The notes under the pieces: model-generated
The model's input: the letters and a program-made list of their open reading frames with translations, nothing else
Databases searched by the model: none
What the model was told of the DNA's origin: nothing
Program-made: the position numbers and the translations under genes
Shown: in pieces, positions 1 through 64,000 of the stretch
Position numbering within the stretch: position 1 is the first letter of the stretch
How the letters are laid out: each line of letters begins with the position of its first letter
IMG/VR virus record: IMGVR_UViG_3300037808_001421
Span: 1,483-65,482 of that record
Source: a virus
Lineage: Duplodnaviria; Caudoviricetes
Length of the DNA stretch: 64,000 nt
Direction: 5' to 3' (one strand)

Positions 1-268
1 ACAAAGTGTTGTAGGTTGATGCCGCGTAGGTCGGGCCTGAACTGACGGTGGTGACCGTGAGCGCGCTTCCGCTTGCCGAAGGAAGCGCGGAGATTAGCGC
101 CCACTTCTTCGCCCACCCGTCAGCGCTGTCTTCCAACAATAGACGGTCACCTGCAACGACAGCGGCTTTCTGCGCCGCTTCGGCGTACTCCGCGTCTGTG
201 TCGGTACGGATGGACGGGCCTGCGGGGGAGGAATCGTCTACGTTTACACCGTCTTCAAAGATGGGCAT
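1..268 (-). CDS. Partial hypothetical protein (runs off the left end), possibly a virion fibre/structural protein
   Basis: ATG at 268 with GAGG upstream; open frame MPIFEDGVNVDDSSPAGPSIRTDTDAEY... to the window edge; not in the ORF track. Confidence 0.5.
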   Translation of the reverse strand, partial: MPIFEDGVNVDDSSPAGPSIRTDTDAEYAEAAQKAAVVAGDRLLLEDSADGWAKKWALISALPSASGSALTVTTVSSGPTYAASTYNTL

Positions 269-278
269 CTTGTAAACC

Positions 279-422
279 TCAGGTTGTTATTACAGGGGAT
301 ATGCAGGGCTCTGTGGTCTTGCCCATGAAGCCCTTCTCGCCGTCAGGCTTGAGCCCCACTCTCCCACCCGCCACTTTCGTGACGCTCTGCATCGTGAGGA
401 AAAATGAGCGGCCGCGGAGCAT
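279..422 (-). CDS. Small 47-aa ORF sharing its N-terminal leader with the upstream gene
   Basis: Manual translation MLRGRSFFLTMQSVTKVAGGRVGLKPDG...; matches GRSFFLDMLSITKVAG of 426-794. Confidence 0.5.
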   Translation of the reverse strand: MLRGRSFFLTMQSVTKVAGGRVGLKPDGEKGFMGKTTEPCISPVITT

Positions 423-425
423 GGT

Positions 426-794
426 CTAACGTCCCTGGTCGAAGATTAGCCGAGCTCGAGCTTCAACGGTAGTCCCCGCCGTGATGATCTCGATGCGGTC
501 GTCTGGCGTCAGCGCAGTGAAGATGGGCGCGTCGGTGAGCCGTACCGTGACTGCGGTGGTTGTGGCAGTGGACAACGTCATGAAGGTGCCGTCAGGCCAT
601 CTCTTGCGCACTGTCCAGGTCTTAGACCCTACGCCGAGGATGAGCTCGACCTCTACCAGCCATACATGACGCTGGCAATCCCTGATGATGGAGTTGTGCT
701 GCGCCGTGAACTCGGAGCCGTCGAACAAAGCACCGGCCACCTTGGTGATGCTCAGCATGTCGAGGAAGAATGATCTACCCGGTCCTATCGCCAT
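426..794 (-). CDS. Hypothetical protein, 122 aa, beta-rich, possible virion protein
   Basis: ORF track; tight gene packing; TKVAG motif near the N-terminus. Confidence 0.6.
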   Translation of the reverse strand: MAIGPGRSFFLDMLSITKVAGALFDGSEFTAQHNSIIRDCQRHVWLVEVELILGVGSKTWTVRKRWPDGTFMTLSTATTTAVTVRLTDAPIFTALTPDDRIEIITAGTTVEARARLIFDQGR

Positions 795-834
795 GGGTCA
801 CATTCTCCCACGGGGTGCTGCAGCATGGAACTGC

Positions 835-1332
835 TCACCACCAGGACCAGCGGTCGCTCCGGCCATGCATCCAACGGTCTCGAGGGATCTCTACAAGCTG
901 TCCTGCGGCCCTGCGGGCGTCCCTTTCGAACCAGTTGTCGTGGTACGCGTGCTTGTCCTTCTGGAAAAGGAAGATGAAGACTGAGTGGCTCACATACGCG
1001 ATGGGCTGCAGCAGTCCAAGGATGAAGATCTGAAGAGAGTGCCTGCCCTCGTGAACCATAGTCACTGTGTACCGAGGCTTCTCTTCGATGGTGTCCCTGA
1101 GAATAGAGGCGCCCATGACCGCGGCGCCGGCCCAGTCCTGCCACAGCTTCATGTACCAATGTGCCCAGCCGAACTCCTCCTCGCGGAGCTCGAAGAACAC
1201 CACGCCGTGCTGGAATTTGTAGAACCGAATCCATCCAGGGATCCAGGCGAAGAGGATGTACGCCCACGAGAAGAAGAGGGGCGTCAGCCAGTTGATGCAC
1301 ACGGCGATGAGAACCCATGTCAGCCAGTCCAT
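835..1332 (-). CDS. Membrane-anchored zincin-like metallopeptidase (HExxH)
   Basis: Hydrophobic N-terminus, HEGRH motif, downstream NWFERDA (third-ligand-like Glu); GGAG RBS. Confidence 0.65.
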   Translation of the reverse strand: MDWLTWVLIAVCINWLTPLFFSWAYILFAWIPGWIRFYKFQHGVVFFELREEEFGWAHWYMKLWQDWAGAAVMGASILRDTIEEKPRYTVTMVHEGRHSLQIFILGLLQPIAYVSHSVFIFLFQKDKHAYHDNWFERDARRAAGQLVEIPRDRWMHGRSDRWSWW

Positions 1333-1381
1333 GCTTACTCCAGTGGGGGCTAAGAAAAGGCGCCCCCGCGCCTGTGCAGCG

Positions 1382-1516
1382 CTACGCCTTTTGTGCCCGT
1401 CTGGACTTTACCACGTGGATCAGCTGATGAGCGAGACCCGAGAAGAAGGGCAGATGGTCCGCGATAGCGAACAGAAAGAAGAAGATGTCGTGCTGTGGGT
1501 TTCCGCAAAAATGCAT
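1382..1516 (-). CDS. Small hydrophobic 44-aa ORF
   Basis: Manual translation MHFCGNPQHDIFFLLFAIADHLPFFSGLAHQLIHVVKSRRAQKA; fills the intergenic gap. Confidence 0.35.
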   Translation of the reverse strand: MHFCGNPQHDIFFFLFAIADHLPFFSGLAHQLIHVVKSRRAQKA

Positions 1517-1522
1517 GGTGGT

Positions 1523-1547
1523 AAAGGGCCCCGGTTTCCCGGGGCCC
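1523..1547 (-). terminator. Intrinsic terminator closing the replication operon
   Basis: Minus strand GGGCCCCGG-GAAA-CCGGGGCCC-TTT: 9-bp GC stem, GNRA loop, short U tract. Confidence 0.75.
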
Positions 1548-1554
1548 CCTCCGT

Positions 1555-1707
1555 TTAGTGGGACTCGAACTGCAACTTCGCGATCAACTGTTCCCGAGAC
1601 AGGTCATGGTACCCAACACCTGCGGCATCGGCCAGCGCTTGCAGCTGGTCATCGTCCATGAGCTCGAGTTCGTCGGCGCCGCAAACCAGGTCCGGGCCCC
1701 AGATTAC
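1555..1707 (-). CDS. 50-codon -1 frame extension of 1704-2735, Rho-N/HeH-like helical domain
   Basis: Open -1 frame right after G GGA AAG: VIWGPDLVCGADELELMDDDQLQALADAAGVGYHDLSREQLIAKLQFESH. Confidence 0.55.
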   Translation of the reverse strand, partial: VIWGPDLVCGADELELMDDDQLQALADAAGVGYHDLSREQLIAKLQFESH

Positions 1708-2735
1708 TTTCCCTCGTCGTCACCATCTGCGTTGATGTAGTCCAGGATGTTCAGACCCTGCACGACGAGAGCTTCGCGGTCGTACTCGGTCTTGCCGTCT
1801 TCGTCCTCTTCCTCGGTGTCCGTGGTCTTGTTGATGAAGATGTCGTGCAGCAGCGTGACTGCCGTGACGGTCGTCTCCCTGTTCTCCGCAACCGCGGCCT
1901 TCAGGTCCTTGTTCTCCTTGCGGATGGCCTTCAGGTCCTTGATCACAGGCGCGAGCGCCCCTTCGACCGCGGCGGCCACGATGGCCTCGAGATCGACATG
2001 CCCTTGCCCATTGCTGGACTCAGGTTCGGGCTCGCTGGTCTTTGCCTTGGCGGGGGTACGTTTGGTACCCACGGATGGCTTGCCGACCTTGCCCGGTTTC
2101 GCGCCCGCCTTGCCAGGTGCCTTGGATGTTTTGCCGCCTTTGTTGATTGTAAGTTTTCCCACTGGTTTCGTTTCCTCTTTTGGTGCCCGTTTCGCAGGCA
2201 GTATCAGGTCTAGTTTGCGTTCCCGCCGGAGGATTTCACGCACACACTGGTTCGTCGACCAGAATATGACAGTGTCCACCGGAAGCTCGAACAGCCCCTC
2301 AGGATCGCATAAGTACTTCCGTAGAACGAGGGCTCGACGGGGCAATCGCTCACCACCGTCTTCGTCATCAGGCTCTTCCCAGCGGAGTTGGTACTCCCTC
2401 TGGTCTGCCGTCATCCCCTCGGTAATCATGCCGTGGAAGTCGGGTATCTCGACGTCCATCAGGTCCATGTCTTCATCCTTTCCTTTGAATCGATGCGCAA
2501 GCGCAATAGCTCGGATTACGCCCTGGCCGCAGGTCTCGTAGGCCCTGGCTCTTGAGAGCAGGTCTCGATGGGCAAGCTGTACGTAGTCTTCGCATTCGCG
2601 TGTTGTCGTAGCCGTGATCAGTTTGTCTGCATGGAATGTGCTGCCATCGACCACGTGAGCACAGCCGGTGAGCATTGCGCAGGTCTCACAGATGCGTTCG
2701 CTCAAAGCATCTGGTCCTTGTTGCGTGAGTAGCAA
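1704..2735 (-). CDS. Hypothetical protein, 343 aa (Cys-rich N-terminus, Lys/Pro linker, coiled coil, acidic end)
   Basis: ORF track; composition. Confidence 0.75.
   Translation of the reverse strand: MLLTQQGPDALSERICETCAMLTGCAHVVDGSTFHADKLITATTTRECEDYVQLAHRDLLSRARAYETCGQGVIRAIALAHRFKGKDEDMDLMDVEIPDFHGMITEGMTADQREYQLRWEEPDDEDGGERLPRRALVLRKYLCDPEGLFELPVDTVIFWSTNQCVREILRRERKLDLILPAKRAPKEETKPVGKLTINKGGKTSKAPGKAGAKPGKVGKPSVGTKRTPAKAKTSEPEPESSNGQGHVDLEAIVAAAVEGALAPVIKDLKAIRKENKDLKAAVAENRETTVTAVTLLHDIFINKTTDTEEEDEDGKTEYDREALVVQGLNILDYINADGDDEGK
1707..1713 (-). other. Putative -1 ribosomal frameshift slippery heptamer G GGA AAG
   Basis: In-frame X XXY YYZ heptamer directly before the TAA stop; same heptamer as lambda G-T. 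Confidence 0.6.
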
Positions 2736-3025
2736 AGCGCCGCTTGAACATCAGGGCAGCCTGGGCAGTTGGGGCAGCAATCTTTGGGTGCTTGCACCTG
2801 CAAACTCTTCCAGTATCTGCGAAGCCACTTCGATTGTTTGAGCTTGATGAGCTCCAGCGGGCTATGGACGCTTACTCCGCTAAGCGTCTGCAGTGCCTCG
2901 ATGAGTACTTCCCGGCTAATGGCCGCGGTGACTCCAGGCATCTCGAGCCGTTGCGCAATCGTCAACAGCTCAGTGTGGTTCATGAGCTCCCACTTGAGGC
3001 GGAAGCTCGGGTCGAACTTAGCCAC
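2702..3025 (-). CDS. Hypothetical protein with Rho-N-like helix pair and C-terminal Cys cluster
   Basis: ELMNHTELLTIAQRLEMPGVTAAISREVLIEAL; CCPNCPGCP; AAGGAG RBS. Confidence 0.65.
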   Translation of the reverse strand: MAKFDPSFRLKWELMNHTELLTIAQRLEMPGVTAAISREVLIEALQTLSGVSVHSPLELIKLKQSKWLRRYWKSLQVQAPKDCCPNCPGCPDVQAALCYSRNKDQML

Positions 3026-3494
3026 CTAAAAACTCCTTCGGGTCCAGTACGTACACCCTGACGGCTACAGACGCCACCTTGCCCAGCACCTTTCTCGCGA
3101 CGTTCTCAAATATCTGCGAGTCATTTGGAATGCCTAAGGCTGTAGTGAGCGCATCCTGTAGGAACTTGATTCTGTTATCCACATCAATGGTCTTGTACCG
3201 CCACTTCGACCCTGGTTTATTCAGGATGTTCGGGAAGCACAACGTGAGTTCCAGCCCGTAGATAACCTCGGGGCTGACAGGAAACTTGCTCGCACCGACG
3301 ATGTCCTGCGAGACGACGCGCTTCACGTGCTCCCTGTACTCAACCCCGGTCTTCTTCAAGAAGACGCGCTTACCTCGTTTGCCATACAGGTCATTGACGC
3401 TGGGCGGAAGCTCGAAGGTGTAGTTAACTTGGGAGCTTGATGCCTTTTCGCTTGGCTTTGGAGGGGACTTTGGTTTTCTTCGCAGGTTTAGCAC
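3018..3494 (-). CDS. rusA: RusA-like Holliday junction resolvase
   Basis: PPSVNDLY, DVDNRIKFLQDAL, NDSQI motifs. Confidence 0.85.
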   Translation of the reverse strand: MLNLRRKPKSPPKPSEKASSSQVNYTFELPPSVNDLYGKRGKRVFLKKTGVEYREHVKRVVSQDIVGASKFPVSPEVIYGLELTLCFPNILNKPGSKWRYKTIDVDNRIKFLQDALTTALGIPNDSQIFENVARKVLGKVASVAVRVYVLDPKEFLGG

Positions 3495-4158
3495 GCGTGG
3501 TACTCCGTTTGGTCGTGGTACTCCGTTGGATTCGCTGGGTCCTTGGCTTCTGGTTCTCTACACGACCACCAAACCCGCGACCTACAGAGTGTGCTTCAGC
3601 TTCTTGTCCGCGCATTGTGATCTCCCTGGAAATGGCCTCGAGGTCACGCTTGGCGATCTCTTGCATGGCCTTCATCAACTCCCAGGTAACCTTCAGCTCT
3701 TCGTAATGAGCGTTAGCTACGATGTACCGCATGTCCATGCGTGTACGGTCAGATGCCTTTTGGTCGTTCATCTTCTCAGTGTGCTTGTGGTGCTCACGAA
3801 CCATCGCCCAGAGCAGGCGCTCCTGCTGGCGAGCCTCGGTCTTTTCGACACCACTCTTCGCAGCTTCTTGTACGACGTAGGCGTGCCAGTTCGCTATCAG
3901 GAAGTAAAGGGCAGAGAGGTGATCGTACCCCAGCTTCTTCACTACAGTGGGCAGCCGCCCATCGAACTGGTCACCTGCGGACAGGTCTTCGAACAGACCC
4001 TCGTGCTCTTCTTGTAGCCGCGGCCTGGGCCGACGGATGAAGCCAGACTTCTGCCAGCGCTCTACTACTCGACCGGCGAACGAGTAAGCCTCTCGTCCGG
4101 ATTCTTCATCAGCGGCGAAGTTGTCTAATTCGCTTTGCAAATCGAGAGGGCTGGTCAT
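3424..4158 (-). CDS. Helical coiled-coil protein, possible UvsY-like recombination mediator
   Basis: Long helices ending in ISREIT; position in the recombination cluster; basic tail. Confidence 0.4.
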   Translation of the reverse strand: MTSPLDLQSELDNFAADEESGREAYSFAGRVVERWQKSGFIRRPRPRLQEEHEGLFEDLSAGDQFDGRLPTVVKKLGYDHLSALYFLIANWHAYVVQEAAKSGVEKTEARQQERLLWAMVREHHKHTEKMNDQKASDRTRMDMRYIVANAHYEELKVTWELMKAMQEIAKRDLEAISREITMRGQEAEAHSVGRGFGGRVENQKPRTQRIQRSTTTKRSTTRAKPAKKTKVPSKAKRKGIKLPS

Positions 4159-4942
4159 GCTTACTCCTTTGCCCCTGTGGGCAGCCGTGTTGGTACTGGC
4201 ACTGCTTGCAGTGCCAGCCGGGGGTAGCTACGGGTCGCTTCTTCTTTTCCGCAGCTTGTAGCACTGGTAGGATGGTCTTGTTCTGAAGGCTATCCCAAAT
4301 CTTCTGGTCGAACTCGACGACGTGCTCTTTGAGCTCGCTGGTGTTCTTACAGAAATACAGGATCAACCCAAAGGGTGAATCGTCCGTTGCCATGTAGCAG
4401 GTGAGCTGTCGGATGTTGTCGGGGAAGGGCTTGTTCTGAATCTTCTCCCAGCCGAAGCTGCCACCCTCCTTGATGCTTTTGATCTCCATGGTGAAGCGCA
4501 CTCGAGGGAAATCGAAGGCACCGTCCGCATGGCTTGAAATCTCAAGCTCACCGTTCTTGAGAGACTTCTCCGCCTCAAATTGTACGTCGTACATCGCCTC
4601 GAAGTGACCCTGCAACATGCCATGCATGGCGGTTCCGATGTCCCAGATGAGTATCGTCCGTCCATCGAAGTCTCGGTCAGGCTCAACCTCGCCAGTTAGC
4701 TCGAAGTACACCTTCAGTAAGCAGACGGTAGGCTTGGCAATCGTCGACGGGTGGATGCTTCCTTCTCGACTGGCGCCGTTGTACCCGACCTGGAACTGGA
4801 TGGTCACCTGCTCTCCTTTGGGAGAGTTCAACCATTGAAGGTAGTCGTAGAGGTCGTCTAGGACCGTGACCTGTTTCTTAGCCTCCTTTATCTCGGAGGG
4901 GCTGGCGTGCTGTAAATCGTAGATGGTACGAATCTCACCCAT
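4109..4942 (-). CDS. Cas4-like PD-(D/E)XK exonuclease
   Basis: IHPSTI..C, GTAMH, HADG, EIKS, QLTCY, C-terminal CKQCQYQHGC; start refined to ATG 4942. Confidence 0.85.
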   Translation of the reverse strand: MGEIRTIYDLQHASPSEIKEAKKQVTVLDDLYDYLQWLNSPKGEQVTIQFQVGYNGASREGSIHPSTIAKPTVCLLKVYFELTGEVEPDRDFDGRTILIWDIGTAMHGMLQGHFEAMYDVQFEAEKSLKNGELEISSHADGAFDFPRVRFTMEIKSIKEGGSFGWEKIQNKPFPDNIRQLTCYMATDDSPFGLILYFCKNTSELKEHVVEFDQKIWDSLQNKTILPVLQAAEKKKRPVATPGWHCKQCQYQHGCPQGQRSKHDQPSRFAKRIRQLRR

Positions 4943-5414
4943 TGAACAACGCCTCGAAGTGCCGGGAGTCCAGGACGACGAACCTCTTGTGCGGGAACAC
5001 ACCCTGGAACTCTACTTCCATGAAGGGAATCTCAGGGCCCTTCGCTTCGGATTCTATCTTCATCAACTCGTCCAGCTTGAGCTTGTACTCCTTGCTGCGC
5101 GTGAACTTGCACTCACCGCGGCGGTCTCCTTCTTTGTGTAGGTCACCTTTGGCGCGGGACTTGTTGCCTGAGCCAGGTTGTGTCCGCATGCCGTAGCGAG
5201 ATGCAGCCTTGCGCTCTTGCTCTTGGCTACGGCGCTGGTTGTCATTCTTCTTACGTAGCTTAGGTCTCTTGGGCTTCACAGCAGTGAATAGCTCACCGCA
5301 GTTTGGGCAAGTAACGACGTTGCTCTTACGTGCGAATAGCGCGTCCTGGTTGACGGTGATTGTCTTCGAGCAATCGGGACAATCCATCTCGAACGTGTTG
5401 TCAGACCCGCTCAC
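4935..5414 (-). CDS. Zn-ribbon fused to Hjc-like PD-(D/E)XK resolvase
   Basis: CPDC...CPNC, then QERKAA, PGSGN, KGD, ECK. Confidence 0.7.
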   Translation of the reverse strand: MSGSDNTFEMDCPDCSKTITVNQDALFARKSNVVTCPNCGELFTAVKPKRPKLRKKNDNQRRSQEQERKAASRYGMRTQPGSGNKSRAKGDLHKEGDRRGECKFTRSKEYKLKLDELMKIESEAKGPEIPFMEVEFQGVFPHKRFVVLDSRHFEALFNG

Positions 5415-6706
5415 GAATACCGTACCAATATCCCTGCTCGCTCAAGCGCTTGCTCACGAATGAGCTCCTGTGCCTCAGGGTGGTCAGCCACGAAGTTGCC
5501 GAAGTTCTCTTTGCCTTGGAACTGCTCACCTGCGAACTTGATCCAAGCACCGGACTGCTCAACGATGCCCATGTCGCAGGCAACCTGCACCATGTCGTCG
5601 TAGATGGATGCTCCGCCGAACCAAGTAGTCTCGTGGTCTCTCCAGAACACAGGCTCAACTTTGGGGAAGTGGTAGAAGTCGTACTTCCCATGCTTCCCAT
5701 CATGAGTACCTGCTTTGCCTTTGGTCAGATGGAACCGGACTAGCCGACCGATGGGGTCAGCCTTTGAGTCAGGACGTATCTGAGCACCACGAGTGAGCTC
5801 GAGGCTCGCCAAGCAGGCATGCTTCCAAGCGAACGCACCCAGCGCACCCTTGGTATTGGGGTCATACTTGGTGCCGCCGATGTTGGCCCTGGCCTGGTTG
5901 ATGCCGAGAAGCGTTGTCTCCAGCATCGTACCGTCAGGTCGGTCCATCATGAACAGCGGATAGGCCATGTTCTGATACGTGGTCACGACACCTGCAGGGC
6001 CGCCGTAGTGCCTGTCACTGACGTCACCTTCTTCGACCATCTTGGTCAGGAACGCGCCCAAGGACTCGATGATAATCAGCTGGAATAGCCCAGCCCTCAG
6101 TGCAGACAGCACGATCTCGAGCCCTGTGTCCGCGGTGTCCGCAGTAAGGATAACGACGTCACCGATCTGGTGCTTCAGGTCTGCTATGTCCTCGGGGCTG
6201 AACGGGTCCATGCCTCGCTTCTGTCGGACCTCATCCATCTCAGCAATCTCATGGTCGCTGTACGCAATGCAGAAGCTGCACATTCGGGCGAAGCTCTTGT
6301 CGGGGCGGATCTCTGTAGAGAACACGAGGATGCGCGAAGCATCTCCGTAGTGCTTTTGAACCTGCCCTGCGGTGAGATTGGCGAAGTAGGTCTTACCGAC
6401 CGACTCTTCACCTCGGACTTCTACAGTTCCGCCGGCATGCCAGCCTCCGCCCAGCGCGAGGTCTGCGCTTAGAATGCCTGTAGACCTGCGCAGTATGAAC
6501 GGAGTCTTGGCCTCCGATGCCAGCACCACCTGCGCTCTTCCAGAGTGCGCTTTGGCTTCTTGTGCAAGCCATTGGCTCGTTGTGAGGTTAGCTAGAGCTC
6601 CTGCTTTCTTGGTGGGAGCCTTCTTCTTGACGGCCGTCTTCTTTTTTCGGGAAGGGGCCTTCTTGGTTGTCGCTTTCTTAGTCGCTGCCTTCTTCTTCGC
6701 TGCCAT
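5411..6706 (-). CDS. recA: RecA/UvsX recombinase with Lys/Ala-rich N-terminal extension
   Basis: STGILSADLALGGG, Walker A GEESVGKT, INQAR, GIVEQSGAW, QGKEN. Confidence 0.92.
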   Translation of the reverse strand: MAAKKKAATKKATTKKAPSRKKKTAVKKKAPTKKAGALANLTTSQWLAQEAKAHSGRAQVVLASEAKTPFILRRSTGILSADLALGGGWHAGGTVEVRGEESVGKTYFANLTAGQVQKHYGDASRILVFSTEIRPDKSFARMCSFCIAYSDHEIAEMDEVRQKRGMDPFSPEDIADLKHQIGDVVILTADTADTGLEIVLSALRAGLFQLIIIESLGAFLTKMVEEGDVSDRHYGGPAGVVTTYQNMAYPLFMMDRPDGTMLETTLLGINQARANIGGTKYDPNTKGALGAFAWKHACLASLELTRGAQIRPDSKADPIGRLVRFHLTKGKAGTHDGKHGKYDFYHFPKVEPVFWRDHETTWFGGASIYDDMVQVACDMGIVEQSGAWIKFAGEQFQGKENFGNFVADHPEAQELIREQALERAGILVRYS

Positions 6707-6857
6707 GGGCCCTCTTCTCAAAAGGTTTCGTCCCATGGGTGGGGCAGGCCCGACCGCTGTCGAGCACCTCCTTGCACCACGGGCACCTGTCATCGCTAGT
6801 CTCGCTAGCTTGTTTCGTCATTTCGTCGTCCAAGGCGACGCCGTACTTCTCCATCAT
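6678..6857 (-). CDS. Small 59-aa zinc-finger protein (missed by ORF track)
   Basis: AAGGAG RBS; MMEKYGVALDDEMTKQASETSDDRCPWCKEVLDSGRACPTHGTKPFEK...; CxxC...CxxH. Confidence 0.7.
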   Translation of the reverse strand: MMEKYGVALDDEMTKQASETSDDRCPWCKEVLDSGRACPTHGTKPFEKRAHGSEEEGSD

Positions 6858-7122
6858 GGGGACTCCTTAGCTTGGTAGAGGGCCTGAACTTCAGGATCAG
6901 GCGCCGCTCCAGCATACGTGCTTTGCCTCCTCCTGGGGGCTTATTCATGCGCGGTGCCGCCACCTGCCATTTGAGAGTCCCAACCCCTCGAAGTTTGACG
7001 GTTTCCCCGTCCAGCAGTGCGCCCTGGACTTCATCCAGGAAAGTGACACAGACTGCCCTTGCTTCGTCCTCGTTGTACCCAAGCTGCGTTGCAACCCTGG
7101 CTGCGAGTTCTTTGACGTTCAT
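6805..7122 (-). CDS. HU/IHF-family DNA-binding protein
   Basis: MNVKELAARVA, GETVKLRGVGTL, LKFRPSTKL. Confidence 0.9.
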   Translation of the reverse strand: MNVKELAARVATQLGYNEDEARAVCVTFLDEVQGALLDGETVKLRGVGTLKWQVAAPRMNKPPGGGKARMLERRLILKFRPSTKLRSPHDGEVRRRLGRRNDETS

Positions 7123-9176
7123 TTGGCCTCCGAGTACCTATCGACTGCGCGCACATCCACGGGGACAGGGACCGCGAGCGGCCACTCTCCATCCGCAAAG
7201 GGATGCATCATGTAGTCGGTAACGAGCTCTATGGAGCGGTCAACATTCTCTTCGGGGCACTCGCCCACGAGTTCATCGTGGACCTGCAGAAGCATCTTGT
7301 ACTGCAGCATGTTGAGCTCCGCGCTGTTCTCGACGTTGAGCATAGCTGCTTTCGTCAAGTCTGATGCGCTGCCCTGAATGGGTGCGTTGATGCTTTCACG
7401 TTCTGCGTGGGAGCGGATGCCCCCCTCGTGGTGGTGAATATCGGGAAGCCTACGGCGCCGATTGATGATGGTCGTAACATGCCCGTCGCGCCTGCACCTT
7501 GCGTGCATCTCTCGCATGTAGAGCTTCACACCTGGGTAGATGCTGAGGTACTCGTCGATCTTTTGCTTAGCTTCTTTCTTCGGGATCTCGAGCTGCTTGG
7601 AGATGTTGGAAGGGCCGGCGCCGTACATGATGCCGAAACCTACGGACTTGAGCTGCTGCCTGTAGAGCAGGAGAAGCTGCTGTCTCTCGTCAGGATCGTC
7701 ACACTTCTTAGCGGCGTAGACCTCTTCGTAGTGGATGCCCATCATCAGGGCAACAGTCTGACAGTGGAGGTCTTTGCCATCTAGGATGGCCGCGATCATG
7801 CGCTTGTCTTTTGAGTAGTGCGCTAGGATGCGCATCTCCAACTGTGCGTAGTCCCCGACCAGCAGCTTCCAGCCAGGCCGAGTGATGAATGCGTATCGGA
7901 CACCCCACTCGTCGTTGTCGTTCCTGGGCATGTTCTGCCCGTTGGGTGCCTTGTATGAGAAGCGCCCTGTGCGAGCACCGTACTGTTTGACGCTGGAATG
8001 GATGCGTCCATCCCGGTGATGCCTCGCGTAGATGACCAGGGGCCATACGTAAGTGTTGAGCAGCTTGGCGACACGGCGCCGGCGGCTGATGAACTTACCG
8101 ATCTCGTGGCCTTCAGCTGCAAGAATCTCGAGCACACTTGCGTCAGTGGATGGCTGCGGGCCTTTAGCTCCGCCCTTCGTCCACTTGATGACGGGCAGCC
8201 CTTTACCACCCTCGCTCGGGTCTCCGAAGAGTAGGCGGTTCAGTTGCTGGTTGGAGTTCAGGTTGACAGGCCATCCGGCCTCCCTGTTGATCTCCAGGTC
8301 CATGCGGTCGATCTCTGCCTGCATTTGCGGGATGAGACCTTCGAGGAACTTCAAGTCAACATCAATGCCGCGGCGCTCCATTCGGAACAGTGTGCGTGTG
8401 ATGGGGACTTCGAAGTCGTGGAAGTACTTAAGCATCGAGTACCCGCCACCCATGTCGATGCATGCGAGGAGCTCAGAGATGTGCTCGTGCAGGAGCAGCG
8501 TGGCGTATGGATCGAGGGACGTGTAGTCGCAGACCAGATCGCGAGGCAGGTGCCTCAACGCAGTCTTGTACTCGGTAGCCGCCCTGCCGGTCTCAGGATC
8601 GATGCATCCCTTGAACAGGTCTTTGAACTTGGTCATGTTCAAAGCCTTCCAGGGAGTCACTCCTTCGAACTCACCGTCGTATGAACGGATGATGCCGTCC
8701 TTGGCGCGGTCCTTCAGACCCATACGGTCGTGAAGATTCTCATCCAGTAGGAATGCACCAATCTGGGAATCCACGGAGTTCGCATTGTAGATATCGATGC
8801 CGTGGTTCCAGCTGATGTGCGCGTCGTAGTTCATGTTCCAGCCGCAGAGGTTTGCGTCTGGGTTCTCCATGAGAGCTACGAAGTGGTGGTAGTCTTCACC
8901 ACGTAAGCAAAAGCGGCGATACCTGTCGCCGAACTTAGCGGACAGACCCCAGAAGGTAATCGTATCCTTCATCCAGTCGAGGTCGTCAGTTCCCTTGTTA
9001 TCCTTCTTGGGTAAACGAAGAGCGTTCGTCTCTGTGTCAAAGCCGATCCAGTCGCCGTTCCGGCCACCTTCTAATTCAACTTTGCGCAAGAAGAGACGTC
9101 TGACCTCGAGGGCCTCTCTTTCCGACCCGATGAACTCGGGGTCGGGTACATCAAGGTTGAAGCGTGCGTACGCCAT
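7119..9176 (-). CDS. polA: Family A DNA polymerase with 3'-5' exonuclease domain
   Basis: FDTET (ExoI), RTGRFS, DYAQLEMRILAH (motif A), KSVGFGIMYG (motif B), QVHDELV (motif C). Confidence 0.95.
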   Translation of the reverse strand: MAYARFNLDVPDPEFIGSEREALEVRRLFLRKVELEGGRNGDWIGFDTETNALRLPKKDNKGTDDLDWMKDTITFWGLSAKFGDRYRRFCLRGEDYHHFVALMENPDANLCGWNMNYDAHISWNHGIDIYNANSVDSQIGAFLLDENLHDRMGLKDRAKDGIIRSYDGEFEGVTPWKALNMTKFKDLFKGCIDPETGRAATEYKTALRHLPRDLVCDYTSLDPYATLLLHEHISELLACIDMGGGYSMLKYFHDFEVPITRTLFRMERRGIDVDLKFLEGLIPQMQAEIDRMDLEINREAGWPVNLNSNQQLNRLLFGDPSEGGKGLPVIKWTKGGAKGPQPSTDASVLEILAAEGHEIGKFISRRRRVAKLLNTYVWPLVIYARHHRDGRIHSSVKQYGARTGRFSYKAPNGQNMPRNDNDEWGVRYAFITRPGWKLLVGDYAQLEMRILAHYSKDKRMIAAILDGKDLHCQTVALMMGIHYEEVYAAKKCDDPDERQQLLLLYRQQLKSVGFGIMYGAGPSNISKQLEIPKKEAKQKIDEYLSIYPGVKLYMREMHARCRRDGHVTTIINRRRRLPDIHHHEGGIRSHAERESINAPIQGSASDLTKAAMLNVENSAELNMLQYKMLLQVHDELVGECPEENVDRSIELVTDYMMHPFADGEWPLAVPVPVDVRAVDRYSEAK

Positions 9177-9185
9177 GGAAATCTG

Positions 9186-9210
9186 AAAGGGAGGCCCCGA
9201 AGAGCCTCCC
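9186..9210 (-). terminator. UUCG-loop hairpin/terminator between the SSB-like gene and DNA polymerase
   Basis: Minus strand GGGAGGCTC-TTCG-GGGCCTCCC-TTTC. Confidence 0.65.
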
Positions 9211-9224
9211 TCCCAAACTCACCT

Positions 9225-10466
9225 CTAGCTCGCTTCGGACCGTTTCTGGTAGCGCTGGTGCGGCGTGCGGGAACTCCCGCCACCGCCACCTGGGGCGAAC
9301 AAGTTGTCCTTGTTCAACCGCTGTTCCTGAATCGTCGGAGGATCAGGCGCGTAGATCGCATCGAGGTCGAGGCACTCCTTGTGGCGGTCAGCAATCTTCT
9401 GCGCTGCCTCCAGAGCCTTGCCCTCGTCGTTGATGGTGGTATCGATCTGGTACTGCGGGTCGAACAGCCGGGGGTCGGGATCGCCAACCTCAAACTTGTC
9501 GCAGACCGTTTTGGTCTTGTCGCTGACCGTCTCTCGGCGCACCCAGATGGCCGCGTCGTAGAGCCCGTACGGATTGCCTTCGCATTCGTCCGTAGAGCAG
9601 ACAAGCTGCCCAATCGGGTTGCCGACGTAGTTGCACTCGGGGCACTGCGCCTTCTCGTCGTTCACCAGCGCGCTGAGCTCGGAGTCCTCGTTCTCGAGAA
9701 GCGACCAGGTGCTCTCGCACGTAGCGCAGGTGACCGTGTGGTCTGACGTCTCGATGCTGCAGTTCGACTCGTCGCCGGCCTCCGTGCATTTGCCGCACGT
9801 GACCAGGTCGACATGCGTGATGCCGCACTCTTCATTCCCGCAGACGTACTGAGGAACGTACATGAACTCGCCGCAGTCCTGACACAGGCGCTCGATGCGC
9901 TCCATGATGGGATCCATGGCGCCGTTCCAAGCCGCGGCACTGAGCGCGACGTGGAATCGATTGCCGTAGACCTTCGGCCAGTCCTCCTTGCAGTACTTAC
10001 ACGACTTGTTGCCGCAGATCTCACGGGACTTGTACGTACCGCTCTTGTCGTCCTTCTGGAACTCGACGACGTGGTGCCACGCCTCGATCCACCCACTGAA
10101 GGCGTACGCGGTCTGCGCGTAGCACTTCTTGAGCAGGTCATCCGGCTGGACATCGTCGAAGCCGAACCGACGCGGCTTGCCGTACGCGCAAACGAGACAC
10201 TGCTCGCCGGCGCACGTGAGGTAGAAGCCCTTCGACTTCTTGGTGGGGATGGGGATGTAGTGCCGCTTGAAGCGTTTCCAGGGCAGCTTGATGTTCAGAT
10301 CGGGGTCTGCGTAACCGTCCCCGTCGGGCATCTGTGCTCGGATGCGGAGAGAGTGCGTGGGGATGTTGAGCCGCAGGCCGTTTGCCCAGGCCCCGCCTTT
10401 CTTACCACTTCGTTCTGATCGGTCTGCGTTTCGTGAAGCCTTGCGGCTGTGTCGTAGTCCTGACAT
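9225..10466 (-). CDS. Putative gp32-like single-stranded DNA-binding protein with multiple Zn-ribbon insertions
   Basis: Between primase and polymerase; RHYIP...C...CLVC pattern; many CxxC pairs; start refined to ATG 10466. Confidence 0.5.
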   Translation of the reverse strand: MSGLRHSRKASRNADRSERSGKKGGAWANGLRLNIPTHSLRIRAQMPDGDGYADPDLNIKLPWKRFKRHYIPIPTKKSKGFYLTCAGEQCLVCAYGKPRRFGFDDVQPDDLLKKCYAQTAYAFSGWIEAWHHVVEFQKDDKSGTYKSREICGNKSCKYCKEDWPKVYGNRFHVALSAAAWNGAMDPIMERIERLCQDCGEFMYVPQYVCGNEECGITHVDLVTCGKCTEAGDESNCSIETSDHTVTCATCESTWSLLENEDSELSALVNDEKAQCPECNYVGNPIGQLVCSTDECEGNPYGLYDAAIWVRRETVSDKTKTVCDKFEVGDPDPRLFDPQYQIDTTINDEGKALEAAQKIADRHKECLDLDAIYAPDPPTIQEQRLNKDNLFAPGGGGGSSRTPHQRYQKRSEAS

Positions 10467-11484
10467 GTAATCGCTTTGCCTTTCCCGTCGCTCGGGTTGC
10501 GTTATCGAGGAGCCATTGAGCCCCTGGTAGATCAAAGTCGTCGGGTTGAGCCTCTAAAGGACAATCCGACGGGTAATGACAGGCATACACTGGAAACGAA
10601 GCGTTGCCAAGCCTGTCTGATATGTTCGCTGTGCCTTTTTGACCCGCCTCGTTGGCGTCCAAAAGTATCCATGTTTTCGTGCCCATCTTGCGGATGAGGC
10701 GCTCTTGAGTCGCGGACATGTGCGCGCCCATCAGGGCGACTACGTTGTGAAAACCTAACTGCACCAACCAGAGGCACGCCTTGTACCCTTCAACGATGAT
10801 CAAGCCGTCCTTGTTGCGACCGTGGTAGATATCGTCGAAGACGAGGTGTGCTCGCCAGAGGTGATCGCGGATGTCACTGCTCGAGTAGTCCGGAAACCAC
10901 TCGCCAAGTTCGCCGAGGTCTTCACGACCTTCGACTATTCTCTTCCCGGTGTAGACCTTGTACTTAGGATGCTTGCCTTTCTCAGTGGCCCTGCCGCTGA
11001 TGCCTATAAGCTGGCCTACGAAGTCTCTAATGGGGAAGGTGATGCGGTCGTTGCCGCGGTCGTACCCAATCTGGTGCGCATTCAGAATAGCTTCCTCGAA
11101 CCCATTATCGATGAGGTCCATAGGCAGGAAGTCGTACACGCCTAGTAGGGCTTCAGGGAGAGTGTGAACACCTTTGAGCTCACGCTGCGCCTTTACTTGC
11201 TGACGCTTCTTTTCAAACGATGCGTTCTTACGCCGGTTCTCTCTGGCGTTCTTCAGCTTCTGCTGTATGACACGTGTTGTACCGGCGCCGATTGCCTTGA
11301 GTAAGTACCCGAGGTCACTCCCGCTCTCCTGGCAGCTGAAACAGCCCCAGCGCCCAGATTCTCGGTGAACCCAGAATGAGGGGGTGTTGTCTGAATGGAA
11401 GGGGCAGCTAGCCTGCAGGTAATCACCTCGGGACTTCACCTTCTCCAGGTGATCCTCTGCGATTTCGTCTGCTAGGTAGGTCAC
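10402..11484 (-). CDS. dnaG: DNA primase (CHC2 zinc finger + TOPRIM)
   Basis: CPFHSDNTPSF...CFSC; FPIRD; IIVEGYKAC; LDANEAG. Confidence 0.92.
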   Translation of the reverse strand: MTYLADEIAEDHLEKVKSRGDYLQASCPFHSDNTPSFWVHRESGRWGCFSCQESGSDLGYLLKAIGAGTTRVIQQKLKNARENRRKNASFEKKRQQVKAQRELKGVHTLPEALLGVYDFLPMDLIDNGFEEAILNAHQIGYDRGNDRITFPIRDFVGQLIGISGRATEKGKHPKYKVYTGKRIVEGREDLGELGEWFPDYSSSDIRDHLWRAHLVFDDIYHGRNKDGLIIVEGYKACLWLVQLGFHNVVALMGAHMSATQERLIRKMGTKTWILLDANEAGQKGTANISDRLGNASFPVYACHYPSDCPLEAQPDDFDLPGAQWLLDNATRATGKAKRLHVRTTTQPQGFTKRRPIRTKW

Positions 11485-13130
11485 TGTGACCTAAAGCGCT
11501 TCATGTTCTTGAACGTGTCTGCATTCACTTCGGGACGTTCTTCCCCTCGGCCTTCACCAGCCTCTTCCCTGGCAGCTTCTGCAGCAGCTTCCTTCAGCCA
11601 CTTGCGAGCTTCTTTCGAGGTGAACTCTTCTTTGATGACCTTGAATTCGTACCCAGGAACTGCTCTAAGCAGAAAGCCATCCAAGGTACCATCGCGGTTG
11701 CCGCTCAGCATGACGGCGATTTCACCGTACTTTCTTTTGATAGGCATCTTTACCCCAGCTTCTTCTTCTGGGATGTCGTTGCTTATCTGCCTGGCGGTCT
11801 TCATACCCTTGTCCTTCTTGGACTGGTTGCCGAACTTGGTAGGTAGGTACAGGCCAGGTGCTCGCTCGGCTCTTCTAATTTGCCTGCCTTTGACGGCTGC
11901 TTCTTTCCGTTCAATCTCGGCTTTCCAGTAGCCCTCGTACTCTTCCTCGTATAGCTCCTGGCGCCCTTTCTTGAGAACGACGCGCAGGATGAGGTCAACC
12001 TCCATTCCGAAAGCGTCCGAGCCGTACACGTCCGTCAGGTCTTCACCAGCTTTGCCCTGCCCAGACCTGTTGGCCTGGAGGGTGGCGACGATGGGCACGT
12101 CCAAATCGACTGCCATCTCTTTGCCCTGCTGCGCGAGGTGCATGAGCTTCTCTGTTGTGGTTGCTCGATTGCTGACTCCCTCGGGGATGAGCTTATACAT
12201 ACTGTCGAGGTACACAACGGTCGGCTCCCACATGGAGATGAACGCTCTGAGCTCGCCGAGCGTCTTAGGCCGGTCAGGTCCGCACAAGCAGATGAGGTCT
12301 TCTCGGTCGAGAAGGATCTTGCCGTCGAGTATCTCGTCAGGCGACTGGGAGAGGTTCGCCGCGACAGCGTCTAGTACCCGCTGGGTGCGTTCCCACAAAG
12401 GCTTGGGAAGAATACCGTTCTTGAGTACCTGGTAGTCCACCTTCGCGAAGATGGATGCAAAGCGCAGGATGCTCTTCTCCCTGCCCATATCCCCGGTCCA
12501 GATGAGCACTCTTTGCTTGTTGACGAAGTAGTCTTCGGCAGCAGCCAGGTACATCAACCAGGTCTTCATCATCTTCATCCTGGAGTACAGGACGATGAAG
12601 TCGCCTTTGTGCTTGCCGAGGGTGTCCCTGTTCAGAGGATCCCAAGGCCACTTGATACCCCAGTTCTTACCAGTCTGTGCGAGGGCGTACTGCTGTCGCA
12701 CGTAGGTAGCCATATCGCTGGCGCCGAAGCCTGAGTTCCCCTTGTGGCTAAGGCGTATGCGCGGGAGCGCCATCTGCATGAGATTCAGCGCACCCTCGGG
12801 GTCGTCACCAGACTCAACGAGCTCTGTGAAGCTCTTGGCTAGGCTGGTCAGGTCCGATTGGATAGAGCCTAGCTTCAGCTCGTGTACGAGAGACGAGAGT
12901 CCTGTCCCGTCAGAGTCCATGAGTATGAAACCAGGGAACCTCTTCTTTATCTCCCGTAAGCTGGGAAGTTCTCCCGTCGTCTGGGGGTGCTTGTAGTGAG
13001 CACTCAAGTACTTGAACAGCGCCTGCGGTTCAGAGTCTTTGAAGTGCTCTGACTTCAGCCCCTTACTGGCTGCGACGTTCATCCCTTTCTTACGGATGAT
13101 CTCAGTAAGGACTCTGTCTTCAATGCTCAC
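11481..13130 (-). CDS. dnaB: DnaB-like replicative helicase with atypical Walker A
   Basis: GIKWPWDPLN, YSRMKMMKT, VYLDSMY, LQANR, YGSDAF; adjacent to primase. Confidence 0.8.
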   Translation of the reverse strand: MSIEDRVLTEIIRKKGMNVAASKGLKSEHFKDSEPQALFKYLSAHYKHPQTTGELPSLREIKKRFPGFILMDSDGTGLSSLVHELKLGSIQSDLTSLAKSFTELVESGDDPEGALNLMQMALPRIRLSHKGNSGFGASDMATYVRQQYALAQTGKNWGIKWPWDPLNRDTLGKHKGDFIVLYSRMKMMKTWLMYLAAAEDYFVNKQRVLIWTGDMGREKSILRFASIFAKVDYQVLKNGILPKPLWERTQRVLDAVAANLSQSPDEILDGKILLDREDLICLCGPDRPKTLGELRAFISMWEPTVVYLDSMYKLIPEGVSNRATTTEKLMHLAQQGKEMAVDLDVPIVATLQANRSGQGKAGEDLTDVYGSDAFGMEVDLILRVVLKKGRQELYEEEYEGYWKAEIERKEAAVKGRQIRRAERAPGLYLPTKFGNQSKKDKGMKTARQISNDIPEEEAGVKMPIKRKYGEIAVMLSGNRDGTLDGFLLRAVPGYEFKVIKEEFTSKEARKWLKEAAAEAAREEAGEGRGEERPEVNADTFKNMKRFRSQ

Positions 13131-13133
13131 GAG

Positions 13134-13484
13134 TTAGATTCCTCCGAGACCAAGGCCCCTTTTCGATTCCGCAGCGACTGCGTCGTCCGGAGGGCCTTCT
13201 GACTCAGCCACGTCCGCGCCCGCGGCACCGGAATCGAAGAAGTAGTTCGCGTAGTCTCTCTCGAGTCCAGCGATGAATGCAGCCAGCTTCTGCTGGGTGT
13301 CCGTGGAGAGAATTGTGTTCGTGACTTCCACATGACCCAGCATGCTACCTGACTCAGTGTCGAGGTAGATTACCTTTGCGTTGACCGCAGGAGAGCCTGC
13401 GGGATCAGAGACACTGACGAGAGCTTCACCACAGAAGATAGCGTTGGCCGCAACACCCGTTGAGCCTTTTGCGCGTTTGTGCAT
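13134..13484 (-). CDS. Hypothetical protein
   Basis: ORF track; operon packing. Confidence 0.6.
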   Translation of the reverse strand: MHKRAKGSTGVAANAIFCGEALVSVSDPAGSPAVNAKVIYLDTESGSMLGHVEVTNTILSTDTQQKLAAFIAGLERDYANYFFDSGAAGADVAESEGPPDDAVAAESKRGLGLGGI

Positions 13485-13487
13485 CGG

Positions 13488-13994
13488 CTACTTTCTCTGG
13501 TAAGAAGGACGCTTCTTGGCTTTCGGCTGCAGGGCCTTGGTCGGGACTTTGGACTTTGCTCCACCTACCTTCAAGCCGGGTCGCTGCTTCTTACCAGTAG
13601 CTGCCGCTGCTTGTTCGGCGGTCGGGGCGTCGGTCTTGCCCAGTGCTTGAGCTAGAAGCCCGCTCATTTCATTGAATCCCTTCAAGCAGAATTTCTTTGC
13701 GAGCTTCTGCGCCAAGGCATGCGCTGCGTGTATCTCTTCTTCGGTTTGTCCGCAGGTGAGCTTGACGTTGACGAAGCAGCCGGCGGCATTGCCGAAGTCG
13801 CTTACCTTCATCTCATCACCCACAGACATGGAGGCGTTGCCGTCTCCGATGATTGCTGCCAGTTCGTCCATGTATTCCTCAGGTATTGTGAAAGTTTCGT
13901 AGTAGTCTTCAAGTGCGTAGTCGCCTTGGTAAGCGCTCGCTATAACGAGCACCCTATCTAAGAGCGAGACGTCTACAACTTCAAGGTGTTCCAT
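13488..13994 (-). CDS. Hypothetical protein
   Basis: ORF track; operon packing; basic tail. Confidence 0.65.
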   Translation of the reverse strand: MEHLEVVDVSLLDRVLVIASAYQGDYALEDYYETFTIPEEYMDELAAIIGDGNASMSVGDEMKVSDFGNAAGCFVNVKLTCGQTEEEIHAAHALAQKLAKKFCLKGFNEMSGLLAQALGKTDAPTAEQAAAATGKKQRPGLKVGGAKSKVPTKALQPKAKKRPSYQRK

Positions 13995-13998
13995 CTAC

Positions 13999-14649
13999 TC
14001 AGATGGAGGGAACCGAAACAGACGTGGTTTGCTCCCTGCGCTCAACGAATGCTTCCTGTAGGAAGACGCCTAGCTCAGGGTTCTGTGTGATGATGATGCG
14101 CGCGACGTCCGCATCCAGCTTGATGCCTTTGAACCCGCCGCGAGTGAACATTGTGACTAGCCAGTTGACCATGGCTTCTGTCTGCTCAGGGTCTGTCGAG
14201 TTGCGAATGCCGTCAGCGAAAAGCGAGTGGACATCCTTGTCGTCGTAGTGCGCCTGGCGAAAGCTGCGCTTGGCCGTGAATGAGCCTACGGACTGCTTGT
14301 GCACTGCGACCAGGGGCTTGGCGCTGATGATGAGCTCTTCCGCGGCTGTGCGGATGACGTCGATAGCTTCCAGAGCTTCACAGGCTTCGGGGAAGTTCTC
14401 TTCGAAGGCAGCGTTGGCTGCGTGCACTGCTTTGATGGCTTCTTCAGCCTCTTCGACTGCGGCTTCCGCGGCTTCCTTTGCGGCCAGTGCTGCGGCTGCT
14501 TTCGCCGCGTCCTTCTCGGCCTGGGCCTTGCCCACTTTGCTGGGCGTCTTATCGGACGATTTTGAGCCGACCTTTCCGGGTTTCTTTTTGACGTTTAGCT
14601 TGAGTACCACGGGATGCTCCTTTTGCACGAACCTGGTCGTACACTTCAC
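13999..14649 (-). CDS. Hypothetical protein, coiled coil (start uncertain)
   Basis: ORF track; Ala/Glu-rich helix. Confidence 0.6.
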   Translation of the reverse strand: MKCTTRFVQKEHPVVLKLNVKKKPGKVGSKSSDKTPSKVGKAQAEKDAAKAAAALAAKEAAEAAVEEAEEAIKAVHAANAAFEENFPEACEALEAIDVIRTAAEELIISAKPLVAVHKQSVGSFTAKRSFRQAHYDDKDVHSLFADGIRNSTDPEQTEAMVNWLVTMFTRGGFKGIKLDADVARIIITQNPELGVFLQEAFVERREQTTSVSVPSI

Positions 14650-15298
14650 GTAGTTGGGTTGCGATGTCTGTAATGAGTTCGAGGTCGTCCAGCGTCTTCT
14701 CCGCAGGCCCTTGCGGGCGCCACTTGTTTGTGGCCGGATCGACAGTGTCTTTCTTCAAGATGTGTGCTGGACACAAGATGGGTATGGCCGAGTACGGAAC
14801 AGCTTTCTCATACTGACCGGGGATAATAATCTCCCCGCGCTGACCATGCTTGACCGTAATGCCTGACCACTCTTTGCCCATCAAGGCTTCCATGGCCACG
14901 GCACCTACGGGAACTATGATGAGGGGGTCTACTAAGTAGATCTGGCGGTACACGCGCTCGGCACACGCCTTGCGCTCGGCGCCGGCGGTCTTCCTGTCCA
15001 AAGGTGGGTGGCACATGACGATGTTCGTGGTGAACACGTCTGCCCTGGTGAGGTTGACGGCACTCAAGAGGGCATCGAAGATCTCGCCGCTGGCACCTAC
15101 GAACGGCTCACCCTCTTTGTCTTCATCATCGCCAGGGGCGCCACCTATGAACATCAGGTCCGCGTTAGCGTTCCCGTTCCCGAACACGATTTGTCGTCGG
15201 GTTTCGTGGAGGCCGCAAGCGCCGCAGTCGCGCCACTTCTCGTACAGTTCGTACATCTGCGACGAGCGCCACTCGCGGGACCAAGGCTCTAGGTTCAA
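14549..15298 (-). CDS. Family 4 uracil-DNA glycosylase-like protein with altered motifs
   Basis: [42 protein letters not shown]. Confidence 0.85.
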
Positions 15299-15720
15299 CT
15301 GCCAGGCCCCGGCTTTCTTGCAAACGGGCTGGTACCAGGCACCATTTCAATGCCAGTAGCCGCCAACTCGATGGACGCTTCGACGGCCTTCACCATCGCC
15401 GTCATGAGGTCTTCGAGGCCATTGTCTTTCACGTCGAACACTGTAGTAGCAGAGGTCGTGATCTGCTTCAGCGGACCCTTCAAACCAAACAGCGGAATCA
15501 ACGTGACCGTGGTGTTGACGCCCAGGAAGTCTCCGTTGCGCTCCCTAATCGGTTGCTGGAGTTCGAGCATCTGCCACACCTCGGTCAGGTACAGGGACCT
15601 GGAGGTGTCTTCTTTCCAGGCTTCGTAGTCGGCGTACGCTCCCGCTTCTTTGTCATCACCGTCACCCTCGAGGATGCCGTAGTAGTACTTTCCGCCGGGG
15701 GTAAGAACAACCAGTTTCAT
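15295..15720 (-). CDS. Hypothetical protein
   Basis: ORF track; start refined to ATG 15720. Confidence 0.6.
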
Positions 15721-17213
15721 ACACAGTCCACCTTGCTGAGTTTGTAAGGCCAGTCGAACGCACGCAGAAACCTGCGCAACGACCGACCACACTTGACGCA
15801 CGCGTTGATCTCGGTGTCCTCGAACACCCGAACCAGCGGAGCCAGCTTGCCTTCGAAGACTCGTTGGATGCGACCCCAGCCCTGCTGTAGGTCATTGGAG
15901 TTTGAGAACATCGTACAGACGTAGAGAGTATCGAGCGGAGGCTTGTCTAGCCCTTCTCTCGATAGCTGAAAGGTTCCGAAGACTGGGTTGAAGGTGTCCA
16001 GGATGCCCATGCGAACTGACTGGTCCGTAGCGCCTACGATGAGGCCCGCCTTGGTACCCGTCCGTTCTTCCCACATCTCTGCGAGCATCTTCAGCTGGTC
16101 AACGCTATGGCTAAGAACTAAGACGTTCCTCCCAGCGTTGAGGTCGTCCGCCAGCGTGTCCAGGATGTAGTTGTTCCTCCAAACCAGGCACCCTACGTGA
16201 GAGCGAATCCTGGAGAGGTTCATATCTCCGTTCGTATCCCTGATTCCTAGCTCGTCTTCCGGAGTCAGTTCCCATTGCAGCTGGTGGAACAGTGTCTCGG
16301 GGATGAGCTCTTGCTGGATGTCCGAGTAGAAGACCGGCCCGAGGTGGGACTGGTAGATGTTCTCCATCCTGTCTGTTCGGGTAGGTGTTGCTGTCAGTGC
16401 TAGGCGCTGGCCCCAGAACAGGTCTGCTGAACCTACGAAGAAGGGCGCGCTCATGTGGTGGCCCTCATCGAAGATGACCAGTCCAAAGTGCTTACGGAAC
16501 TTGGCGGACCATTCCGCTCTTCTCCCGGCCAGCGTATGAACTACGGCGAGGACGAGAGGCTTTCCCTCCCAGTCTGCTACCTGACCTTGGATGGTTCCGA
16601 TGTCGTCCGGCGCCAGGTGTAGATGCTCTACCGCTCGAGCTACCCATTGCTCAAAGAGCGTGACGTTGTTGACTACGACGATGGTTGGGACCTGTAGATA
16701 CGCAGCGTACTTGAGGCCCAGGACCGTCTTGCCTTTGCCGCACCCCAAGTTGAGGGTGCCCTTGCCGGCAGCCAGTAACGCTTCCCAAGCGGTCTGCTGG
16801 TTCGCATCACGAAGGTCTACATGGTCGGCGAACTCCACCTGGGGGAAGGGTGGGCGGATTACCTGAGTGCGCGCGCCTAGCGTTTCAATGTCGTCGTGGC
16901 TAATGAAGTCGCGCGGGACAATGATGTGGTCCGCGGTCTCATCCCACAGCCGAAGCTCTTTGCCCTTCAGACCGATGAGCATCTGGGTTTCCTCGTCGAT
17001 GTCTTCGACGGCGCCCTGTTGTGCAAAGGTCAATGTCGCGCGGATCATGTCCACGTTCACGATGCCTTTGGGGATGATCAGGTTGTTGGTGCTGTACGCA
17101 AGCTGGGGGTCAAGTCGGTGGAACCTGATGCTCACTTGAAGAGTTCCCGGAGCCCATCGCGGATGCGACGGGAGAGGACCTTCCGTTCTTTGGGGGGTAA
17201 GGTCAATTCGCAA
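15717..17213 (-). CDS. Superfamily 2 helicase (UvsW/ResIII-like)
   Basis: GCGKGKT, DEGHH, LTATPTRTD, EGLDKP, QGWGRIQR. Confidence 0.9.
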   Translation of the reverse strand: MRIDLTPQRTEGPLPSHPRWAPGTLQVSIRFHRLDPQLAYSTNNLIIPKGIVNVDMIRATLTFAQQGAVEDIDEETQMLIGLKGKELRLWDETADHIIVPRDFISHDDIETLGARTQVIRPPFPQVEFADHVDLRDANQQTAWEALLAAGKGTLNLGCGKGKTVLGLKYAAYLQVPTIVVVNNVTLFEQWVARAVEHLHLAPDDIGTIQGQVADWEGKPLVLAVVHTLAGRRAEWSAKFRKHFGLVIFDEGHHMSAPFFVGSADLFWGQRLALTATPTRTDRMENIYQSHLGPVFYSDIQQELIPETLFHQLQWELTPEDELGIRDTNGDMNLSRIRSHVGCLVWRNNYILDTLADDLNAGRNVLVLSHSVDQLKMLAEMWEERTGTKAGLIVGATDQSVRMGILDTFNPVFGTFQLSREGLDKPPLDTLYVCTMFSNSNDLQQGWGRIQRVFEGKLAPLVRVFEDTEINACVKCGRSLRRFLRAFDWPYKLSKVDCV

Positions 17214-17545
17214 TCCTCCAAAAATTGGGCAACCACCTCGACGACCACACTGGTCGTTCCTGAGATGAAGCCGTTGGTCACTGCGGTGGGTATGTGAACG
17301 CCCAGGCGCTCGGCATGGGCGAGCTCGCGTAGAGTGCGTAGCTCGTCCTGCTCGTGTTCCTGGATGTCGTAAAGTTCGATTAGTTGCTGGAGCTTAGGTC
17401 GTGTAGGCGTTTGTTCGTCCAGCTCGTAAGCTTCGATGACACCGTTGGCCATGCTGAGCGTTTGCTCAACAGGCCAGCGTTTCTTTCTGCAGGCCGCCCG
17501 AGCGGTCGCGAGCCTGGTTCCTAGCTCGCGACCGTGGGCGCCCAT
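17132..17545 (-). CDS. XRE-family HTH regulator
   Basis: LGTRLATARA...IEAYELDEQTP...LQQLIELY. Confidence 0.7.
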   Translation of the reverse strand: MGAHGRELGTRLATARAACRKKRWPVEQTLSMANGVIEAYELDEQTPTRPKLQQLIELYDIQEHEQDELRTLRELAHAERLGVHIPTAVTNGFISGTTSVVVEVVAQFLEDCELTLPPKERKVLSRRIRDGLRELFK

Positions 17546-17578
17546 AGTAGTGTGGGGGTGGCGTGCATGACGTATGTA

Positions 17579-18277
17579 CTACCGACCGTCACCCCAATAA
17601 TGCTGTCGGAAGAACTCCGATCCGAACTCGAAGAATCCTTGGAACGCGCCCCAAGAGGCTTCCTTGTAGAACATCTGGAAGAGGGTGTCTCCCTGGTCCT
17701 CTTGTTCTACCTCGGCCTTTGACGCGGGTCTCTTCTTTCCCTCGTCGCGTACGGCGTCGGCTGCTGCCTTCTTGCTGCGAGCCTTATCTCTAAGGCTGTT
17801 CATGGATACTCGTTGGCGATCCTTGCCTAGTAAGGATGGACGTCGGCTGACTTGGCCTGTTTTCTCTTTAGCCCACTCCGGCTTGGTCTTGTTTATCACG
17901 GTGTTTCTACGTTGCCCCAGGCTGGGCGCACGCGTCTGAAAGCCATATCTCGGCGTTGACGCGGGCGGCGATAGCTTCGTATGGACCTCGGTTTCGCAGT
18001 CGTTGAAGTAAGTGCATGACCTGCACTCCTTGTCGTATGCGAACTTGTCGGGGTCTGCGAAGCAGCATGGGCCTCCGTACTCGTGGTTGGCCGGGCAGTT
18101 CTCACAATCTTTTTCTGTGCGACCGTTGAAGCAGTCCGAGGTTACCTCCTCGAGCTCCTTCTCTTCGCGGTTTCTGTGGCTGTATCTCTTTGTGTTTCTA
18201 AGGGTCAGCAGTTTGGCTAACCTCCTGTTGCCTACAGTATTGATTGGCTTATCACCTGGATTCTTCAACTTTTGCAT
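17579..18277 (-). CDS. Cys-rich hypothetical protein (start uncertain)
   Basis: CF...CENC...CCF...CRSC...DC cluster; basic linker. Confidence 0.6.
   Translation of the reverse strand: MQKLKNPGDKPINTVGNRRLAKLLTLRNTKRYSHRNREEKELEEVTSDCFNGRTEKDCENCPANHEYGGPCCFADPDKFAYDKECRSCTYFNDCETEVHTKLSPPASTPRYGFQTRAPSLGQRRNTVINKTKPEWAKEKTGQVSRRPSLLGKDRQRVSMNSLRDKARSKKAAADAVRDEGKKRPASKAEVEQEDQGDTLFQMFYKEASWGAFQGFFEFGSEFFRQHYWGDGR
18248..18273 (-). promoter_or_regulatory. Candidate class-1 phage promoter (AAA-N15-GTGATAAG) near the head of the replication operon
   Basis: Imperfect match to motifs at 24407, 36225 and 38607. Confidence 0.35.
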
Positions 18278-18290
18278 CGGGTTGCGCGCC

Positions 18291-18307
18291 GGTACAATGG
18301 GTCCGTG
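18291..18307 (+). promoter_or_regulatory. Class-2 promoter GTACAAT-N6-GTG (probable leaderless start)
   Basis: TACAAT 18293-18298, in-frame GTG at 18305; same geometry at three other sites. Confidence 0.55.
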
Positions 18308-19867
18308 TCCTACTCAGGTGTGACCCTAGACTTCTATGACGACGGCGGAGCCACGCTGAAGCGGTTCTTCGCCAGTGCGGAAGATCTCCCTGAGGTAATC
18401 AAGACCGCTTCAGTTCAGAAGCCACTTCAGGTCTCGGACGACGCGTTCGCGCTGACGATGCTCGACGACGGGCAGGTGCTCAAGAAGTTCGCGTGCACGG
18501 ATGCGGGCACGACGGCGATGTCAGTGTTGTACTTCCTGACTCATGGCGACAAGCTTCCAGACCTCGCGCAGAAGACCGCGGCTATGGCTCTTCAAAGGGC
18601 CTGCCACAAGTACGAAGTGGGCACCGAGGGCCTGCTGAAGACCGCAGGGTGGTGGTCCCGCTTTCTGCAGGGCGCGGGTAGGGATGTCGCCGCGGGCGCA
18701 GGCCCGCGGGTAGCGAAAGCAACGGAAGAGGCTGCCGGCCAGGCGGCCCAGCACTTTAGGGGTGCAGGTGAAGAGGTTGCAGAGCGTGCGGCCCAGCATT
18801 TCCGAGGCGCAGGAGATGACCTGCTGAAGAAGGCTCCAGAGGCTGCAGAGGAAGCTGTTCGTAGGGCTGCTGGCGCTGCTGGTGAGATCGGTGCTTCGGC
18901 AGGCAGGCGCGTTCTCACCACAAGTGGTATTGGCGCCGGCGCCGGTGCGCTGACTGCAGCCCCTGGTAAACGGTGGGAGGGTGCCCAAGAAGGTGCCGCG
19001 GCTGGCGTACTGGGTGGCCTCGCTGGTGCGTCCGTAGGTACCCCACACATGGGCGCTGCGCTGGCCGGTGGTGCTATGGGATTGAAGCCCTGGGAGAAGG
19101 CCGCTGGACTGGCCGATTCGGGTGCGGTAGATGTGACAGGCATGGAACCTGCGCCCAAGTTCGTTTCTGACCGTCCTTCGGATGAGAACCTGTTCGCTGT
19201 GACACTGTCAGACGGTACGCAGAGATACCCGATCGGCACGTGGACGCAGGTGAAGCAAGCCTCGGCGTACTTCGTTGATGAGAGCGTCCGCATGGACCCC
19301 GCGACACGTCACCAGTTCGCGACCAACCTGGCTGCTCGAGCTCAAGCCATCGGGTTCGACATGCCCGAGATGGTGAAAACGGCGGGTCTGGTTGAACGCG
19401 TGTCTGACAGTAGCCTCAACGCGGGACTGCAGATGCGAATCAACGCTTTTCCGTGCGGTGAGGCGCCGGCGGAAGCGAAAGAGGCGCTACGCCACATCTT
19501 TGAGAAGCGTGCCTCTCTCACTAGCGACGCGATGGCCGAGGCCATTCACACGTTCGACCAGCACTTCGGTCTACACACTCAGTACCGCAGGTACCTACCG
19601 GACCCATGGGAGACTGTCTTTGAGAAGGTCAAGGTCTCCAAGTTCCTTTGGGAAGACGGTGCGTCCAGAGTGACTGAAGACGAACTCGACAACCTGGCGC
19701 TGAACAACGCAGGTGATCTAGGTGAGATCTTCGCCGCGGAGGGCATGATCAAGGGTTTTGAGAAGGACCCCATCGGTGTCTTCAAGTCGCTGCCCGACAC
19801 CCATAAACGGGTCGTCGCGCGGCTGGCACACAGCATCGCCAACAGCGGACGGTCGAGCGGCGCCTAA
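18305..19867 (+). CDS. Putative virion/head protein with many K-x-A motifs and an internal glycine-zipper cassette
   Basis: IKTAS, QKTAA, LKTAG, EKAAG, VKQAS, VKTAG; AAQHFRGAG twice. Confidence 0.75.
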   Translation: MSYSGVTLDFYDDGGATLKRFFASAEDLPEVIKTASVQKPLQVSDDAFALTMLDDGQVLKKFACTDAGTTAMSVLYFLTHGDKLPDLAQKTAAMALQRACHKYEVGTEGLLKTAGWWSRFLQGAGRDVAAGAGPRVAKATEEAAGQAAQHFRGAGEEVAERAAQHFRGAGDDLLKKAPEAAEEAVRRAAGAAGEIGASAGRRVLTTSGIGAGAGALTAAPGKRWEGAQEGAAAGVLGGLAGASVGTPHMGAALAGGAMGLKPWEKAAGLADSGAVDVTGMEPAPKFVSDRPSDENLFAVTLSDGTQRYPIGTWTQVKQASAYFVDESVRMDPATRHQFATNLAARAQAIGFDMPEMVKTAGLVERVSDSSLNAGLQMRINAFPCGEAPAEAKEALRHIFEKRASLTSDAMAEAIHTFDQHFGLHTQYRRYLPDPWETVFEKVKVSKFLWEDGASRVTEDELDNLALNNAGDLGEIFAAEGMIKGFEKDPIGVFKSLPDTHKRVVARLAHSIANSGRSSGA

Positions 19868-19875
19868 TAGGGACC

Positions 19876-20748
19876 ATGCTAGTTACTCCTAAGAACTTTG
19901 GCCTCGACAGGGCCCATGCGCCGTCTCCGGTTCGTGGGTCTGCTGAGCCAATCATACGGTTCTTCTCGTACCACGACGCGCACCCCGTTGCGTTGTCGAT
20001 GGTGCTTGTTAAGGAGTTCGGGCATCAGTGGACCCTTTGGGACAGGGAGACCCTTCGAACAGAGATCATCAAGACCTTCAGGGCGACCAGCGTCTCCGAC
20101 CACAACTGGAGTAAAATCCAAGCCATCCGTACGCTGGTCACGTCAATTGGCGCCTGGAAAGAGTGGCATGTCTTCGAGAAGGTAGTCATCTCGCTCAACA
20201 ACGTGGTGCCCGACTTCGGCATGGCGCAGCGGTGTTCGCTATGCCAGCTAACAGCGGGTGTCGACATCATCAGCCAGGTCCGGAAAGAGGAGTACAACCT
20301 CGAGGTCTGCGGCTACGTGGCATCCAGCGCGCTAGCCGAGGGCGTCACCTACCTACCCGACCCCCTGGACTTTGCTCAGGCGTGCCTGGAGGAACCTCAG
20401 TATGAGTGCCTCGATTGTGGGAACATGGACGACGACGACCTGGACGATGAGCGATGTGACGCTTGTGTTGACAGGTACGGTGACGATCATCCCTTCAACG
20501 GTAAGCCTGCCGAGAATGTCCCTGACGAGGTAGGGCGCAACCTGCGCAAGTTCAAGAAACGTGACCCCGCCGCGGTCAAAAAGGCATACTCCAAGTTCCG
20601 TGGTAAAGAAGAGGCAGACGTAGACCCCGACAACCCTGAAGAGGTGCAGGCTGCAAAGCTGGCAGTCGCGGAGAATTACCGCCGACTTCGGAGAGGCCAA
20701 TTGGTCGATCAGTTAAAGGCGCTGAAGACTTGGGTAGCCTCGCCATGA
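19876..20748 (+). CDS. Hypothetical protein with CxxC pairs, upstream of portal
   Basis: ORF track; CLDC...CDAC. Confidence 0.75.
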   Translation: MLVTPKNFGLDRAHAPSPVRGSAEPIIRFFSYHDAHPVALSMVLVKEFGHQWTLWDRETLRTEIIKTFRATSVSDHNWSKIQAIRTLVTSIGAWKEWHVFEKVVISLNNVVPDFGMAQRCSLCQLTAGVDIISQVRKEEYNLEVCGYVASSALAEGVTYLPDPLDFAQACLEEPQYECLDCGNMDDDDLDDERCDACVDRYGDDHPFNGKPAENVPDEVGRNLRKFKKRDPAAVKKAYSKFRGKEEADVDPDNPEEVQAAKLAVAENYRRLRRGQLVDQLKALKTWVASP

Positions 20749-21476
20749 AGAAAGCTCAGTTGCAAGCCCTGGAGTCCGAGCTCATCGCAATCAAGGAGGC
20801 ATCCTTCGCCAAGAACATAGCCACCTTCGCCGGCCGGCTCAAGCCCGGGAACATCATGAAGGGGATGGGCGAGGGCTGGGATATGTCATCGCCCACAGGT
20901 CTCTTGAAGGGCACCACCGAGATGGGTAAGGACTTCAAGAAGGTGCTCGACACTCGGAAGAGTCAGATTGCAGCCGGTGCTGCCGATGGCGCTACGCTAG
21001 GGGACAAAGCCAAGGGATTCCTGGCGAAGAACCTGGGCGCAGGCCAGTGGCTTCAGCCCGGCGCCAAGACCAGCCAGGGTGCTCAAGGCGTTGCCGAGCG
21101 TCTGTCTCGAGGCGGTTGGACAGGCGAAGGACGTCTCACCAAGTACATGCCTTTGGGGCAGAAGGGCGGGCACGCTCTGTACGCAGGGATGGCTGTTCCT
21201 GGTCTGGTGAAGTCCATGAAGCATGGGGATACCGGACAGGGTGGAGTCGCTGAACAGGCTGGCGGCTTGGCAGGATTCACAATTCCAGGTATTGCAGGTG
21301 CAGGCTTGGGCATGACTCCCTTGGTGATGGCGCTGGGTGCCTCCGAGGCTGGCAAGTACCTGGGGCGTAAAATTGACCAGCGGAACGACCCACAACCCTT
21401 CGAACGTCTTGAGCGAGACCATCGTTCAGTCAAGTCAAACCTCATGAGACAAACACTAGAGACGGTACCGCGGTAA
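20745..21476 (+). CDS. Gly-rich putative cargo/membrane protein with ELIAIKEA leader
   Basis: MKKAQLQALESELIAIKEASF; C-terminal GxxxG hydrophobic segments. Confidence 0.7.
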   Translation: MKKAQLQALESELIAIKEASFAKNIATFAGRLKPGNIMKGMGEGWDMSSPTGLLKGTTEMGKDFKKVLDTRKSQIAAGAADGATLGDKAKGFLAKNLGAGQWLQPGAKTSQGAQGVAERLSRGGWTGEGRLTKYMPLGQKGGHALYAGMAVPGLVKSMKHGDTGQGGVAEQAGGLAGFTIPGIAGAGLGMTPLVMALGASEAGKYLGRKIDQRNDPQPFERLERDHRSVKSNLMRQTLETVPR

Positions 21477-23491
21477 TGTCCTCAGATCTTCTACTCACGG
21501 GGTCCAGTGCGTCGAGGTTTACCTCTCGAGCTGGCCGGTCTCTTTCAGGTGAAGGCGTCACGTCCATCAGGTACCCCTCTCCCTTCTTCGACATCGCACA
21601 CACGTACCTGCCGAACTCCACGAAGGATCTCCTCAAGTGGTGCAGGTTCTACTTCCTCACGAATCCGCTCATCAACGCGGTCTGCTACAAGATGGCCGAG
21701 TACCCGGTCACGGACCTGCTGTTCGACACCGAGGATACTGAGCTCAAACGCAGGTGGACTCACCTGTTTCGACACATCCTCAAGTTCAAGAAGTTCCAGG
21801 TCGAAGCAGGGCTGGACTACAACACCTACGGCAACTGCTTCATCTCGATCTTCTACCCGTTCATCAAGTTCCTCATCTGCACGTCGTGCAGGAAGCGCGT
21901 TCGGGTTGATCGCCAGAAGTACACGTTCCGTGAGCATAGGTTCCATGGGACGTGCCGCTCCTGCCAGCACACGGGAGTGTTCAAAGTCTATGACCACTAC
22001 ATCCGGGCGGTGCAGGACCTTCGACTCATCCGATGGAATCCTGAGTACATCACCATTCGCCACAATGAGGCGACGGGCGAGAGCCAGTACTACTACCGTA
22101 TCCCGCCAGGTCTTGCGAACGACGTCCGCATGGCGAAGCGGCACACCATCGAACGAACGCCTCAGATCTTTGTGGATGCTCTGAGGAAGAACAAGCAGCT
22201 GCTGTTCAGCAGGGACAACATCTTCCACCTGAAGCGTCCGACCATCGCACAGAAGGACAAGGGCTGGGGTCTGCCAATGATCCTGCCCGTGCTGAAGGAC
22301 ACCTTCTATCTGCAGATTCTCAGGAAGGCGCAGGAAGCTATCGCTACAGAGCACATTGTACCGCTGCGCATTCTGTTCCCGCAGTCGGCATCGAACAGTG
22401 CTGACGTTTACTCAACGCTCAACCTGAGTAACTGGCGTAAGAAAATCGAGCAGGAGATCCTGCGCTGGCGTCTCGACAACAACTACATCCCCACGATGCC
22501 CATCCCGGTGGGTCAGCAGACCCTTGGCGGTGACGGACGAGCTCTCATGCTCGCGCAAGAGTACCGTGTCTGGGCGGAACACATCGTCGCAGGCATGGGC
22601 GTACCCATCGAGTTCGTCTTCGGCGGAATGCAGTACTCGGGTTCGAACGTCTCGATGAGAATCCTGGAGAATCACTTCCTGGATTACCGTGCAGACCATC
22701 AGGCGCTCATCCGCGACTTCCTCATGCCCAACATCGCAGCCTTCATGGGCTGGGAGAGGGTGCCGTTCCACTTCCGCAACTTCAAGATGGCGGATGACCT
22801 ACAGCGCAACGCGTTCCTCCTGAACTTGAACCAGGCTGGCAAGGTTTCGGACAAGTCGTTGCTCGAGGAGAGCGACTTCGATTCCTTGGTCGAGAACAAG
22901 CTCATTGCTGAGGAGCAAAAGTACGAGCTCGAGAACCAGAGACAGTCCGCAGTCGCCCAGGCACGTATTCAGGGTGAGTCTCAACTGGCGCTGGTCAAGT
23001 ACCAGAACCGGGCGATGATGATGCAGCAGCAGGCGCAGGGCGCCATGCAGCCTGTGGGCCCGAACCAGGCGCCAGGTATGCAGGGCATGGTCAGCCCAGA
23101 AGCCATGGGACAAGGCATGGTCGCGCAGCAGGGCATGGCTAACATGACCGGCGAAGCGACTGCCGGCCAGCCTATGGAGCCGCCTGAGCAGGACCCTGCG
23201 TCCGCGGCCAATGGCGCCATGCCAGGAGGCATGGCGTCTCCGCTCAACGAAGAGAGCGAATTCGGCGCCGACCTGGTTAGCATTGCCAAGAAGATCGCGG
23301 CACGTCTCGACCAGATGCCTGATGACCAGAAGCAATCTCACCTGATTGACCTCCAGCAACAGCAGCCTCAGTTGTACAGCTTTGTCCTCCAGTTGCTGCA
23401 GCAATCCGCTGGCGCGCATGTACCTTCTCAAGCACAGCCGTTGCCCGAGCAGAGACCGCCTCGCCGCGGGCCTGAAGCCGCAGCAGTCTAA
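21476..23491 (+). CDS. Portal protein with Zn-ribbon insertion
   Basis: NPLINAVCYKMAEYPV, LDYNTYGNCF, IFHLKRP..GWGLP, IVAGMGVP; CTSC...CRSC insert; Q/M/P-rich tail. Confidence 0.8.
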   Translation: MSSDLLLTGSSASRFTSRAGRSLSGEGVTSIRYPSPFFDIAHTYLPNSTKDLLKWCRFYFLTNPLINAVCYKMAEYPVTDLLFDTEDTELKRRWTHLFRHILKFKKFQVEAGLDYNTYGNCFISIFYPFIKFLICTSCRKRVRVDRQKYTFREHRFHGTCRSCQHTGVFKVYDHYIRAVQDLRLIRWNPEYITIRHNEATGESQYYYRIPPGLANDVRMAKRHTIERTPQIFVDALRKNKQLLFSRDNIFHLKRPTIAQKDKGWGLPMILPVLKDTFYLQILRKAQEAIATEHIVPLRILFPQSASNSADVYSTLNLSNWRKKIEQEILRWRLDNNYIPTMPIPVGQQTLGGDGRALMLAQEYRVWAEHIVAGMGVPIEFVFGGMQYSGSNVSMRILENHFLDYRADHQALIRDFLMPNIAAFMGWERVPFHFRNFKMADDLQRNAFLLNLNQAGKVSDKSLLEESDFDSLVENKLIAEEQKYELENQRQSAVAQARIQGESQLALVKYQNRAMMMQQQAQGAMQPVGPNQAPGMQGMVSPEAMGQGMVAQQGMANMTGEATAGQPMEPPEQDPASAANGAMPGGMASPLNEESEFGADLVSIAKKIAARLDQMPDDQKQSHLIDLQQQQPQLYSFVLQLLQQSAGAHVPSQAQPLPEQRPPRRGPEAAAV

Positions 23492-23514
23492 GGGCTAAGA
23501 AAACCTCCGCGACG

Positions 23515-23778
23515 CTACTCGAGCGTGCGGAGGCGTTTGATGCATGCAGGACATACGTGCTTGTGCAGGAATGACATCTCCTTTCGGATGCGGTCATCCA
23601 CCTTGTCGAGGAAGAGCTCGTTTTCGAACACCTCCATCAGGCATTCGATGGAGCACAGCTTCTTACGTGCCGTGACTCCATCGACTAGGCCCTTTCGGTT
23701 GATCTCAAAGATTTCCTCTTCGCAGGGGAGCTTGCACCTTTCGCACAGGACCCTACGCGCTTTTCTGGGAACGCCCAT
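23515..23778 (-). CDS. Small TRASH/MYM-like zinc-finger protein
   Basis: CERC...LCSIEC...VCPAC. Confidence 0.6.
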   Translation of the reverse strand: MGVPRKARRVLCERCKLPCEEEIFEINRKGLVDGVTARKKLCSIECLMEVFENELFLDKVDDRIRKEMSFLHKHVCPACIKRLRTLE

Positions 23779-24376
23779 TCCATAGCCAGCGGAAGAACTC
23801 CGCGTCCCAAGTTTCGCGGGCACACACCCAGTGGACGGCACCGAGTTTCTCGGGCCGGAACATCATGACGGACTTGCCGCCACTCACTGCGCCATACTCA
23901 ACAACGAGGGCCGTACCTGGCACGTCCTGTGAGAACTGGCTGTTACATAGGACACACCAATCCATGCGCTCGAACATGCGGATACCACCGTCGTAAGCGC
24001 ACGCTGCGTGTAGGAACCGAATACGCGCGTTGTCGCCAAACGCGTCTGGAATCAGGCGAGCAGGATGGCCCGTTGGATACCTGATCGTTCCTGTCCTGAG
24101 GCGGACGACAGCGTCGGTGTTCGGATCTACTTCTTCGAGGCAGCCTGTGCAGCGGATCTGTGGACCCGCCGGATTATCTCTTCTTCGATCAGGAGCTTGC
24201 TGAAGAATCCTGCGGCTCCGAAGAGCCCGGCGAGAAAGCCTGTTGCTGCTAGGCGGAGCATCAGCCCTCGCCTTCTTCGGGAGTCTCATCGTCCTCAGTG
24301 TCGTCGTTGGGTGCCCCTCCGACAGCCTCGTCCATTTCGTCTGAAAATTCGTCGAGGGATGAGCGGTCTCCCTCAT
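23753..24376 (-). CDS. Cys/His-rich protein with two treble-clef-like repeats
   Basis: CTGC...HAAC and CVLC...HWVC. Confidence 0.55.
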   Translation of the reverse strand: MRETAHPSTNFQTKWTRLSEGHPTTTLRTMRLPKKARADAPPSSNRLSRRALRSRRILQQAPDRRRDNPAGPQIRCTGCLEEVDPNTDAVVRLRTGTIRYPTGHPARLIPDAFGDNARIRFLHAACAYDGGIRMFERMDWCVLCNSQFSQDVPGTALVVEYGAVSGGKSVMMFRPEKLGAVHWVCARETWDAEFFRWLWNGRSQKSA

Positions 24377-24406
24377 TGCCTGGTTGATTTGAAGTGCTAT
24401 TTGCCA

Positions 24407-24441
24407 CTACGTCCCTTATGCCCATGCAACGCCTGGGTTTT
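24407..24441 (-). promoter_or_regulatory. Class-1 phage promoter AAA-N16-GGCATAAGGGACGTAG
   Basis: 15/16 identical to 36225-36240; intergenic, upstream of a minus-strand gene. Confidence 0.65.
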
Positions 24442-24521
24442 TATGCGCAGCACAGCCGTGTAATATGGCCCTTAGACGGCTCGAGCTGGCCCCGCGCCGG
24501 TGAAGAAGAGGCGCAGACAGC

Positions 24522-27500
24522 ATGACAGAGTTCAATCCTCAAAAAGAGTTCGACAACCTCAAGAGCTCGCTCACCGACACCATCAAGGATTACTTTCCCC
24601 TCGAGGGCGCCCGCCGCACACTGCGCGCAAAGCGTGTCTGGGTCGATGATAACAAGGACATCGACGACGTCACTGAGCAGAAGGCCGCGAAGATAAAGGG
24701 TCGTAGCTGGACGGTGCCTCTCAAAGCAGAGGTAGAGCTCGTAGACAACAAGACAGGCAAGGTCGTAGACAACAAGACGGTCTCCCTCGCTCAGCTGCCC
24801 AAGATCACCCGAAGGTACGGGTACATCGTCAAAGGCAACGAGTGGTCCCCCATCAACCAGTTTCGGCTGAAGTCAGGTGTCTACACTCGAGAGAAAGACA
24901 ACGGCGAGCTCGAGTCGCAATGGAACCTGGCCAAGGGCTATGGGTTCAAGATGCAGTTCGATCCGGACCCTAAGTCTCGGAAGATGAACATCACCCACGG
25001 GACGACGAACACGCCTCTGTACCCGGTGCTCAAAGCCATTGGTGTGGACGACGACGCCATTGAGAAGGCGTGGGGCAAAGAGCTCCTTACCGCCAACAAG
25101 AAGTACGAGGGCAGCCCCAGGCAGATGCGTCAGCTGTTCAAGACTCTGACGGGCAATGCCCCTCCTGAGAAGATGGAGGAAGTCACTGCCGGCATCCGTG
25201 AAGCCTTCGGCAAGACCGAGTTGCGTCCGGATTCTACCAAGCTGACGCTGGGCAAAGGGTTCGATACAGTCAACGGCTCCGCGCTGCTGACGGGTAGTAG
25301 GAAGATCCTCGACATCTCCAAGGGGAAGGCAGATCCTGATGACCGTGACAGCCTGCAGTTCAAGGACCTGTTCGGAGTGGAAGACTTGCTCACCGAGCGC
25401 ATAGGTAAGGACCGTCGCTTCAAGATTCTCAATCGCATGAAGAAGAAGGTTGATAGCGTGAAGAAGGTTCACGACGTCATCTCTCCCGACACATTCGGCA
25501 AGCACGTCACGTCCTTCTTCACGAGCTCGACGCTCGCTGACATGCCGAAGCAGCAGAACCCTGTCAGCTTCCTCGGTGAAGCTCGCAAGACCACCATTGG
25601 TGGGCAACACGGGCTGGAGAGCTCGAGGGCTATCTCGCTCGAGGCCCAGTCCATCAACGCTAGCCATGTTGGGTTCTTAGACCCAGTCAAGACTCCTGAG
25701 AATGACCGCATCGGTACAGTGCTGCAGATGTCCGCGGCGTCAACCAAGAAGGGGAAGACTATTCGTACGCGCGCCTTCAACATGAAGACGGGCAAGCTCG
25801 AGTACATCGAGCCGCACACGGCATTGAAGTCGCGGCTAGCTTTTCCTGACCAGTACACCTGGAAGAACGGAAAGCCCACAGCCATACATGACCGCGTGAA
25901 GATCACGGATGACGAGGGTGAGATCCGTAGCAGTGCCCCTAAGGACGTAGACTACGTTCTTCGTTCGACCAAGGGCCTCTTCGACCTGTCCACGAACATG
26001 ATCCCTTTCCTGTCGTCAGACCAGGGCAACCGTACGATGGTCGCCGCGCGTCAGCTCGAGCAGGCTGTTTCCCTGAAGCACCGCGAGCGCCCGCTGGTAC
26101 AGACCAAGTCAGAGGGGTCAACGACTTTCGAAGCCGTGATGGGGAAGCTCAACTCTCACGTTGCTCCCGTGGGTGGGAAAGTCACGAAGGTCACGAAGGA
26201 CAACATCATCATCAAGGACGCCAGTGGCAAGTCTAAGAAGGTTCCGATCTACAACGACTTCCCTCTGAACGACAACCACACCTTCATGACTGCCACTCCT
26301 GTCGTGAAGGTCGGTGACACTGTCGAGAAGGGCAAGCTGCTCGCGGATACCAACTACACCAAAGGTGGAGACCTGGCGCTAGGCACCAATCTCAACGTGG
26401 CGTACACGCCCTTCAAAGGATACAACTTTGAGGACGGTATCGTCATCTCAGAGAACGCGTCTAAGAAGCTGACCTCTGAGCACATGCACCGTGAAGGCAT
26501 CAAGAAAGAGCGGGGCACAGTTCTCAGTAAGAAGAGGTTCCTGGCTGAGACTGCGGGCCGGGTTACTAAAGAGCAGGCGGCGAAGCTCGATGATGAAGGT
26601 GTCGTCAGAGAGGGTACTCGACTCGTTCACGGCGACATCATGATAGGTGCGCTGAAGGAAGAGGCTGCCAGCCGGGAGAGGCAGGCGCTCGCGCAGTTCT
26701 CAAAGGGTAAGATCAAGCCCGTCGTTGCGCGGCCCCGCACCTGGGACAAGGAGTACGAAGGCACTGTCTCCCAGGTTGTCAGGCACGGTAAGGACACTAC
26801 GATCTACGTGAAGACTGAGACCCCCGCGGGCATTGGTGACAAGATCGTCGGCAGGCACGGCAACAAAGGCATCATCTCTATGGTCCTGCCTGACCACGAG
26901 ATGCCCCACACCAAAGACGGTGAGTCGATGGACGTACTGCTGAATCAGTCAGGCGTTCCGACCCGCATCAACTTGGGGCAGGCTCTCGAGACCGCGGCAA
27001 GTAAGATTGCCAAGAAGACAGGCAAGACTTACGTCGTCAACAACTTCGACCCCAAGAACCCCGACTACACAAGGGGGATGCTCAAGGAGCTCAAGGATCA
27101 CGGCCTATCCGACCAGGAGGAGTTGATCGATCCCCAAACTCGTAAGAGCTACGGCTCTGTTCTCGCCGGCAAGCAGTACATCATGAAGCTCGAGCACCAG
27201 GCCGAGAAGAAGATGAAGAACAGGTTCCGCGGACCGTACAGCGTGAACCGCTCACCCAAGGGTGGTGGTGACTCCGGCGGGCAGCAGATGGACATGTTCG
27301 GGCTGACGGCCCTGCTGGCGCACGGTGCCAAGGAGAATATCAGGGAGTCTCAGACCTCGCGTTCGGACATGAACGATGACTTCTGGATGTCCATCCAGGC
27401 GGGCGACCCGATCCCTGCTCCCAAGATTCCGTTCGCGTACAAGAAGTTCGAGGGCCTGCTACGCGCCGCCGGCGTCGACGTTGAGAAGAACGGTAACGAG

Positions 27501-30500
27501 CTTCAGCTTGCCCCCTTGACCGACTCTCAGGTCTTGAAGATGAGCAATGGTGAACTCAAGCGACCCGAGCGTAGGCTCGAGGGCAACGCCAAGCCCGCCG
27601 AGGGTGGCTTGTTCGACCCGGAGGTGACAGGTACTCGCTGGCCGAATGGTGAGATGGGCGACAAGTGGAGCCACATCAAGCTGGCGAAGCGTGTACCCAA
27701 CCCCGTCTTTGAGCAGCCAGTAAGAACACTGCTGGGCATGACGGGCAAGCAGTTCAACAGCGTCATGGCGGGTACAACCGCGCACGAAGGTGGTACTGGA
27801 CCTGACGCTATCGTGGCGTCACTCAACAAGATCAACACCAAGAAAGAGCTCGACCGTCTTCAGACTTCGGCCAAGGCTCTGCGTGGCGCCAAGCTGGACA
27901 CCGCGAACAAGAAGATTCGACTGCTGCGTGCGTTGAACGAAAAGAAGTTGAACCCCAAGGCCGCATACACGCTGGGGAACGTTCCCGTGCTGCCCCCGAC
28001 GATGCGACCCATCTCTCTGCTGGACAGTGGGGACTTGAATGAAGACGACACAACAGGGCTGTACGCCAACGTTGGGCAGGTCAACTACCAGCTGAAGAAC
28101 CTGGACCCGCGGCAGCCCATAGAGGACAAGCACGAGCTCCACTCTTCGCTCTACGATGGTGTGAAGGCTCTGATGATGACGGGCATGTCGCAGCATGGTC
28201 GGCACCGCAGCGGCATCATCGATACGATTTCAGGTGCTCAGAAGGGCAGCCCCAAGCACGGTTACTTCCAGAAGAAGATCATGGGCCGGCGCCAAGACCT
28301 GTCGTCCCGTGGTGTCATCATCCCGGAACCGAGTCTGAGCCTTGACGAGGTTGGGCTGCCTGCGAAGGCGGCTCGAGAAATCTTCAAGCCTTTCGTCGTA
28401 CGTCGCCTCGTCCACCAAGGTACGCCTTACTTGCGCGCGCAAGAGGCCGTTCGAGAGAACAAGCCTGAGGCGGAGAAGGCTCTCGAACTCGAGATGAACG
28501 AGCGCCCAGTACTCCTCAAGAGAGACCCCGTCCTGCACAAGTACGGTGTTCAGGCGTTCCGAGCTCGGAAGGTGAAGGGTCGAGCGATCAAGATCCACCC
28601 GCTGGTGACCGCAGGCTACAACGCAGACTTCGATGGCGATACGATGAGTGCGTTCGTGCCCATCTCTCAAAAGGCTGTTCGTGAAGCCAAGAGGATGATG
28701 CCCTCCAAGAACTTGTTCAGCCCGTCTGATGGCGGCATCACGAATGTCCCGACGCAGGAAGCGGTCCTCGGTCTGCATCACCTAACCAAGAAGGGTAAGA
28801 GGACAACGCGCAGGTTCAAGACTCCTGCGGAAGCAGCATCAGCAGCGTCGAGGGGTGAAATCGGAGTCACGGATGTGGTGACTGTCGACAACACTAAAGC
28901 GCTGACTATGCCTATGGTGAAGACAGCCGCGGCCAAGGGCGGAACGAGGACTACGGTAGGCCGTCTGATGGTTCAAGCAGCTCTGCCCAAGAGCGCACGG
29001 AGCGACGCCTTTCTGACCAGGGACGACGCTACACTGAACAAGAGGAAGGTCAAGGAGCTGCTCACCCGCGTGGCTGACAGTGACCCAGACAGCTTCGCCA
29101 AATCTGCAGATAAGCTGAAGGACCTAGGTAACTACCAATCGACAGGTACATCCTTTGGTCTGAAGGACCTGGTGTCAGATAACGTTCCTCGAGACAAGAT
29201 TCTCAACAGCATCAAGCCTGCGGAAAAGAGGATCCTCGACAACAAGAAGCTGACCAAGAAGCAGCGGGATGAACAACTGGTGTCTCTGTACCAAGGTGCA
29301 GACAAGGAGATTCAGAAGGTCACTCGAGCTCGCGCTGAGAAGAGTGACAACCGCATGTACGACCTGGTTCGTTCGGGTGCTCGAGGTAACTGGAACCAGT
29401 ATCGCCAGATGACAGTGGCACCGATGCTGGCAGTGGACTCTCGAAGCAAGGTCATCCCCACGTTGATCCCCAAGGCATATTCAGAGGGTCTTGACGTCGG
29501 CTCGTACTGGGCCGCTATGCACGGCGCGCGCATGGGTACGATCAGCCGGGTGCTCGGAACAGCACTGCCGGGCAAAGAGGCCAAGGCCATCACGCAGTCG
29601 ACCATCAACCAGGTGATTACCTCGGAAGATTGCGGAACAACACGCGGCCTGCGTATGGGTACCAAGGACGGAAACGTCGTGGACCGTGTTCTCGTGGCAC
29701 CCGTGACCTTGGGCAGCCGCGGAGGTAAAGAGAAAGGTTCGATCGCAGCAGGTACGATCGTCACCCCCGATGTCGTGGATCGCTTGCGCAACAACAAGGT
29801 CAAAGAGGTGTCTGTACGCACGCCGTACAAGTGCGAGGCAGGCCACGGCATGTGCAGCAAGTGCTTCGGTTTGAACGAGCGCGGTGATTTCCACGAGAAG
29901 GGCGTGAACGTAGGTGTGCTCGCCGCTCAAGCTATCGGTGAGCCTCTTGCCCAGATGTCGATGAACGCTTTCCATGAAGGTGGTGTCGCCGGCGCCAAGG
30001 GCTCGAGCGCTGTGAACAGGTTCAAGCGGATGGAGAACCTGACGCACTTCCCCAAGAAGCTGGCAGGCTCCGCGACTCTTGCGCTCGCCGGTGGCAAGGT
30101 CACTAAACTCGTCAAGGACCAGGCTACGGGTGGTCACCGTGTCAGTGTCGGTGACCAGGAGCATTACCTCCCTCCACGTAGCGCGGTGCGAGTGAAGAAG
30201 GGCCAGACCATCAAGAAGGGTGACGCCCTGACCATGGGCCCAAAGAACCCTCACGAGATGCTGCCGCTCACGGGCCTCGAGTCTGTGCAGAGGTACCTCA
30301 CGGAGGAGCTCTCGGACGCGTACGACAACCGTGAAGGCATCCACCGGAGGAACACCGAAGTCTTCGTCCGGTCGCTAACGAACTTGGGCAGGGTCAAGGA
30401 CCCAGGGCACCGAGACGACCTGCTTCACGGGGATCCGGTGCCCATCTCAGAGATTCGTGCATTCAACCGCGGCCTCGGGTCAGGCAAGAAGCCTGTGCAG

Positions 30501-30713
30501 GTGGAGCCTTACTTGCGCGGCACCAACTTGCTGCCCAAAGAGATGCAGACGGACTGGATGGCCCGTATGCAGCACTCCGGGTTGAAAGATACGATCCTCA
30601 CCGGCGCTGCCCGTGGCTGGAAGTCGAACCTTCATGGTACACATCCTGTACCGGGCATGGCGTACGGCAAGGAGTTTGGCAAGGGCACCGACGACGAGCC
30701 CTGGTCCTACTGA
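24522..30713 (+). CDS. rpoBC: Single-polypeptide fused beta + beta-prime DNA-directed RNA polymerase
   Basis: Beta: GYNFEDGIVIS, GDKIVGRHGNKG, SGVPTRINLGQ, YIMKLEH; beta-prime: PVLPPTMRP, LLKRDPVLH, YNADFDGD, SGARG, AAQAIGEPLAQMSMNAFH. Confidence 0.95.
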   Translation: MTEFNPQKEFDNLKSSLTDTIKDYFPLEGARRTLRAKRVWVDDNKDIDDVTEQKAAKIKGRSWTVPLKAEVELVDNKTGKVVDNKTVSLAQLPKITRRYGYIVKGNEWSPINQFRLKSGVYTREKDNGELESQWNLAKGYGFKMQFDPDPKSRKMNITHGTTNTPLYPVLKAIGVDDDAIEKAWGKELLTANKKYEGSPRQMRQLFKTLTGNAPPEKMEEVTAGIREAFGKTELRPDSTKLTLGKGFDTVNGSALLTGSRKILDISKGKADPDDRDSLQFKDLFGVEDLLTERIGKDRRFKILNRMKKKVDSVKKVHDVISPDTFGKHVTSFFTSSTLADMPKQQNPVSFLGEARKTTIGGQHGLESSRAISLEAQSINASHVGFLDPVKTPENDRIGTVLQMSAASTKKGKTIRTRAFNMKTGKLEYIEPHTALKSRLAFPDQYTWKNGKPTAIHDRVKITDDEGEIRSSAPKDVDYVLRSTKGLFDLSTNMIPFLSSDQGNRTMVAARQLEQAVSLKHRERPLVQTKSEGSTTFEAVMGKLNSHVAPVGGKVTKVTKDNIIIKDASGKSKKVPIYNDFPLNDNHTFMTATPVVKVGDTVEKGKLLADTNYTKGGDLALGTNLNVAYTPFKGYNFEDGIVISENASKKLTSEHMHREGIKKERGTVLSKKRFLAETAGRVTKEQAAKLDDEGVVREGTRLVHGDIMIGALKEEAASRERQALAQFSKGKIKPVVARPRTWDKEYEGTVSQVVRHGKDTTIYVKTETPAGIGDKIVGRHGNKGIISMVLPDHEMPHTKDGESMDVLLNQSGVPTRINLGQALETAASKIAKKTGKTYVVNNFDPKNPDYTRGMLKELKDHGLSDQEELIDPQTRKSYGSVLAGKQYIMKLEHQAEKKMKNRFRGPYSVNRSPKGGGDSGGQQMDMFGLTALLAHGAKENIRESQTSRSDMNDDFWMSIQAGDPIPAPKIPFAYKKFEGLLRAAGVDVEKNGNELQLAPLTDSQVLKMSNGELKRPERRLEGNAKPAEGGLFDPEVTGTRWPNGEMGDKWSHIKLAKRVPNPVFEQPVRTLLGMTGKQFNSVMAGTTAHEGGTGPDAIVASLNKINTKKELDRLQTSAKALRGAKLDTANKKIRLLRALNEKKLNPKAAYTLGNVPVLPPTMRPISLLDSGDLNEDDTTGLYANVGQVNYQLKNLDPRQPIEDKHELHSSLYDGVKALMMTGMSQHGRHRSGIIDTISGAQKGSPKHGYFQKKIMGRRQDLSSRGVIIPEPSLSLDEVGLPAKAAREIFKPFVVRRLVHQGTPYLRAQEAVRENKPEAEKALELEMNERPVLLKRDPVLHKYGVQAFRARKVKGRAIKIHPLVTAGYNADFDGDTMSAFVPISQKAVREAKRMMPSKNLFSPSDGGITNVPTQEAVLGLHHLTKKGKRTTRRFKTPAEAASAASRGEIGVTDVVTVDNTKALTMPMVKTAAAKGGTRTTVGRLMVQAALPKSARSDAFLTRDDATLNKRKVKELLTRVADSDPDSFAKSADKLKDLGNYQSTGTSFGLKDLVSDNVPRDKILNSIKPAEKRILDNKKLTKKQRDEQLVSLYQGADKEIQKVTRARAEKSDNRMYDLVRSGARGNWNQYRQMTVAPMLAVDSRSKVIPTLIPKAYSEGLDVGSYWAAMHGARMGTISRVLGTALPGKEAKAITQSTINQVITSEDCGTTRGLRMGTKDGNVVDRVLVAPVTLGSRGGKEKGSIAAGTIVTPDVVDRLRNNKVKEVSVRTPYKCEAGHGMCSKCFGLNERGDFHEKGVNVGVLAAQAIGEPLAQMSMNAFHEGGVAGAKGSSAVNRFKRMENLTHFPKKLAGSATLALAGGKVTKLVKDQATGGHRVSVGDQEHYLPPRSAVRVKKGQTIKKGDALTMGPKNPHEMLPLTGLESVQRYLTEELSDAYDNREGIHRRNTEVFVRSLTNLGRVKDPGHRDDLLHGDPVPISEIRAFNRGLGSGKKPVQVEPYLRGTNLLPKEMQTDWMARMQHSGLKDTILTGAARGWKSNLHGTHPVPGMAYGKEFGKGTDDEPWSY

Positions 30714-30717
30714 GTAG

Positions 30718-31893
30718 ATGGGCACTGAAACCGAATTCGTACCCGCCAACATCGAGACGGGTCGGATCATCAACGTCAACACACGGGACTGGACCGTCGA
30801 CGTGGTGACCATCTACGGGGACAAGCGTCACCTCGACATCCCAGTATCTTCTCCGTACTTGCACTTCATCAATGGTGAAGGCATCTACTCCATGCCTGAG
30901 GCAGGCGCTATCTGTTGGGTGTGTCAGCCGAGCGACGGACTGTGGGCACGCCCGTTCGTCATGGGCTTTCAGCCCCCAGTAGACGAACGGACGAGCTCGG
31001 TCACAGGAAACCAACTGGGTGAGTTCGCTGCTGGGCGCCCCAACCTGAACCCCGGCGACATCATGATGCGCACTCGGGATGAGAACTTCCTCATCCTGCG
31101 TAGAGGAGGCGTTGTTCAAATAGGTGCAACGCCTCTCGCGCAGCGCCTCTACCTACCAATAGACAACATCATCCGGGATATGTGTGGGCAGTACAACATG
31201 TTCAACCTCGCCGGCGAGATGACGTGGACGGTGGACCGGACAGAGAACTCCATCGACGGGCACACCACCACGCACTGCGCCATTCGAGTGAAGGGTCACG
31301 CTGACGAGCCTCTCCACGTAGCCGACCTGACCATTGGCTCTCACGTTGATGAGGACCTAGGGTTGCAGTTGACGATTTACGACACTGGCGCCGAGGACCG
31401 CATCGCACAAGTGGATTGCCAGATCACCAAGACGGGTGACGTCAAGTGGACTATCCAAAAGGACTTCACGGTAGACGCGCAGGGCATCATCGACCTGAAG
31501 GCGCAGGGTAACGTATCCTTAGAGTCCGCTGCGGCCGCGGCCGCGCTCAAGGGCCAGACAGACGTGACCATCGAGGCAGTGACCGGCATCCTTGCTGCTA
31601 TCGCAGGTACCAAAATCTCCCTGACGGCTCCTGCCCTCGAGATTCTTGCTCAAGCTATAAGCATCGGTGCTGAGAAGAACGGGGTCAAACCTGCCGTTTT
31701 GATTGGTGGATCTTCAGCCATCGAACCACTTGTTCTTGGAACCAAACTCCGCGTCGCCTTGGAAGCCTTGTGTGATGCCCTCATGTCAACGGTACCTGCG
31801 CCCGGTCAATCGCTTGGGATAGTTCAACCAGGATTTGCTGCGGTAAAAGCGCAGCTAGCCTTTATACTCAGTGCCAAGCACCGGACCTCTTAG
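30718..31893 (+). CDS. Baseplate spike/hub-like protein (gp5/GpV-type OB-fold + beta-helix)
   Basis: GRIINVNTRDWTVDV...MPEAGAICWV; beta-repeat C-half; EPLVLGTKL end. Confidence 0.6.
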   Translation: MGTETEFVPANIETGRIINVNTRDWTVDVVTIYGDKRHLDIPVSSPYLHFINGEGIYSMPEAGAICWVCQPSDGLWARPFVMGFQPPVDERTSSVTGNQLGEFAAGRPNLNPGDIMMRTRDENFLILRRGGVVQIGATPLAQRLYLPIDNIIRDMCGQYNMFNLAGEMTWTVDRTENSIDGHTTTHCAIRVKGHADEPLHVADLTIGSHVDEDLGLQLTIYDTGAEDRIAQVDCQITKTGDVKWTIQKDFTVDAQGIIDLKAQGNVSLESAAAAAALKGQTDVTIEAVTGILAAIAGTKISLTAPALEILAQAISIGAEKNGVKPAVLIGGSSAIEPLVLGTKLRVALEALCDALMSTVPAPGQSLGIVQPGFAAVKAQLAFILSAKHRTS

Positions 31894-31902
31894 GAGCTCA
31901 TA

Positions 31903-34020
31903 ATGACGCAGCCTCTCTTTCTCGACCAAGCCCTCGACTTCGGAACCAAGACCGCCGGCACGCTCACTGCGATGAGCGACGACGGTGAGCGATGGGGCGA
32001 AGAAGTCCTCAGCGAAGCCTACCGCCAGATCTCGTTCCTGTCGGACTTCGACGTCAACGTGGCTATCGATAAAGAGGACCAGGAGCGTGGCTACGCTTGG
32101 GGTTCCATCGAAGTGCGGCCGCGCTCGGACATGAGTCCTGAGGAAGAAGGCGGCCGTCCGCTGGCGACGGTGCACATCCCGGTCATCATCAAGGACCAGA
32201 TGTTGTCGCCGCTGGACCTCTTCCTCGACATCGACGAGAAGCGCTACCAGCCCCTGACCGAGAGCCGCATGCGCAAAGCGCTCTTCCGTCCTGAGACCTT
32301 CGACGCCATTCGCACGGCGCCGCCGCAGCCCAGTCTCTACAACGAGCTCCAGCCTCCGCTGGGCTCGAGCGTTGGCGGCAGCATCAAGACAGGTGCGTTG
32401 GTCGACAAGGGCGTCGGCGCCGTCATGGGTGGCGTGGTCAAAGGGTCTGGGAAGCTCGCCATGGGTGTGAACATGGGTTCGAACGTGCTGCGCCAAGGTG
32501 CAAAGCTGGCGCATGTTCTGATGACTCCGCTGTTGCCGCAGCTTCAGGGCCGGGTGCGCTCAGACCACATCGCTCGCATCAAGACAGCTGTGATGGACGA
32601 CGCGCTACATGCGCAGATTCTCAACGCTGATGAGGGCGTCCGCGCGGCGTTCAGCTCTGCACTGAGCCTCGAGCCCCCTGACTTGGTCAAGACCGCGGCC
32701 GCGCTGTTCCCCAAGCCGAACGTCGTGCAGGTGAGCAAGGCCGGCAGGGGCAAGTACCGGGTGAAGTACGCCAACACTGGCATGTACGCGCCGGCGCAAG
32801 AGCAGGTGGGTCCCGAGCAGGCGCAGGCCGTACTTGGATCCCCCGATCTGGTGCAGCGGATGGAGGAAGATGGCTCGGTTACCATGAGTCCTGACGCCGC
32901 CATCAAGGAGACGTTGGACACCGGCGACATCAAGAACGTCGATCAGTTCGGTACCTGGCGGGTGCAGGACAAGATGGGGAACCAGCTCGTCGGCTGGGCG
33001 TTCCCGCAGGTCATGAGCATGGATCTGCAGCCCCTGCCTATGGTGCTGTTCACCAACGGCTCGCAGTACGCCATCGCCGAGACGATCGCTGGTCGCCTGG
33101 TAGGTAAGAGCACTGACCTGCCGAAGAGCCCACAGCCCGCGGGTTACGGCTTCCTCTATCACGTGGATGATGGGGGAGCTCGAGCCTTCGTCCCGATGAC
33201 CATTCGGGCGACCTTCACCAACCCGGCAGGCACTTTGTCCTACCAGGCCGTGAACGACATGGGCGAGATCGTGACCTTCAACATGGTCGAGGGGTTGAAA
33301 ACCATCGCCAAGGTGGGCGAAGGTACTTATGCCGTTCCGCTGAGTTTCCGCTGGCTTCCTCTCAAGGGCCAGACCGAGCTCATCGAGACGGCGGACATGT
33401 TCACCAAAACCGCTAACGCAGACTTCGTCCACAAGGTGTTCCTCCGTGGCGAGAAGGGAGCACACAGCTACAGCTTCGATGGGCCTCCCCTCACGAAGCT
33501 CGCCAGTGAAGAGAAGACGTTCCTGAACCGCGCAGATGCGGAGTTCCTCGGTGTTTCTCTCGGCATTTCGCCGGGACACATCAAGGTAGCTCTCGACAAG
33601 GCGGCCCTCGGTAAGCGCCTCGAGTTCAACGCGTGTCGCATGCTCACCACCGTCAAGGAGAAGATGGCGGCGGCGCGTGAGGCAGTCAAAGAAGACCTGC
33701 TCGACCTCGAGTACCCCATTCGCAACTTCAACCTCATCAAAGAGGCGTCAGTTCTTACGGATGCTCTGACCGCGGACAAGATCCTCGGCCTGGGCTTCCT
33801 CAACGCGGAGAACGTGGCGACCTTCGTGGACATGCTGCCTGGGCTCGAGCTGGCTTCCAGCCGTATCGCAGAGCTCTTGGTGTCCTCCCGTCTTGGGTTG
33901 GAGGAGGTACCGGAGATCGCACTCGAGCGGATGCTCGCAGCGATGAACGACGTCATCCTCGGGCTGAACAAGCTCAAACAACGGGAGATCACGTTCGCAG
34001 CAGACCAAGAGAGGGTCTAG
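31903..34020 (+). CDS. Large putative head/virion protein with about ten K-x-[AG] motifs
   Basis: TKTAG, IKTGA, AKLAH, IKTAV, VKTAA, TKTAN, TKLAS, IKEAS; AGGAG RBS. Confidence 0.75.
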   Translation: MTQPLFLDQALDFGTKTAGTLTAMSDDGERWGEEVLSEAYRQISFLSDFDVNVAIDKEDQERGYAWGSIEVRPRSDMSPEEEGGRPLATVHIPVIIKDQMLSPLDLFLDIDEKRYQPLTESRMRKALFRPETFDAIRTAPPQPSLYNELQPPLGSSVGGSIKTGALVDKGVGAVMGGVVKGSGKLAMGVNMGSNVLRQGAKLAHVLMTPLLPQLQGRVRSDHIARIKTAVMDDALHAQILNADEGVRAAFSSALSLEPPDLVKTAAALFPKPNVVQVSKAGRGKYRVKYANTGMYAPAQEQVGPEQAQAVLGSPDLVQRMEEDGSVTMSPDAAIKETLDTGDIKNVDQFGTWRVQDKMGNQLVGWAFPQVMSMDLQPLPMVLFTNGSQYAIAETIAGRLVGKSTDLPKSPQPAGYGFLYHVDDGGARAFVPMTIRATFTNPAGTLSYQAVNDMGEIVTFNMVEGLKTIAKVGEGTYAVPLSFRWLPLKGQTELIETADMFTKTANADFVHKVFLRGEKGAHSYSFDGPPLTKLASEEKTFLNRADAEFLGVSLGISPGHIKVALDKAALGKRLEFNACRMLTTVKEKMAAAREAVKEDLLDLEYPIRNFNLIKEASVLTDALTADKILGLGFLNAENVATFVDMLPGLELASSRIAELLVSSRLGLEEVPEIALERMLAAMNDVILGLNKLKQREITFAADQERV

Positions 34021-34850
34021 TGCACCCATCCACCTACTACATCAAGTTCTTACTCGCCCGTAGCCATGGCACGGACGAGCCTGAGGACTGGGACAGTGTC
34101 AAAGACCATCTCTCGCAGCTAGGGCTCCCTCGTCTATGGGAGCCTGCCTTCGACCTGGCAAACGGGGTGTTTGCGCCTCCTATCCCGTTTCGCTTCAATG
34201 CCAAGACCCACAAGAGCACCGTCGCGTTCATGCGCGATGAGAAGATCTACACCATGTGGAAGAAGGACAAGGAGACCAAAGCTGCACTTCGGATCCTCGA
34301 GCGTCCTGCCATGCGGGAGGTCATCCAAGTACTCATCATGGGTGGCATCGAAGCGGATATCGTTCGGAACCGCATCATAGAGAGGTTCCAAGAGACCCTG
34401 TCGGCCAAGTCGATCGACGTGTACCGACACTACTTCTGGAACACGGACCTCACCACTATGCAGGAGTGGACAGCCATCCTGCGCGGCGACCCGATGTCCG
34501 ACCACTACATCGCCGCCCGGGGCGGCAGCCAGCAGCAGGCGTTGTTCAGGGCAGGCTTCAACCCGCTCATCGAACCGAAGGCTGCGCTCAGGGAAGCGTT
34601 CAGGTCTTTGGCTATGCGAGTCGAGGCCACTCGCAACCTGCCAGACACCAAAGAGACCAACAACATGCTGTGCGCTCTCACCAAAGAGATGACGGCGTTG
34701 TACCAGGTGCTCAAGGCCGACGGCGAAGGCGTCGGCGATGTGGCGAAGGGCCTCAAGAAGTTCAAGATAGCTTTGGACGAAACTCCGGCAGCGTCCATCT
34801 TGCAATTGGCAGGCAAGGGCAACTACAGTCGCTCTGGTGCCAACGAATAA
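34020..34850 (+). CDS. Hypothetical helical protein
   Basis: ORF track; start overlaps the previous stop. Confidence 0.7.
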   Translation: MHPSTYYIKFLLARSHGTDEPEDWDSVKDHLSQLGLPRLWEPAFDLANGVFAPPIPFRFNAKTHKSTVAFMRDEKIYTMWKKDKETKAALRILERPAMREVIQVLIMGGIEADIVRNRIIERFQETLSAKSIDVYRHYFWNTDLTTMQEWTAILRGDPMSDHYIAARGGSQQQALFRAGFNPLIEPKAALREAFRSLAMRVEATRNLPDTKETNNMLCALTKEMTALYQVLKADGEGVGDVAKGLKKFKIALDETPAASILQLAGKGNYSRSGANE

Positions 34851-35355
34851 CCCAGAGGCCATCAGCAAAGACGAGTGGGCGATGCTCAAAGAGGCCGCCA
34901 GCCTGGAGGTCCCCGATGTCGAGGGGGCCGTAGAGCCTAACGTCATCACCTACTACACGACCTTGTTTGCCAACTACGTGCACAAGGAAGACACTACGCT
35001 CGTACAGCTGTTCCCGCGTATGGGCGTGGACGACAAGTACTTCACGGGAGTGTTCAAGCCTGTGTGCGCAGGTTGTGGGTACCAGTTCCCGCAGCCGCAG
35101 TCCAAGTGTCCGCGGTGCAGCAATCCCAACAAGGTCTACCAGCCGGGGCGGCTCGAGCAGAAACCTGACTTCGAGTTCCCGCACAACTTGCGGCTGATGG
35201 TCAGGGACGCCCTCGAGCTCATCGAGTACCCAGGTGACTACGCGGTGGACGAGGTCCGTGAGCTCAATGCATTCGTTGTGCAGTTGCCTGTCGCCTGGAA
35301 AAGAGACCAGGTCGTGCAGTTCGTCGAGGCGTTGGACCAGTCTCTCGACGGGTAG
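34837..35355 (+). CDS. Hypothetical protein with Zn ribbon
   Basis: CAGC...CPRC; LKEAA near the N-terminus. Confidence 0.7.
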   Translation: MPTNNPEAISKDEWAMLKEAASLEVPDVEGAVEPNVITYYTTLFANYVHKEDTTLVQLFPRMGVDDKYFTGVFKPVCAGCGYQFPQPQSKCPRCSNPNKVYQPGRLEQKPDFEFPHNLRLMVRDALELIEYPGDYAVDEVRELNAFVVQLPVAWKRDQVVQFVEALDQSLDG

Positions 35356-35534
35356 CGCGTGGTAATCTCGAAGTGTGCACCAATCACAATAGCTGCTGTC
35401 CGCCCCCGTAGCCGTAACTACTTCTCGTGTGCGGCCGCTTCCTTGGAAACGGAGAAGGCCATGTTCTTCTCATCCTATTCTTACACTGGAGATCCTTTCT
35501 CTTTTTCACGTTCAGAGCTAAACAAACCGCCCCG

Positions 35535-35560
35535 GGCCTGGGCCCTCTCGAGCCCAGGCC
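35535..35560. terminator. GC hairpin between convergent genes
   Basis: GGCCTGGGC-N8-GCCCAGGCC; no clear U tract. Confidence 0.4.
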
Positions 35561-35572
35561 ATTCGACCTCAA

Positions 35573-36187
35573 TCAGCCGATGATGTGGAACGCATCTTCC
35601 ACTTCGATCGTCGCCCTGCATGCCTTCTTGACGTGCTCGAGCATGTCTCCGATGTCCCATTGCTCTGGCTGATTTCCGATGTCCCACTGGGTGTTGCCGC
35701 CCGCGATGTTTCGCACCAACCGACCCGACCCCGGCGCCATCTGCACGCCCAGAGACGTGCTCAGGAACGTGATCGCCAGGAAGGAGTTCACGCCACGTTG
35801 CCCCTCGTACAGAGCCTTCGTGCTGTCGTCGATCTGCGAGTCCGCGAGTACCGCGGGCCCATCGTACAGAACGACTTTGAGGTCACTGACGGGGAGGGCG
35901 TCGACCTTGTCCCGATTCAGGACCATCGTAGGCGCGCCGCGGTGGAGCACCACCTTGTAGTCGTCCGGGTTCTCGGACGTGCGTCCGAACGCCCCAACCA
36001 CGAGGTCGTGGTGCTCCTCCGGGATGGCGATGAGCGCGTGACCTTTGTCGTCGAAGCCCAGGCCCTGCTTGAGCTGCTCCGCGATGCAGCCTGCGATGGT
36101 GCCCCAGGTGCTCGGATGGCGCAGCACCGTACCAATGGCGTTGCCATCGATCTGGTTCTGCGCGATTTCGTGAATGCCTATTCTCAT
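35573..36187 (-). CDS. Hypothetical protein
   Basis: AAGGAG RBS before ATG 36187 (MRIGIHEIAQ). Confidence 0.7.
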   Translation of the reverse strand: MRIGIHEIAQNQIDGNAIGTVLRHPSTWGTIAGCIAEQLKQGLGFDDKGHALIAIPEEHHDLVVGAFGRTSENPDDYKVVLHRGAPTMVLNRDKVDALPVSDLKVVLYDGPAVLADSQIDDSTKALYEGQRGVNSFLAITFLSTSLGVQMAPGSGRLVRNIAGGNTQWDIGNQPEQWDIGDMLEHVKKACRATIEVEDAFHIIG

Positions 36188-36224
36188 TGGAACTCCTTGG
36201 TAAATGGAAGCCGTGACTTCCTTG

Positions 36225-36259
36225 CTACGTTCCTTATGCCTAGAGACGGGCCGGCGTTT
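36225..36259 (-). promoter_or_regulatory. Class-1 phage promoter AAA-N16-GGCATAAGGAACGTAG
   Basis: Near-identical to 24407-24422. Confidence 0.65.
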
Positions 36260-36281
36260 CGTTTCTGACAAGAAGTCCTGA

Positions 36282-36298
36282 GGTATACTCGGCTCGTG
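36282..36298 (+). promoter_or_regulatory. Class-2 promoter GTATACT-N6-GTG
   Basis: TATACT 36284-36289; GTG 36296. Confidence 0.55.
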
Positions 36299-37756
36299 AC
36301 CAGGGAGAAGTTCGCAGACTTCGGCGACATGAAGAATTGGGTGAAGGAAAACCCACTCACGTCTGCGGCTATCGGCGGGGGTATCGCAGCCGCGGGGGTG
36401 GTGGGCAAGCACCTGACGGCCAAGGCGGCTCCGATAGCTTCTCGCTCAGGCAAGCGCATGCAGGATCTCGCTTCGAAGGAAGGGATCGGGTTTGGCTTTG
36501 CCACTCAAGCCAAGAAGTCGACCGACGCACCTACCTTCAAGGAAAGGGTTCGTAGCCGCTTGTTCGCAGGCGGAGCGGAGCCTGTGTACACCACACCGGA
36601 GGGGTACGTCCTCAAGAATCATGGGCGCAGTCCTAAGAAGGGTGTTGTGACAGGCTTGGACGCGGACGTGGGGGCTCAGGCAGACGTGAACGTTGGCGGC
36701 CTTTCTCCGTCAGGCTCCAAGGCAAAGAAGACCTTGGCCAACCTAGAAAAGCTGGAAGTTGCTGGCAAGCCAGGAGAGACCACCAGGTCTGTTGGCCTGT
36801 CCAAGCACTTTGCGCAGAGTGGCCGCGTTAGCAACACGGCTAAGAAGCTAGGGCTGAGGACGCCGGGCCCTAAAGCATCCCAGGCAGAGCAGGGCCGGTA
36901 CCTCAACGCGCTGCAGAAGGGCCTCATCAAAGAGCACGGCGAGTCTGGGTTTTTGATGAAGCCATCGGACCTGGTTGCGAGCTCGGGCGCCTTCCCTTCC
37001 AACAAAGGTAATTGGGGTGCTTCGTGGAAGGACTACACCACTCGCTTGAAGCCTGAGATGGACGCGATGCGTGCGGACATCGCAGCCAACCCTGCCAACT
37101 ACCCTCCAGGCAAATCGGCGTCGAACCTCGTCGCTGAAAAGTTCCGGAAGGACCCTGCGTACATAGGCACTGGGCTCGAGGCTGCGCTGAAGGATCCGAG
37201 GAGGACTCTTGGGCAGTCGAAGCTCGACATCATCCCTGGAGCTCGAGGCAAGCCTGCTGAGTACCGTGTACACATGATTGGGGGCGAGGTTCCTGAGCAA
37301 CTGTCGTACGAACGATATGACCTACCGCGCCAGATTATGGGCCGGGTACCAGGTCTGAAGCACCTGCGCAGCAACAAGCGAGGTACCCCGGAGGAGGCGG
37401 CTCAATGGGTGCGGGACAACATCTCGCCCAACATCAACAAGAAGCTGAAGGACGGTACCTTTGGTTTGGACGTGGTGCGGGTGCGCAACCCAGATGGCAG
37501 CCTTGGTTACAAGATGATTGAGCTGAACCCGTCCACGCAGGCAGGGCGCTCAGGCTTCTTGGCCGCGGAAGACAACCCGCTACTCGCTGGCGACATGTCC
37601 CGATGGCTAACAGGAAAAGCTACGCCCCTAGGCGCCGCCACCAAGACACTAGCCGCAGCCGGTGCAGGTGGCGGCGCCGTATACACCGGAGCCAGGAATC
37701 TGCCTACTGAGCGACTACCCGTGCGAGCTTCTTCATCGTCCGAGGAGACAGCTTAG
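36296..37756 (+). CDS. ATP-grasp-fold protein flanked by Gly-rich hydrophobic segments
   Basis: FLMKP, EYRVHMIGG, FGLDV, MIELNP; REKFA at the N-terminus. Confidence 0.7.
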   Translation: MTREKFADFGDMKNWVKENPLTSAAIGGGIAAAGVVGKHLTAKAAPIASRSGKRMQDLASKEGIGFGFATQAKKSTDAPTFKERVRSRLFAGGAEPVYTTPEGYVLKNHGRSPKKGVVTGLDADVGAQADVNVGGLSPSGSKAKKTLANLEKLEVAGKPGETTRSVGLSKHFAQSGRVSNTAKKLGLRTPGPKASQAEQGRYLNALQKGLIKEHGESGFLMKPSDLVASSGAFPSNKGNWGASWKDYTTRLKPEMDAMRADIAANPANYPPGKSASNLVAEKFRKDPAYIGTGLEAALKDPRRTLGQSKLDIIPGARGKPAEYRVHMIGGEVPEQLSYERYDLPRQIMGRVPGLKHLRSNKRGTPEEAAQWVRDNISPNINKKLKDGTFGLDVVRVRNPDGSLGYKMIELNPSTQAGRSGFLAAEDNPLLAGDMSRWLTGKATPLGAATKTLAAAGAGGGAVYTGARNLPTERLPVRASSSSEETA

Positions 37757-38150
37757 CGACACGTTCTGCGAAGTGTTCCTCGGGGTGGATGTCCTCGTAC
37801 TTCATCAACTGTATGCCGACCTGCAACCGAAGCCACGCCAGCCTTACCGGCGACGGGTACTCCGGAAGCTTGAAGGCGTCCGCAACATCCTCATGCTCGT
37901 TGACCACATGGTGAGCCAACTCGTGGCGGAGCAGGTACTCCGCCCCTTCGTCGTCGTTCTCCTCGTAGCAGAGCAGCGCCCACCAGCCTGCGGCGTGGAT
38001 GACCCCATCTTTGATGAATGCTCTGCACGTGGCCTGACTCCACCGAATGTCCAGGTCAGCGTCGGTGAGCTCCATAGGCACACCGTGTTCTTCCAGGGTG
38101 GCTCTAGCCGCTTGTAACCTTTCGTCTAACCAGGCAAGTGTTTCACACAT
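37704..38150 (-). CDS. Small zincin-like metallopeptidase, paralog 1
   Basis: LLRHELAH...PEEHFAE. Confidence 0.7.
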   Translation of the reverse strand: MCETLAWLDERLQAARATLEEHGVPMELTDADLDIRWSQATCRAFIKDGVIHAAGWWALLCYEENDDEGAEYLLRHELAHHVVNEHEDVADAFKLPEYPSPVRLAWLRLQVGIQLMKYEDIHPEEHFAERVAKLSPRTMKKLARVVAQ

Positions 38151-38162
38151 CAATTCACCTAT

Positions 38163-38600
38163 TCATGCGCAGACTCGCGCAAGTTTCTTCATTGTTCTTG
38201 GAGAGAGGCGCCCCACGCGATCCGCGAATTGTTCTTCGGGAATCTCGCAAAGTGCCCCAGAGATACCCAACCAGACTCCCTCCACGAAGCCTGGGTACTT
38301 AGGTATTCGGAAAGCTCGAGCAACGTCGGGACGCCGCTTGAGTATAAGATGCGCCAATTCATGGCGGAAGATATCGAGGACGTCCTCGTCTTCATCATTT
38401 AGGTAGGCGCTCCTGGCCCACCACCCATTTACATACACTGTGAAGTCGCCGGGACTTTCGTTGACGTATGCATAGCAGGTACACGAAACCCAACTGAGCT
38501 TGACCTTGGCGCGCACCAGCTTGGCCGGTATGCCCCAAGATTTCAGGTCAGTTCGGGCCTCCTTCAGCCTGTCTTGTAACCATCTCTTCAGATTTCTCAC
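38163..38600 (-). CDS. Small zincin-like metallopeptidase, paralog 2
   Basis: IFRHELAH...PEEQFAD; start refined to GTG 38600 by alignment with paralog 1. Confidence 0.7.
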   Translation of the reverse strand: MRNLKRWLQDRLKEARTDLKSWGIPAKLVRAKVKLSWVSCTCYAYVNESPGDFTVYVNGWWARSAYLNDEDEDVLDIFRHELAHLILKRRPDVARAFRIPKYPGFVEGVWLGISGALCEIPEEQFADRVGRLSPRTMKKLARVCA

Positions 38601-38606
38601 ACTTAT

Positions 38607-38633
38607 CTTATCCCTCCCCTGGCCCTGGCATTT
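38607..38633 (-). promoter_or_regulatory. Class-1 phage promoter AAA-N16-GGGATAAG
   Basis: Same spacing as the 24407 and 36225 motifs. Confidence 0.55.
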
Positions 38634-38636
38634 CCT

Positions 38637-38652
38637 GTACACTAGCCCCGTG
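38637..38652 (+). promoter_or_regulatory. Class-2 promoter GTACACT-N6-GTG
   Basis: TACACT 38638-38643; in-frame GTG 38650. Confidence 0.55.
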
Positions 38653-39486
38653 GACGCAGCGACTGACGCCATGTGGGCGGAGCTCGAGAAGATTGCTGCA
38701 GAGCTCGACCCGGAGGCGCTGAAACGCTTCACCGCGAACCTTCGCGCCGGCGATCTGATCAACTTTGACCGAGCGGCCGCGGACGCTGCCACTGAGCAGG
38801 CAGGGCTACGCAAGGCGATGCTCACAGGGGGCATCAAGCGCCTGTCCAAGTCTCCGCAGCACCACACTGCGATGTACATGGGCCTGGATCCAGAGACGGG
38901 CAAGCACATGCTTGGTCACAACTTCGAGCAGGGTGGCCGCACGGGCGTATCGCTGGCGCCTCTCGATGAGTTCGCGAACAATTCCAGCTATCACGCGTAC
39001 CGACCTGCGGGCGTGACACCTGAGCAGGGTCAGGCAGCTGCAGATGAGATTCGCCGGCTCTCGCAGGTACCCACGGAGTACTCGAAGCGCAACCTGGTTG
39101 CCGCTGGTGTTGCTGAAGCTGCTGGCGAAGGTGACACTGTCATGAGCCGTGCCGGCCGCGGTCTGGCAAAGCGACTGAGTAAAGTCTGCGACCCAGGGAC
39201 AGGTATCTGCTCACACCTGCCGGTAGACGCGTACTCCCCCGGTATGGGTCGGGAGGAGGCGGTGAAGGTATTCGGTGGCGGTAACGTGCCTGTTGATGAG
39301 GCGCACTTCCGGGTCACCCCCAAGACCATTTCACAGTCGCCGCACATGAAGGGCTTGGGTACCTACCAGCCAATGGCCCAGGAATCCTCCACTGTCAAAG
39401 CAGTGGGCAAGGGCCTGTTCAAGTCCCTCAAGACCAAGATGGCGCCTTCACTCGGCACGGCTGTTCGTGCGCTAACCCCAGGGTGA
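38650..39486 (+). CDS. Permuted papain-like (YiiX/YebB, NlpC/P60) enzyme with ELEKIA leader
   Basis: WAELEKIAA; LRAGDLI, HHTAMY (His before Cys), ICSHLP..AY, VTPKTI. Confidence 0.7.
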   Translation: MDAATDAMWAELEKIAAELDPEALKRFTANLRAGDLINFDRAAADAATEQAGLRKAMLTGGIKRLSKSPQHHTAMYMGLDPETGKHMLGHNFEQGGRTGVSLAPLDEFANNSSYHAYRPAGVTPEQGQAAADEIRRLSQVPTEYSKRNLVAAGVAEAAGEGDTVMSRAGRGLAKRLSKVCDPGTGICSHLPVDAYSPGMGREEAVKVFGGGNVPVDEAHFRVTPKTISQSPHMKGLGTYQPMAQESSTVKAVGKGLFKSLKTKMAPSLGTAVRALTPG

Positions 39487-39489
39487 CCT

Positions 39490-40803
39490 ATGCCTCCTGT
39501 TCTACCTAAAGCTCCTGTAAGTACCTTCAACAAGGCGCGTAACTACGCCAAGGGCGCGATTGGTACCGTGACGGGCCGTAATTGGCGCGACGTCGCGGAT
39601 AAGTACTACACAGAGGTGATGGCGATGCCGCACCTCAAATCGACCGGAAAGCTCTACGGCGATGAGAGCATGAAGGGTACGAACCAGTTTGTGCGAGAGG
39701 CGCTGACGGGGGAGACGCCCACTCCCGGCTTTCGTGGTTCTCTCGTAGACCCAGAAACTGGCGACGTCGTCTCTACGTCACGCAGGCAGATCCAGGCGCT
39801 GGCTAAGCTCGAGGAGGGTCGCCGGAAGGTCATGCTTCAGCAGAAGAAGACACGTACCGCCAGGCGACGCTTGATAGCAGGTGGGCTTACCGCAGTGGGC
39901 GCAGGCACCCTTCACAACCAAGGTATGCCTGAGATTTCCGTGAAGACTGCGGACCTGTCGGACACTCAAAAGAACGTGGCAGCGGGTGGTCTTGCTGCTG
40001 CCGCCGGCGCCGCGCCCATCGCACAAGGTCTAAGCTCGGGAGCTCTGCGACTTCGGGCTGACACGGGCACGAACGTCACGGACGTCAAAGATCTGCGGAA
40101 GATGATGCAGTCGGGCGACGTACTCATGTATGGGCTGCCTGGTACTGAGGATTACGGGAAGGGGTCCATCTCTTTGGTGGGCGGCGACCCTCATGTCCCT
40201 CATGTGCAGCAGGTCCAAAAAGCACACAAAGGTCGTACCGCGTACACAGGCATCGACGCAGCAGGTGGCCGCGGAGGTGGCGCAGCTACAACCGAAGTAG
40301 CTGAAGAACTACACCCGAAATGGAACTACACCATCCGCAGGTTCAAGGATCCTGAGCATCGAAAGGCGTTCCTCAAGAACCTTGGTGCCGCAGAAACTGC
40401 GGATGAGGCTTTAGAGGATGCTTTTGGTAGCTGGGCGCGCTCTACCAGGTACGACGACCGTAGGTCCACGCCGGCGGCCAAGAGGTCCATGCTTCCTGGG
40501 CCCCTGAAGAAGCTCGTCAAGGCTGACCCAAGTGAGGGTCGGGCCTTTTGTTCTGCGCTTACGGGCAAGTGCTCGCCTGTTCCGCTCACCAAAGGTGTCG
40601 AGGGCGCGGACGTGCTTCCTCACCACGTGCGCTCATCAAAGGTGCTGGAGACCGTTGGCTCCTACAGAGCTCCGACCTCCTTGAAGAACAAGATCTACGA
40701 CAAAGCTCTGGGAGCGTCGCACTGGGGTGTTCGAGGCTTGGCCGGCGCCGGGCTTGCGGCAGGTACGTACGTCGGCGCGAAGAAGTTGATGGGGAATGAG
40801 TAA
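39490..40803 (+). CDS. Two-module protein: basic N-module, VKTA, then a permuted papain-like domain flanked by Gly-rich segments
   Basis: SVKTADL; MQSGDVL, HVPHV, FCSAL, VLPHHV. Confidence 0.55.
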   Translation: MPPVLPKAPVSTFNKARNYAKGAIGTVTGRNWRDVADKYYTEVMAMPHLKSTGKLYGDESMKGTNQFVREALTGETPTPGFRGSLVDPETGDVVSTSRRQIQALAKLEEGRRKVMLQQKKTRTARRRLIAGGLTAVGAGTLHNQGMPEISVKTADLSDTQKNVAAGGLAAAAGAAPIAQGLSSGALRLRADTGTNVTDVKDLRKMMQSGDVLMYGLPGTEDYGKGSISLVGGDPHVPHVQQVQKAHKGRTAYTGIDAAGGRGGGAATTEVAEELHPKWNYTIRRFKDPEHRKAFLKNLGAAETADEALEDAFGSWARSTRYDDRRSTPAAKRSMLPGPLKKLVKADPSEGRAFCSALTGKCSPVPLTKGVEGADVLPHHVRSSKVLETVGSYRAPTSLKNKIYDKALGASHWGVRGLAGAGLAAGTYVGAKKLMGNE

Positions 40804-41137
40804 GGTCAGCGACCAACTCCTTGCTCAACGCTGGGCTGACGAACTCGACCATCTGGAGAAGACGGCGCGCTCCTACGCTAGGAAATCCTAGCGGGAGTGG
40901 GCCCGATTGGAACCAAGACGTTCGAGTACGGCGTTGCGGACTCAGGGCGTAAGGAACCATCTACGTCTCGAGCTCTGACAGGTGTTGCAGGCGGCCTAGT
41001 TGGTGGTGCTGTCTGGCGGCGCGACTCTCGGGATGTCAGGTTTGATTGGGGGAGGCGCCGCGGCCCTTCAGTACAAGAAGGGGCGGAAGTTCGGCAAGCC
41101 CCTCTCCAAGTCACAGATCGCAGAGGTTACGGCGTAA
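40796..41137 (+). pseudogene. Doubly frameshifted glycine-zipper cargo-like gene (or assembly indels)
   Basis: MSKVSDQLLAQRWADELDHLEKTARSYA / shift / EILAGVGPIGTKTFEYG...GVAGGLVGGAV / shift / GGATLGMSGLIGGGAAALQYKK...stop. Confidence 0.55.
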
Positions 41138-41729
41138 TTCCACGCATAGCCCTGTGCTTGTCGTGGATCTTCTTTCGTCGCCACTTTCTTAGGAACAACT
41201 CGCGATGTAGAGGACATGGACCATGGGTGTTCAGGCCCTCGTAGTGCTTCTTGGTGCCGTAGCCTTTGTTGTTCTTCCAGTCGTACTGCGGGAAGTGCTT
41301 TCCTAGGGACTGCATTTCTGCATCCCGTGTCACCTTGGCTACAATGCTCGCGGCGCCTACCTGCCAGTACTTAGCGTCTGCTTTGGGCTGCACTTTGGTC
41401 TTGCCTTTATACCCTCTGACGTCACGGTCGCCATCGATGATGAGAAGCTCAGCATCTGGTACGTGACGCAGCGCCATATCGCAGGCCGTCAGCCAAGCTT
41501 CAGCCATGCCGAAATCGTCTACCCGCTTGGATGTGGCGAAGCCGAAATCGATGAAGTCGGCCTCCTGAACGATGACACGGGCAAGCATTTCACGCGCTGC
41601 CTCGGGTACCTTTTTGCTGTCGTCTACAGCTTGTAGCGAGTCGGGACGGGTGTGTTTGAACCCCGCCACGACTACGACAACTGGTCCAGCTAGAGCCCCT
41701 AGCCCGACCTCATCTAGCCCTAGGATCAT
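41127..41729 (-). CDS. rnhB: Ribonuclease HII
   Basis: GLDEVGLGALAGPV, DDSKK, IIDG, AASIVAKVTRD, NKGYGTKKH. Confidence 0.95.
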   Translation of the reverse strand: MILGLDEVGLGALAGPVVVVVAGFKHTRPDSLQAVDDSKKVPEAAREMLARVIVQEADFIDFGFATSKRVDDFGMAEAWLTACDMALRHVPDAELLIIDGDRDVRGYKGKTKVQPKADAKYWQVGAASIVAKVTRDAEMQSLGKHFPQYDWKNNKGYGTKKHYEGLNTHGPCPLHRELFLRKWRRKKIHDKHRAMRGITP

Positions 41730-42045
41730 GGGACCTCCTGTAGTTCTTTTCGTGTCGTTGTTTGATGAAAGCCTCGAAGTGAACAGCGCGCTTGTCGATG
41801 TTGATTCGAGGCAGCTCGCAGTCGGACATTGCGGCGTAGCACCTTAGGATGTTACGAAGGGGTTCCCGGCCGTCTTTAGGGACGGCAGAACCAAGTGGTA
41901 TGGTGATAAGCATCTTGAGTGGGTCAACGGTCTTGGTTACGCGGACGCTAGCAGGAAACAGCTCCGTGCCGGCCGCCCACCGTAACAATTTGAAGGCATC
42001 CTCGAGCCAAGCCAGGCGTTCGAGGATAATGCGATCTTGGTGCAC
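41710..42045 (-). CDS. Hypothetical protein
   Basis: ORF track. Confidence 0.55.
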   Translation of the reverse strand: MHQDRIILERLAWLEDAFKLLRWAAGTELFPASVRVTKTVDPLKMLITIPLGSAVPKDGREPLRNILRCYAAMSDCELPRINIDKRAVHFEAFIKQRHEKNYRRSHDPRAR

Positions 42046-42068
42046 GAGATGCGTATACCCCGATATCC

Positions 42069-43871
42069 ATGCTGCTTGACGTCGCGAAGAAAGTCCAGGC
42101 GAGGCTATCGGAGAGCCGCTTCGGTGACCTCACTCTCGAGTCTTTTGATAACCCGTATGACTACGTTGAAGAGAACGACGAAGAGAAGGTAGACGTCCTT
42201 CCTTCCGAGTTCACTGAGTACGCCGTCCGAGTACCCGTGGCGGGTGGTCTCGAGGACTTCAGGTTTGCTGATCGCAGGTACCTCAGGCCCATTTACGACA
42301 CGCCATCCAAGCGCAGGGTCGTCATTGCAGGCCGTCAGGTTGAGAAGTCAACTCTCCTAGGCAACCAGTCGCTGGCATACATGGCGTTGATCCCTCACTT
42401 CAGGGTTCTATACGTCTCCACGTCGCATACCCAGACCAAAGTTTTTAGCCGTGACAGAATCAAGGAGCCGATGGAGGTCTCCCCCATCCTGGCGCAGTTC
42501 ACCAGCACGCAGCTTCTTTCTAACGTCCTGGAGAAGAAGCTCGTCAACGGTTCTCAAATCACGCTCCGGTTCGCGTTCCTCAACGCCGACCGTTGTCGTG
42601 GTATCCCGGCGGACTACGTCAACATCGACGAGTTCCAGGACATCATGATTGAGAACGTACCGGTCATCGAGGAGTGTGCGTCTCACTCGAAGTTTCGGAT
42701 GTTCACGTATTCGGGCACGCCCAAGTCTCTTGGCGGCTCGTTGGAGCATTACTGGTCTAAGTATTCAACACAGAACGAGTGGGTTGTACCTTGCCGCTCG
42801 CACACACCGATGCACTGGAACATTCTCAGTGAGGACAACATCGGTAAGAACGGTCTCATCTGCGACAAATGCAGCAGACCTATTCATGCAATGGACCCGG
42901 ACGCTCAATGGGCGTCCATGAACCCAGAACCTGACGTAGAGCTCCCCTTTGAGGGCTTCAGGCTACCGCAGCTAATGGTCCCGTGGATCGAGTGGCGGGA
43001 CATCCTGGACAAGCAGCGCAAGTACAGCCGCGCCAAGTTCTACAACGAGGTGCTTGGCCGCAGCTACGACTCAGGTACCCGCCCTCTTACGCAACAAGAC
43101 CTGAGAGGGAACTGCAACAACGAGCTCTCCATGGATGCTCTTCCAGAAGTGAAGAAGATCATCGGTCAGATCCAGGTCTGCATGGGCATCGACTGGGGTA
43201 CTGGAGAGAGCTCTTACACCGTCATCACGCTGGGTGCGTACCTGCCTTTCGCACCGGACAGGTTCACCATCTTCTATTGGAAACGCTGTGAGGGCCGAGA
43301 GGCGGAGCCGAAGGAACAGCTCAGCATCATCCGTAAGCTGGTCAACGACTACAATATCAGGCACATCGGAGCTGACTATGGCGGCGGGCACTGGCCGAAT
43401 GATGAATTGCTGCGGGACTACGGTTCCAACCGTGTCCACAAGTACCAGTGGGTAGGTAACGTAAAGAAGAAGATCAGCTACGAGCCGAGCCTGGGTATCC
43501 CGAGGTTCTTATGTCACCGCACGGAGATCATGAGTGACTACTTCAACGCGCTCAAGCGTGGTGATGTGTTCATGTTCCCTCGCTGGCCTGAGTTCAAGGA
43601 CCCCTTCGCTGCGGACCACATGAACATCTTCAGCGAGTTCAACGACAGGCTGCGGATGAACGTCTACAAGCATGCTCCTGGTATGCCGGATGACTCCGCG
43701 CACTCGGCCATCTTCTGCTTCCTGTGCTCTTTCTTCTTCAGGAAGAGGCCAGACGTGGTCCTGCCTCGCAAAGAACTGCAACGGCAGAACGAGATCTACG
43801 ACGGAAGCGTTGGGGACGTCGAGTCGATGGACATCGATCCCGAATACACCTACGACAATAATCAGAGCTAG
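42069..43871 (+). CDS. terL: Terminase large subunit (lambda GpA-like)
   Basis: Walker A GRQVEKST, Walker B NIDEFQD, SGTP, FYNEVLG, nuclease GIDWG, PDDSAH. Confidence 0.9.
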   Translation: MLLDVAKKVQARLSESRFGDLTLESFDNPYDYVEENDEEKVDVLPSEFTEYAVRVPVAGGLEDFRFADRRYLRPIYDTPSKRRVVIAGRQVEKSTLLGNQSLAYMALIPHFRVLYVSTSHTQTKVFSRDRIKEPMEVSPILAQFTSTQLLSNVLEKKLVNGSQITLRFAFLNADRCRGIPADYVNIDEFQDIMIENVPVIEECASHSKFRMFTYSGTPKSLGGSLEHYWSKYSTQNEWVVPCRSHTPMHWNILSEDNIGKNGLICDKCSRPIHAMDPDAQWASMNPEPDVELPFEGFRLPQLMVPWIEWRDILDKQRKYSRAKFYNEVLGRSYDSGTRPLTQQDLRGNCNNELSMDALPEVKKIIGQIQVCMGIDWGTGESSYTVITLGAYLPFAPDRFTIFYWKRCEGREAEPKEQLSIIRKLVNDYNIRHIGADYGGGHWPNDELLRDYGSNRVHKYQWVGNVKKKISYEPSLGIPRFLCHRTEIMSDYFNALKRGDVFMFPRWPEFKDPFAADHMNIFSEFNDRLRMNVYKHAPGMPDDSAHSAIFCFLCSFFFRKRPDVVLPRKELQRQNEIYDGSVGDVESMDIDPEYTYDNNQS

Positions 43872-44191
43872 AGGTCAGAGTGGACTGCGGACAGCGCGCG
43901 GCGTGCCGACTCAGCAGCGTTGTAGTTCCCCATTGTGGTTCGAGCAGCAGCCTCGAGCCGCTTGACCCGGTGTTCGAGCTCACAAAGCCTCATGGCCATC
44001 TCGTTCACGTCCATGGTGCGCGTGCTGAGGTAGGCTTCGACACTTTCTCTGGGAATCCAGATGCGGCGGTCGCCCTGATGTTTGATTTTAGGGAGCCTTT
44101 TTCGAGAGAGAAGTCTTCGTACCGTACGCTCGGAAACGCCCACAAGAGCCGCGGTTTCCACGACTGTTAGAAGATCGGGTTCCGTTCCCAC
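43868..44191 (-). CDS. Excisionase/MerR-like HTH DNA-binding protein (start uncertain)
   Basis: LLTVVETAALVGVSERTVRRLLS...IWIPRESVEAYL. Confidence 0.8.
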   Translation of the reverse strand: MGTEPDLLTVVETAALVGVSERTVRRLLSRKRLPKIKHQGDRRIWIPRESVEAYLSTRTMDVNEMAMRLCELEHRVKRLEAAARTTMGNYNAAESARRALSAVHSDL

Positions 44192-44205
44192 ATTCAAGGG
44201 TGCGT

Positions 44206-44222
44206 GGTACGGTTTTCTTGTG
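44206..44222 (+). promoter_or_regulatory. Class-2 promoter GTACGGT-N6-GTG
   Basis: TACGGT 44208-44213; in-frame GTG 44220. Confidence 0.45.
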
Positions 44223-45428
44223 TTCGACGACATCGATCTGGACATCCGTACTTCAGCAGCGAACGTTAGCCGATCCGACCTGCTCAGTCACGGCCGTCGG
44301 GCTGCTGATATGTTCATACGTGAATCCGTCCCCCTGACGGAAGCGATTATCAAGGTCGCGCAGGAGACGTCATCGCTGACGCCAGCACACCTCGAGCGCA
44401 TCACGGAGTTCGCCAACACGGCAGCTTTTGAGCGCCTCTTCGAGAAACAAGCCTCAGACAAGAACATCTCGTTCGACATCGCAGACCCCGCCGACGTCGT
44501 CAGGGGCATCAACAGCGCAGCCTGCCCTCAGACCGTGAAGACCTCCTCCGCGGACTACGCGCTGCCCCCGCCTGCGCCCCGTCCGAACGTCGCTGCGATG
44601 GATGAGTCGCTCGAGGCTGCTTTCGCCGTCGAGGGTGGCGGTATGGAGAAAACCGCGTCGGCCGAAACCAAGTGGGACGATCTCGGTCGGAACTGGCAGC
44701 GGGCCTGTCGCCTCGAGGAGCTCGCCGTCGAGACCTACTGGAACGCCAGCGGTATGCAGAAACAAGCTGCCGCTGAGGCCATCGAGAAGGGCTACAGGGA
44801 AATCCTGGGCGGCACCAACATGGGTGAGCTCATCCACGCGATGGCCGGTATCGAGAACGGTCCAATGCTCAAGGAAGCAGCTTCCGCAATCTCGGACAGG
44901 TTGGTACACACACTTCCTGCGTACCGGGTCCGTCAGATCCAGGCGGACGCCATCAACTACGAGATGCAGAAGGTGGCTTCTGTCCGTATCGCCAACCACG
45001 AGCACCCTGTGGTGGAGGCGTTCGGCGCCTACGTGGCACTGACCCAGAAGCTCGCCGCCATCGAGCACGCCACCAACAAAATCCACGACAAACGGATGCA
45101 GTTGGAAGAGCTCGTCAAAGAGGCAGGGCTCATGAGCGCGGCATCGGGGGCCCTGAAGGGGTTCCAGCGCGGTCGGAAAACGGGCCTCAACCTCATCGAC
45201 TCTGCGCGCCGCGGCTTCGAGGGTGCCCAGAAGCGGTACGCTCACACCGCAGGCAAGACCGTCACCAAAGGTGTCGACAAGGCCGCCAAGGGTGGCAAGA
45301 AGGCGAAGGACAAGGGCATGGGCTGGGGCAAGAAGGCCCTGCTCGCCGGCGGTATCACCGGGGGTACCGGTCTTTACGTCGCCAACGAGGCTGCGAACAC
45401 CCCCTACGTTCCTCCGCACAGGACTTGA
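44220..45428 (+). CDS. Putative head protein with nine K-x-[AS] motifs and a C-terminal basic/Gly cassette
   Basis: IKVAQ, EKQAS, VKTSS, EKTAS, QKQAA, LKEAA, QKVAS, QKLAA, VKEAG. Confidence 0.75.
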   Translation: MFDDIDLDIRTSAANVSRSDLLSHGRRAADMFIRESVPLTEAIIKVAQETSSLTPAHLERITEFANTAAFERLFEKQASDKNISFDIADPADVVRGINSAACPQTVKTSSADYALPPPAPRPNVAAMDESLEAAFAVEGGGMEKTASAETKWDDLGRNWQRACRLEELAVETYWNASGMQKQAAAEAIEKGYREILGGTNMGELIHAMAGIENGPMLKEAASAISDRLVHTLPAYRVRQIQADAINYEMQKVASVRIANHEHPVVEAFGAYVALTQKLAAIEHATNKIHDKRMQLEELVKEAGLMSAASGALKGFQRGRKTGLNLIDSARRGFEGAQKRYAHTAGKTVTKGVDKAAKGGKKAKDKGMGWGKKALLAGGITGGTGLYVANEAANTPYVPPHRT

Positions 45429-46063
45429 TCATGAAGACATCAAACGAACTGGATATCTTCGAAGCGCAGCTCGAGGAGTTGTCCTTCGACCTCGAGGACG
45501 GCCCGACCAAGCTGGCGGCGCTGGAGAAGGCGGCGTTCAGCCCGCGCGCTTCCCAGGCGATGACCTCCATCGGTATTGGTGCGGCCACCACGCTCGGCAG
45601 CGCGCTGGGCGGGACCGTCATCAACTCCATCCGCAGCGCGATGACCAAGGGCAAGAACTACAAGGGCATGCTCGATGTGAACCCGGACCTAGGGAAGAAA
45701 GACTCCAAGCAGGTTCAGCTGGCGTTCAACACGCTATCCAGGTTCAACCCGCACTATGCGTCGGACCCTTCTGTCGCCGGCGCCTACGTGCGGCAGCAGC
45801 TGGACATGGAGCGGGTAGACCTCAACAGCATCAACTCGCTGGTTGCTGCGAACAAGAGCATCAGTGGAGGTCAGCGCCCCACCTTCGACCCGGCAGGGTG
45901 GCACCAGACTGGTTCGAACCTTCTGGGGAACGTGCAGTCCGAGGGTGACCGGCTGCGCTCTCACATGGCGGACGCGAAGTCTCGAGCGGAGTACGAAGCG
46001 TACCGCAGGGGTTCAACGAAGGGCCCTGATGCAAGTGAGCTCAAGCGAGCCTTCGGCGGCTGA
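45425..46063 (+). CDS. Putative virion protein with acidic leader ending KLAALEKAA and a Gly-rich helix
   Basis: ORF track; motif content. Confidence 0.7.
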   Translation: MIMKTSNELDIFEAQLEELSFDLEDGPTKLAALEKAAFSPRASQAMTSIGIGAATTLGSALGGTVINSIRSAMTKGKNYKGMLDVNPDLGKKDSKQVQLAFNTLSRFNPHYASDPSVAGAYVRQQLDMERVDLNSINSLVAANKSISGGQRPTFDPAGWHQTGSNLLGNVQSEGDRLRSHMADAKSRAEYEAYRRGSTKGPDASELKRAFGG

Positions 46064-48621
46064 TGCTCACGAAGCTCGCCACGTTCTCAGGCGTCTCTCC
46101 CCAAACGGGGGAGCCGCTCGTCCAAATGTTCCGGCAAGGTGCATCGGTGGAGAAGACCGCCGGCCAAATGTCTCCGGACATCAAGGACTGGCTGAGCACG
46201 TACAAGTCTGACAAGGAGAACGTCCCCCTTCTCGTCAACGCGATGGGCGACTCGCGTATCTGGGGTCAGAACCGAAACGGTGACAACTTCTTCTGGCCGG
46301 CACTGTCCCACGACTGTCGCTGTCACGATCCTTCCAAGCATTCGATCGACAAGTTCACTGGAAAGCGCATCCCGGCGCACGGGTACTGGACCTTCCTCAT
46401 GGCGCACCCGTTCGTGCACCATAAGAACAAAGACCCGGGGCGTGCGTTCGGCAAGGTGGCGGTATCTACGCTCAACCCGTTGATGAAGCGCGTTGAGCTC
46501 GTAGTTCTCATCAACAGGCAACGTGCGGAGCAGTACGAGGCCGGTGAGTTCGTCGCGCGCATCGACCAGGGCGAGTTCCCGGATGTGTCGATGGGGACCA
46601 AGATCCCTTACGACACATGCTTGATTTGCGGCAACAAGTCGCGAACCAAGAAGGACTACTGCGAGTGCCTCAAGAAGTGGCGCATGGGGGCCATTCTCCC
46701 CGACGGCCGCATCGTAGGCGTAGACAACCCGCACCCGAGGTTCTTCGACATCAGCTTCGTGTTCATCGGCGCTGACAAGACCGCCAAGGTGATGACGAAG
46801 CTTGCTTCAGACTCGGGCCTTTGGGTGCCTGAATCCGTTGTTGATGCCGAACGGCTGTACGGTCCAGAGGAGAGTCTTGTGAAAACTGCAGGCGTCGGCA
46901 TGACCAATGAAGACTTTCTTCGTTTCTTCATGGGCAGTAAGGCTGCGAAGAAGGGCGTAGGCCGCTCTCTCGGTACGCACGGACGTACGGATGAGGCCAT
47001 AGACAAAGACGAGCCCTCACGGAACGAAGGCGTTCTACCTACCAACTACACGGAACATGACACTGTCGTGAGCAACGAAGCTCGAGAGAAAGAAGCAGCC
47101 GCGAAGCTCCAAGCCCCTCCGCACAGGGATAGGTATCCGTACGCAGGTCGTATGAAGTTCCGGGGTATGACTATCAACATCGAGAACGCGAAGGGTACTT
47201 GGCGCACGGGTGAAGGTTGGAAGACCTTTATGAAGTTCCCGTACGGTGAGATCGATGGCTCGATGGGCAGCGACGGTGATCCTGTTGATGCGTACATAGG
47301 TCCTGATGCCTCTGTTGAGAACGTGTACATCGTTCACCAGAACCACGTCGCAGGCCCCAACAAAGGTACCTACGACGAAGACAAGTGCATGCTGGGCTTC
47401 AAGACCGCGAAGCAGGCAGAGAAGGCATACAAGGGTCAGTACACTGGCGTTGATCCCTTCCGTTCTATCACCACCATGAAGGTCGACGCTTTCAAGAAGC
47501 TGGTCTTCAGTAAAGAGGGAGTAGGTGAGAAGTTGGCTGGCTGTGCAGAGGACCCCTGTAGCGGCGCTCCCGACACAGCGGGTGACGTCCTCGATGAGTA
47601 CTTCAACTACGGTAACCGTCGGCGTCACCGTAGGTTTACAGACAAGGTCACCAACGAGAGTACTACCCACGTAGGTTCGGGCTTAGGTGACACGTTTGAA
47701 GACGATGGCGCCGTACGCATGAAGACCAAGACTGCGGGCGTGAAGGACGCTGCGTGGAAGTTGGCGGAAATCAAGAAGGTCATCCCTGCGGATAAGGTCA
47801 TGCCTAAGGTCGTTGAGAAGCTGGACGCCCGCGAAAAGGACATCCCCAAGGACATCCTGGATATCCTAGGTAAGCTTCCACTTCCCGTGAGCCTATCCAC
47901 GCCCTCCGCAATGGGCATCGTCCTGCGCCCCAAGGAGTTCCAACGAGTCGTACTCGTGCGGATGGGCAAGGGTGACGTAGCAGACAAGCTCGACTCTGAC
48001 TGCAGCTGCTTCAAAGAGGGGGACGGGAAGCTGCCTCTCACTGGTGGCTTGGGTTATCCGGCTTTCAGCGCGGCGTTGATGCGGATGCTTCTACCATTCC
48101 TGGAGAACCGTTCGTTCATAGAGCCTGTTCTGAAGCGCCGCATCATTCGAATCTCGGTAACGGCCCCTGAGAAAAAGGAAGAGAAGGATGCAGATTCACC
48201 TCTTCTAACCAAGATAAGTAGTGCCTACAATTGGTACAGAAGCGAATGTCTCTCCGCGGCCAAACACGCACCGTATGCCATCAAGGAACACCCCGAACTG
48301 CAGTTGGCAGTACTGGGTCCTATGGCCGACGACTTCACCAAAAACGCCAGCGCGCAGGAAGCCGCGATGGGCGCGGCTATCGCTTCCATCCCCATTGCTC
48401 TGATGTATGCTTCCAGTCTGAAGCGGGCCAAGAATCAAGGACAAGCGATGGGAGCTATCAAAAGCTTCATCGCGGATCACCCAAAGCTTACAGCAATGGG
48501 AACCTCGGTAATGGCTCGAGAGCTAATGGAACACCCAGCCGTCAACAAAGCGGTCTCCGACGTGGCTTCGCGGTCACTCAAATCGGTGGCACGCTTCGTT
48601 GCACAAGCAGCCGGGGCATGA
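46063..48621 (+). CDS. Prohead-protease-like polyprotein with inserted InPase-like domain
   Basis: NRNGDNF, FVHH, DVSMG (candidate catalytic Ser), CLICG..C, FFDISFV; InPase-like IENAKG...YGEI..S.G.DGDPVD..DEDKCMLGF; position upstream of scaffold-like and capsid genes. Confidence 0.7.
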   Translation: MLTKLATFSGVSPQTGEPLVQMFRQGASVEKTAGQMSPDIKDWLSTYKSDKENVPLLVNAMGDSRIWGQNRNGDNFFWPALSHDCRCHDPSKHSIDKFTGKRIPAHGYWTFLMAHPFVHHKNKDPGRAFGKVAVSTLNPLMKRVELVVLINRQRAEQYEAGEFVARIDQGEFPDVSMGTKIPYDTCLICGNKSRTKKDYCECLKKWRMGAILPDGRIVGVDNPHPRFFDISFVFIGADKTAKVMTKLASDSGLWVPESVVDAERLYGPEESLVKTAGVGMTNEDFLRFFMGSKAAKKGVGRSLGTHGRTDEAIDKDEPSRNEGVLPTNYTEHDTVVSNEAREKEAAAKLQAPPHRDRYPYAGRMKFRGMTINIENAKGTWRTGEGWKTFMKFPYGEIDGSMGSDGDPVDAYIGPDASVENVYIVHQNHVAGPNKGTYDEDKCMLGFKTAKQAEKAYKGQYTGVDPFRSITTMKVDAFKKLVFSKEGVGEKLAGCAEDPCSGAPDTAGDVLDEYFNYGNRRRHRRFTDKVTNESTTHVGSGLGDTFEDDGAVRMKTKTAGVKDAAWKLAEIKKVIPADKVMPKVVEKLDAREKDIPKDILDILGKLPLPVSLSTPSAMGIVLRPKEFQRVVLVRMGKGDVADKLDSDCSCFKEGDGKLPLTGGLGYPAFSAALMRMLLPFLENRSFIEPVLKRRIIRISVTAPEKKEEKDADSPLLTKISSAYNWYRSECLSAAKHAPYAIKEHPELQLAVLGPMADDFTKNASAQEAAMGAAIASIPIALMYASSLKRAKNQGQAMGAIKSFIADHPKLTAMGTSVMARELMEHPAVNKAVSDVASRSLKSVARFVAQAAGA

Positions 48622-48687
48622 GAGGTCCGCAACCTTGATGAAATGCCACGCCGAACAACTCAAATCACGCCCTCGTAGGAGTCAATC

Positions 48688-49275
48688 ATGGACGAGTTCC
48701 TAGCGGACCTCTTTGACACGTCAAACAACATCTCGTCGCTCTCAGGCGGTCAGCCCGCTGAAGACCTCGAGAAGCTCGCCCAAGCACACCTCATGAGTGA
48801 GATGCTTGCGGCCGACGGTTTCGACGTCAACAAACTCACCGATGACACAGTCGCCAAAGTCGCGTCTGTGTTGGGCTTCCAAGCGGCGCCGGCGCCCACG
48901 GCGCCCGCACCTGCGGCAGCGCCGACGGAGAAGGTCGCATCGACCGAAGAGCTCCTTACTGCCGCAGGTAAAGAGAAGGTTGCGGAAGCGCAGGCTCTCG
49001 GCAAGGTCATCGCGCATTCGTACGTCAGAGAGCTCGCTGAGCTGAACCAGAAGACGGCTGCCGCAGAAGCTGCCTCGGCTCCGGCAGCTCCCGCCGCCAA
49101 TGGTGCGCTCGAGAAGCTGGCCGAGGCCCGCCTCGCTGCGTGGATTCAGGAGCAGCAGGCTGCGCAACCCGCCGCCGCGCCTGCCGATGAGACCACCAAG
49201 CTAGCCGAGGCTATCGATCAGCGCGCCTACCAGATCGCGGTCGAGCGCGGAATCATCGTGGAGGAAGGGCAGTAG
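48688..49275 (+). CDS. Scaffold-like Ala-rich protein with seven K-x-A motifs
   Basis: EKLAQ, AKVAS, EKVAS, EKVAE, QKTAA, EKLAE, TKLAE; AGGAG RBS. Confidence 0.7.
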   Translation: MDEFLADLFDTSNNISSLSGGQPAEDLEKLAQAHLMSEMLAADGFDVNKLTDDTVAKVASVLGFQAAPAPTAPAPAAAPTEKVASTEELLTAAGKEKVAEAQALGKVIAHSYVRELAELNQKTAAAEAASAPAAPAANGALEKLAEARLAAWIQEQQAAQPAAAPADETTKLAEAIDQRAYQIAVERGIIVEEGQ

Positions 49276-49300
49276 AACTCCCTTCTAGGGTCCTCAAGGA

Positions 49301-49540
49301 ATGAACTCTGTGATGCTGGCTTCGTTTGAACAAGAGCTCGAGAAGATCGGGGCGAATATCGCGCTCGGTAATCCCGCAGCCTTGGCGAAGCCAGTGCCGC
49401 TTGTTTCTTCTAAGGGGCCCTCGCCTACGGCAACCTCGAAAGCGACCAACTACACGACTGTCCATACAGATGCGCGGCCTGCGGCGGCCAATGTAGCTGC
49501 AGGGACTAAGGCCACGCCGCCCCCGGCAGTCAGAACCTAG
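49301..49540 (+). CDS. Small protein with SFEQELEKIG leader
   Basis: MNSVMLASFEQELEKIGA, then a P/T/A-rich tail. Confidence 0.7.
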   Translation: MNSVMLASFEQELEKIGANIALGNPAALAKPVPLVSSKGPSPTATSKATNYTTVHTDARPAAANVAAGTKATPPPAVRT

Positions 49541-49547
49541 GAGATCC

Positions 49548-50861
49548 ATGAGCACCCTAATGGACATGTTGAACGACTGCATCTCAGAGTCGATGTCTCA
49601 GCTGAGTGACCCCTCAGGCATGAGCAAGACTGCGGGTAAAGAGTGCGCCAAGTGCGAGCACGACAACTGCCCCGAAGGCTGCCCCAAGGGCTGCTCCTGC
49701 AAGCCTTTCGCTGACACAGGAAAGACCTCGAGCGTAGATCTTAGTGATCCGCTCAGCGTTGCGGATATGTGCGATTTCGTTGCGGATAATCTCGAGAAGG
49801 TCGCTGGCGACCCGCCGATGAACCCGCCGATGGACGCAGGTATCGCACCGGGTGGTCCCGGCAGCGCGATGGCGACCAACGAAGTTCCCGACAAGCCCCC
49901 GCTTCCGGACGCTGGTGGTATGGGTCAGGCCAGCGGCGCCAACCAGCCTCCGAAGCGGACAGATGCTACGGAGAAGGCCAACGTCAACGACGCAGCCAAC
50001 GCTTTCCCGACCAACCTGGACTCTGCTCCAGGCGGCACGACCAAAATGTCCTCGGTCCTCGACCTGTTCGCAGCCGGCCATCTCGAGAAGACTTCGGTCC
50101 TCGAGCTCTTCGCCAAAGAAGCTGCCAACGCCGAGCACCCTGCCAGCATCAGCGCGGGCACGGAGCCAGAGCTTCAGTCCGCCGCCGCCGCCAACTCGGC
50201 AGTGAGCCAGGGCACCGAAGCTGGTGAGCAGGTTCCTTCCGAGATGGGTAGCGACTCAGGTCGGGAGCTCATCGGTTCAAACGACTCGGCTATCAACGCC
50301 AGTAAGCAGCAGGCCAAGACCAGAACGGTCAAAGCGGATATGGCTGCTTGCCTCTCGGAGACGCCGATGTCGGCGTCGCACGATTCCGCTCTCAATAAGT
50401 CGCTCGAGAACACCTCCGAAGCGGGTGTGAAGATTGCTGCGGCTCGACAACAACTGCAGGAGTTCGCCAACGCGTCTCCAGAGAACCGTGCCAAATTGGC
50501 TGAGGCGGTGAAAATCGCCTTGGACGAGGAAGAGGAAGAAGTACCTCCGGGAAAGAAACTTCCCGGTGGCGAAGCTCCCCCTCCCGAAGCTATGGCGCCA
50601 CCCCCACCCGGAATGCCCATGGGAGAAGCGCCGCCGCGCCTGCCGATGATGGTTCCGGGCCAGGAGCCTGAGATGGTTCCGGGGATGGCTGGTCCCTCTG
50701 AAGAAGCGCTGGCAGCAGCCCAGTCCGGGGTTACGCCAGAAGAACTGGCCGAAGCCATGGTACTGATGGCATCCGCGGCACCGCCCCCGGCCCCCGAGCC
50801 GATGGCACCGCCGATGATGCCTGGTGGAGCTCCTCCGGTACCGGCAGCACCGGCAGCCTAA
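49548..50861 (+). CDS. Low-complexity scaffold/core-like protein with Pro/Met-rich C-terminus
   Basis: SKTAG, EKVAG, AKEAA, VKIAA, AKLAE; internal repeat SVL(D/E)LFA. Confidence 0.7.
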   Translation: MSTLMDMLNDCISESMSQLSDPSGMSKTAGKECAKCEHDNCPEGCPKGCSCKPFADTGKTSSVDLSDPLSVADMCDFVADNLEKVAGDPPMNPPMDAGIAPGGPGSAMATNEVPDKPPLPDAGGMGQASGANQPPKRTDATEKANVNDAANAFPTNLDSAPGGTTKMSSVLDLFAAGHLEKTSVLELFAKEAANAEHPASISAGTEPELQSAAAANSAVSQGTEAGEQVPSEMGSDSGRELIGSNDSAINASKQQAKTRTVKADMAACLSETPMSASHDSALNKSLENTSEAGVKIAAARQQLQEFANASPENRAKLAEAVKIALDEEEEEVPPGKKLPGGEAPPPEAMAPPPPGMPMGEAPPRLPMMVPGQEPEMVPGMAGPSEEALAAAQSGVTPEELAEAMVLMASAAPPPAPEPMAPPMMPGGAPPVPAAPAA

Positions 50862-50879
50862 AGAGGAAAAGAGAACATC

Positions 50880-51260
50880 ATGGAAAAGCTCAGCCAGACC
50901 AAGACGGCCTCCTTTCTGAAGCAGGCCGCGGCTACGATTCGTAGTCAGAAGGAAGACAACGACACGTTGTCCGCCGAGAACTCCGATCTTCGTGAGAAGA
51001 TTGCGGGTTTCGAACGCGAGCAGCGTGTCGAGGCTATCGCTCGGGACATGGAGGACAAGGGGTTGAACGACGCCTTGGACTTCAATGAGAAGGTCGCTTC
51101 TCTCCGAGAGCAGGACAACCTCGATGTCATGGAGGAAGCGGTCAAGGTCGCATCTCCCCAGACGCCGGGCCTGCACTTCCAGACCGACGACGACGCACCC
51201 GCTGGTTCCGGTGCAAGCGCTTTCGAAACCTTCATCGTGACCGGAGAGGTCCCGCAGTAG
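50880..51260 (+). CDS. Coiled-coil scaffold-like protein
   Basis: TKTAS, LKQAA, EKIAG, EKVAS, VKVAS; just upstream of the decoration/capsid genes. Confidence 0.7.
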   Translation: MEKLSQTKTASFLKQAAATIRSQKEDNDTLSAENSDLREKIAGFEREQRVEAIARDMEDKGLNDALDFNEKVASLREQDNLDVMEEAVKVASPQTPGLHFQTDDDAPAGSGASAFETFIVTGEVPQ

Positions 51261-51302
51261 AGCTCGGAAGTTCGAGTACTCAACCCAAGCTAGGAGATAC
51301 CT

Positions 51303-51833
51303 ATGTCCCTCGGAGCACACTTCGACCTGATCACGCCCTTCCAGATGTTGGACCGGCGTTCCATGACCGTTGCTGGTGGCGCGGATGGCAACATCCTCGA
51401 CCCCGACAACGCCCGCCCGCTCATCGACGGTGAGTGGCTTCAGCCGGATGGCCTCGGCGCCATGGTCCGCGGTGGCACTGGCCACGCGACCAACGACGAG
51501 CCCGCCACCGTGCCTCAGTACGTCTACGTCGCCGAACGTGGTCGCTACGAGACGCAGGGTCTCGGCAAGGGTCCTTTCCTGTGGATCGGTGACTTCGAAG
51601 CCGACACGCTGGTCTGGGCAGGCGCCCCCGGCACGACTTCAGAGAACCCGCCGACTACGGTCGGTCAGCCTCTCGAGGTCCGCAACGTGGTGTTCACCGG
51701 CGGTATCATCCGTCGCGGCTTCGCGCTGTGTCAGTCCGGCAGCTTCGTGGTCGGTTTCGTGACCCGCCTCCCGGCGAACAACGCCAACCGGCTGCGCTTC
51801 AGCACCAAGGGCGCGGGTGGCATCCTGGCGTAA
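51303..51833 (+). CDS. Putative capsid decoration/cement protein
   Basis: Beta-rich, immediately upstream of the capsid gene; AGGAG RBS. Confidence 0.55.
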   Translation: MSLGAHFDLITPFQMLDRRSMTVAGGADGNILDPDNARPLIDGEWLQPDGLGAMVRGGTGHATNDEPATVPQYVYVAERGRYETQGLGKGPFLWIGDFEADTLVWAGAPGTTSENPPTTVGQPLEVRNVVFTGGIIRRGFALCQSGSFVVGFVTRLPANNANRLRFSTKGAGGILA

Positions 51834-51882
51834 GCCTCGGCTTACCTAAGGAAGCACCAAAAGGACCAAAGGAGAATTAGAG

Positions 51883-53007
51883 ATGAGTGCAATTGCAGCC
51901 ACCGTCGAAATGTTCTGTCAGCGACTCGACGAGCCCGACGGAAAGACCAAAACAGCAGCCCTGGCGGGCCCCTGGATTCGCGACCGACTTCGCGAAGTGG
52001 CGTTCAGCCGCAACATCATTCCGCCGGACCCGGTGACCAAGGCCGACTGCCAGCGTTCCGTGAATCACGACACCCTCGTGAAGATCGTGGACGTCGAGCC
52101 CCGCTCGCGCGCCATGGCCATCGACTTCCGTTCCCAGCCCACGGCTCGCTTCATCAGCGCACCGCGTGCTGAGATTCCGTTCTTCACGGTTTCGTCCGAG
52201 AAGTACGAGAAGACGGAGCAGGAGCTTCTCGCCTACGAGATGCCCATCACGAAGATCATCGAAGAGAACAACGTGAAGGACATCCAGGAGGTCGAGGACC
52301 GCGAGTTCCTGCGGCATGGCGAGGCCAGCGTCCAGGGTCTGCAGACGGACACGAATGCCACGGTGGGCGTGAACTTCAACGCCACGAACATCCGCGCCGG
52401 CAATGTGAACGCGCAGCAGATTTCGATCGTCAAGGGTGAGCTCGCGCTCGCCGCCGACGGCATCGACTTCACTGTTCGTCCGCTCCAGCGTCCGGACCTC
52501 GTGTCGCTGTTCAAGCTGCTCGACGGCAACCGCCTGCGCGCTGACCGGATGCTGATGACGGAAGTCGACCACGACGACGTCCTCAACTGGACCGTCGAAG
52601 ACTTCGGCGACAAGATCCAGTCGGAGACGGTGGTCGACGGCTACAAGTACAACACCCTTCTGGGTCGTCGGGTGGTTCGTACCATCAAGACCGACATCCT
52701 GCGGGCGGGCAACTTGTACATCTTCGCGGCGCCGCAGTTCCTCGGGAAGTTCTACATCCTGAACAACACCAAGTTCTACATCGACAAGATCGCGAACTTG
52801 ATCACGTGGCAGTCCTGGGAAGACATCGCCATGGGCTTCGTGAACATCGCGGCCATCAGGAAGCTCGAGCTCTACCGAGGGTCCGTCCGTCCCACGGCGA
52901 CCGACGCCGGTTTCGCAGCCTTGCTGCCGGTCGAGGAAGAGGACCTGGGCGCGGAGAACAACCGCGTCACGGCCAACCTGCACTTCCCGCAGGTCGCTCA
53001 GTTCTAA
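51883..53007 (+). CDS. Major capsid protein (HK97-fold)
   Basis: 374 aa; strongly C-ending codons; IRDRLRE..F.R.IIPP; DIQEVEDREFL; strong RBS; followed by a hairpin. Confidence 0.8.
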   Translation: MSAIAATVEMFCQRLDEPDGKTKTAALAGPWIRDRLREVAFSRNIIPPDPVTKADCQRSVNHDTLVKIVDVEPRSRAMAIDFRSQPTARFISAPRAEIPFFTVSSEKYEKTEQELLAYEMPITKIIEENNVKDIQEVEDREFLRHGEASVQGLQTDTNATVGVNFNATNIRAGNVNAQQISIVKGELALAADGIDFTVRPLQRPDLVSLFKLLDGNRLRADRMLMTEVDHDDVLNWTVEDFGDKIQSETVVDGYKYNTLLGRRVVRTIKTDILRAGNLYIFAAPQFLGKFYILNNTKFYIDKIANLITWQSWEDIAMGFVNIAAIRKLELYRGSVRPTATDAGFAALLPVEEEDLGAENNRVTANLHFPQVAQF

Positions 53008-53022
53008 GCAACCCACTGGGGT

Positions 53023-53061
53023 CTAGCACCTGGCTTTTCAATACGCATAGCCAGGTGCTAG
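53023..53061 (+). terminator. 13-bp stem-loop after the major capsid gene
   Basis: CTAGCACCTGGCT...AGCCAGGTGCTAG. Confidence 0.65.
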
Positions 53062-53082
53062 TCTCTCGGTATCGAGAAGCAC

Positions 53083-53886
53083 ATGGATACGCTGTTCATC
53101 AAACACCTGCAGCGCAGAGCTGCAACAAGAACACAGCGTGCTGCTCGACGAGGTGGCCATCGTCTAGGAATCATCTTGGACGACGGGTCTCGTATCCGCC
53201 GGAAGGGTCGTAACCGCACGACCCCTATCGACTTCGCACTCGCAGTACAAAACAGCTACACGCTTCTCAAAGGTATAGACGATGGTCTGCTGGCCATCCA
53301 AAACGCCGCTGGTGAAGTCTTCTCTCGTGACAACCTCGTTGCCCTGTTCGCAGGGACGGCAGAGGCGCCCGCGGTAGAGACTGAGCCTGAAGTAGAGCCT
53401 GTCCCCGAACCCTCCCCGGACCCCGAGCCTGAAGCGGAGACTCCTGAAGAGGAGACTCCTGCCGAAGAGCCCGAGCCTGAGCCTGAAGCAGAAACTACGG
53501 ATGACGTAGAGCCTGTTGCGGACCCAGAGCCCGTCGAGGAGCCCGAGCCCGAAGCAGAGACGCCTGAAGAGGTTGAACCTGCTGAAGAGCCCGAGCCCGA
53601 AGCGGAAGCCGAGGAGCCCCCTTCTGAGGAAGAGCCCGAAGAGCCCGAAGCAGAGGAAGAGGCACCGGAAGAGCCGGCGCTGTACGGGGACGTGGACATC
53701 ACCAATTCCGTTCTGGTGCCCGAAGAAGAGGATGGTGTCAGCGAACCTGAAGAGTCGACCCGCGCGGACGAGCTCACGGTCATGAGTCGAACAGCACTCA
53801 ACAAGCTGGCGAAGAAAGCGGACATCAAGTTTCGCGGCGTCAAGAAGGACGACCTGGTTGTTCTTCTCGTCGAGGCGGGTGCCTGA
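53083..53886 (+). CDS. Protein with long acidic Glu/Pro linker and C-terminal Rho-N-like domain
   Basis: EPEPEAE repeats; ELTVMSRTALNKLAKKADIK...KKDDLV. Confidence 0.75.
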   Translation: MDTLFIKHLQRRAATRTQRAARRGGHRLGIILDDGSRIRRKGRNRTTPIDFALAVQNSYTLLKGIDDGLLAIQNAAGEVFSRDNLVALFAGTAEAPAVETEPEVEPVPEPSPDPEPEAETPEEETPAEEPEPEPEAETTDDVEPVADPEPVEEPEPEAETPEEVEPAEEPEPEAEAEEPPSEEEPEEPEAEEEAPEEPALYGDVDITNSVLVPEEEDGVSEPEESTRADELTVMSRTALNKLAKKADIKFRGVKKDDLVVLLVEAGA

Positions 53887-54272
53887 TGCCAAGAGCTTGG
53901 AATATCTCAGATCATCCGGGAGGCCCATTTGCGCCCGCAGCCATCATGGTTGTGGGGTACACGGTCCTTCCAGGACGTTTCATAGACATCCCGCAGGTTT
54001 TGTACGACGCAGCTGAGTCTAAGCTTCTCGACGACGTGGGCCGTGGGCTCATAGCGTTCGGGCAGCAGGCGCCTCTTTCTTACCGGCAGGCCAAAGGGCA
54101 GACGCACGCCCCGAAGCCCGCAGGGTACGTGCCTAGCCATGCTAGGCCGAAAAAGAAGAAGGTGGCGAAGGTGAAGCCAGACAAGCCGCTTTCTCCACCG
54201 GGCACTGCCCCACAGGCTGAAGTTCAGAAGTCGTCAAGGTCAACAAGGGTACGTCGAGCAAGTGAGGGGTAA
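53886..54272 (+). CDS. Hypothetical basic protein
   Basis: ORF track; start coupled to the previous stop. Confidence 0.65.
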   Translation: MPRAWNISDHPGGPFAPAAIMVVGYTVLPGRFIDIPQVLYDAAESKLLDDVGRGLIAFGQQAPLSYRQAKGQTHAPKPAGYVPSHARPKKKKVAKVKPDKPLSPPGTAPQAEVQKSSRSTRVRRASEG

Positions 54273-54764
54273 ATGGCACTAGTCGCTGACATCAATGACC
54301 CGCTCATTGTCCAGGTCATCGGCTACACCCGTTTTGCCCTTCGTGACTTCGAAGAGCTCAACAGGTTGACCGTAGGCGTCGACCACTCTGACCGGCACAT
54401 CTACTGGGCCATCCTCATGACACTGTCAGACTGGGCGTCCACGCCGCCGTTTGTCGGGGCAAACTTCCAGTACATCATGAACCACGGCTGGATTGCGCTG
54501 TTCGTCCGTGGCGTGATGTGCGAGCTCATCCAGTCGCTGATGTTCTTACACATGCGGAACTACCTGTCCTACTCGGACGGTGGCGTTCCCGTGCAGACTG
54601 AGCATCCGCAGCTTCTCCAGTCCTCTCTCACCATGATGCGTTCTATCTATGAGCAGCAGAAGCTACGTGCTTTGGTTGCGGCCAACATCGAAGACGCGTT
54701 CAACGCTGGCATTGGTATACATAGTGAATATGTACACGTGAACAGCTTCTACGGAGCCATCTGA
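54273..54764 (+). CDS. Putative head-tail adaptor/neck protein
   Basis: Helical; RNYLSYSDGG; position after the capsid gene. Confidence 0.55.
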   Translation: MALVADINDPLIVQVIGYTRFALRDFEELNRLTVGVDHSDRHIYWAILMTLSDWASTPPFVGANFQYIMNHGWIALFVRGVMCELIQSLMFLHMRNYLSYSDGGVPVQTEHPQLLQSSLTMMRSIYEQQKLRALVAANIEDAFNAGIGIHSEYVHVNSFYGAI

Positions 54765-55933
54765 TGACACCTCACGACGCAGAAATCCTTTCGTTCATCG
54801 AGGAACTCGACACCGTCAAAATCAAAGAGGGTTGGGTCCCTCCCCTGGCAGGCGGTGCTTTGGCAGGCGGTGCTACAGGCGCTGCGCTTGCGGCGAGTCG
54901 TGCTGAAGAGGGTGAAAAGCTTAGGGCAGGCGCCTTAGGCGGCGCGGCGGGTGCAGGTCTTGGCGCCGCGGGCGGCCTAGCAGGTGCTGTCACAGGTGGC
55001 ATAGGTGGCTCCTTAGCTGGCATCGCAAGACATGGCAGTGGCATAGGCCAGCGCATGACAAACAGCCAAGTGTTGAAGACGCTGCCCTACACGGTTGGCG
55101 GGATGGGTGTAGGTACTTTGGCGGGGGGTGCGCTTGGCGGTGTCGCTGGTGCCCACCTAGCTCGACGTCCTCCTCGAGAAGAAGAGTTGGAGAAGGCTGC
55201 TGCATTGGGCCTCATGATGGGTGGTGGTGCCATGGCCGGTGGTACCACCGGCGCAATCATAGCTGCCAAGCGAGCTGAAGAGGGTGAGCGGCTTAGGGCA
55301 GCCGCCATGGGCGGTGTTGCGGGGGCAGGTCTTGGCGCCTTGGGCGCTGGCATAGGTGGCATAGCGGGAGGCGTGGGAGGCATCGGCTTGGGATCTGCGG
55401 TTACGAATCCTCCTAGGGGGAACTTCTCAAAGCTGAAGGCCATAGTTCCGTATGCCAGGGGCGGTGTAGCTTTAGGCAGCGCCGCGGGCGCTGGCATAGG
55501 TGGGCTGATGGGCGGTGCGGGTGCTTCGGAGGTCAACGAGGCTATTCGACGCAGACAGGCCGCGCCTGAAGGAGAGAAGGTCGCTTTTTCTCCTGAAGCT
55601 GCAGAAGAATACATGCAGGAGAAGGGCGCGTCCGCGATGGCAGCTATAGGCTCTGGCATACGCGCCGGGTACAAAGGCGTCAAAAGCGTCGCTTCAAATC
55701 TGATGGACGGTAAGAAGGTCAACGGTCTCAAAGGCGCCCTCGACACTGTCACCGACCCGATGTCCAAGGCGTACAAGGCAAGCAAGAAGCAGAGCGTGAA
55801 CATCGCCAAGAGGCCGCTCAAGGAAGGCGGCAAGGCAGCCAAGAGCCGCAGCATGGATACCGCAGTTGGTGTAGGTACTACTGCAGCGGGCGCGGCAGGC
55901 GCGGCAGGTATCGGAGGGTACGCGGTTAGCTGA
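54764..55933 (+). CDS. Glycine-zipper polyprotein with duplicated modules separated by K-x-[AG] sites
   Basis: SFIEELDTVKIKEG; two RAEEGE(K/R)LRA modules; LEKAA, EKVA, EKGA. Confidence 0.75.
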   Translation: MTPHDAEILSFIEELDTVKIKEGWVPPLAGGALAGGATGAALAASRAEEGEKLRAGALGGAAGAGLGAAGGLAGAVTGGIGGSLAGIARHGSGIGQRMTNSQVLKTLPYTVGGMGVGTLAGGALGGVAGAHLARRPPREEELEKAAALGLMMGGGAMAGGTTGAIIAAKRAEEGERLRAAAMGGVAGAGLGALGAGIGGIAGGVGGIGLGSAVTNPPRGNFSKLKAIVPYARGGVALGSAAGAGIGGLMGGAGASEVNEAIRRRQAAPEGEKVAFSPEAAEEYMQEKGASAMAAIGSGIRAGYKGVKSVASNLMDGKKVNGLKGALDTVTDPMSKAYKASKKQSVNIAKRPLKEGGKAAKSRSMDTAVGVGTTAAGAAGAAGIGGYAVS

Positions 55934-56006
55934 GACGTTTAGCTTCGGGAAGCACCGAGCTACCCGTAGAATTGGGTCAGAGGGGCGCCTAACGCCCATC
56001 CAGTGA

Positions 56007-56888
56007 ATGCTTGAAGTCACGAAGCTAGTTGTCCGAAGCTTTGACCTCGATCATCTCGATGTGTACTGGGAGATCAGCACATCAACAGATGCACCGGAGA
56101 GGTACCACTTCGACGTCCTTAGGAGTGTGGACGGCCCGGCCGGACCTTTTGAGGTTCTAGCAGCCGACCTATTGAACACGTTTACCTTCAGGGACGGTAG
56201 CGTGCAGGCGCTGCACAAGTGGCGACAGTACTTCTACAAGATTCGCGTACGTGACCTCGACAGTGGCGAGGACCGAGAGTACGGCCCCAAGATGTTGGCC
56301 GCGGAGCCTGACCGCATCGCTCTTGAGATTCAGCGACGGCATCAGCTGGTGAAGCAAGAGTTCACGGGTAGGAAGTGCTTGCTGTTCCCTGCACTGACGA
56401 CAGGCTTTCGATGCCGTAGCTGCTACGTGACCAATGATCGAGGGAACTCGCTGGGTCGGCAAAGTACCCAGAATTGCCCGACGTGTTTCGACACGACCTT
56501 TGTGGGCGGGTACGCGACTCCGATCCTTGTTTACCTGCAGCTCGAGCCCTCTCCCAAGCACGTGCAGAGGTCAGACATCAACGAGAGGGCGCCATCTGAC
56601 ACAACGGGGCGTCTTGCTGCATTTCCTCCAGTCAAGCCAAAGGACGTTGTCGTTGAGGCCGAGAACCGAAGGTGGCGCATAGAAAATGTGTCTTCTACTC
56701 AGAAGCTGCGCGCCACTCTTCACCAGGAGCTAAGGCTGCACGAGCTCCCGCGGGACGACATCAACTTCAAGCTTCCCGTCAACCTCAGTTTGTTCGACAC
56801 TGAGTTCTCTCCTGAGAGAGAGTTCACACGCCCAATGTCGTTAGGCAATGACACTGTCAGAGCCATCCCGGATTTGGTACCTCTGTAA
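56007..56888 (+). CDS. Putative head-closure/neck protein with FN3-like N-terminus and Zn finger
   Basis: LDVYW...YFYKIRV; CRSC...CPTCFDTTFVGGY. Confidence 0.55.
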   Translation: MLEVTKLVVRSFDLDHLDVYWEISTSTDAPERYHFDVLRSVDGPAGPFEVLAADLLNTFTFRDGSVQALHKWRQYFYKIRVRDLDSGEDREYGPKMLAAEPDRIALEIQRRHQLVKQEFTGRKCLLFPALTTGFRCRSCYVTNDRGNSLGRQSTQNCPTCFDTTFVGGYATPILVYLQLEPSPKHVQRSDINERAPSDTTGRLAAFPPVKPKDVVVEAENRRWRIENVSSTQKLRATLHQELRLHELPRDDINFKLPVNLSLFDTEFSPEREFTRPMSLGNDTVRAIPDLVPL

Positions 56889-57229
56889 TGAACGCAGTCA
56901 CCACAGAAGCCTTTACTAGCGAGCTTGAGAAGATTGCTCAAAGGTACCCAGCCACCAAAGAGCGGCTGAAGACTACGGCCAAAGCAATGGGCATCTTTGC
57001 TTTGGGCTATGGGCTAGGTTCTGGTCTAGGTAGAGTAGCGGGCCATCAGATAACAAAAAGCGCACTTCCAGGTCTGACCAACGCTGACCTGAAGAAAGTA
57101 TCCGTAGGTGTCGGGCTTCTTAGCGGCGCCGGCGCGCTAGGTATGGCTGCGTCCAAATCTCAGCTACGCAACCTGTGGAAAGAGGCTGACAAGGTCACGG
57201 ACTCCAGGTTCTCAAAGGCAGGCAAATGA
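56888..57229 (+). CDS. Small two-helix membrane-like protein with AFTSELEKIA leader
   Basis: MNAVTTEAFTSELEKIAQ; GYGLGSGLG and GVGLLSGAGALG segments. Confidence 0.7.
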   Translation: MNAVTTEAFTSELEKIAQRYPATKERLKTTAKAMGIFALGYGLGSGLGRVAGHQITKSALPGLTNADLKKVSVGVGLLSGAGALGMAASKSQLRNLWKEADKVTDSRFSKAGK

Positions 57230-57966
57230 GCGCGCCTGCAACCATTCGCGAGTTTGAAGCTGGGGACGGAAGTCTTGCCAATGACCCAATGGTCTACTTG
57301 GCGAAGCTGTGGACCTTCTTTCTGCAGAACATGTTCAACACCTTCCCTGAGGGTTGCGGCTTCCACTGGCGCCCCAGCGAAGAAGACACTGAAGTTACCA
57401 TCTCGAACGAGAAGCCTACGCTCGAGGCCATCGAAAAGACTCCGCACATCACTGTGGTCATTGGTCCTGGGCAGATGCACGGCCTATCGATGGACCAACA
57501 CGTTTTTACCGATTCACACACGGGAACGCGCGAGCACACTGACCTTGCATCTGCTTCTGTTGCGTTCCATTGCCAGGCTCGAAATGGCCTGATGGCTCGT
57601 CGCATGGCCTGGAACGCAGGCTTTTACACGAACGCCCTCCGACGCATGGTGATGCGCCAGGATGGTATTCATCATGTCAACCCGGGCTGGAATATGTCCG
57701 GCGAGACACCCCCAACGGCCTATACAGGCCCCCTTTCAAAAGAAGAGCTGGTTGCCGTTGTGGTGACCGTTTCCTTCTATTGGCAACCTCACTGGACTAT
57801 AAAAGAGTGTGTGAGCACCTTGCTCGATTCATTCGCAGTGACCTTGTCCGTTCGGGACAGGGACTTGAGCGTAATTCGGGTCAACGGCGTTCCGTTGAAG
57901 AACATCACTCTGGTGGACATTGATGCGGCGGTGCCCGAGCTCGTCCAGCAAGTTGAAGTGGAGTAG
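57226..57966 (+). CDS. Putative tail terminator/completion protein
   Basis: Immediately upstream of the sheath gene; beta-rich. Confidence 0.5.
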   Translation: MSAPATIREFEAGDGSLANDPMVYLAKLWTFFLQNMFNTFPEGCGFHWRPSEEDTEVTISNEKPTLEAIEKTPHITVVIGPGQMHGLSMDQHVFTDSHTGTREHTDLASASVAFHCQARNGLMARRMAWNAGFYTNALRRMVMRQDGIHHVNPGWNMSGETPPTAYTGPLSKEELVAVVVTVSFYWQPHWTIKECVSTLLDSFAVTLSVRDRDLSVIRVNGVPLKNITLVDIDAAVPELVQQVEVE

Positions 57967-57975
57967 GAGAACCTG

Positions 57976-60900
57976 ATGGTTGCAGCAGCGCTTCCCCGTC
58001 CGGGTGTTGAGATCGTTCAGACCTTTGCCTCGACGTCGCCGACAATTCTCATTCCGACGCTGGTTCCGGTCAACGTCGGTCCTTTCTTCGAGGTCATCGA
58101 TGCTCTCCAGAGCGATGGCACGGTCAACAGTGCTGCGGCCTTGGCGTCTCCGTACGCACAGCTCGGTCTGACCATCCCGCAGAGTTCCTTCCCGGCGCCT
58201 CGAGGAAACATCGCCGAGCTCAACGTAGATGAAGACTCTGTTCGGTGCTTCTTCAACGTGGGTGGGGCACTTCAGGAACTGTCCAGGACCTCGGGCTTCC
58301 TCATTACGCTCACAGGTGCTCACACAGGAGGTACTTCTGCTTCTACGGCGGCAGTTCTCGAAGCGTCAGGTGCTACGTACCCCGTAAGCGTCGATGGTGT
58401 TGTCTTGCGCATTGCGCACAACACGCACAACGCAGTGGGCGTCTCTCTTCCGGACCTGGCCAACTTCCCGGCGGCTCTGGATACGGACATCACGTTGGAA
58501 GGTGCGGCCGCGACCATCGTCAACGTCATCGACCAAATCAACGCTGTCTTCCCCGGAATGGCGACGAACAACTCTGGGCAACTTCGCCTGACGTCGTCCA
58601 AGTTCGGTGCGCAAAGTTCTGTCTGCGTGAAAGCAGTCGGAGCCAACGTCACGCTGGGCTTCACTGCTGTTGACCAGGTTGCGGTTGGTGCAGGTCTCTA
58701 CGCCATCGACGACGGGGATAGTGACCCGACCTCAGCGCGCATTGAGTTCTTCATGGGCGCTGAGACCCGTGACGCTGGGGACGTAAATGTGGACGTCACG
58801 GGTGTCACCGCGCCCAACTTCGTCACGAATCAGGTGCAGGTAGGCGATGCGGTTACCGCGGACGGCGTGGCTATCGGCCTTGTCCAGACAGTTACCGCCT
58901 CGCGGCTGGTCATGTCGATTGAGCAGAACATCATGTCCGCTGCGGCGGGTGGTTTTGCGCCGAGATACGCGTGGGTCCAGGCCAATGGGCTAGTGTTCCC
59001 TGCTCCCGCGGCCAGCACTGCCGCTGTAATCCTCGGTACCGAGCAAGCGGCAGTTGCGTCAGTCGCAGCCATCACCAGCGCTGCGGGTACGTACCCCTAC
59101 GAAGTCGGTCAGACCATCACCTACGAGGTGTGGCAGGGCGGTGTGTCCTTGGGTGAGGAGATTCTCACTTCGGACAGCGCCTACGCCAACGCTGCGACCG
59201 CAGCAACAGCGCTGGATGCTTTGGCGACCAATGTTGTCATCACAGACAGTGGCACGTCTCTGGTCTTCACGGCCTTGGCCGCCAACACGGGTTCGGGCTC
59301 TCGAGTCACGTTCTCGAGTGAGTCTGTAGGCGATGGTGCCACTGGCTTTACGCCAGGCGACACTGACATCGGTGAGAACATCAGGTTCCCCGCCAACTTG
59401 AACGGTGAAGTGTTCGAGTGGTCCTTGGACAACAATGCCCAAGAGTACTCCGTCATGTTCTCCAGCGATGAGGACGACGGCGGTGTCTCGCTGCAACAGG
59501 TGCTCGACCTCATCAACGGGGAGACACCGCTAGTAGCTACTGAGTCGCTGACAAGTGCGCGAGCGGTGCTACTCACCTCGGGCATGGTGGGCGCAGGTTC
59601 TGCCATCACTATCCGTGACGGCTCTGCGAATGACGTCGGTGGTGCGGGGCTCGGGTTCACAGATGACAGCACGACCGTCGGACTGGGCAGACCTGCTCCT
59701 GACTTCGCGATGGACATTTCAGGCAACGCGATCATCCAGGACCAGATCCTACGAGACGCTTTGCAAGGTGTTCCGTTCGTGGGTGTTGGTGGGCAGGCGG
59801 TTACTTACTTGCAGCACAAGGCGCTGCGATTGGACCTCTCTGCTCAAGCCGCCGCACCAGGGCTGCTGACAGTCAACGATACTGCAGCCCTAGCGTCTGC
59901 AGCCAACCCGGTGACTACAGAGAATCCCGGCGCACTGATGACGCACCTTTGCCTGCTGAACTCTCCGGGGTCGCTGGTGAAGGCGCTTGGTGTGTCCGCG
60001 ACTTCTTCAGATGCGCCCAACGGCACACCTGCGGCCTACGCGGAGGCAGCGAGTTTCCTCGAGGCCCAGGAGGTCTACTCCATTGCCGCGGCCACGGATG
60101 ACCCGGTCGTCCACCAGGCGTTCCTGACACACGTCACCACGATGAGCGCGCCCAAGAACAAGGGCGAGCGCATCTACTTCTTCAGCTCGCCGGAGCCTGT
60201 GCGTGCGTTGAACACGATCTACGGGTCGGGTAACGACGCGAACACTACGCCAACGCCCAAGGAAGTCACCATCGAGGTGAACATCGCAACGGCGCTCATC
60301 AACGCAGGTATCGATCCCGCGAACGTCAACCCGTCTTCGGGTGCCATCGTCAACGAGGTCTACCTGGACATCGCAGGTGACGCAAACAACTACCTCATCG
60401 AGAGTGTGACGGGTGGTGTGACTATCCTCGTGCGGACAACGTTCGCTTCCACCGAGAACACCGATGCGTTCTTCACCACAGTCACACCAGCTGCGGTGGT
60501 CAGCGATGACTGGTCGGTGGCCCTGCGCGGAGCACTTTTGCTCAACCCGGGAACGACAGATCCGAACAAGCAGTTGATCGCGGAGACGGTCTCTGGTTAC
60601 GGCGCCGCGATTCAGAATCGTCGAGGCTTCAACGTCTTTCCGAACTCGGTTGGTATCAACATCACTGGGCTCGAGCAGATCGTTGCGGGGCACTTCGCCA
60701 CGGCGTGTATCTCGGGGATGGTGGCCAACCAGCCGCCGGCACAGCCGTTCACAAACCTACCCATCACGGGTTTGACCAAGGTTCAGGGGTCTCACGACCG
60801 CTTCACCGAAAATCAAATGGACGTGATGGCGGGCGGTGGTACTTACATCCTCGTCCAAGACACGGAAACGGGTCCGGTGGTTTGTCGCCACCAGCTTTCG

Positions 60901-61206
60901 ACCGATACGACCACGATTGAGAAGCGCGAGCTCTCGATCACCAAGGCCATCGACTTCACGGCTAAGTTCTTGCGGACGGGTCTGAAGAACTTCATCGGTC
61001 GAAACAACATCACCACCTCGTTCCTGGACCAGATCTCGACGGTCGTTCAGGGACTCATCGACTTCTTGGTCGACGGCGGTGTTCTCGCAGGTGCGTCCAT
61101 CAACAACATCATCCAGGATTCGGCACAGCCGGACCGCATTCTCATCGATGTGGTCTTGGATGTTCAGTATCCTTCGAACTACATCCGCCTGACCTTGGTG
61201 GTGTAA
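57976..61206 (+). CDS. Contractile tail sheath protein (long, 1076 aa)
   Basis: N-terminal RPGVEIVQ; C-terminal HQLST...RELSITKAIDF...GRNNIT...YPSNYIRLTL. Confidence 0.88.
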   Translation: MVAAALPRPGVEIVQTFASTSPTILIPTLVPVNVGPFFEVIDALQSDGTVNSAAALASPYAQLGLTIPQSSFPAPRGNIAELNVDEDSVRCFFNVGGALQELSRTSGFLITLTGAHTGGTSASTAAVLEASGATYPVSVDGVVLRIAHNTHNAVGVSLPDLANFPAALDTDITLEGAAATIVNVIDQINAVFPGMATNNSGQLRLTSSKFGAQSSVCVKAVGANVTLGFTAVDQVAVGAGLYAIDDGDSDPTSARIEFFMGAETRDAGDVNVDVTGVTAPNFVTNQVQVGDAVTADGVAIGLVQTVTASRLVMSIEQNIMSAAAGGFAPRYAWVQANGLVFPAPAASTAAVILGTEQAAVASVAAITSAAGTYPYEVGQTITYEVWQGGVSLGEEILTSDSAYANAATAATALDALATNVVITDSGTSLVFTALAANTGSGSRVTFSSESVGDGATGFTPGDTDIGENIRFPANLNGEVFEWSLDNNAQEYSVMFSSDEDDGGVSLQQVLDLINGETPLVATESLTSARAVLLTSGMVGAGSAITIRDGSANDVGGAGLGFTDDSTTVGLGRPAPDFAMDISGNAIIQDQILRDALQGVPFVGVGGQAVTYLQHKALRLDLSAQAAAPGLLTVNDTAALASAANPVTTENPGALMTHLCLLNSPGSLVKALGVSATSSDAPNGTPAAYAEAASFLEAQEVYSIAAATDDPVVHQAFLTHVTTMSAPKNKGERIYFFSSPEPVRALNTIYGSGNDANTTPTPKEVTIEVNIATALINAGIDPANVNPSSGAIVNEVYLDIAGDANNYLIESVTGGVTILVRTTFASTENTDAFFTTVTPAAVVSDDWSVALRGALLLNPGTTDPNKQLIAETVSGYGAAIQNRRGFNVFPNSVGINITGLEQIVAGHFATACISGMVANQPPAQPFTNLPITGLTKVQGSHDRFTENQMDVMAGGGTYILVQDTETGPVVCRHQLSTDTTTIEKRELSITKAIDFTAKFLRTGLKNFIGRNNITTSFLDQISTVVQGLIDFLVDGGVLAGASINNIIQDSAQPDRILIDVVLDVQYPSNYIRLTLVV

Positions 61207-61228
61207 GCTCAACAGGCAGGAGAAAGAT

Positions 61229-62032
61229 ATGACATCCAGAGCATTCAGCGGACAAATCGCCGCACGACCCCACCTGGTCGCCCCCGGTAAGCGAGGGCTG
61301 CCCGGTGAGATTGCTGACCTGCGTTCCGACGTCGAAGCAGCCATCGATGCGGTCGAGGACCAGATCGAACAGCAGGACGTCGCGTGCGCCGTTCTTCGGC
61401 TGGACGTTCAGCCGACTGAGGACGATGAGCTCGTCATCGGCGCCGATACCTACCAGTATCGTGACACCGCCGGCGGCGAAGACGCGGGGAACATCAACAT
61501 CCAAACGGGCGTCAGTGCGGCCGCGGCGCTGTTGAACACCATCGCGGCCATCAATGCTAGCGGGACTGAGCGAGTCTTCGCGTCGCTCTACAACACGGAC
61601 TTCCTGCTCGTCCAGCAGGCCAACGAGCCTGGTGGTCTTCCGGCAGGGACGCTGCTTCCGGGCGCCCCAGTCTCCGTCGCGCTGACGGAGACGTTGACCG
61701 ACGTCGAAACGTGGTCGCACGCCAACATGAACGAGACGGGTCACGGTGGTACTGGTCTGCGTACGGTCATTCGTGTCGCGTGCACCACGGCCAACATCGC
61801 GGCGACCTACGATCACATTCTGCGGTTCAAGCCGATGACGATCCGCTGCCTCGCGGTGACGGACGTCGCGGGTGTCATCTCGGCGGCCAAGACCGATTCG
61901 ATGAACACGGCCATCGCCACGACGGCCATTATGGTCCCGGCCAGGAATGCGATCACGTTCGTACTCGCCGCCGGCGCCACTGACCCCATCGACACCGACA
62001 TCGCGTGGTTCGAGGTCGTCGGTCAGCTGTAG
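61229..62032 (+). CDS. Putative virion structural protein between sheath and tube
   Basis: QPTEDDELVIGADTYQY...LNTIAAIN pattern seen in sheath-insertion/fibre domains. Confidence 0.6.
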   Translation: MTSRAFSGQIAARPHLVAPGKRGLPGEIADLRSDVEAAIDAVEDQIEQQDVACAVLRLDVQPTEDDELVIGADTYQYRDTAGGEDAGNINIQTGVSAAAALLNTIAAINASGTERVFASLYNTDFLLVQQANEPGGLPAGTLLPGAPVSVALTETLTDVETWSHANMNETGHGGTGLRTVIRVACTTANIAATYDHILRFKPMTIRCLAVTDVAGVISAAKTDSMNTAIATTAIMVPARNAITFVLAAGATDPIDTDIAWFEVVGQL

Positions 62033-62075
62033 TAGCCCCGTGCTACTCTGAAGGCGAGCAAAGGAGAGGTAGTCA

Positions 62076-62804
62076 ATGGCCAGGTTGTCACAATGGAAGC
62101 CGTACCAGCAGTCCGTGCAAGCGGGCATGGTGGATGGGCAGTTCCTCAACGCGTCGTTCACTCTGTTGGCCGCGGGTCCGCCCCGCATTTCCAACGTGGG
62201 CTCGGCGGTGTTCACGGGTGACATCCTGGCCTCGGCTAACGCCGACCAGATTGTCTTCCCCATCGGCATCGTTCAGAACTTCAACATCTCCCACAACCGG
62301 CAGTTCACGCGGGTGTGGGAGGTGGGTTCCGAGCGTTCGTTCTGGATCTCCGGCCGTACGGTCGGTCAGATTGGGCTGTCACGGATTCTTTACATGGGGC
62401 CCTCGCTCCTGAAGACCATGTACGCCTACTACCAGGACCTCGTTCCGCCCACGCTGGTGAACAGCCTGCTGGGTGCCACGAACCTCGGGTTCATCACGGC
62501 GCCGAACCCCCACGACGTCAAGATTCCGCCGGGCTATGAGAACATGGTTCTCAACCTCGCCTCGGACATGTTCGCTCAGCCCATCGGGCTCATGGCGTAC
62601 TTCCGGGACTCCAACGAGGATACCTACGGTGCTGCGTACCTCGAGAGCTGCGTCATCCCGTCTCACGGGCTGGCGACGGACGCGCAGGGAACCATCATCC
62701 AGGAGAACGCAGCCGCGCAGTTCGAGCGTCTGGTGCCGGTGGCAGTCACAGCGACCAAGCTTATTGACATCTCCGCATCTGATCCGCTCGGCCTTGCTGC
62801 GTGA
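62076..62804 (+). CDS. Tail tube protein
   Basis: PIGIVQNFNISHNRQFTRVWEVGS; YLESCVIPSH; after the sheath gene. Confidence 0.75.
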   Translation: MARLSQWKPYQQSVQAGMVDGQFLNASFTLLAAGPPRISNVGSAVFTGDILASANADQIVFPIGIVQNFNISHNRQFTRVWEVGSERSFWISGRTVGQIGLSRILYMGPSLLKTMYAYYQDLVPPTLVNSLLGATNLGFITAPNPHDVKIPPGYENMVLNLASDMFAQPIGLMAYFRDSNEDTYGAAYLESCVIPSHGLATDAQGTIIQENAAAQFERLVPVAVTATKLIDISASDPLGLAA

Positions 62805-62980
62805 TCCTCAACCGCGCCAAGTTAGCCGCGGCGCTGACCCAGCTGACCGCGGAACTCCAGTCTGACGCCAAGCACGGCCTCAAGGGCCGACTTGCGCGTC
62901 CAGCGGTTGTAGGGAACAAGCTCAAGACGGTGCAGGGCCCGAAGTGCCTTCCGCCACGCTTGAACAAGGTTTCGATCTAA
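62801..62980 (+). CDS. Small 59-aa basic ORF (missed by ORF track)
   Basis: GTGA overlap with the tube stop; MILNRAKLAAALTQL... Confidence 0.5.
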   Translation: MILNRAKLAAALTQLTAELQSDAKHGLKGRLARPAVVGNKLKTVQGPKCLPPRLNKVSI

Positions 62981-63202
62981 CTACATACACTCTATGTACT
63001 CAACAGCGTAGGCATCCTCACCTGCTTCATAGGCGGGGATGTCGTCGAGTTCTGCCTGGTTCAGCAAGATGACGTCGGGCTTCAGCCGGTGGCTCATGAG
63101 TTGTTCAAGCAGGGCGGCGTTGGTGGCAGCGGCGCGCGCGAGAATACGGAAACCCACATAAGACTGCACAACAGTCTTGCACGGTGTCGGAGAGTCTGTC
63201 AT
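62981..63202 (-). CDS. Hypothetical protein
   Basis: ORF track. Confidence 0.45.
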   Translation of the reverse strand: MTDSPTPCKTVVQSYVGFRILARAAATNAALLEQLMSHRLKPDVILLNQAELDDIPAYEAGEDAYAVEYIECM

Positions 63203-63211
63203 AGTCTCTGC

Positions 63212-63568
63212 ATGACGACGCTACATCACGGAGCACACACCAAGTTTTCTCTGCACATCGGCCAGTGCTTCACCGATGACCGATCGGCCGCTGACAGCTA
63301 CGCATGCCAGGGCCGTGCAGGTGAGATCGCGACGATCTCGGCTGATTTTGACGGGCTGCGGGTGGTGGAGCTCGACGCCGGCTACGACCGGGATGCTAAT
63401 TCGGCCCCCGGCGATGACGACGCGGCCGAGCTGGCGGCCGAGCACGGCGCCGACGTGATCATTTACGACGACGAGGATATTCGGGGCCAGTCGCATCGGT
63501 GCTGGCGGCTGCTGACCGAGGCGGCGCTCGGCGCCATCGGTGACGTTTCGACCACCGCGGCCGAGTAG
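63212..63568 (+). CDS. Hypothetical protein, weak ADP-ribosyltransferase-like pattern
   Basis: TLHHG...CFTDDRSAADSYA. Confidence 0.45.
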   Translation: MTTLHHGAHTKFSLHIGQCFTDDRSAADSYACQGRAGEIATISADFDGLRVVELDAGYDRDANSAPGDDDAAELAAEHGADVIIYDDEDIRGQSHRCWRLLTEAALGAIGDVSTTAAE

Positions 63569-63603
63569 CGGACACACACAAACAAACAGGGAGAAACGGA
63601 CAA

Positions 63604-63867
63604 ATGACGACGACGACGACGACACGACCGGAACGGGGCGCAGCGATGAGCTATGCCATCTTCGACGCATGGGACAACGGGGCGTGCATCGAGGAGGTGC
63701 AACCGTGGGAGCTCGGCTGTTTCGAGTCGACGCTTGCGGCGATGGATTTTGATGAGGTGTTCGCGTGGGCCATCGAGGGCGCCACCGAGACCAATTACAT
63801 CGTCGTGCGGCAATACGACGCCGATGGCCACTGTGTCCGGGAGGAGTCCGAGGAGGTGTCGAAATGA
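63604..63867 (+). CDS. Small acidic hypothetical protein
   Basis: ORF track; GGGAG RBS. Confidence 0.55.
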   Translation: MTTTTTTRPERGAAMSYAIFDAWDNGACIEEVQPWELGCFESTLAAMDFDEVFAWAIEGATETNYIVVRQYDADGHCVREESEEVSK

Positions 63868-64000
63868 GCGAGACAAAACAGATCACAATTCGGCTGCCGG
63901 CCGACGTCTACGTGGCGGCGATGGCCGCGGCGGAGCTCGACCGGCGCAAGCTCGCGACGTGGATCGCGCTCGCCATCGAGGCGGTGCTCGAGGCGGCGGC
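63864..64000 (+). CDS. Partial ribbon-helix-helix (Arc/CopG-like) protein
   Basis: GGAGG RBS; MSETKQITIRLPADVYVAAMAAAELDRRKLATWIALAIE. Confidence 0.65.
   Translation, partial: MSETKQITIRLPADVYVAAMAAAELDRRKLATWIALAIEAVLEAA

Follow-up and report, generated by a model that had tools for sequence, protein, structure and literature searches.

Programmed −1 frameshifting that adds a C-terminal extension to a protein is an already known kind of recoding. The shift by which phage lambda forms gpGT beside gpG is not known to need any downstream structure. In E. coli, −1 recoding in the replication gene dnaX sets the ratio of two C-terminally different isoforms, tau and gamma; the shift truncates the product and is driven by A AAA AAG together with an upstream Shine–Dalgarno (SD) sequence and a downstream hairpin. 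Among tailed phages, conserved frameshifts are known mainly from tail chaperones and from some capsid and tail proteins. Excerpts of PMC5009743 rate G_GGA_AAG, the heptamer of the lambda g-t site, as highly shift-prone in E. coli, and backward slip motifs, such as 'five', are given for annotated phage frameshifts in excerpts of PMC10885494. Passages of the same two sources deal with gene 10A/10B of T7 and T3 and with the major head protein of Lactobacillus phage A2, where a −1 shift near the gene end gives some of the molecules a short C-terminal extension (PMC5009743; PMC10885494). In Listeria phages PSA, A118 and A500, according to a section of PMC5009743, a single P-site tRNA slips at CCC_UGA on the Pro codon beside the stop, and a C-terminal extension results.

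The gene considered here ends on the slippery heptamer of the lambda gpG/gpGT pair, G GGA AAG, and, as in lambda, it does so without structure beyond shuffled controls: a downstream stimulatory RNA structure was sought in the window and did not exceed shuffles (z = −0.22 and +0.56). The lambda product is a tail chaperone, whereas the present protein belongs to no Pfam or PHROG family and is encoded in a replication/recombination module; its shift would take place at the very last two codons and would add 50 residues, a linker and a helix-extended loop-helix (HeH) domain, instead of a lambda T-like domain. The likeness to T7, T3 and A2 is partial, since those are capsid proteins, with an Ig-like extension in T3 and A2, and the present gene is non-structural by context and carries an HeH extension. 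Unlike dnaX, the shift would extend the protein; no stimulators were seen and there is no homology. The gene ends C CCC TAG and C CCT NNN stop of some relatives resemble the Listeria CCC_UGA sites; the Listeria shifts, however, are +1 and lie in structural genes, and the family described here requires −1. A literature search retrieved no description of the family or of an HeH-adding frameshift; supplementary tables of frameshift surveys may include the family.

The gene end and its surroundings

The window, i.e., the whole stretch of DNA analysed (64,000 nucleotides), comprises most of a 65.5-kb IMG/VR virus record; all gene statements below refer to the minus strand. The following features define the gene end:

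1704–2735, minus strand: 0-frame ORF of an uncharacterised phage protein, 343 codons counted from the first TTG
1720–1722, minus strand: TGA closing the −1 frame upstream, three codons 5' of the heptamer
1707–1713, minus strand: slippery heptamer G GGA AAG in X XXY YYZ phase, made of the last two sense codons and the preceding G
1704–1706, minus strand: 0-frame stop TAA, directly 3' of the heptamer
1558–1707, minus strand: −1 extension of 50 codons (VIWGPD...LIAKLQFESH), with coding GC phase and homologous extensions elsewhere
1555–1557, minus strand: −1 frame stop TAA
1520–1552 (approximate), minus strand: GC-rich terminator-like hairpin after the −1 stop, at the operon end (−32.4 kcal/mol)

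The ORF is closed by the codons GAC GAG GGA AAG TAA, and post-slip reading in the −1 frame begins with GTA ATC TGG. Given the −1 TGA and the 0-frame TAA, a possible shift is confined to the last five 0-frame codons. GC at codon positions 1/2/3 of the extension was 0.74/0.32/0.76, a coding pattern seen in the −1 frame only (neighbouring genes: 0.53–0.64/0.37–0.50/0.63–0.81). As the control set, 64 coding-like ORFs of at least 80 aa within the window were taken; this ORF alone has an XXXYYYZ heptamer in phase within its last six codons. A −1 stretch open for at least 45 codons beyond the stop was found in 28 of the 64 and is therefore not rare alone, mostly because the next gene occupies that frame. 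Re-reading of the sequence bore out the initial annotation in every point of its description (ORF end, heptamer, −1 TGA block, 50-codon opening, hairpin after the stop). The hairpin is followed by three T only, and because of this short T run it was omitted by a simple terminator scan.

Translation probably begins at TTG 2705, a codon overlapping the TGA of the upstream gene, and yields 333 aa. In the protein collection, one gene call takes ATG 2675 as the start (323 aa); two nearly invariant residues, Cys16 and Cys19 (alignment A1), lie upstream of this ATG, so that 323 aa is probably an underestimate.

The gene is the last of a leftward replication/recombination block with the order helicase, DnaB, primase, family-A DNA polymerase, RecA/UvsX-like protein, resolvase, Cas4-like exonuclease, 244-aa protein, RusA, 107-aa protein, present gene. 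The placement of a non-tail gene at the end of a replication operon, as first annotated, thus holds. A tail assembly chaperone of the gpG/gpGT type was considered and rejected: no Pfam or PHROG chaperone match was obtained for the protein (P0001) and 47 homologues, and the neighbours are replication and recombination genes. By its DNA polymerase, the closest cultured phage in GenBank is at most 34% identical.

The gene directly before the frameshifted one is:

2702–3025, minus strand: 107-aa upstream partner gene with a Cys-rich C-terminus

This partner was found directly upstream in 9/9 related loci tested (blastp); RusA, the 244-aa gene and the exonuclease follow further upstream in relatives wherever the locus extends so far. 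The 107-aa protein had no Pfam or PHROG family match, and its N-terminus gave no significant match to the HeH profile (hhalign E 0.16); the same was true of P0001 itself (hhalign E 0.15).

The model of the protein body contains a confident N-terminal domain (residues about 10–185), a lysine-rich disordered stretch (residues 188–244) and a long helix (residues 249–304). The coiled coil named in the initial annotation is consistent with this predicted helix and is suggested by it alone. Structural comparison of the body gave no match at E ≤ 0.001 with Foldseek against PDB and BFVD, no usable match in ESM Atlas, and with VIA-align a best Z of only 5.3, mostly over the long helix.

The added domain

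1564–1677, minus strand: predicted HeH domain with a short preceding helix (AF2 model)

The extension (49 aa, AF2) was modelled with a mean pLDDT of 78.8 and helices at residues 10–15, 18–28 and 37–47. It models as an HeH fold of the Rho_N/SAP/LEM kind, in line with the Rho-N/HeH-like tail proposed at first reading: the best structural match (VIA-align) was the Rho N-terminus (1a62_A residues 1–43; Z 6.6, rmsd 1.1 over 42 residues), and further matches were YqbF, the T4 EndoVII C-terminus, the emerin LEM domain and the SAP domains of Hcc-1, Ku70, FAN1 and PIAS1, all Z values being modest for so small a domain. Foldseek returned nothing for the extension at E ≤ 0.001; Rho, LEM and SAP chains do appear in its list. 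At the sequence level the support for the HeH assignment is weak. The predicted fold is like that of Rho N-terminal, SAP and LEM domains, and the similarity of sequence stays below family thresholds: the extension of the window drew no match from Pfam Rho_N (PF07498), two of nine extensions were matched by that family (best E 0.0064, below the family threshold), and the extension profile searched against PDB sequences found Rho 7oqh at E 0.22.

Relatives: arrangement kept, site replaced

An exhaustive phmmer search gave 100 matches, self included (71 at E ≤ 1e-10); no Pfam or PHROG family covers the protein or its homologues. A word-based protein homology search returned the window's own protein only. 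No relatives were found in GenBank phages, in IMG/VR (queries P0001, P0005 and alignment A10) or in GTDB genomes. Four scans of viral and metagenome contigs gave 21 loci. The gene runs off the locus in four of these (L006, L014, L015, L016), and six are duplicates (L009, L010, L017, L019, L020, L021); in L013 the extension is lost at the contig end, its gene end still being counted among the 12 compared. Ten distinct usable loci remained (L002, L003, L004, L005, L007, L008, L011, L012, L018, L022), 11 with the window, whose protein shares only about 25–32% identity with theirs. The DNA was thus compared for 12 of about 100 lineages, and since the loci share descent, the counts below are not independent trials. 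The nearest relatives' proteins end in Gly-Asn, and their DNA lies outside the loci compared.

In 11/11 distinct loci the HeH motif L..LA[DSE]..G[VI]G..L...L...L was encoded in the −1 frame, which is open from the overlap onward, so that the −1 ORF, whose conservation in homologues had been named as a check in the initial annotation, proved conserved. Past the 0-frame stop, the −1 frame is open for 49–61 codons in all 11; the +1 frame closes within 8–33 codons (among the loci listed). Linkers between stop and motif vary in length across the loci, and the −1 frame is always kept. An in-frame match to the HeH profile was found in none of 99 homologous cluster representatives (best E 0.12). The sole candidate for a longer protein with an in-frame HeH, P0104, consists of an aminotransferase fragment plus the motif on an 858-nt contig and was rejected as a probably chimeric assembly.

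Judged by dN/dS, the HeH part is under purifying selection (0.1–0.18 in four pairs of relatives); the linker gave 0.34–0.9 on 16–24 codons, i.e., weak constraint on few sites. L005, L011 and L012 have in common PP.FE[IL]T, a linker motif that follows the shift site immediately. A strong hairpin stands right after the −1 stop, and not after the 0-frame stop, in eight of ten loci, window included; in seven of the nine other loci the equivalent hairpin is accompanied by a longer T-run.

The heptamer itself fared differently. Its conservation was the other check named at the outset, and the exact G GGA AAG occurs in the window only and is conserved in none of the relatives, where other slip-prone in-phase runs stand at the same place; the site has thus been turned over and the arrangement kept. 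The gene ends of the relatives read as follows:

L002, L004, L005, L007, L013, L018, L022: G GGG GAA or G GGG GAG, then 0–1 codon, stop
L011, L012: C CCT NNN stop
L008: C CCC TAG
L003: A AAA CAG TAG

Within the last three codons, 12/12 gene ends carry an X_XX run in phase, vs 8/64 control ORFs (13.5% expected). All seven gene ends finishing in Gly-Glu read G GGG GAR, and in these genes just 22% of Gly codons are GGG and just 33% of third positions are G; against this background the uniform ends argue for nucleotide-level selection. In the proteins, G[ENK] was found within the last four residues of 62/99 homologues vs 8–11% in upstream control windows. With G GGG GAR, C CCY and A AAA, the relatives have sites that are non-classical for tandem slippage and are presumed to be shift-prone; in these relatives a single P-site tRNA would probably slip close to the stop, and the window would rely on tandem slippage. 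Hairpins 6–8 nt 3' of the shift site were seen in some relatives (L004, L018, L013, L012), the sequences being too few for a covariation test.

Competing readings and the proposed shift

The probable explanation of the two-frame layout is conserved programmed −1 frameshifting, by which a short isoform is made along with one that carries an HeH tail. The initial annotation had come to the same view of a −1 shift and two isoforms in a non-tail gene, and the comparison strengthens it: HeH lies in the −1 frame at all loci compared, no fusion occurs among the homologues, and two loci offer no start codon by which the domain could be made separately. The last point bears on the main rival, initiation of a separate mini-gene at the following codon:

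1657–1659, minus strand: ATG, the sole ATG/GTG/TTG before the HeH motif in the window, candidate independent start

From this ATG, a free 34-aa peptide would be made either through weak initiation in its own right or by ribosomes that re-initiate right after their termination 45 nt upstream; the heptamer would be incidental. The ATG is indeed upstream of the HeH of the window; small ORFs were called by gene callers in 19 clusters, that of the window (P0115) included, and in several of these calls M precedes the first conserved Leu of HeH by one or two residues. A start codon precedes the motif in eight of the ten other loci (at the first residue of the motif in L012), and in L004 GGAG stands 9 nt upstream of the candidate start. 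However, L005 and L011 contain no ATG, GTG or TTG anywhere in the extension, the sole start codon of L012 is a TTG inside HeH, and the candidate starts are at non-homologous positions across the loci. An SD-like 4-mer 4–10 nt upstream was found for only two of 12 candidate starts (before the motif or at its first residue). ATG 1659 is without GGAG, GAGG, AGGA or GGGG at that distance, in agreement with the earlier remark that the extension has no obvious ribosome-binding site; the next genes beyond the terminators carry clear GGAG-type sites. Nor does a free gene require that, in 11/11 loci and across linkers of varying length, the −1 frame be retained and be open from the overlap onward; it also leaves the slip-prone runs at 12/12 gene ends unexplained. 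For the window a separate mini-gene is accordingly considered unlikely; separate initiation in part of the family is possible.

Transcriptional slippage (a base added or dropped in G or A runs) or ribosome hopping would lead to the same long protein, the products being indistinguishable at the sequence level and the runs homopolymeric. Polymerase slippage needs longer runs than the 3–5 bases present here (GGG AAA, GGGGG, CCC, AAAA), and indel variants were absent from the DNA contigs; this origin is very unlikely. The layout might also be an artefact or a sign of decay, a single 393-codon gene having been split by an indel from sequencing or assembly or by a newly acquired inactivating mutation; one extra base in the AAA run would fuse the frames. 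This hardly credible reading is already contradicted by the two-frame layout of 11/11 distinct loci from different samples, by the lack of any in-frame version among 99 homologues, and by the site sequence, identical and free of inserted or deleted letters in contigs from four seawater metagenome runs (three possibly the source of the window DNA, one from another sample). The runs listed as carrying the stretch include no RNA run.

Under the preferred programmed −1 frameshift, most ribosomes would terminate at TAA 1704–1706 and release the short protein, predicted to consist of the Cys-containing N-terminal domain, the lysine-rich disordered stretch, the long helix and an acidic tail. Some ribosomes would slip back by one base on G GGA AAG, tRNA-Gly re-pairing from GGA to GGG and tRNA-Lys from AAG to AAA, and would add 50 residues, a linker of about 16 residues followed by the HeH domain of the Rho-N/SAP/LEM kind. 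Isoforms with and without the HeH tether would thereby arise in a fixed ratio, and HeH would probably anchor a minority of subunits to nucleic acid or to a partner. The occurrence and efficiency of the slip, its tandem mechanism, oligomerisation, DNA binding and the biological role are all inferred.

On balance it is somewhat favoured that the gene represents an obligatorily recoded family spread over a clade of uncultured marine phages (some 100 clusters at 50% identity), in which HeH is gained only via a −1 shift, never by fusion, and the sites (G GGA AAG, G GGG GAR, C CCY, A AAA beside the stop) are repeatedly replaced under an unchanged frame relation. A deeply conserved case in a replication/recombination module would widen the field of search for annotators and recoding researchers. 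It would correct the annotation of the family, now a truncated protein plus an orphan ORF of 34–75 aa in some records, and would offer a natural series of different shift sites with one and the same purpose, on which single-tRNA slippage beside a stop codon can be studied; from the long isoform it should become apparent what an abundant uncharacterised protein is tethered to. If obligatory recoding is true, selection would act to keep the tethered subunits at a fixed, sub-stoichiometric share, i.e., a ratio device of the gpG/GT or dnaX kind serving phage DNA metabolism rather than virion assembly.

Start codon and upstream neighbour of the frameshifted gene

2675–2735 (−): alternative start region of the P0001 gene (gene calls, family Cys positions, TTGA overlap)
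2702–3025 (−): gene directly upstream of the P0001 gene; its 107-aa product is Cys-rich at the C-terminus

The gene of P0001, the replication-module protein with the proposed −1 frameshift, was called with two starts: ATG 2675 (−) in the protein collection (323 aa) and TTG 2705 (−) in P0004 (333 aa). Cys16 and Cys19, nearly invariant in the P0001 family, both lie upstream of the ATG, and the TTG overlaps the stop TGA of the upstream gene as TTGA; TTG 2705 is the more likely start. The 107-aa gene adjoins the P0001-family gene on its upstream side in 9/9 loci. By eye the N-terminus of its product is HeH-like, yet hhalign against the profile of the −1-frame extension was not significant (E 0.16).

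Potential stem 3' of the stop in three related loci

L005, 3345–3410; L011, 3570–3635; L012, 1418–1482: potential long stem, pairing of FE[IL]T and SLE[RQ]L codons

In these three loci of the same two-frame layout, the FE[IL]T codons (TTCGAG...) can pair with the SLE[RQ]L codons (CTCGAG), the stem beginning a few bases 3' of the stop. The region of L012 gave a folding z of −3.0; with n = 3 sequences, RNA pairing is not separable from protein conservation.

Possible HeH-like units elsewhere

About 2202–2423 (−): P0001 residues 105–178, weak structural matches to small helical domains (structural comparison)

This segment weakly matched small helical domains that the extension matches too, namely the C-terminus of T4 EndoVII (Z 5.1) and the Rho N-terminus (Z 5.2, rmsd 1.7, 48 residues), a hint of an internal HeH-like unit. 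P0104, an HeH motif joined in frame to an aminotransferase fragment, lies on a very short ENA contig (858 nt); an assembly chimera is the most likely origin, in preference to a natural fusion.

Other genes of the window

3018–3494 (−): RusA, Holliday-junction resolvase type
4935–5414 (−): phrog_2002, Holliday-junction resolvase type
24522–30713 (+): single 2063-aa ORF (PHROG matches)

One module holds both of these different resolvase-type genes; a RecA/UvsX-like protein and a Cas4-like exonuclease are encoded there too. With E-values as low as 1e-122, the 2063-aa ORF matched two large families without assigned function and several PHROGs that carry the annotation RNA polymerase beta subunit; a phage RNA polymerase of the multisubunit type, fused into one chain, is a possible identity.

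What the first reader, a model, noticed from the sequence alone, without database searches (positions are those of the whole stretch)
18305..57229. Recurring K-x-[AG] motif: candidate protease-processed capsid-cargo system
Seen: a K-[TLIVQEA]-[AG] motif, usually after E or a hydrophobic residue (VKTA, EKLA, EKIA, LKEA, EKQA), recurs about 5-10 times each in the proteins at 18305, 31903, 44220, 46063, 48688, 49548 and 50880. It occurs once near the N-terminus of the major capsid protein (KTKTAA) and ends the leaders of many small proteins. By eye it is scarce in the sheath, tube, terminase and portal. Known: T4 gp21 and phiKZ gp175 prohead proteases cut head proteins after short Glu-ending motifs. 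Inference: the 46063 protease recognises K-x-A, processing scaffold/core proteins and releasing cargo modules inside the head. I know of no described K-x-A specificity of this kind.
Basis: partly seen in the sequence, partly recalled or inferred. Interest (0 to 1): 0.9.

Follow-up and report, generated by a model that had tools for sequence, protein, structure and literature searches.

The report
Lys-x-Ala cut motif of head protease
A large uncultured phage packs the short signal lysine-any-alanine into the proteins that build and fill its head, most likely marking where its own capsid-maturation protease cuts, although no cut has been measured.

Summary
In my 59-protein gene set, K-x-A is enriched only in the seven named proteins: 70 sites against 27.4 expected (z 9.1). 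The reversed A-x-K is 27 against 27.6, and the other 52 proteins have 100 against 95.7.

The same motif is the top gapped dipeptide in head proteins of distant cultured relatives (Salmonella phage Arash, Vibrio phage D69). It is about twofold over expectation in 150 homologues of the 46063 N-terminal domain. That domain models with the T4 gp21/herpesvirus protease fold (Z 9.8), with invariant His120 and Ser176. It is bracketed by conserved K-x-A sites.

The capsid protein's N-terminal K-x-A is kept in 114 of 120 homologues while x varies. The same scan recovers T4's known I/L-x-E rule.

Best reading: a [L/M]-E-K-x-A|[S/A/G] cleavage code of the phage's own prohead protease. That is a new specificity of a known kind of system.

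No cleavage is shown, and which bond is cut is inferred. This scan already reported the same code on at least 16 other genomes. I found it in no paper in the held library.

The parts
18305..19867 (+). 520-aa protein of unknown family, encoded two genes upstream of the portal. It has 10 K-x-A sites; the best-context ones are at aa 33, 112, 317 and 358.
   Evidence: K-x-A 10 vs 4.7 expected. No PHROG or Pfam hit. The start codon (GTG) is uncertain.
21476..23491 (+). Portal protein, used as a control with no enrichment.
   Evidence: tblastn to the Arash 'portal protein' (1e-79) and phage G gp14 portal. K-x-A 3 vs 2.6 expected.
31903..34020 (+). 705-aa multi-domain protein of unknown fold with 13 K-x-A sites. 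It is a candidate internal head protein and protease substrate.
   Evidence: K-x-A 13 vs 4.0 expected. In 93 homologues, 9 of 13 sites are kept as K-x-A in >=74%, and K-x-A exceeds A-x-K in 94 of 94 sequences. AF2 pLDDT is 88.2, with 5 sites in coil and 8 in helix or strand. No PDB fold match.
34837..35355 (+). 172-aa protein with one well-scoring leader site (K18-E-A20); a possible further substrate.
   Evidence: Flank score 2.9. The count is not enriched.
42069..43871 (+). Terminase large subunit, used as a control.
   Evidence: phrog_675, E 1.1e-55. K-x-A 1 vs 1.4 expected.
44220..45428 (+). 402-aa head-module protein with 11 K-x-A sites. It occupies the position of a T4 gp67/gp68-like core protein upstream of the protease.
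   Evidence: K-x-A 11 vs 4.3 expected. It has the highest flank scores in the window (8.6 at aa 144, 6.3 at aa 251). It is syntenic in L005-L008.
45431..46063 (+). 210-aa protein with leader sites at aa 27 and 33.
   Evidence: Homologues occur in L005-L008.
46063..48621 (+). 852-aa polyprotein. Its parts are a leader (aa 1-33), a prohead protease domain (about aa 34-248), a linker, an InPase domain (aa 361-480), a second linker, and a conserved C-terminal domain (about aa 569-852).
   Evidence: K-x-A 18 vs 7.3 expected.
46153..46161 (+). K31-T-A33, the predicted N-terminal self-processing site of the protease.
   Evidence: K31 and A33 are >=90% conserved in 60 family members. An aligned K-x-A occurs in L005, L006, L008, Arash gp222 and D69 0270.
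46420..46590 (+). Span from His120 (46420-46422) to Ser176 of DVSMG (46588-46590), the putative catalytic pair.
   Evidence: Both are invariant in alignment A1 of 60 sequences. The domain matches the T4 gp21 fold. I could not check residue-level superposition.
46777..46806 (+). K239-T-A241 and K246-L-A248, a double site at the C-terminal end of the protease fold. It is the analogue of a herpesvirus release site.
   Evidence: The consensus 'IGADKTAxVMxKxAS' appears in A1. T240 and K246 are >=90% conserved in A2. Flank scores are 3.2 and 4.5.
47143..47502 (+). InPase (PF18823) domain, flanked by K-x-A sites at aa 343 and 490.
   Evidence: Pfam E 2e-30, 105.8 bits against a cut-off of 26.8. The domain is present in 34 of 40 long family members.
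48688..49275 (+). 195-aa acidic, Ala-rich scaffold-like protein. All 7 of its K-x-A sites have favourable flanks.
   Evidence: K-x-A 7 vs 2.5 expected. Scores are 2.3-4.8. Sites are aligned in L005, L006 and L008.
49548..50861 (+). 437-aa acidic protein with a Pro-rich C-terminus and 6 K-x-A sites.
   Evidence: K-[TLIVQEA]-A 6 vs 1.6 expected (p 0.0035). Plain K-x-A is 6 vs 3.7 (p 0.15), the weakest of the seven.
50880..51260 (+). 126-aa acidic scaffold-like protein with 5 K-x-A sites.
   Evidence: K-x-A 5 vs 1.0 expected. K14/A16, K71/A73 and K89/A91 are invariant in 3 homologues while x varies.
51883..53007 (+). Major capsid protein. The predicted propeptide ends at K23-T-A25 (51949-51957).
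   Evidence: phrog_2522. 27% identical to the Arash major capsid protein. In 120 homologues K23 is kept in 120, A25 in 114, and x is L/I/M/V/T/N. An aligned K-E-A occurs in Arash and D69.
56888..57229 (+). 113-aa protein with a leader site at K15-I-A17; a possible substrate.
   Evidence: Flank score 3.3. K-x-A 3 vs 1.7 expected, not significant.

Best explanation
K-x-A, in the fuller form [L/M/F]-[E]-K-[T/V/L/I]-A followed by S/A/G/E, is the recognition and cleavage motif of the phage's own prohead (capsid-maturation) serine protease. That protease is the N-terminal domain of the 46063 protein.

Inferred sequence of events inside the assembled prohead:
1. The protease frees itself at K31-T-A33 and at K239-T-A241/K246-L-A248.
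2. It removes a 25-residue propeptide from the major capsid protein.
3. It chops the acidic scaffold/core proteins (48688, 49548, 50880, 44220, 45431) into small pieces that leave the head.
4. It trims or separates modules of internal proteins (18305, 31903, and its own InPase and C-terminal domains).

By analogy with T4 (I/L-x-E|), phiKZ (S/A-x-E|) and herpesvirus assemblin (x-x-A|S/T), the cut is most likely after the Ala, giving P3 = Lys and P1 = Ala.

Shown here: the enrichment, its specificity, its conservation, its co-occurrence with the protease family, and the protease fold.

Inferred: that the motif is cut at all, which bond is cut, and which sites are used.
For: 1. Enrichment is specific to seven head-associated proteins and to the K...A order. 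K-x-A is 70 vs 27.4 (z 9.1), A-x-K 27 vs 27.6, and the rest of the window 100 vs 95.7. Replication, portal, terminase and sheath proteins sit at expectation.

2. It replicates independently. K-x-A is the top gapped dipeptide in the head modules of Arash (39 vs 17.1, z 6.1) and Vibrio phage D69 (44 vs 16.3, z 7.8), whose capsid proteins are only 25-27% identical to the window's.

3. It is family-wide. In the 150 best representatives of the protease family (2682 at E<=0.001), K-x-A is 1549 vs 705 and A-x-K is 699. For the C-terminal extensions I used the 51 of those 150 that passed my motif filter. There K-x-A is 357 vs 168 (z 16), A-x-K 168 vs 169, and K-x-A exceeds A-x-K in 44 extensions against 3 with fewer.

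4. The flank context transfers. A flank matrix trained only on other genomes scores the window's seven proteins at mean +1.68 (70 sites) against -1.28 for the other proteins (100 sites), Mann-Whitney p 5.5e-10.

5. Positions are conserved while x varies. The capsid site keeps K in 120 of 120 and A in 114 of 120, with six different x residues. In 31903, K of K-x-A is 0.72 conserved against 0.38 for other K (p 0.002). In 50880 three sites are invariant in K and A.

6. The enzyme fits. The AF2 model has pLDDT 85.4. Its best PDB representative is T4 gp21 (Z 9.8, rmsd 2.7 A, 130 aa), then VZV protease (Z 8.1, rmsd 4.5 A, 132 aa) and HCMV protease (Z 6.3, rmsd 3.4 A, 130 aa). H120 and S176 are invariant. 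There is a weak PHROG hit to head maturation protease.

7. The motif brackets that fold on both sides in every relative aligned.

8. A positive control of the method works. The same scan on T4 gp67/68/21/22 returns I-x-E (15 vs 6.0) and L-x-E (16 vs 7.0) as the top two, and not in T4 tail/portal proteins. Multiple redundant sites in propeptides are the published pattern for phiKZ and SPN3US (passages of PMC9026906; PMC10052503).

9. Cutting after Ala, and a protease released from a C-terminal scaffold part at a site at the end of the protease domain, is how herpesvirus assemblin works (passages of PMC4498786).
Against: - No cleavage product has been observed for this phage or any relative.
- Selection of the seven proteins was by eye, so the pooled test on them is post hoc.
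- 49548 is weak for plain K-x-A (6 vs 3.7, p 0.15).
- In the confident model of 31903, 8 of 13 sites, including 6 of the 9 conserved ones, lie in helices or strands. Some conservation there could therefore be structural.
- The capsid protein's second K-x-A (aa 302-304) is also almost invariant inside the fold. Conservation alone therefore does not prove a cut site.
- Enrichment fades in more distant members: phage G head module 20 vs 11.2 (z 2.7), and Catera gp93-95 23 vs 12.2 (z 3.3).
- The Foldseek search of PDB gave only weak hits to the protease fold (E 0.017-0.12).
- Pfam has no protease hit for this protein.
- Many family sequences are related, so site counts are not independent events.
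Confidence: 0.7

Rival explanations
1. K-x-A is a binding or addressing motif, not a cut site. A short helix-start signal would dock core and internal proteins to the scaffold, capsid interior or protease, in the way the T4 capsid targeting sequence works.
For: - Well-scoring sites sit in N-terminal leaders of 11 structural-region proteins.
- Many sites in 31903 lie within or at the start of helices.
- The T4 leader has separable targeting and processing residues (passage of PMC9026906).
Against: - The motif also sits at both ends of the protease fold and between modules of the protease polyprotein. It recurs up to 7 times in a 195-aa scaffold-like protein. That is the pattern of redundant cut sites, not of one address.
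- The a-x-b spacing matches the P3-P1 pattern that the same scan recovers for T4.
- The two roles are not exclusive.
Confidence: 0.12
2. The motif is processed, but not as proposed. Either the cut lies elsewhere in the motif (for example after Lys), or a different enzyme, host or phage, does the cutting.
For: - Which bond is cut is inferred only by analogy.
- Lys is the most invariant position (K 120 of 120 at the capsid site), as expected for a P1 residue of a trypsin-like cut.
- P1' is not uniform: E in 86 of 120 capsid homologues, but S/A/G in scaffolds.
Against: - R-x-A is not enriched (17 vs 19.4). Ala is as specific as Lys, since K-x-G and K-x-S are not enriched. That is unusual for a cut after a basic residue.
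- The motif tracks the phage protease family in phages isolated on Salmonella and on Bacillus and in a Vibrio phage, which argues against a host enzyme.
- I recognised no other protease among the window proteins I scanned, although not all 59 were scanned.
Confidence: 0.1
3. The motif has no processing role. K-x-A would be a by-product of composition and helix structure in Ala/Lys/Glu-rich, partly related proteins, kept by descent.
For: - The proteins are Ala-rich (10-25% Ala) and largely helical where modelled.
- Shuffles keep only global composition.
- Homologous proteins share sites by descent.
Against: - The reversed A-x-K, with the same composition, sits exactly at expectation in the window, in the family extensions and in 31903 homologues.
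- Position x varies while K and A stay.
- Unrelated proteins in phages with 25-27% identical capsid proteins show the same excess and the same flanks.
- The low-complexity K/A run in the UvsX-like protein 5411-6793 raises its count but scores negative on flanks.
Confidence: 0.06

Closest known systems
Phage T4 prohead protease gp21 with its core substrates (gp22, gp67, gp68, internal proteins, gp23, gp24)
   Same: - Same fold by model comparison: 5jbl_A, Z 9.8, rmsd 2.7 A, 130 residues.
- Same gene neighbourhood logic: small core proteins, protease, scaffold, capsid protein.
- Same statistical signature: one a-x-b motif saturates the core proteins.
- N-terminal leaders removed from internal proteins, per passages of PMC9026906.
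   Different: - The motif is K-x-A, not (I/L)-x-E. I/L-x-E is not among the top enriched pairs here.
- The protease carries a Cys-rich insertion (C186, C189, C200) and a long C-terminal polyprotein with an InPase domain.
- No Pfam protease family hit.
phiKZ gp175 / SPN3US gp245 prohead proteases of giant phages
   Same: - Many head and internal proteins carry several redundant motif copies in their propeptides.
- The motif has P3-x-P1 form, with Ser preferred at P1'.
- Source: passages of PMC10052503 and PMC9026906.
   Different: - Those enzymes cut after Glu (A-x-E, S/A-x-E). Here Lys and Ala are the fixed residues.
- The two phage groups are not close: tblastn with the window's protease domain found no phiKZ-like record among its 233 hits.
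Herpesvirus assemblin (pUL26 protease-scaffold fusion; R- and M-sites)
   Same: - Related fold: VZV protease Z 8.1 (rmsd 4.5 A, 132 aa), HCMV protease Z 6.3 (rmsd 3.4 A, 130 aa).
- The cut is after Ala with Ser/Thr next: YLQA-T and VQA-S in pseudorabies virus (passage of PMC4498786).
- The protease is the N-terminal domain of a longer protein and frees itself at a site at the end of the fold.
   Different: - P3 is Lys here, rather than a hydrophobic or Gln residue.
- There are dozens of sites in many proteins instead of two sites.
- I could not test a Ser-His-His triad.
- This is a bacterial virus with a T4-like gene order.
Earlier reports of this same scan on other genomes (for example e1-6049539, e1-5356200, e1-5745388)
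   Same: - Same K-x-A(-S) code.
- Same protease family.
- Same relatives (Arash, phage G).
- Same conclusion that no cut has been measured.
   Different: - This is a different genome.
- Added here: the T4 positive control of the method, a flank matrix trained elsewhere and applied to this window, a 120-homologue test of the capsid site, and the finding that many 31903 sites lie in folded elements.

Membership tests
T4 gp21 / herpesvirus-assemblin-fold prohead serine proteases | The characteristic protease fold | tested here: met
   AF2 model of aa 1-290, pLDDT 85.4. VIA-align against 48,161 chains: 5jbl_A (T4 gp21) Z 9.8, rmsd 2.7 A, 130 aligned; 1vzv_A Z 8.1, rmsd 4.5 A, 132 aligned; 8j3s_A Z 6.3, rmsd 3.4 A, 130 aligned. 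The next unrelated rows are at Z <=5.5. Foldseek alone was weak, with E 0.017 for 1at3_A and 0.12 for 5jbl_B.
T4 gp21 / herpesvirus-assemblin-fold prohead serine proteases | Conserved catalytic His and Ser, His before Ser in the sequence | tested here: inconclusive
   H120 and S176 (DVSMG) are invariant in 60 sequences. In A2, H119 and H120 are invariant and S176 is >=90% conserved in 40 sequences. Order and spacing fit. The tools gave no residue-level superposition on the gp21 active site, so equivalence is inferred.
T4 gp21 / herpesvirus-assemblin-fold prohead serine proteases | Sequence-profile membership in a curated protease family | tested here: inconclusive
   Pfam has no protease family and reports only InPase. 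PHROGs phrog_18299 'head maturation protease' hits at E 3.7e-5 over aa 108-215. phmmer against PDB sequences gives nothing. Distant tblastn hits are annotated capsid maturation or prohead protease in Gordonia and Rhodococcus phages.
T4 gp21 / herpesvirus-assemblin-fold prohead serine proteases | Gene placed in the head module next to scaffold and major capsid genes | tested here: met
   The order terminase, 44220, 45431, protease, 48688, 49548, 50880, 51303, capsid protein is conserved in L005, L006 and L008. It is paralleled in Arash and D69.
T4-type specificity (cut after Glu at I/L-x-E) as in T4, and S/A-x-E in phiKZ/SPN3US | Substrates enriched in x-x-E motifs | tested here: not met
   In the seven proteins the top gapped pairs are KxA, CxC, ExV, DxC, ExL and DxF. 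No a-x-E pair is among them. The same scan finds IxE and LxE first in T4 core proteins.
Prohead protease (any family) | Demonstrated proteolysis of head proteins at the motif | not testable with these tools
   No experimental data were found. The Arash paper has no mention, the phage G multi-omics paper names gp19 a head maturation protease but maps no cuts, and Gonzalez et al. 2020 is not held.
InPase domain (Pfam PF18823) | Profile match above the curated cut-off | tested here: met
   aa 361-480, E 2e-30, 105.8 bits against a cut-off of 26.8. The domain is present in 34 of 40 long family members. Enzymatic activity was not tested.
T4-like capsid targeting sequence (leader removed by the prohead protease) | Short N-terminal leader ending in the protease motif on proteins packaged in the head | tested here: inconclusive
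   11 structural-region proteins have a well-scoring K-x-A within the first 45 residues. Plain counts are not above chance (18 of 59 vs 14.2 expected). Packaging and targeting cannot be tested here.

The most novel reading that the evidence does not exclude
K-x-A is a sequence-readable 'load-and-cut' code. It would be used by a very large, almost wholly uncultured clade of 100-200-kb phages (2682 protease clusters at 50% identity). With it, the complete set of scaffold, internal and injected head proteins, including enzymes such as the InPase module, could be predicted from any genome of the clade. Its P1-Ala rule would be shared with herpesvirus assemblin rather than with the Glu-specific phage enzymes. 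That would point to an old split in specificity within this protease fold.
Probability: 0.35. Interest if true: 0.7.

Novelty: new variant of a known kind. Interest (0 to 1): 0.55.

Why it matters
Prohead proteases decide which proteins stay in a phage head and in what form. For the studied large phages (T4, phiKZ, SPN3US) the rule is 'cut after Glu'.

A different, simple rule for a family with thousands of metagenomic members would let annotators mark propeptides, scaffolds and candidate ejected proteins in genomes where nearly every head gene is 'hypothetical'. It would also give a ready design for packaging foreign proteins into such heads.

The rule is directly testable in two cultured relatives, Arash and the Vibrio D69 group. 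It is not a new kind of system, and it has not been measured.

Tried and rejected
- Complex prediction: protease domain (aa 34-250, alignment A1) with the 50880 protein (alignment A3). The verdict was 'no answer', with scores 0.32, 0.00 and 0.00. I use it neither for nor against.
- Foldseek of the protease model against PDB gave only weak rows. The VIA-align wide search was needed.
- phmmer of the protease domain against PDB sequences gave nothing relevant.
- The capsid protein against PDB sequences matched only phage G gp27 (6wkk, E 0.0012). Its deposited chain of 280 aa does not tell a mature N-terminus.
- A high-scoring K-x-A in the fused RNA polymerase (aa 1467) looked like a possible virion-RNAP cut site. 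It is not kept in three relatives (K-L-S, K-E-G, deleted), so I dropped it.
- Identity of 31903: the atlas search gave no usable hit. tblastn against phages gave none. Foldseek against PDB gave none, and BFVD gave only an uncharacterised homologue.
- Identity of the other K-x-A-rich proteins: no PHROG or Pfam family.
- Looking for measured cuts: the Arash paper has 0 mentions of protease or cleavage. The phage G multi-omics preprint maps no cuts. Gonzalez et al. 2020 is not held. A search for gp21 catalytic residue numbers found nothing useful, so I give no T4 residue numbers.
- Literature search for 'K-X-A', 'KXA motif' or 'Lys-X-Ala' together with prohead or capsid maturation protease: none of the 15 listed of 21 papers holds any of the three motif terms.
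- Supplementary tables of the Arash and SPN3US papers, which may hold peptide-level data, were closed. I did not request them.
- The compositional explanation is rejected on the A-x-K control.

Full report
WHAT THE WINDOW IS. The window is 64 kb of a 65.5-kb IMG/VR virus record that CheckV estimates to be 34% complete. That implies a phage of roughly 190 kb.

Genes on the minus strand up to about 18.28 kb are a replication module: DNA polymerase, primase, DnaB-like helicase, UvsX-like recombinase, Cas4-like exonuclease and a helicase.

From 18.3 kb onward the plus strand carries these genes:
- the portal, 21476-23491
- a 2063-aa fused RNA polymerase beta/beta' protein
- the terminase large subunit, 42069-43871
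- a head module ending in the major capsid protein, 51883-53007
- a tail sheath, 57976-61206

The closest cultured relatives are distant. Salmonella phage Arash and Vibrio phages D69, D148 and D181 have capsid proteins 25-27% identical to the window's. Bacillus phage G matched only through the protease domain (31% identical).

THE OBSERVATION. I curated 59 ORFs by length and codon-position GC and shuffled each protein 2000 times.

For K-[TLIVQEA]-A the counts against expectation are:
- 18305: 7 vs 2.3
- 31903: 10 vs 2.0
- 44220: 9 vs 2.1
- 46063: 13 vs 3.0
- 48688: 7 vs 1.6
- 49548: 6 vs 1.6
- 50880: 5 vs 0.5

Pooled over the seven, K-x-A is 70 vs 27.4 (z 9.1) and K-x-A-[SGA] is 39 vs 7.7 (z 11.8). 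The reversed A-x-K, which controls for composition and helical bias, is 27 vs 27.6. K-x-G is depleted (9 vs 17.0), and K-x-S and R-x-A are not enriched. The motif is therefore Lys-x-Ala, not K-x-[AG].

The other 52 proteins have 100 vs 95.7. Sheath, terminase and portal have 0, 1 and 3 sites, which is at or below expectation.

A scan of all 400 gapped dipeptides puts K-x-A first in the seven proteins and not in the rest. Because the seven were chosen by eye, the pooled statistic is partly circular. The weight lies on the independent tests below.

INDEPENDENT REPLICATION. The same unbiased scan on the head modules of Arash (gp219-225) and D69 (0267-0274) again ranks K-x-A first: 39 vs 17.1 and 44 vs 16.3. 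L-x-K, M-x-K and K-x-x-S also stand out, which gives [L/M]-x-K-x-A-S.

The N-terminal domain of the 46063 protein has 2682 cluster representatives at E<=0.001 in a 1.84-billion-protein library. In the best 150 of these, K-x-A is 1549 vs 705 expected and A-x-K is 699.

For the C-terminal extensions I used the 51 of the 150 that passed my filter. There K-x-A is 357 vs 168 (z 16), A-x-K is 168 vs 169, and the logo is [L/M/F]-E-K-[T/V/L]-A-[S/E/A].

I trained a flank matrix only on those foreign sequences and applied it to the window. The 70 sites in the seven proteins score a mean of +1.68. The 100 K-x-A sites elsewhere score -1.28 (p 5.5e-10).

CONSERVATION.
- Five related IMG/VR loci were found. 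Three of them, L005, L006 and L008, share the gene order terminase, 44220, 45431, protease, 48688, 49548, 50880, 51303, capsid protein.
- Sites align between homologues while the middle residue changes.
- The capsid protein's K23-x-A25 is K in 120 of 120 homologues and A in 114 of 120. The middle residue x is L, I, M, V, T or N. The 22 residues before the site are less conserved (47% mean identity) than residues 26-60 (70%).
- Arash and D69 have K-E-A at the aligned place.
- In 93 homologues of the 31903 protein, 9 of 13 sites are kept as K-x-A in at least 74%. K of K-x-A is 0.72 conserved against 0.38 for other Lys (p 0.002). K-x-A outnumbers A-x-K in 94 of 94 sequences.

THE ENZYME. An AlphaFold2 model of aa 1-290 of the 46063 protein, built from a 60-sequence alignment, has mean pLDDT 85.4.

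- Aligned against 48,161 PDB representatives, its best match is the T4 prohead protease gp21 (5jbl_A: Z 9.8, rmsd 2.7 A, 130 residues).
- Next come varicella-zoster protease (Z 8.1, rmsd 4.5 A, 132 residues) and cytomegalovirus protease (Z 6.3, rmsd 3.4 A, 130 residues). Unrelated rows start at Z 5.5. Foldseek alone was weak.
So are Cys186, Cys189 and Cys200 of an inserted Cys cluster.
- K31/A33 before the fold are at least 90% conserved. K246, in the double site after it ('IGADKTAxVMxKxAS'), is at least 90% conserved.
- The same bracketing is seen in Arash gp222, D69 0270 and phage G gp19.

Downstream lie further sites, an InPase domain (PF18823, aa 361-480, E 2e-30) present in 34 of 40 long relatives, and a conserved C-terminal domain preceded by the invariant K566.

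CONTROL OF THE METHOD AND CHOICE OF THE BOND. Run on T4 gp67, gp68, gp21 and gp22, the same scan returns I-x-E and L-x-E as the top two pairs (15 vs 6.0 and 16 vs 7.0). It does not return them in T4 portal and tail proteins. This is the published gp21 rule.

phiKZ cuts after Glu at S/A-x-E and SPN3US at A-x-E, with redundant sites in propeptides (passages read in PMC9026906, and PMC10052503). In these systems the enriched a-x-b pair is P3-x-P1.

Herpesvirus assemblin, the other branch of the fold, cuts after Ala (YLQA-T and VQA-S in pseudorabies virus). It frees itself from a C-terminal scaffold part at a site at the end of the protease domain (passage of PMC4498786).

I therefore infer P3 = Lys, P1 = Ala and a cut after Ala. 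This is analogy, not measurement.

WHAT SPEAKS AGAINST OR LIMITS IT.
- No cut has been observed in any relative. The Arash paper lists gp220-226 as virion proteins but never mentions protease or cleavage.
- The 31903 protein models as a confidently folded multi-domain protein (pLDDT 88.2). Eight of its 13 sites, including six of the nine conserved ones, lie in helices or strands. So not all sites are likely to be cut, and some conservation may be structural.
- The capsid protein's internal K302-I-A304 is also nearly invariant.
- 49548 is weak for plain K-x-A.
- Enrichment is modest in phage G (z 2.7) and in the cluster C mycobacteriophage Catera (z 3.3).
- 'Cargo release' is supported only in the sense that an InPase module sits between sites in the protease polyprotein. 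The other substrates have no recognisable function.

STANDING. This is a known kind of system, a prohead protease with a short recognition code and redundant sites in scaffold, core and capsid proteins. It has a specificity that I found in no paper of the held library.

It is not new to this scan. At least 16 earlier reports on other genomes describe the same Lys-x-Ala code, name Arash and phage G as relatives, and also state that no cut has been measured. Three first-reader notes describe the protease-InPase fusion. I reached my reading before opening those notes, and they agree with it.

I rate it a new variant of a known kind. Confidence is about 0.7 that K-x-A is the protease's cleavage motif, and lower that the cut is after Ala.

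Noticed in passing
L006:2943-7097 and L007:4292-7171 (homologues of window 42069-43871): The terminase large subunit is 600 aa in the window. Its homologues are 1384 and 959 aa, and the match is split into two or three blocks. This looks like intein-type insertions. I did not scan these two proteins themselves against Pfam.
   Followed up: partly
relatives of window 46063-48621 (alignment A2): 13 of 40 long protease-family members carry LAGLIDADG/Hint intein domains inside the protease gene. A few carry DUF5661, cupin or GNAT modules in place of, or beside, InPase.
   Followed up: partly
window 24522-30713 (+): A single 2063-aa ORF matches several RNA polymerase beta-subunit PHROG families along its length and contains NADFDGD, so beta and beta' are fused. 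In Arash an RNA polymerase beta' subunit is listed among virion proteins. Whether this one is packaged is unknown. Its one high-scoring K-x-A (aa 1467) is not conserved.
   Followed up: partly
window 46618-46668 (+), aa 186-202 of the protease: A Cys cluster (C186-x-x-C189 ... C200-x-C202) is inserted just after the catalytic Ser strand. C186, C189 and C200 are invariant in 60 relatives. It is probably a zinc knuckle. I recall no such feature in T4 gp21; that is from memory, not from a call.
   Followed up: no
window 31903-34020 (+): A family of about 100 metagenomic homologues (43-54% identical) folds with high confidence (pLDDT 88.2). It has no Foldseek match in PDB and only an uncharacterised homologue in BFVD.
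   Followed up: partly
window 5411-6793 (-): The UvsX-like recombinase has an N-terminal Lys/Ala-rich low-complexity tail (a KKKAATKKATTKKAP-type run). This inflates its K-x-A count (10 vs 4.1), but with negative flank scores. It is a false positive for any simple K-x-A counter.
   Followed up: yes
window 50511-50861 (+), C-terminal third of the 49548 protein: A long Pro/Met/Ala/Glu-rich low-complexity tail (13% Pro overall) follows the last K-x-A sites. Its function is unknown.
   Followed up: no
window about 18277/18305: A divergent switch point lies between the minus-strand replication module and the plus-strand structural half. The start of the first plus-strand gene (TTG 18272 or GTG 18305) is uncertain and has no obvious ribosome-binding site.
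   Followed up: no

Follow-up and report, generated by a model that had tools for sequence, protein, structure and literature searches.

A fragment of a marine phage genome encodes, in a single open reading frame (ORF), a 2063-residue beta/beta-prime RNA polymerase (RNAP), and this locus raises the question of whether such a chain is a genuine phage enzyme and, if so, with which partners and when it would work. The window, that is the whole stretch of 64,000 nucleotides that was analysed, belongs to a contig of 65,482 bp, which runs colinear with a third of a complete 192-kb relative (a phage genome with terminal repeats) and whose completeness was estimated by CheckV at 34%. We put the whole genome of the phage at about 190 kb and the window at about one third of it.

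The fused gene spans positions 24522 to 30713 on the plus strand and runs from an ATG start through 2063 codons to the stop. Pfam identified Rpb2_3 at residues 343-406 (E 2e-5) and Rpb2_6 at residues 548-914 (E 4e-59), both above the cut-offs, and, in the same frame, Rpb1_1, Rpb1_2, Rpb1_3 and Rpb1_5 within residues 1109-1962; bacterial beta-prime chains were matched in the PDB (E 3e-116). The earlier note had described beta motifs followed by beta-prime motifs without a stop, and this is what the domain order confirmed. Salmonella beta (1342 aa) and beta-prime (1407 aa), identical in length to the E. coli subunits cited in that note, were used as the alignment reference. The beta module (residues 1-988; 24522..27485, plus strand) aligns to beta 27-1338 without 241-345, 934-1037 and 1125-1178, and the beta-prime module (residues 994-2063; 27501..30710, plus strand) aligns to beta-prime 20-1387 without 960-1134; in the pairwise alignments a junction of five residues (989-993; 27486..27500, plus strand) links the end of beta to beta-prime residue 20. 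Compared with the Salmonella pair the protein lacks 686 aa, in keeping with the deficit of about 700 aa given previously for E. coli, and 438 of the 686 missing residues fall in the four blocks listed above, which we take to be the lineage-specific insertions SI1, SI2, beta-i11 and beta-prime SI3 of the E. coli/Salmonella type. The AF2 models of the beta half (residues 1-993; pLDDT 84.4) and of the beta-prime half (pLDDT 83.0) had as their best Foldseek matches a whole bacterial beta chain (TMq 0.81) and a whole bacterial beta-prime chain (TMq 0.80), respectively; as modelled, both halves appear to be complete bacterial beta and beta-prime folds. The description of the enzyme as streamlined was overstated, and mostly reflects the choice of E. 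coli as the yardstick.

The catalytic motif NADFDGD, located by motif search, lies at residues 1367-1373 (28620..28640, plus strand); in an alignment of 32 sequences A1368 and D1369-D1373 show no variation and N1367 almost none. The bridge helix (HGAR) and the trigger loop (GEP..Q..FH.GG) are conserved as well, being invariant or near-invariant in the same 32 sequences, so that both elements reported earlier, NADFDGD and the trigger loop, are present in the fused ORF. The protein contains four cysteines only, at positions 1704, 1771, 1778 and 1781 (29631..29864, plus strand), which align with Salmonella beta-prime C814, C888, C895 and C898 as the second zinc site, a pairing that follows the alignment block q1610-1830 equivalent to beta-prime 720-959; all four are retained in 31 of the 32 family members. 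The N-terminal zinc ribbon, on the other hand, is deleted: at the stretch GGLFDP...WSHIKL (residues 1028-1054; 27603..27683, plus strand) the alignment has a gap of 31 residues where beta-prime carries C70, C72, C85 and C88, and no cysteine was found at this site in any of the 32 aligned family members, nor in the phages Arash and D69. The loss of the first cysteine cluster and the retention of the second had both been noticed from the letters alone. In this locus the large subunits beta and beta-prime of a bacterial-type RNAP are fused end to end, and the active site is intact.

Two further regions bear on how the enzyme would be used. The counterpart of rifampicin cluster I (residues 332-360 by alignment to Salmonella beta; 25515..25601, plus strand) carries K, E and T in place of Salmonella D516, H526 and S531, and D in place of Q513, all of them residues which presumably have a role in rifampicin binding. 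The elements that hold sigma, the clamp helices and the beta flap tip, are both near bacterial length. The flap with its tip (residues 704-754, equivalent to beta 880-935; 26631..26783, plus strand) is retained, with a divergent sequence and three residues fewer, and the clamp helices (about residues 1172-1220, equivalent to beta-prime 260-309; 28035..28181, plus strand), the expected sigma-binding site, are one residue shorter and were modelled by AF2 as two long helices.

The search for homologues of the fused protein returned 520 at E ≤ 0.001 and at least 502 related stretches in viral contigs; among the matches listed, 89 of 120 homologues measured 2000-2130 aa. The frame runs through the junction without interruption in each of the 80 related viral loci examined, and the junction is spanned by contigs of three other seawater runs (X2, X3 and X5) with zero differing letters in those pieces, no indels and no joints. 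Both trees, that of beta-prime (47 rows) and that of beta (52 rows), place the 20 cellular rows, four cellular fusions among them, on one side of a branch with support 100 and the fused protein on the other; its identity to any cellular enzyme is about 27-32%. The phylogeny against cellular RNAPs that the earlier note had proposed as a check thus gave no nesting in cellular RpoBC, and the assembly artefact that it had named as a possible refutation is contradicted by the bridging contigs and the open frames. That the ORF is a mis-joined rpoB-rpoC pair, a pseudogene or a recently captured host gene is a general possibility, to which can be added that the phage-collection records H4 and H8 do carry cellular rpoBC, and it has practically no probability left in view of the bridging contigs, the open loci, the homologue lengths, the trees and the colinearity with a complete phage genome, which together rule it out. 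This is a genuine single-chain beta/beta-prime enzyme of phage origin, kept under selection, and hundreds of uncultured large phages have the same fused form.

RpoBC fusions are found in Helicobacter and Wolbachia; the cellular fusions retain the zinc ribbon and function together with alpha. Those in our trees (MAG loci L115, L119, L129 and L133) join beta head-to-tail with beta-prime in one frame, as here, but they measure 2515-2803 aa and, unlike the phage protein, are placed within the cellular sequences by both trees, and therefore arose independently of the phage fusion. The support-100 branch that separates it from the 20 cellular rows rules out that the fused protein is itself a cellular RpoBC fusion. 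In the Rhizobium phage RHph_TM30 beta-prime is a protein of its own and sits, on a long branch, with the cellular side of the tree, and more than one such RNAP-bearing phage lineage may therefore exist.

Among the phage enzymes, those of phiKZ and AR9 are, in the cited parts of the literature, multisubunit-type RNAPs encoded by the phage without alpha or omega, one set of which is carried inside the virion, and these phages transcribe their genes independently of the host RNAP (PMC7598289, PMC13282480). They are, however, very divergent enzymes of four or five polypeptides, whose specificity is provided by non-sigma or sigma-like subunits (gp68, gp226), whereas here we find one 2063-aa chain close to the bacterial enzymes and, in relatives, a true sigma-family gene; the single chain and the sigma family rule out a phiKZ-type identity. 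Matches of the fused protein to phiKZ-type sequences were weak and partial (phrog_3148, E 4.6e-13; YerA41, E 1e-21, 25% identity over 43% of the query). The crAss-like gp66 and the RNAP of Thermus phage P23-45 are, as far as the cited sections go, single-chain two-barrel RNAPs encoded in a structural module and delivered with the virion (PMC7481178, PMC10770324). The P23-45 enzyme, though, which is fused to the tape measure, is called 'unusual' in the cited text (PMC10770324), and the crAss-like enzyme is described as undetectable by cellular beta/beta-prime models (PMC7481178), whereas the fused protein matches bacterial beta-prime at the E-value given above. Weinheimer and Aylward (2020; PMC7481178) introduced the 'multimeric RNAP-encoding Caudovirales' (mReC), which the cited part of their account presents as uncultured tailed phages, some near 200 kb, with beta/beta-prime recognisable by cellular models, and with RNAPs that make up a deep-branching clade separate from the cellular ones and are encoded among structural genes. 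The fused protein is likewise detected by cellular models and branches apart from cells. The same part of that account does not mention a fusion; the mReC capsid family PF07068 had no match in five complete relatives at E ≤ 1 and none among the window ORFs scanned, and the mReC terminase family PF03237 was not found, the window terminase matching PF05876 only (E ≤ 0.01).

Cultured relatives, unnamed in the earlier note, came from a search of a phage collection: Salmonella phage Arash and the Vibrio phages D69, D148 and D181. In the beta tree their RNAPs belong to the same phage clade as the fused protein, and they have the same junction from beta to beta-prime, no zinc ribbon and the four cysteines of the second site; their RNAP gene follows the portal gene, as here, and a sigma-family gene is present (Gp10 in Arash). 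They are, however, only 30-32% identical to the fused protein, and their beta-prime, uninterrupted here, is split past the catalytic barrel, which leaves one piece of about 1525 aa (beta and beta-prime-N) and another of about 606 aa (beta-prime-C). In Arash the two pieces are Gp206 and Gp216, with nine genes between them, and in D148 and D181 a homing endonuclease lies under the match. No record of the fully fused, one-piece form was found in the phage collection searched (50,697 records).

The placement of the RNAP inside a morphogenesis cluster, proposed earlier, was borne out by its neighbours. The portal protein gene lies upstream (21476..23491, plus strand; 31% identity over 470 aa to Arash portal Gp204, E 6e-84), and it does so on the same strand in 65 of the 67 related loci with enough flank. 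Between the two genes is a variable spacer (23492..24521) with small unconserved ORFs on both strands. Its three candidate ORFs (24065-24463 on the plus strand, 23753-24376 and 23515-23841 on the minus strand) had no Pfam match, and none of them is syntenic in the 74-76 loci whose flank was long enough; two of them were without any hit, and the 207-aa ORF of the minus strand had a single one, which did not share its place and strand. A further ORF of 86 aa lies in the spacer at 23525-23785 on the plus strand. A quick k-mer look at the intergenic regions of the window gave no clear shared promoter motif, and the stretch was found in none of the RNA runs. Downstream, a gene for a gp5-like baseplate central spike (30718..31893, plus strand) begins 4 nt past the RNAP stop; a profile of 32 homologues matched the T4 gp5 beta-helix (E 2.4e-5), and synteny is kept in 64 of 72 loci. 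It is followed by a conserved 705-aa protein (31903..34020, plus strand; synteny in 67 of 68 loci) with no match in Pfam or PHROG and no usable Atlas match, and, in the same plus-strand gene run, by the large terminase subunit, TerL (42069..43871; Pfam GpA_ATPase, E 2.5e-6; 29% identity to Arash terminase gp1). The RNAP gene lies within a conserved portal – RNAP – central-spike module, and it is the single RNAP locus both in the contig of the fragment and in the complete relative G001.

As regards the partner subunits, profiles for Sigma70_r2, RNA_pol_A_bac and the phage sigma family had no match in the 65,482-bp contig. The earlier statement that the window holds no alpha or sigma gene is correct to this extent, but the window is a genome fragment and missing partner genes in it therefore say little. 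A gene of the sigma-70 family occurs in all 10 near-complete relatives examined, which have RNAPs of 37-53% identity to that of the fragment, and in Arash as well, which makes a sigma-independent enzyme unlikely. By comparison with these relatives, the sigma gene of this phage would lie in the part of the genome outside the window. In G001 it is an ORF of 252 aa with Pfam Sigma70_r3 above the cut-off, and its family profile matched RpoS, SigA and RpoD over regions 2-4 (E 5e-14). On the sigma side, a structure prediction of the kind suggested in the earlier note, for the complex of the N-terminal part of G001 beta-prime with G001 sigma, scored 0.68 against 0.01 for the best control, with runs agreeing in at least 41% of contacts and a partner pLDDT of at least 65; of solved complexes 58 of 80 attain the mark used for such predictions, and of mismatched pairs 2 of 110. 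The predicted interface is on the beta-prime clamp helices. Since similar complexes have already been solved, this prediction is a likeness rather than a proof of binding.

Alpha and omega gave a different picture. Pfam models, which would miss a very divergent substitute, detected the alpha N-terminal domain (PF01000) in none of 10 near-complete relatives, and the alpha dimerisation domain (PF01193) and omega (PF01192) in none of five, whereas positive controls were matched in all 14 genomes tried. The enzyme may thus plausibly do without an alpha subunit encoded by the phage. The fused chain could nonetheless replace host beta and beta-prime only, and assemble with the host alpha dimer, omega and perhaps host sigma. 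Both halves are modelled as complete folds and the zinc ribbon and the lineage-specific insertions are the sole large deletions, so that alpha-facing surfaces could be retained; moreover, cellular RpoBC fusions exist, and that of Helicobacter still uses alpha. We consider such a hybrid unlikely, given the low identity to cellular enzymes reported above. Related contigs were binned with MAGs labelled as at least five bacterial phyla and with two archaeal bins, binning not being host evidence; should the hosts span such a range, it would be demanding to conserve a fit to their alpha. Furthermore, known phage multisubunit RNAPs function without alpha, according to the cited part of a 2026 review (PMC13282480).

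Our preferred reading, with reasonable though not high confidence, is that the phage encodes a single-chain core which pairs with a phage sigma factor and probably travels in the virion. The place of the gene between portal and central spike is retained in most of the 80 loci, and the virion RNAP genes of N4-like and crAss-like phages are similarly placed. In sucrose-gradient-purified Arash particles, the cited part of PMC10585845 gives Gp206 as the most-detected protein (128 unique peptides, 3516 spectra), above the portal (877 spectra) and the major capsid protein, together with 1210 spectra for Gp216 and 467 for the sigma Gp10. The late portal–RNAP–spike module and the abundance of RNAP and sigma in these particles make packaging and injection probable, by analogy, for the single-chain enzyme. 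As a model Arash is limited, its RNAP being only 32% identical and split in two. The enzyme could alternatively be made after infection and serve middle and late genes only, with host RNAP reading the early genes and the Arash signal being carry-over. The same particle preparation contained 116 proteins, including many metabolic enzymes such as ribonucleotide reductases, as well as helicases, and the possibility that proteins abundant during infection were carried over is brought up by the authors themselves (PMC10585845, cited part). In addition, the fused protein spans beta 27 to beta-prime 1387, with no extra terminal domain as a packaging signal, and a phage sigma could equally steer a newly made enzyme to late promoters. 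This is a possible but doubtful account, against which stand the top rank of Gp206, with more spectra than the structural proteins, and the conserved gene position.

The single-chain, sigma-directed phage enzyme that we favour would operate as follows. The beta module, the five-residue link and the beta-prime module, which is without only the N-terminal zinc ribbon, would form the catalytic core; the chain would fold to the usual crab-claw, and the covalent linkage may stand in for the role of the alpha dimer in assembly. A phage sigma-70-family protein of about 250 aa is predicted to dock on the beta-prime clamp helices and would direct the core to phage promoters. Because the residues of the presumed rifampicin pocket are substituted, rifampicin should not act on the enzyme, and phage transcription would be independent of the host RNAP. 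In the step that we hold least firmly, which is drawn by analogy, the RNAP would be packaged and injected for early transcription and, since it is the only RNAP gene in the genome, would also be made anew for the later genes.

The RNA polymerase (RNAP) gene occupies positions 24522 to 30713 on the plus strand of the window and encodes, from an ATG start and in a single open reading frame, a protein of 2063 aa. Pfam places Rpb2_3 at residues 343-406 and Rpb2_6 at 548-914 (E 4e-59), followed in the same frame by Rpb1_1, Rpb1_2, Rpb1_3 and Rpb1_5 at 1109-1962, and bacterial beta-prime chains are the top relatives of the protein among solved structures (E 3e-116). As a ruler for the alignment we used rpoB and rpoC of a Salmonella contig (L102), whose products of 1342 and 1407 aa have the lengths quoted for E. 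coli in the earlier note. Residues 1-988 of the phage protein align with beta 27-1338 and residues 994-2063 with beta-prime 20-1387, the junction consisting of the five residues 989-993. The NADFDGD motif lies at residues 1367-1373, and the bridge helix, trigger loop, clamp helices and flap tip were each found. The whole protein has only four cysteines (1704, 1771, 1778 and 1781), aligned with Salmonella beta-prime C814, C888, C895 and C898, and a gap of 31 residues stands opposite C70, C72, C85 and C88, the position of the zinc ribbon. Re-checking of domains, junction, motifs and cysteines bore out the first description of the fusion in every detail of sequence. One family member of 2042 aa (P0058) has no cysteine at all, with A, S, Y and D at the positions of zinc site II, so at least one member of the family can do without even zinc site II.

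The chain had been described as about 700 aa shorter than the two cellular subunits, and measured against the Salmonella pair it falls short by 686 aa. Of these residues, 438 lie in four blocks (beta 241-345, 934-1037 and 1125-1178; beta-prime 960-1134); we take them to be the lineage-specific insertions SI1, SI2, beta-i11 and beta-prime SI3, which are absent from many bacteria. The two halves were modelled with AlphaFold2 on alignments of 45 and 46 sequences, giving a pLDDT of 84.4 and a pTM of 0.79 for the beta half, and 83.0 and 0.73 for the beta-prime half. The best Foldseek match of the former was a whole bacterial beta (TMq 0.81; cyanobacterial chains, TMt 0.76) and that of the latter a whole bacterial beta-prime (TMq 0.80). 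As a bacterial-type core the window enzyme is complete and lies towards the lower limit of size, and the zinc ribbon is the single functional element clearly absent from it.

An assembly artefact, the objection raised by the earlier note, is contradicted by other seawater metagenome runs containing the junction stretch, the evidence here being assembled contigs rather than raw reads and the run that was possibly the source being excluded. The junction (about 27486-27500) is bridged by contig pieces covering 26987-29360 in run X2, 27453-28189 in X3 and 27360-27907 in X5, all identical to the window letter for letter, and neither indels nor joints were listed for them; no RNA run is listed among those containing the stretch. 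The protein has 520 homologues at E ≤ 0.001, and among the 120 listed, 89 measure 2000-2130 aa, 27 at least 2300 aa and one 2294 aa, the other three being fragments. At least 502 stretches of viral contigs encode a relative, retrieved with an alignment query (a single-protein query returned none); in all 80 kept for comparison, which are 37-55% identical, the junction lies within one open frame. Most of the 27 longest homologues among those listed carry LAGLIDADG, Hom_end or intein-splicing Pfam domains. The insertion points in homologues P0004-P0121 correspond to about window residues 393, 652, 776-788, 814, 948, 1373-1377 and 1818, recurring at the most conserved motifs, for instance directly after NADFDGD and within the trigger-loop FH.GG; inteins typically insert in this way. 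No such insertion interrupts the gene in the window.

In the beta-prime tree (47 rows; IQ-TREE, quick search) all 20 cellular rows fall together on one side of a branch with an SH-aLRT of 100, and the window RNAP groups with its metagenomic family. The beta tree (FastTree, 52 rows) gave the same split, with the cultured Salmonella phage Arash, the Vibrio phage D69 and three contigs binned in MAGs forming a subclade on the phage side. The cellular rows were picked among the loci scoring best against the phage family in the genomes of 185,579 species, and are thus biased towards similarity; even so, none is close. Nesting within ordinary host RpoBC, the other objection raised at first, was therefore not seen, the cellular rows splitting off in both trees. 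Four cellular rpoB-rpoC fusions of 2515-2803 aa (loci L115, L119, L129 and L133, from two Pseudomonadota MAGs, one Vermiphilus MAG and one Ratteibacteria MAG) fall within the cellular rows of both trees and so have an origin independent of the phage fusion. At least 11 of the best genome matches are phage-like contigs binned in MAGs of unrelated phyla. Those numbered L104-L114, of 15-183 kb and bearing the RNAP, are labelled Leptolyngbyaceae, Gemmataceae, Thermoguttaceae, Dehalococcoidia, Bacillus, Deltaproteobacteria and Aenigmatarchaeota, and are probably mis-binned phage genomes rather than host evidence. Rhizobium phage RHph_TM30 (L184; Kleczkowskaviridae) has a separate beta-prime gene of 1127 aa, whose long branch lies on the cellular side of the tree, so phages may hold at least two unrelated bacterial-like RNAP lineages. 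For the family studied here, the results show a complete, conserved, phage-specific single-chain RNAP core.

The source record is a linear virus contig of 65,482 bp with a CheckV completeness estimate of 34% and no terminal repeats, consistent with a fragment. A relative (G001) that is complete at 192,446 bp with terminal repeats matches 35 of the 71 contig ORFs; the contig runs colinear with its stretch from about 131 to 192 kb and with its start. Since the window is a fragment, a gene missing from it says little about the whole phage. The first reading, that the window holds no alpha or sigma gene, stands for the contig, where Sigma70_r2, RNA_pol_A_bac and the phage sigma profile gave no match; for sigma it probably does not carry over to the phage, the contig being by estimate a 34% fragment and a sigma homologue being present in all ten relatives of 92-100% completeness. 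In G001 the sigma is an ORF of 252 aa that passes the Pfam cut-off for Sigma70_r3, with weak matches to regions 2 and 4, and has 60 homologues, several labelled "specialized sigma subunit" by their source. The profile of this family covers regions 2-4 of RpoS, SigA and RpoD (E 5e-14), and Arash Gp10 belongs to it (27% identity, E 2e-20). Thus none of the near-complete relatives examined lacks a sigma-70-family gene. The window itself has no tRNA genes, and its positions 1-18277 (minus strand) form a left-arm replication module, divergent from the structural arm at about 18.27 kb, with RecA/UvsX-like, family A DNA polymerase, DnaG-type primase, DnaB-type helicase, uracil-DNA glycosylase family and SF2 helicase genes.

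We predicted the complex of the first 470 residues of G001 beta-prime with the G001 sigma. The score was 0.68 against 0.01 for the best control, passing a mark that was attained in 58 of 80 solved complexes and in 2 of 110 mismatched pairs, with at least 41% contact agreement between runs and a partner pLDDT of at least 65; sigma-clamp complexes having already been solved, this pass indicates likeness rather than proof of binding by these copies. The predicted contacts lie on chain-1 residues 191-225, the clamp helices (about 1179-1213 in the window protein), where the phage sigma would dock and set promoter choice. No convincing shared promoter emerged from a consensus scan around the RNAP gene or from k-mers searched over about 5 kb of intergenic sequence.

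G001 and the window's contig have one RNAP locus each. Alpha models PF01000 and PF01193 had no match in ten and five relatives, respectively, nor had omega model PF01192 in five, positive controls being detected in 14 of 14 genomes. Small ORFs in the portal-RNAP spacer were considered as omega- or alpha-like subunits, but none of them has a syntenic homologue in the 74-76 loci with sufficient flank and the three scanned match no Pfam model, so they were rejected. The fused chain may use host alpha and omega, a rival reading to be set beside its complete bacterial-type architecture. Reviews of jumbo-phage RNAPs, in the parts available, cover split, sigma-less enzymes and describe phage RNAPs as devoid of alpha, sigma and omega homologues (PMC7598289, PMC7824862, PMC13282480). 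In the alternative that we prefer, the covalent beta/beta-prime link would replace alpha-assisted assembly.

The RNAP gene keeps a conserved place in the structural module, as the comparison of the 80 viral loci shows. A portal gene (31% identity to Arash Gp204, E 6e-84) lies upstream in 65 of 67 loci with enough flank, a gp5-like central spike gene (profile match to the T4 gp5 beta-helix, E 2.4e-5) directly downstream (64/72), and a 705-aa gene of unknown function is likewise retained (67/68); the spacer of about 1 kb upstream of the RNAP gene is unconserved. The 391-aa downstream gene, being the spike, was ruled out as an RNAP factor. Further downstream come TerL and homologues of Arash virion proteins Gp222, Gp233, Gp236 and Gp237. 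PHROGs gave no match for eight neighbouring proteins, most plus-strand neighbours had none in the Pfam scan, and an Atlas search with the 705-aa neighbour gave no usable one. An 852-aa protein (46063-48621) matches Gp222 in its N-terminal part and carries an inorganic pyrophosphatase domain (PF18823, E 2e-30), and an RNase HII gene (41127-41729, minus strand) adjoins the terminase gene. Near-coextensive ORFs occupy opposite strands at 51877-53016 (minus) and 51883-53007 (plus), in what may be the capsid-gene region; the minus one was taken in the greedy gene call and matches G001, but all surrounding genes are on the plus strand, so either may be the coding strand. The 12-mer GGGCTAAGAAAA occurs at 1347 and 23492, both directly past a gene end and the latter followed by a GC-rich hairpin (cctccgc...gcggagg), and may be a terminator or processing site.

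Arash and D69 share the beta to beta-prime junction of the window protein, but in both phages beta-prime breaks off past the catalytic barrel, which leaves one piece of about 1525 aa and another of about 606 aa, whereas the window protein is one chain; the cultured-phage collection searched has no fully fused member. For sucrose-gradient-purified Arash particles, the available part of the mass spectrometry report lists 116 proteins, the most detected being Gp206 (beta plus beta-prime-N; 128 unique peptides, 3516 spectra), with Gp216 (beta-prime-C; 40 and 1210), the sigma Gp10 (24 and 467) and the portal Gp204 (32 and 877) also present (PMC10585845). Carry-over of abundant infection proteins is possible according to its authors (PMC10585845), which leaves room for the rival that the RNAP has a purely non-virion role; the detection of both polymerase pieces and sigma in purified particles points to the reading in which the RNAP would be packaged in the virion and then injected.

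The gene family is already abundant in databases and annotated as RNAP, its architecture and partners being uncharacterised. The "multimeric RNAP-encoding Caudovirales" are uncultured phages with cellular-like beta and beta-prime branching away from cells, and the paper, in the parts available, does not mention a fusion such as the window protein shows (Weinheimer and Aylward, 2020; PMC7481178). We did not file the window phage under this group, because its capsid (PF07068) and terminase (PF03237) families were not found. Outside supplements and subscription journals, our search turned up no publication that deals with a phage RNAP both fused and sigma-partnered, and fusion, sigma partner and zinc-ribbon loss are nowhere described in the texts available, whose supplements may hold more.

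Salmonella D516, H526, S531 and Q513, which we take to have a role in rifampicin action, align to K, E, T and D in the window protein, and from these replacements we infer that the enzyme would be insensitive to rifampicin. Our tentative proposal, which we hold to be possible though rather doubtful, is that phages of about 190 kb in the sea carry in the virion and inject with their DNA a bacterial-type holoenzyme of two polypeptides, made of the beta/beta-prime chain and a sigma-70-family factor without alpha, omega or zinc ribbon, and are independent of host RNAP from the first minute. If so, this would be the smallest known sigma-dependent RNA polymerase and a third route to virion-borne transcription, besides the N4-type and phiKZ/crAss-type enzymes. 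If one chain and one sigma suffice, they would constitute a natural minimal bacterial transcription machine with which the cellular requirement for alpha dimer, omega and beta-prime zinc ribbon could be tested directly, handy for structural work and, being probably rifampicin-insensitive, for orthogonal expression systems. More than 500 viral contigs carry the fused RNAP, the hallmark of a large clade of big phages from marine and fresh waters that are probably independent of host RNAP.
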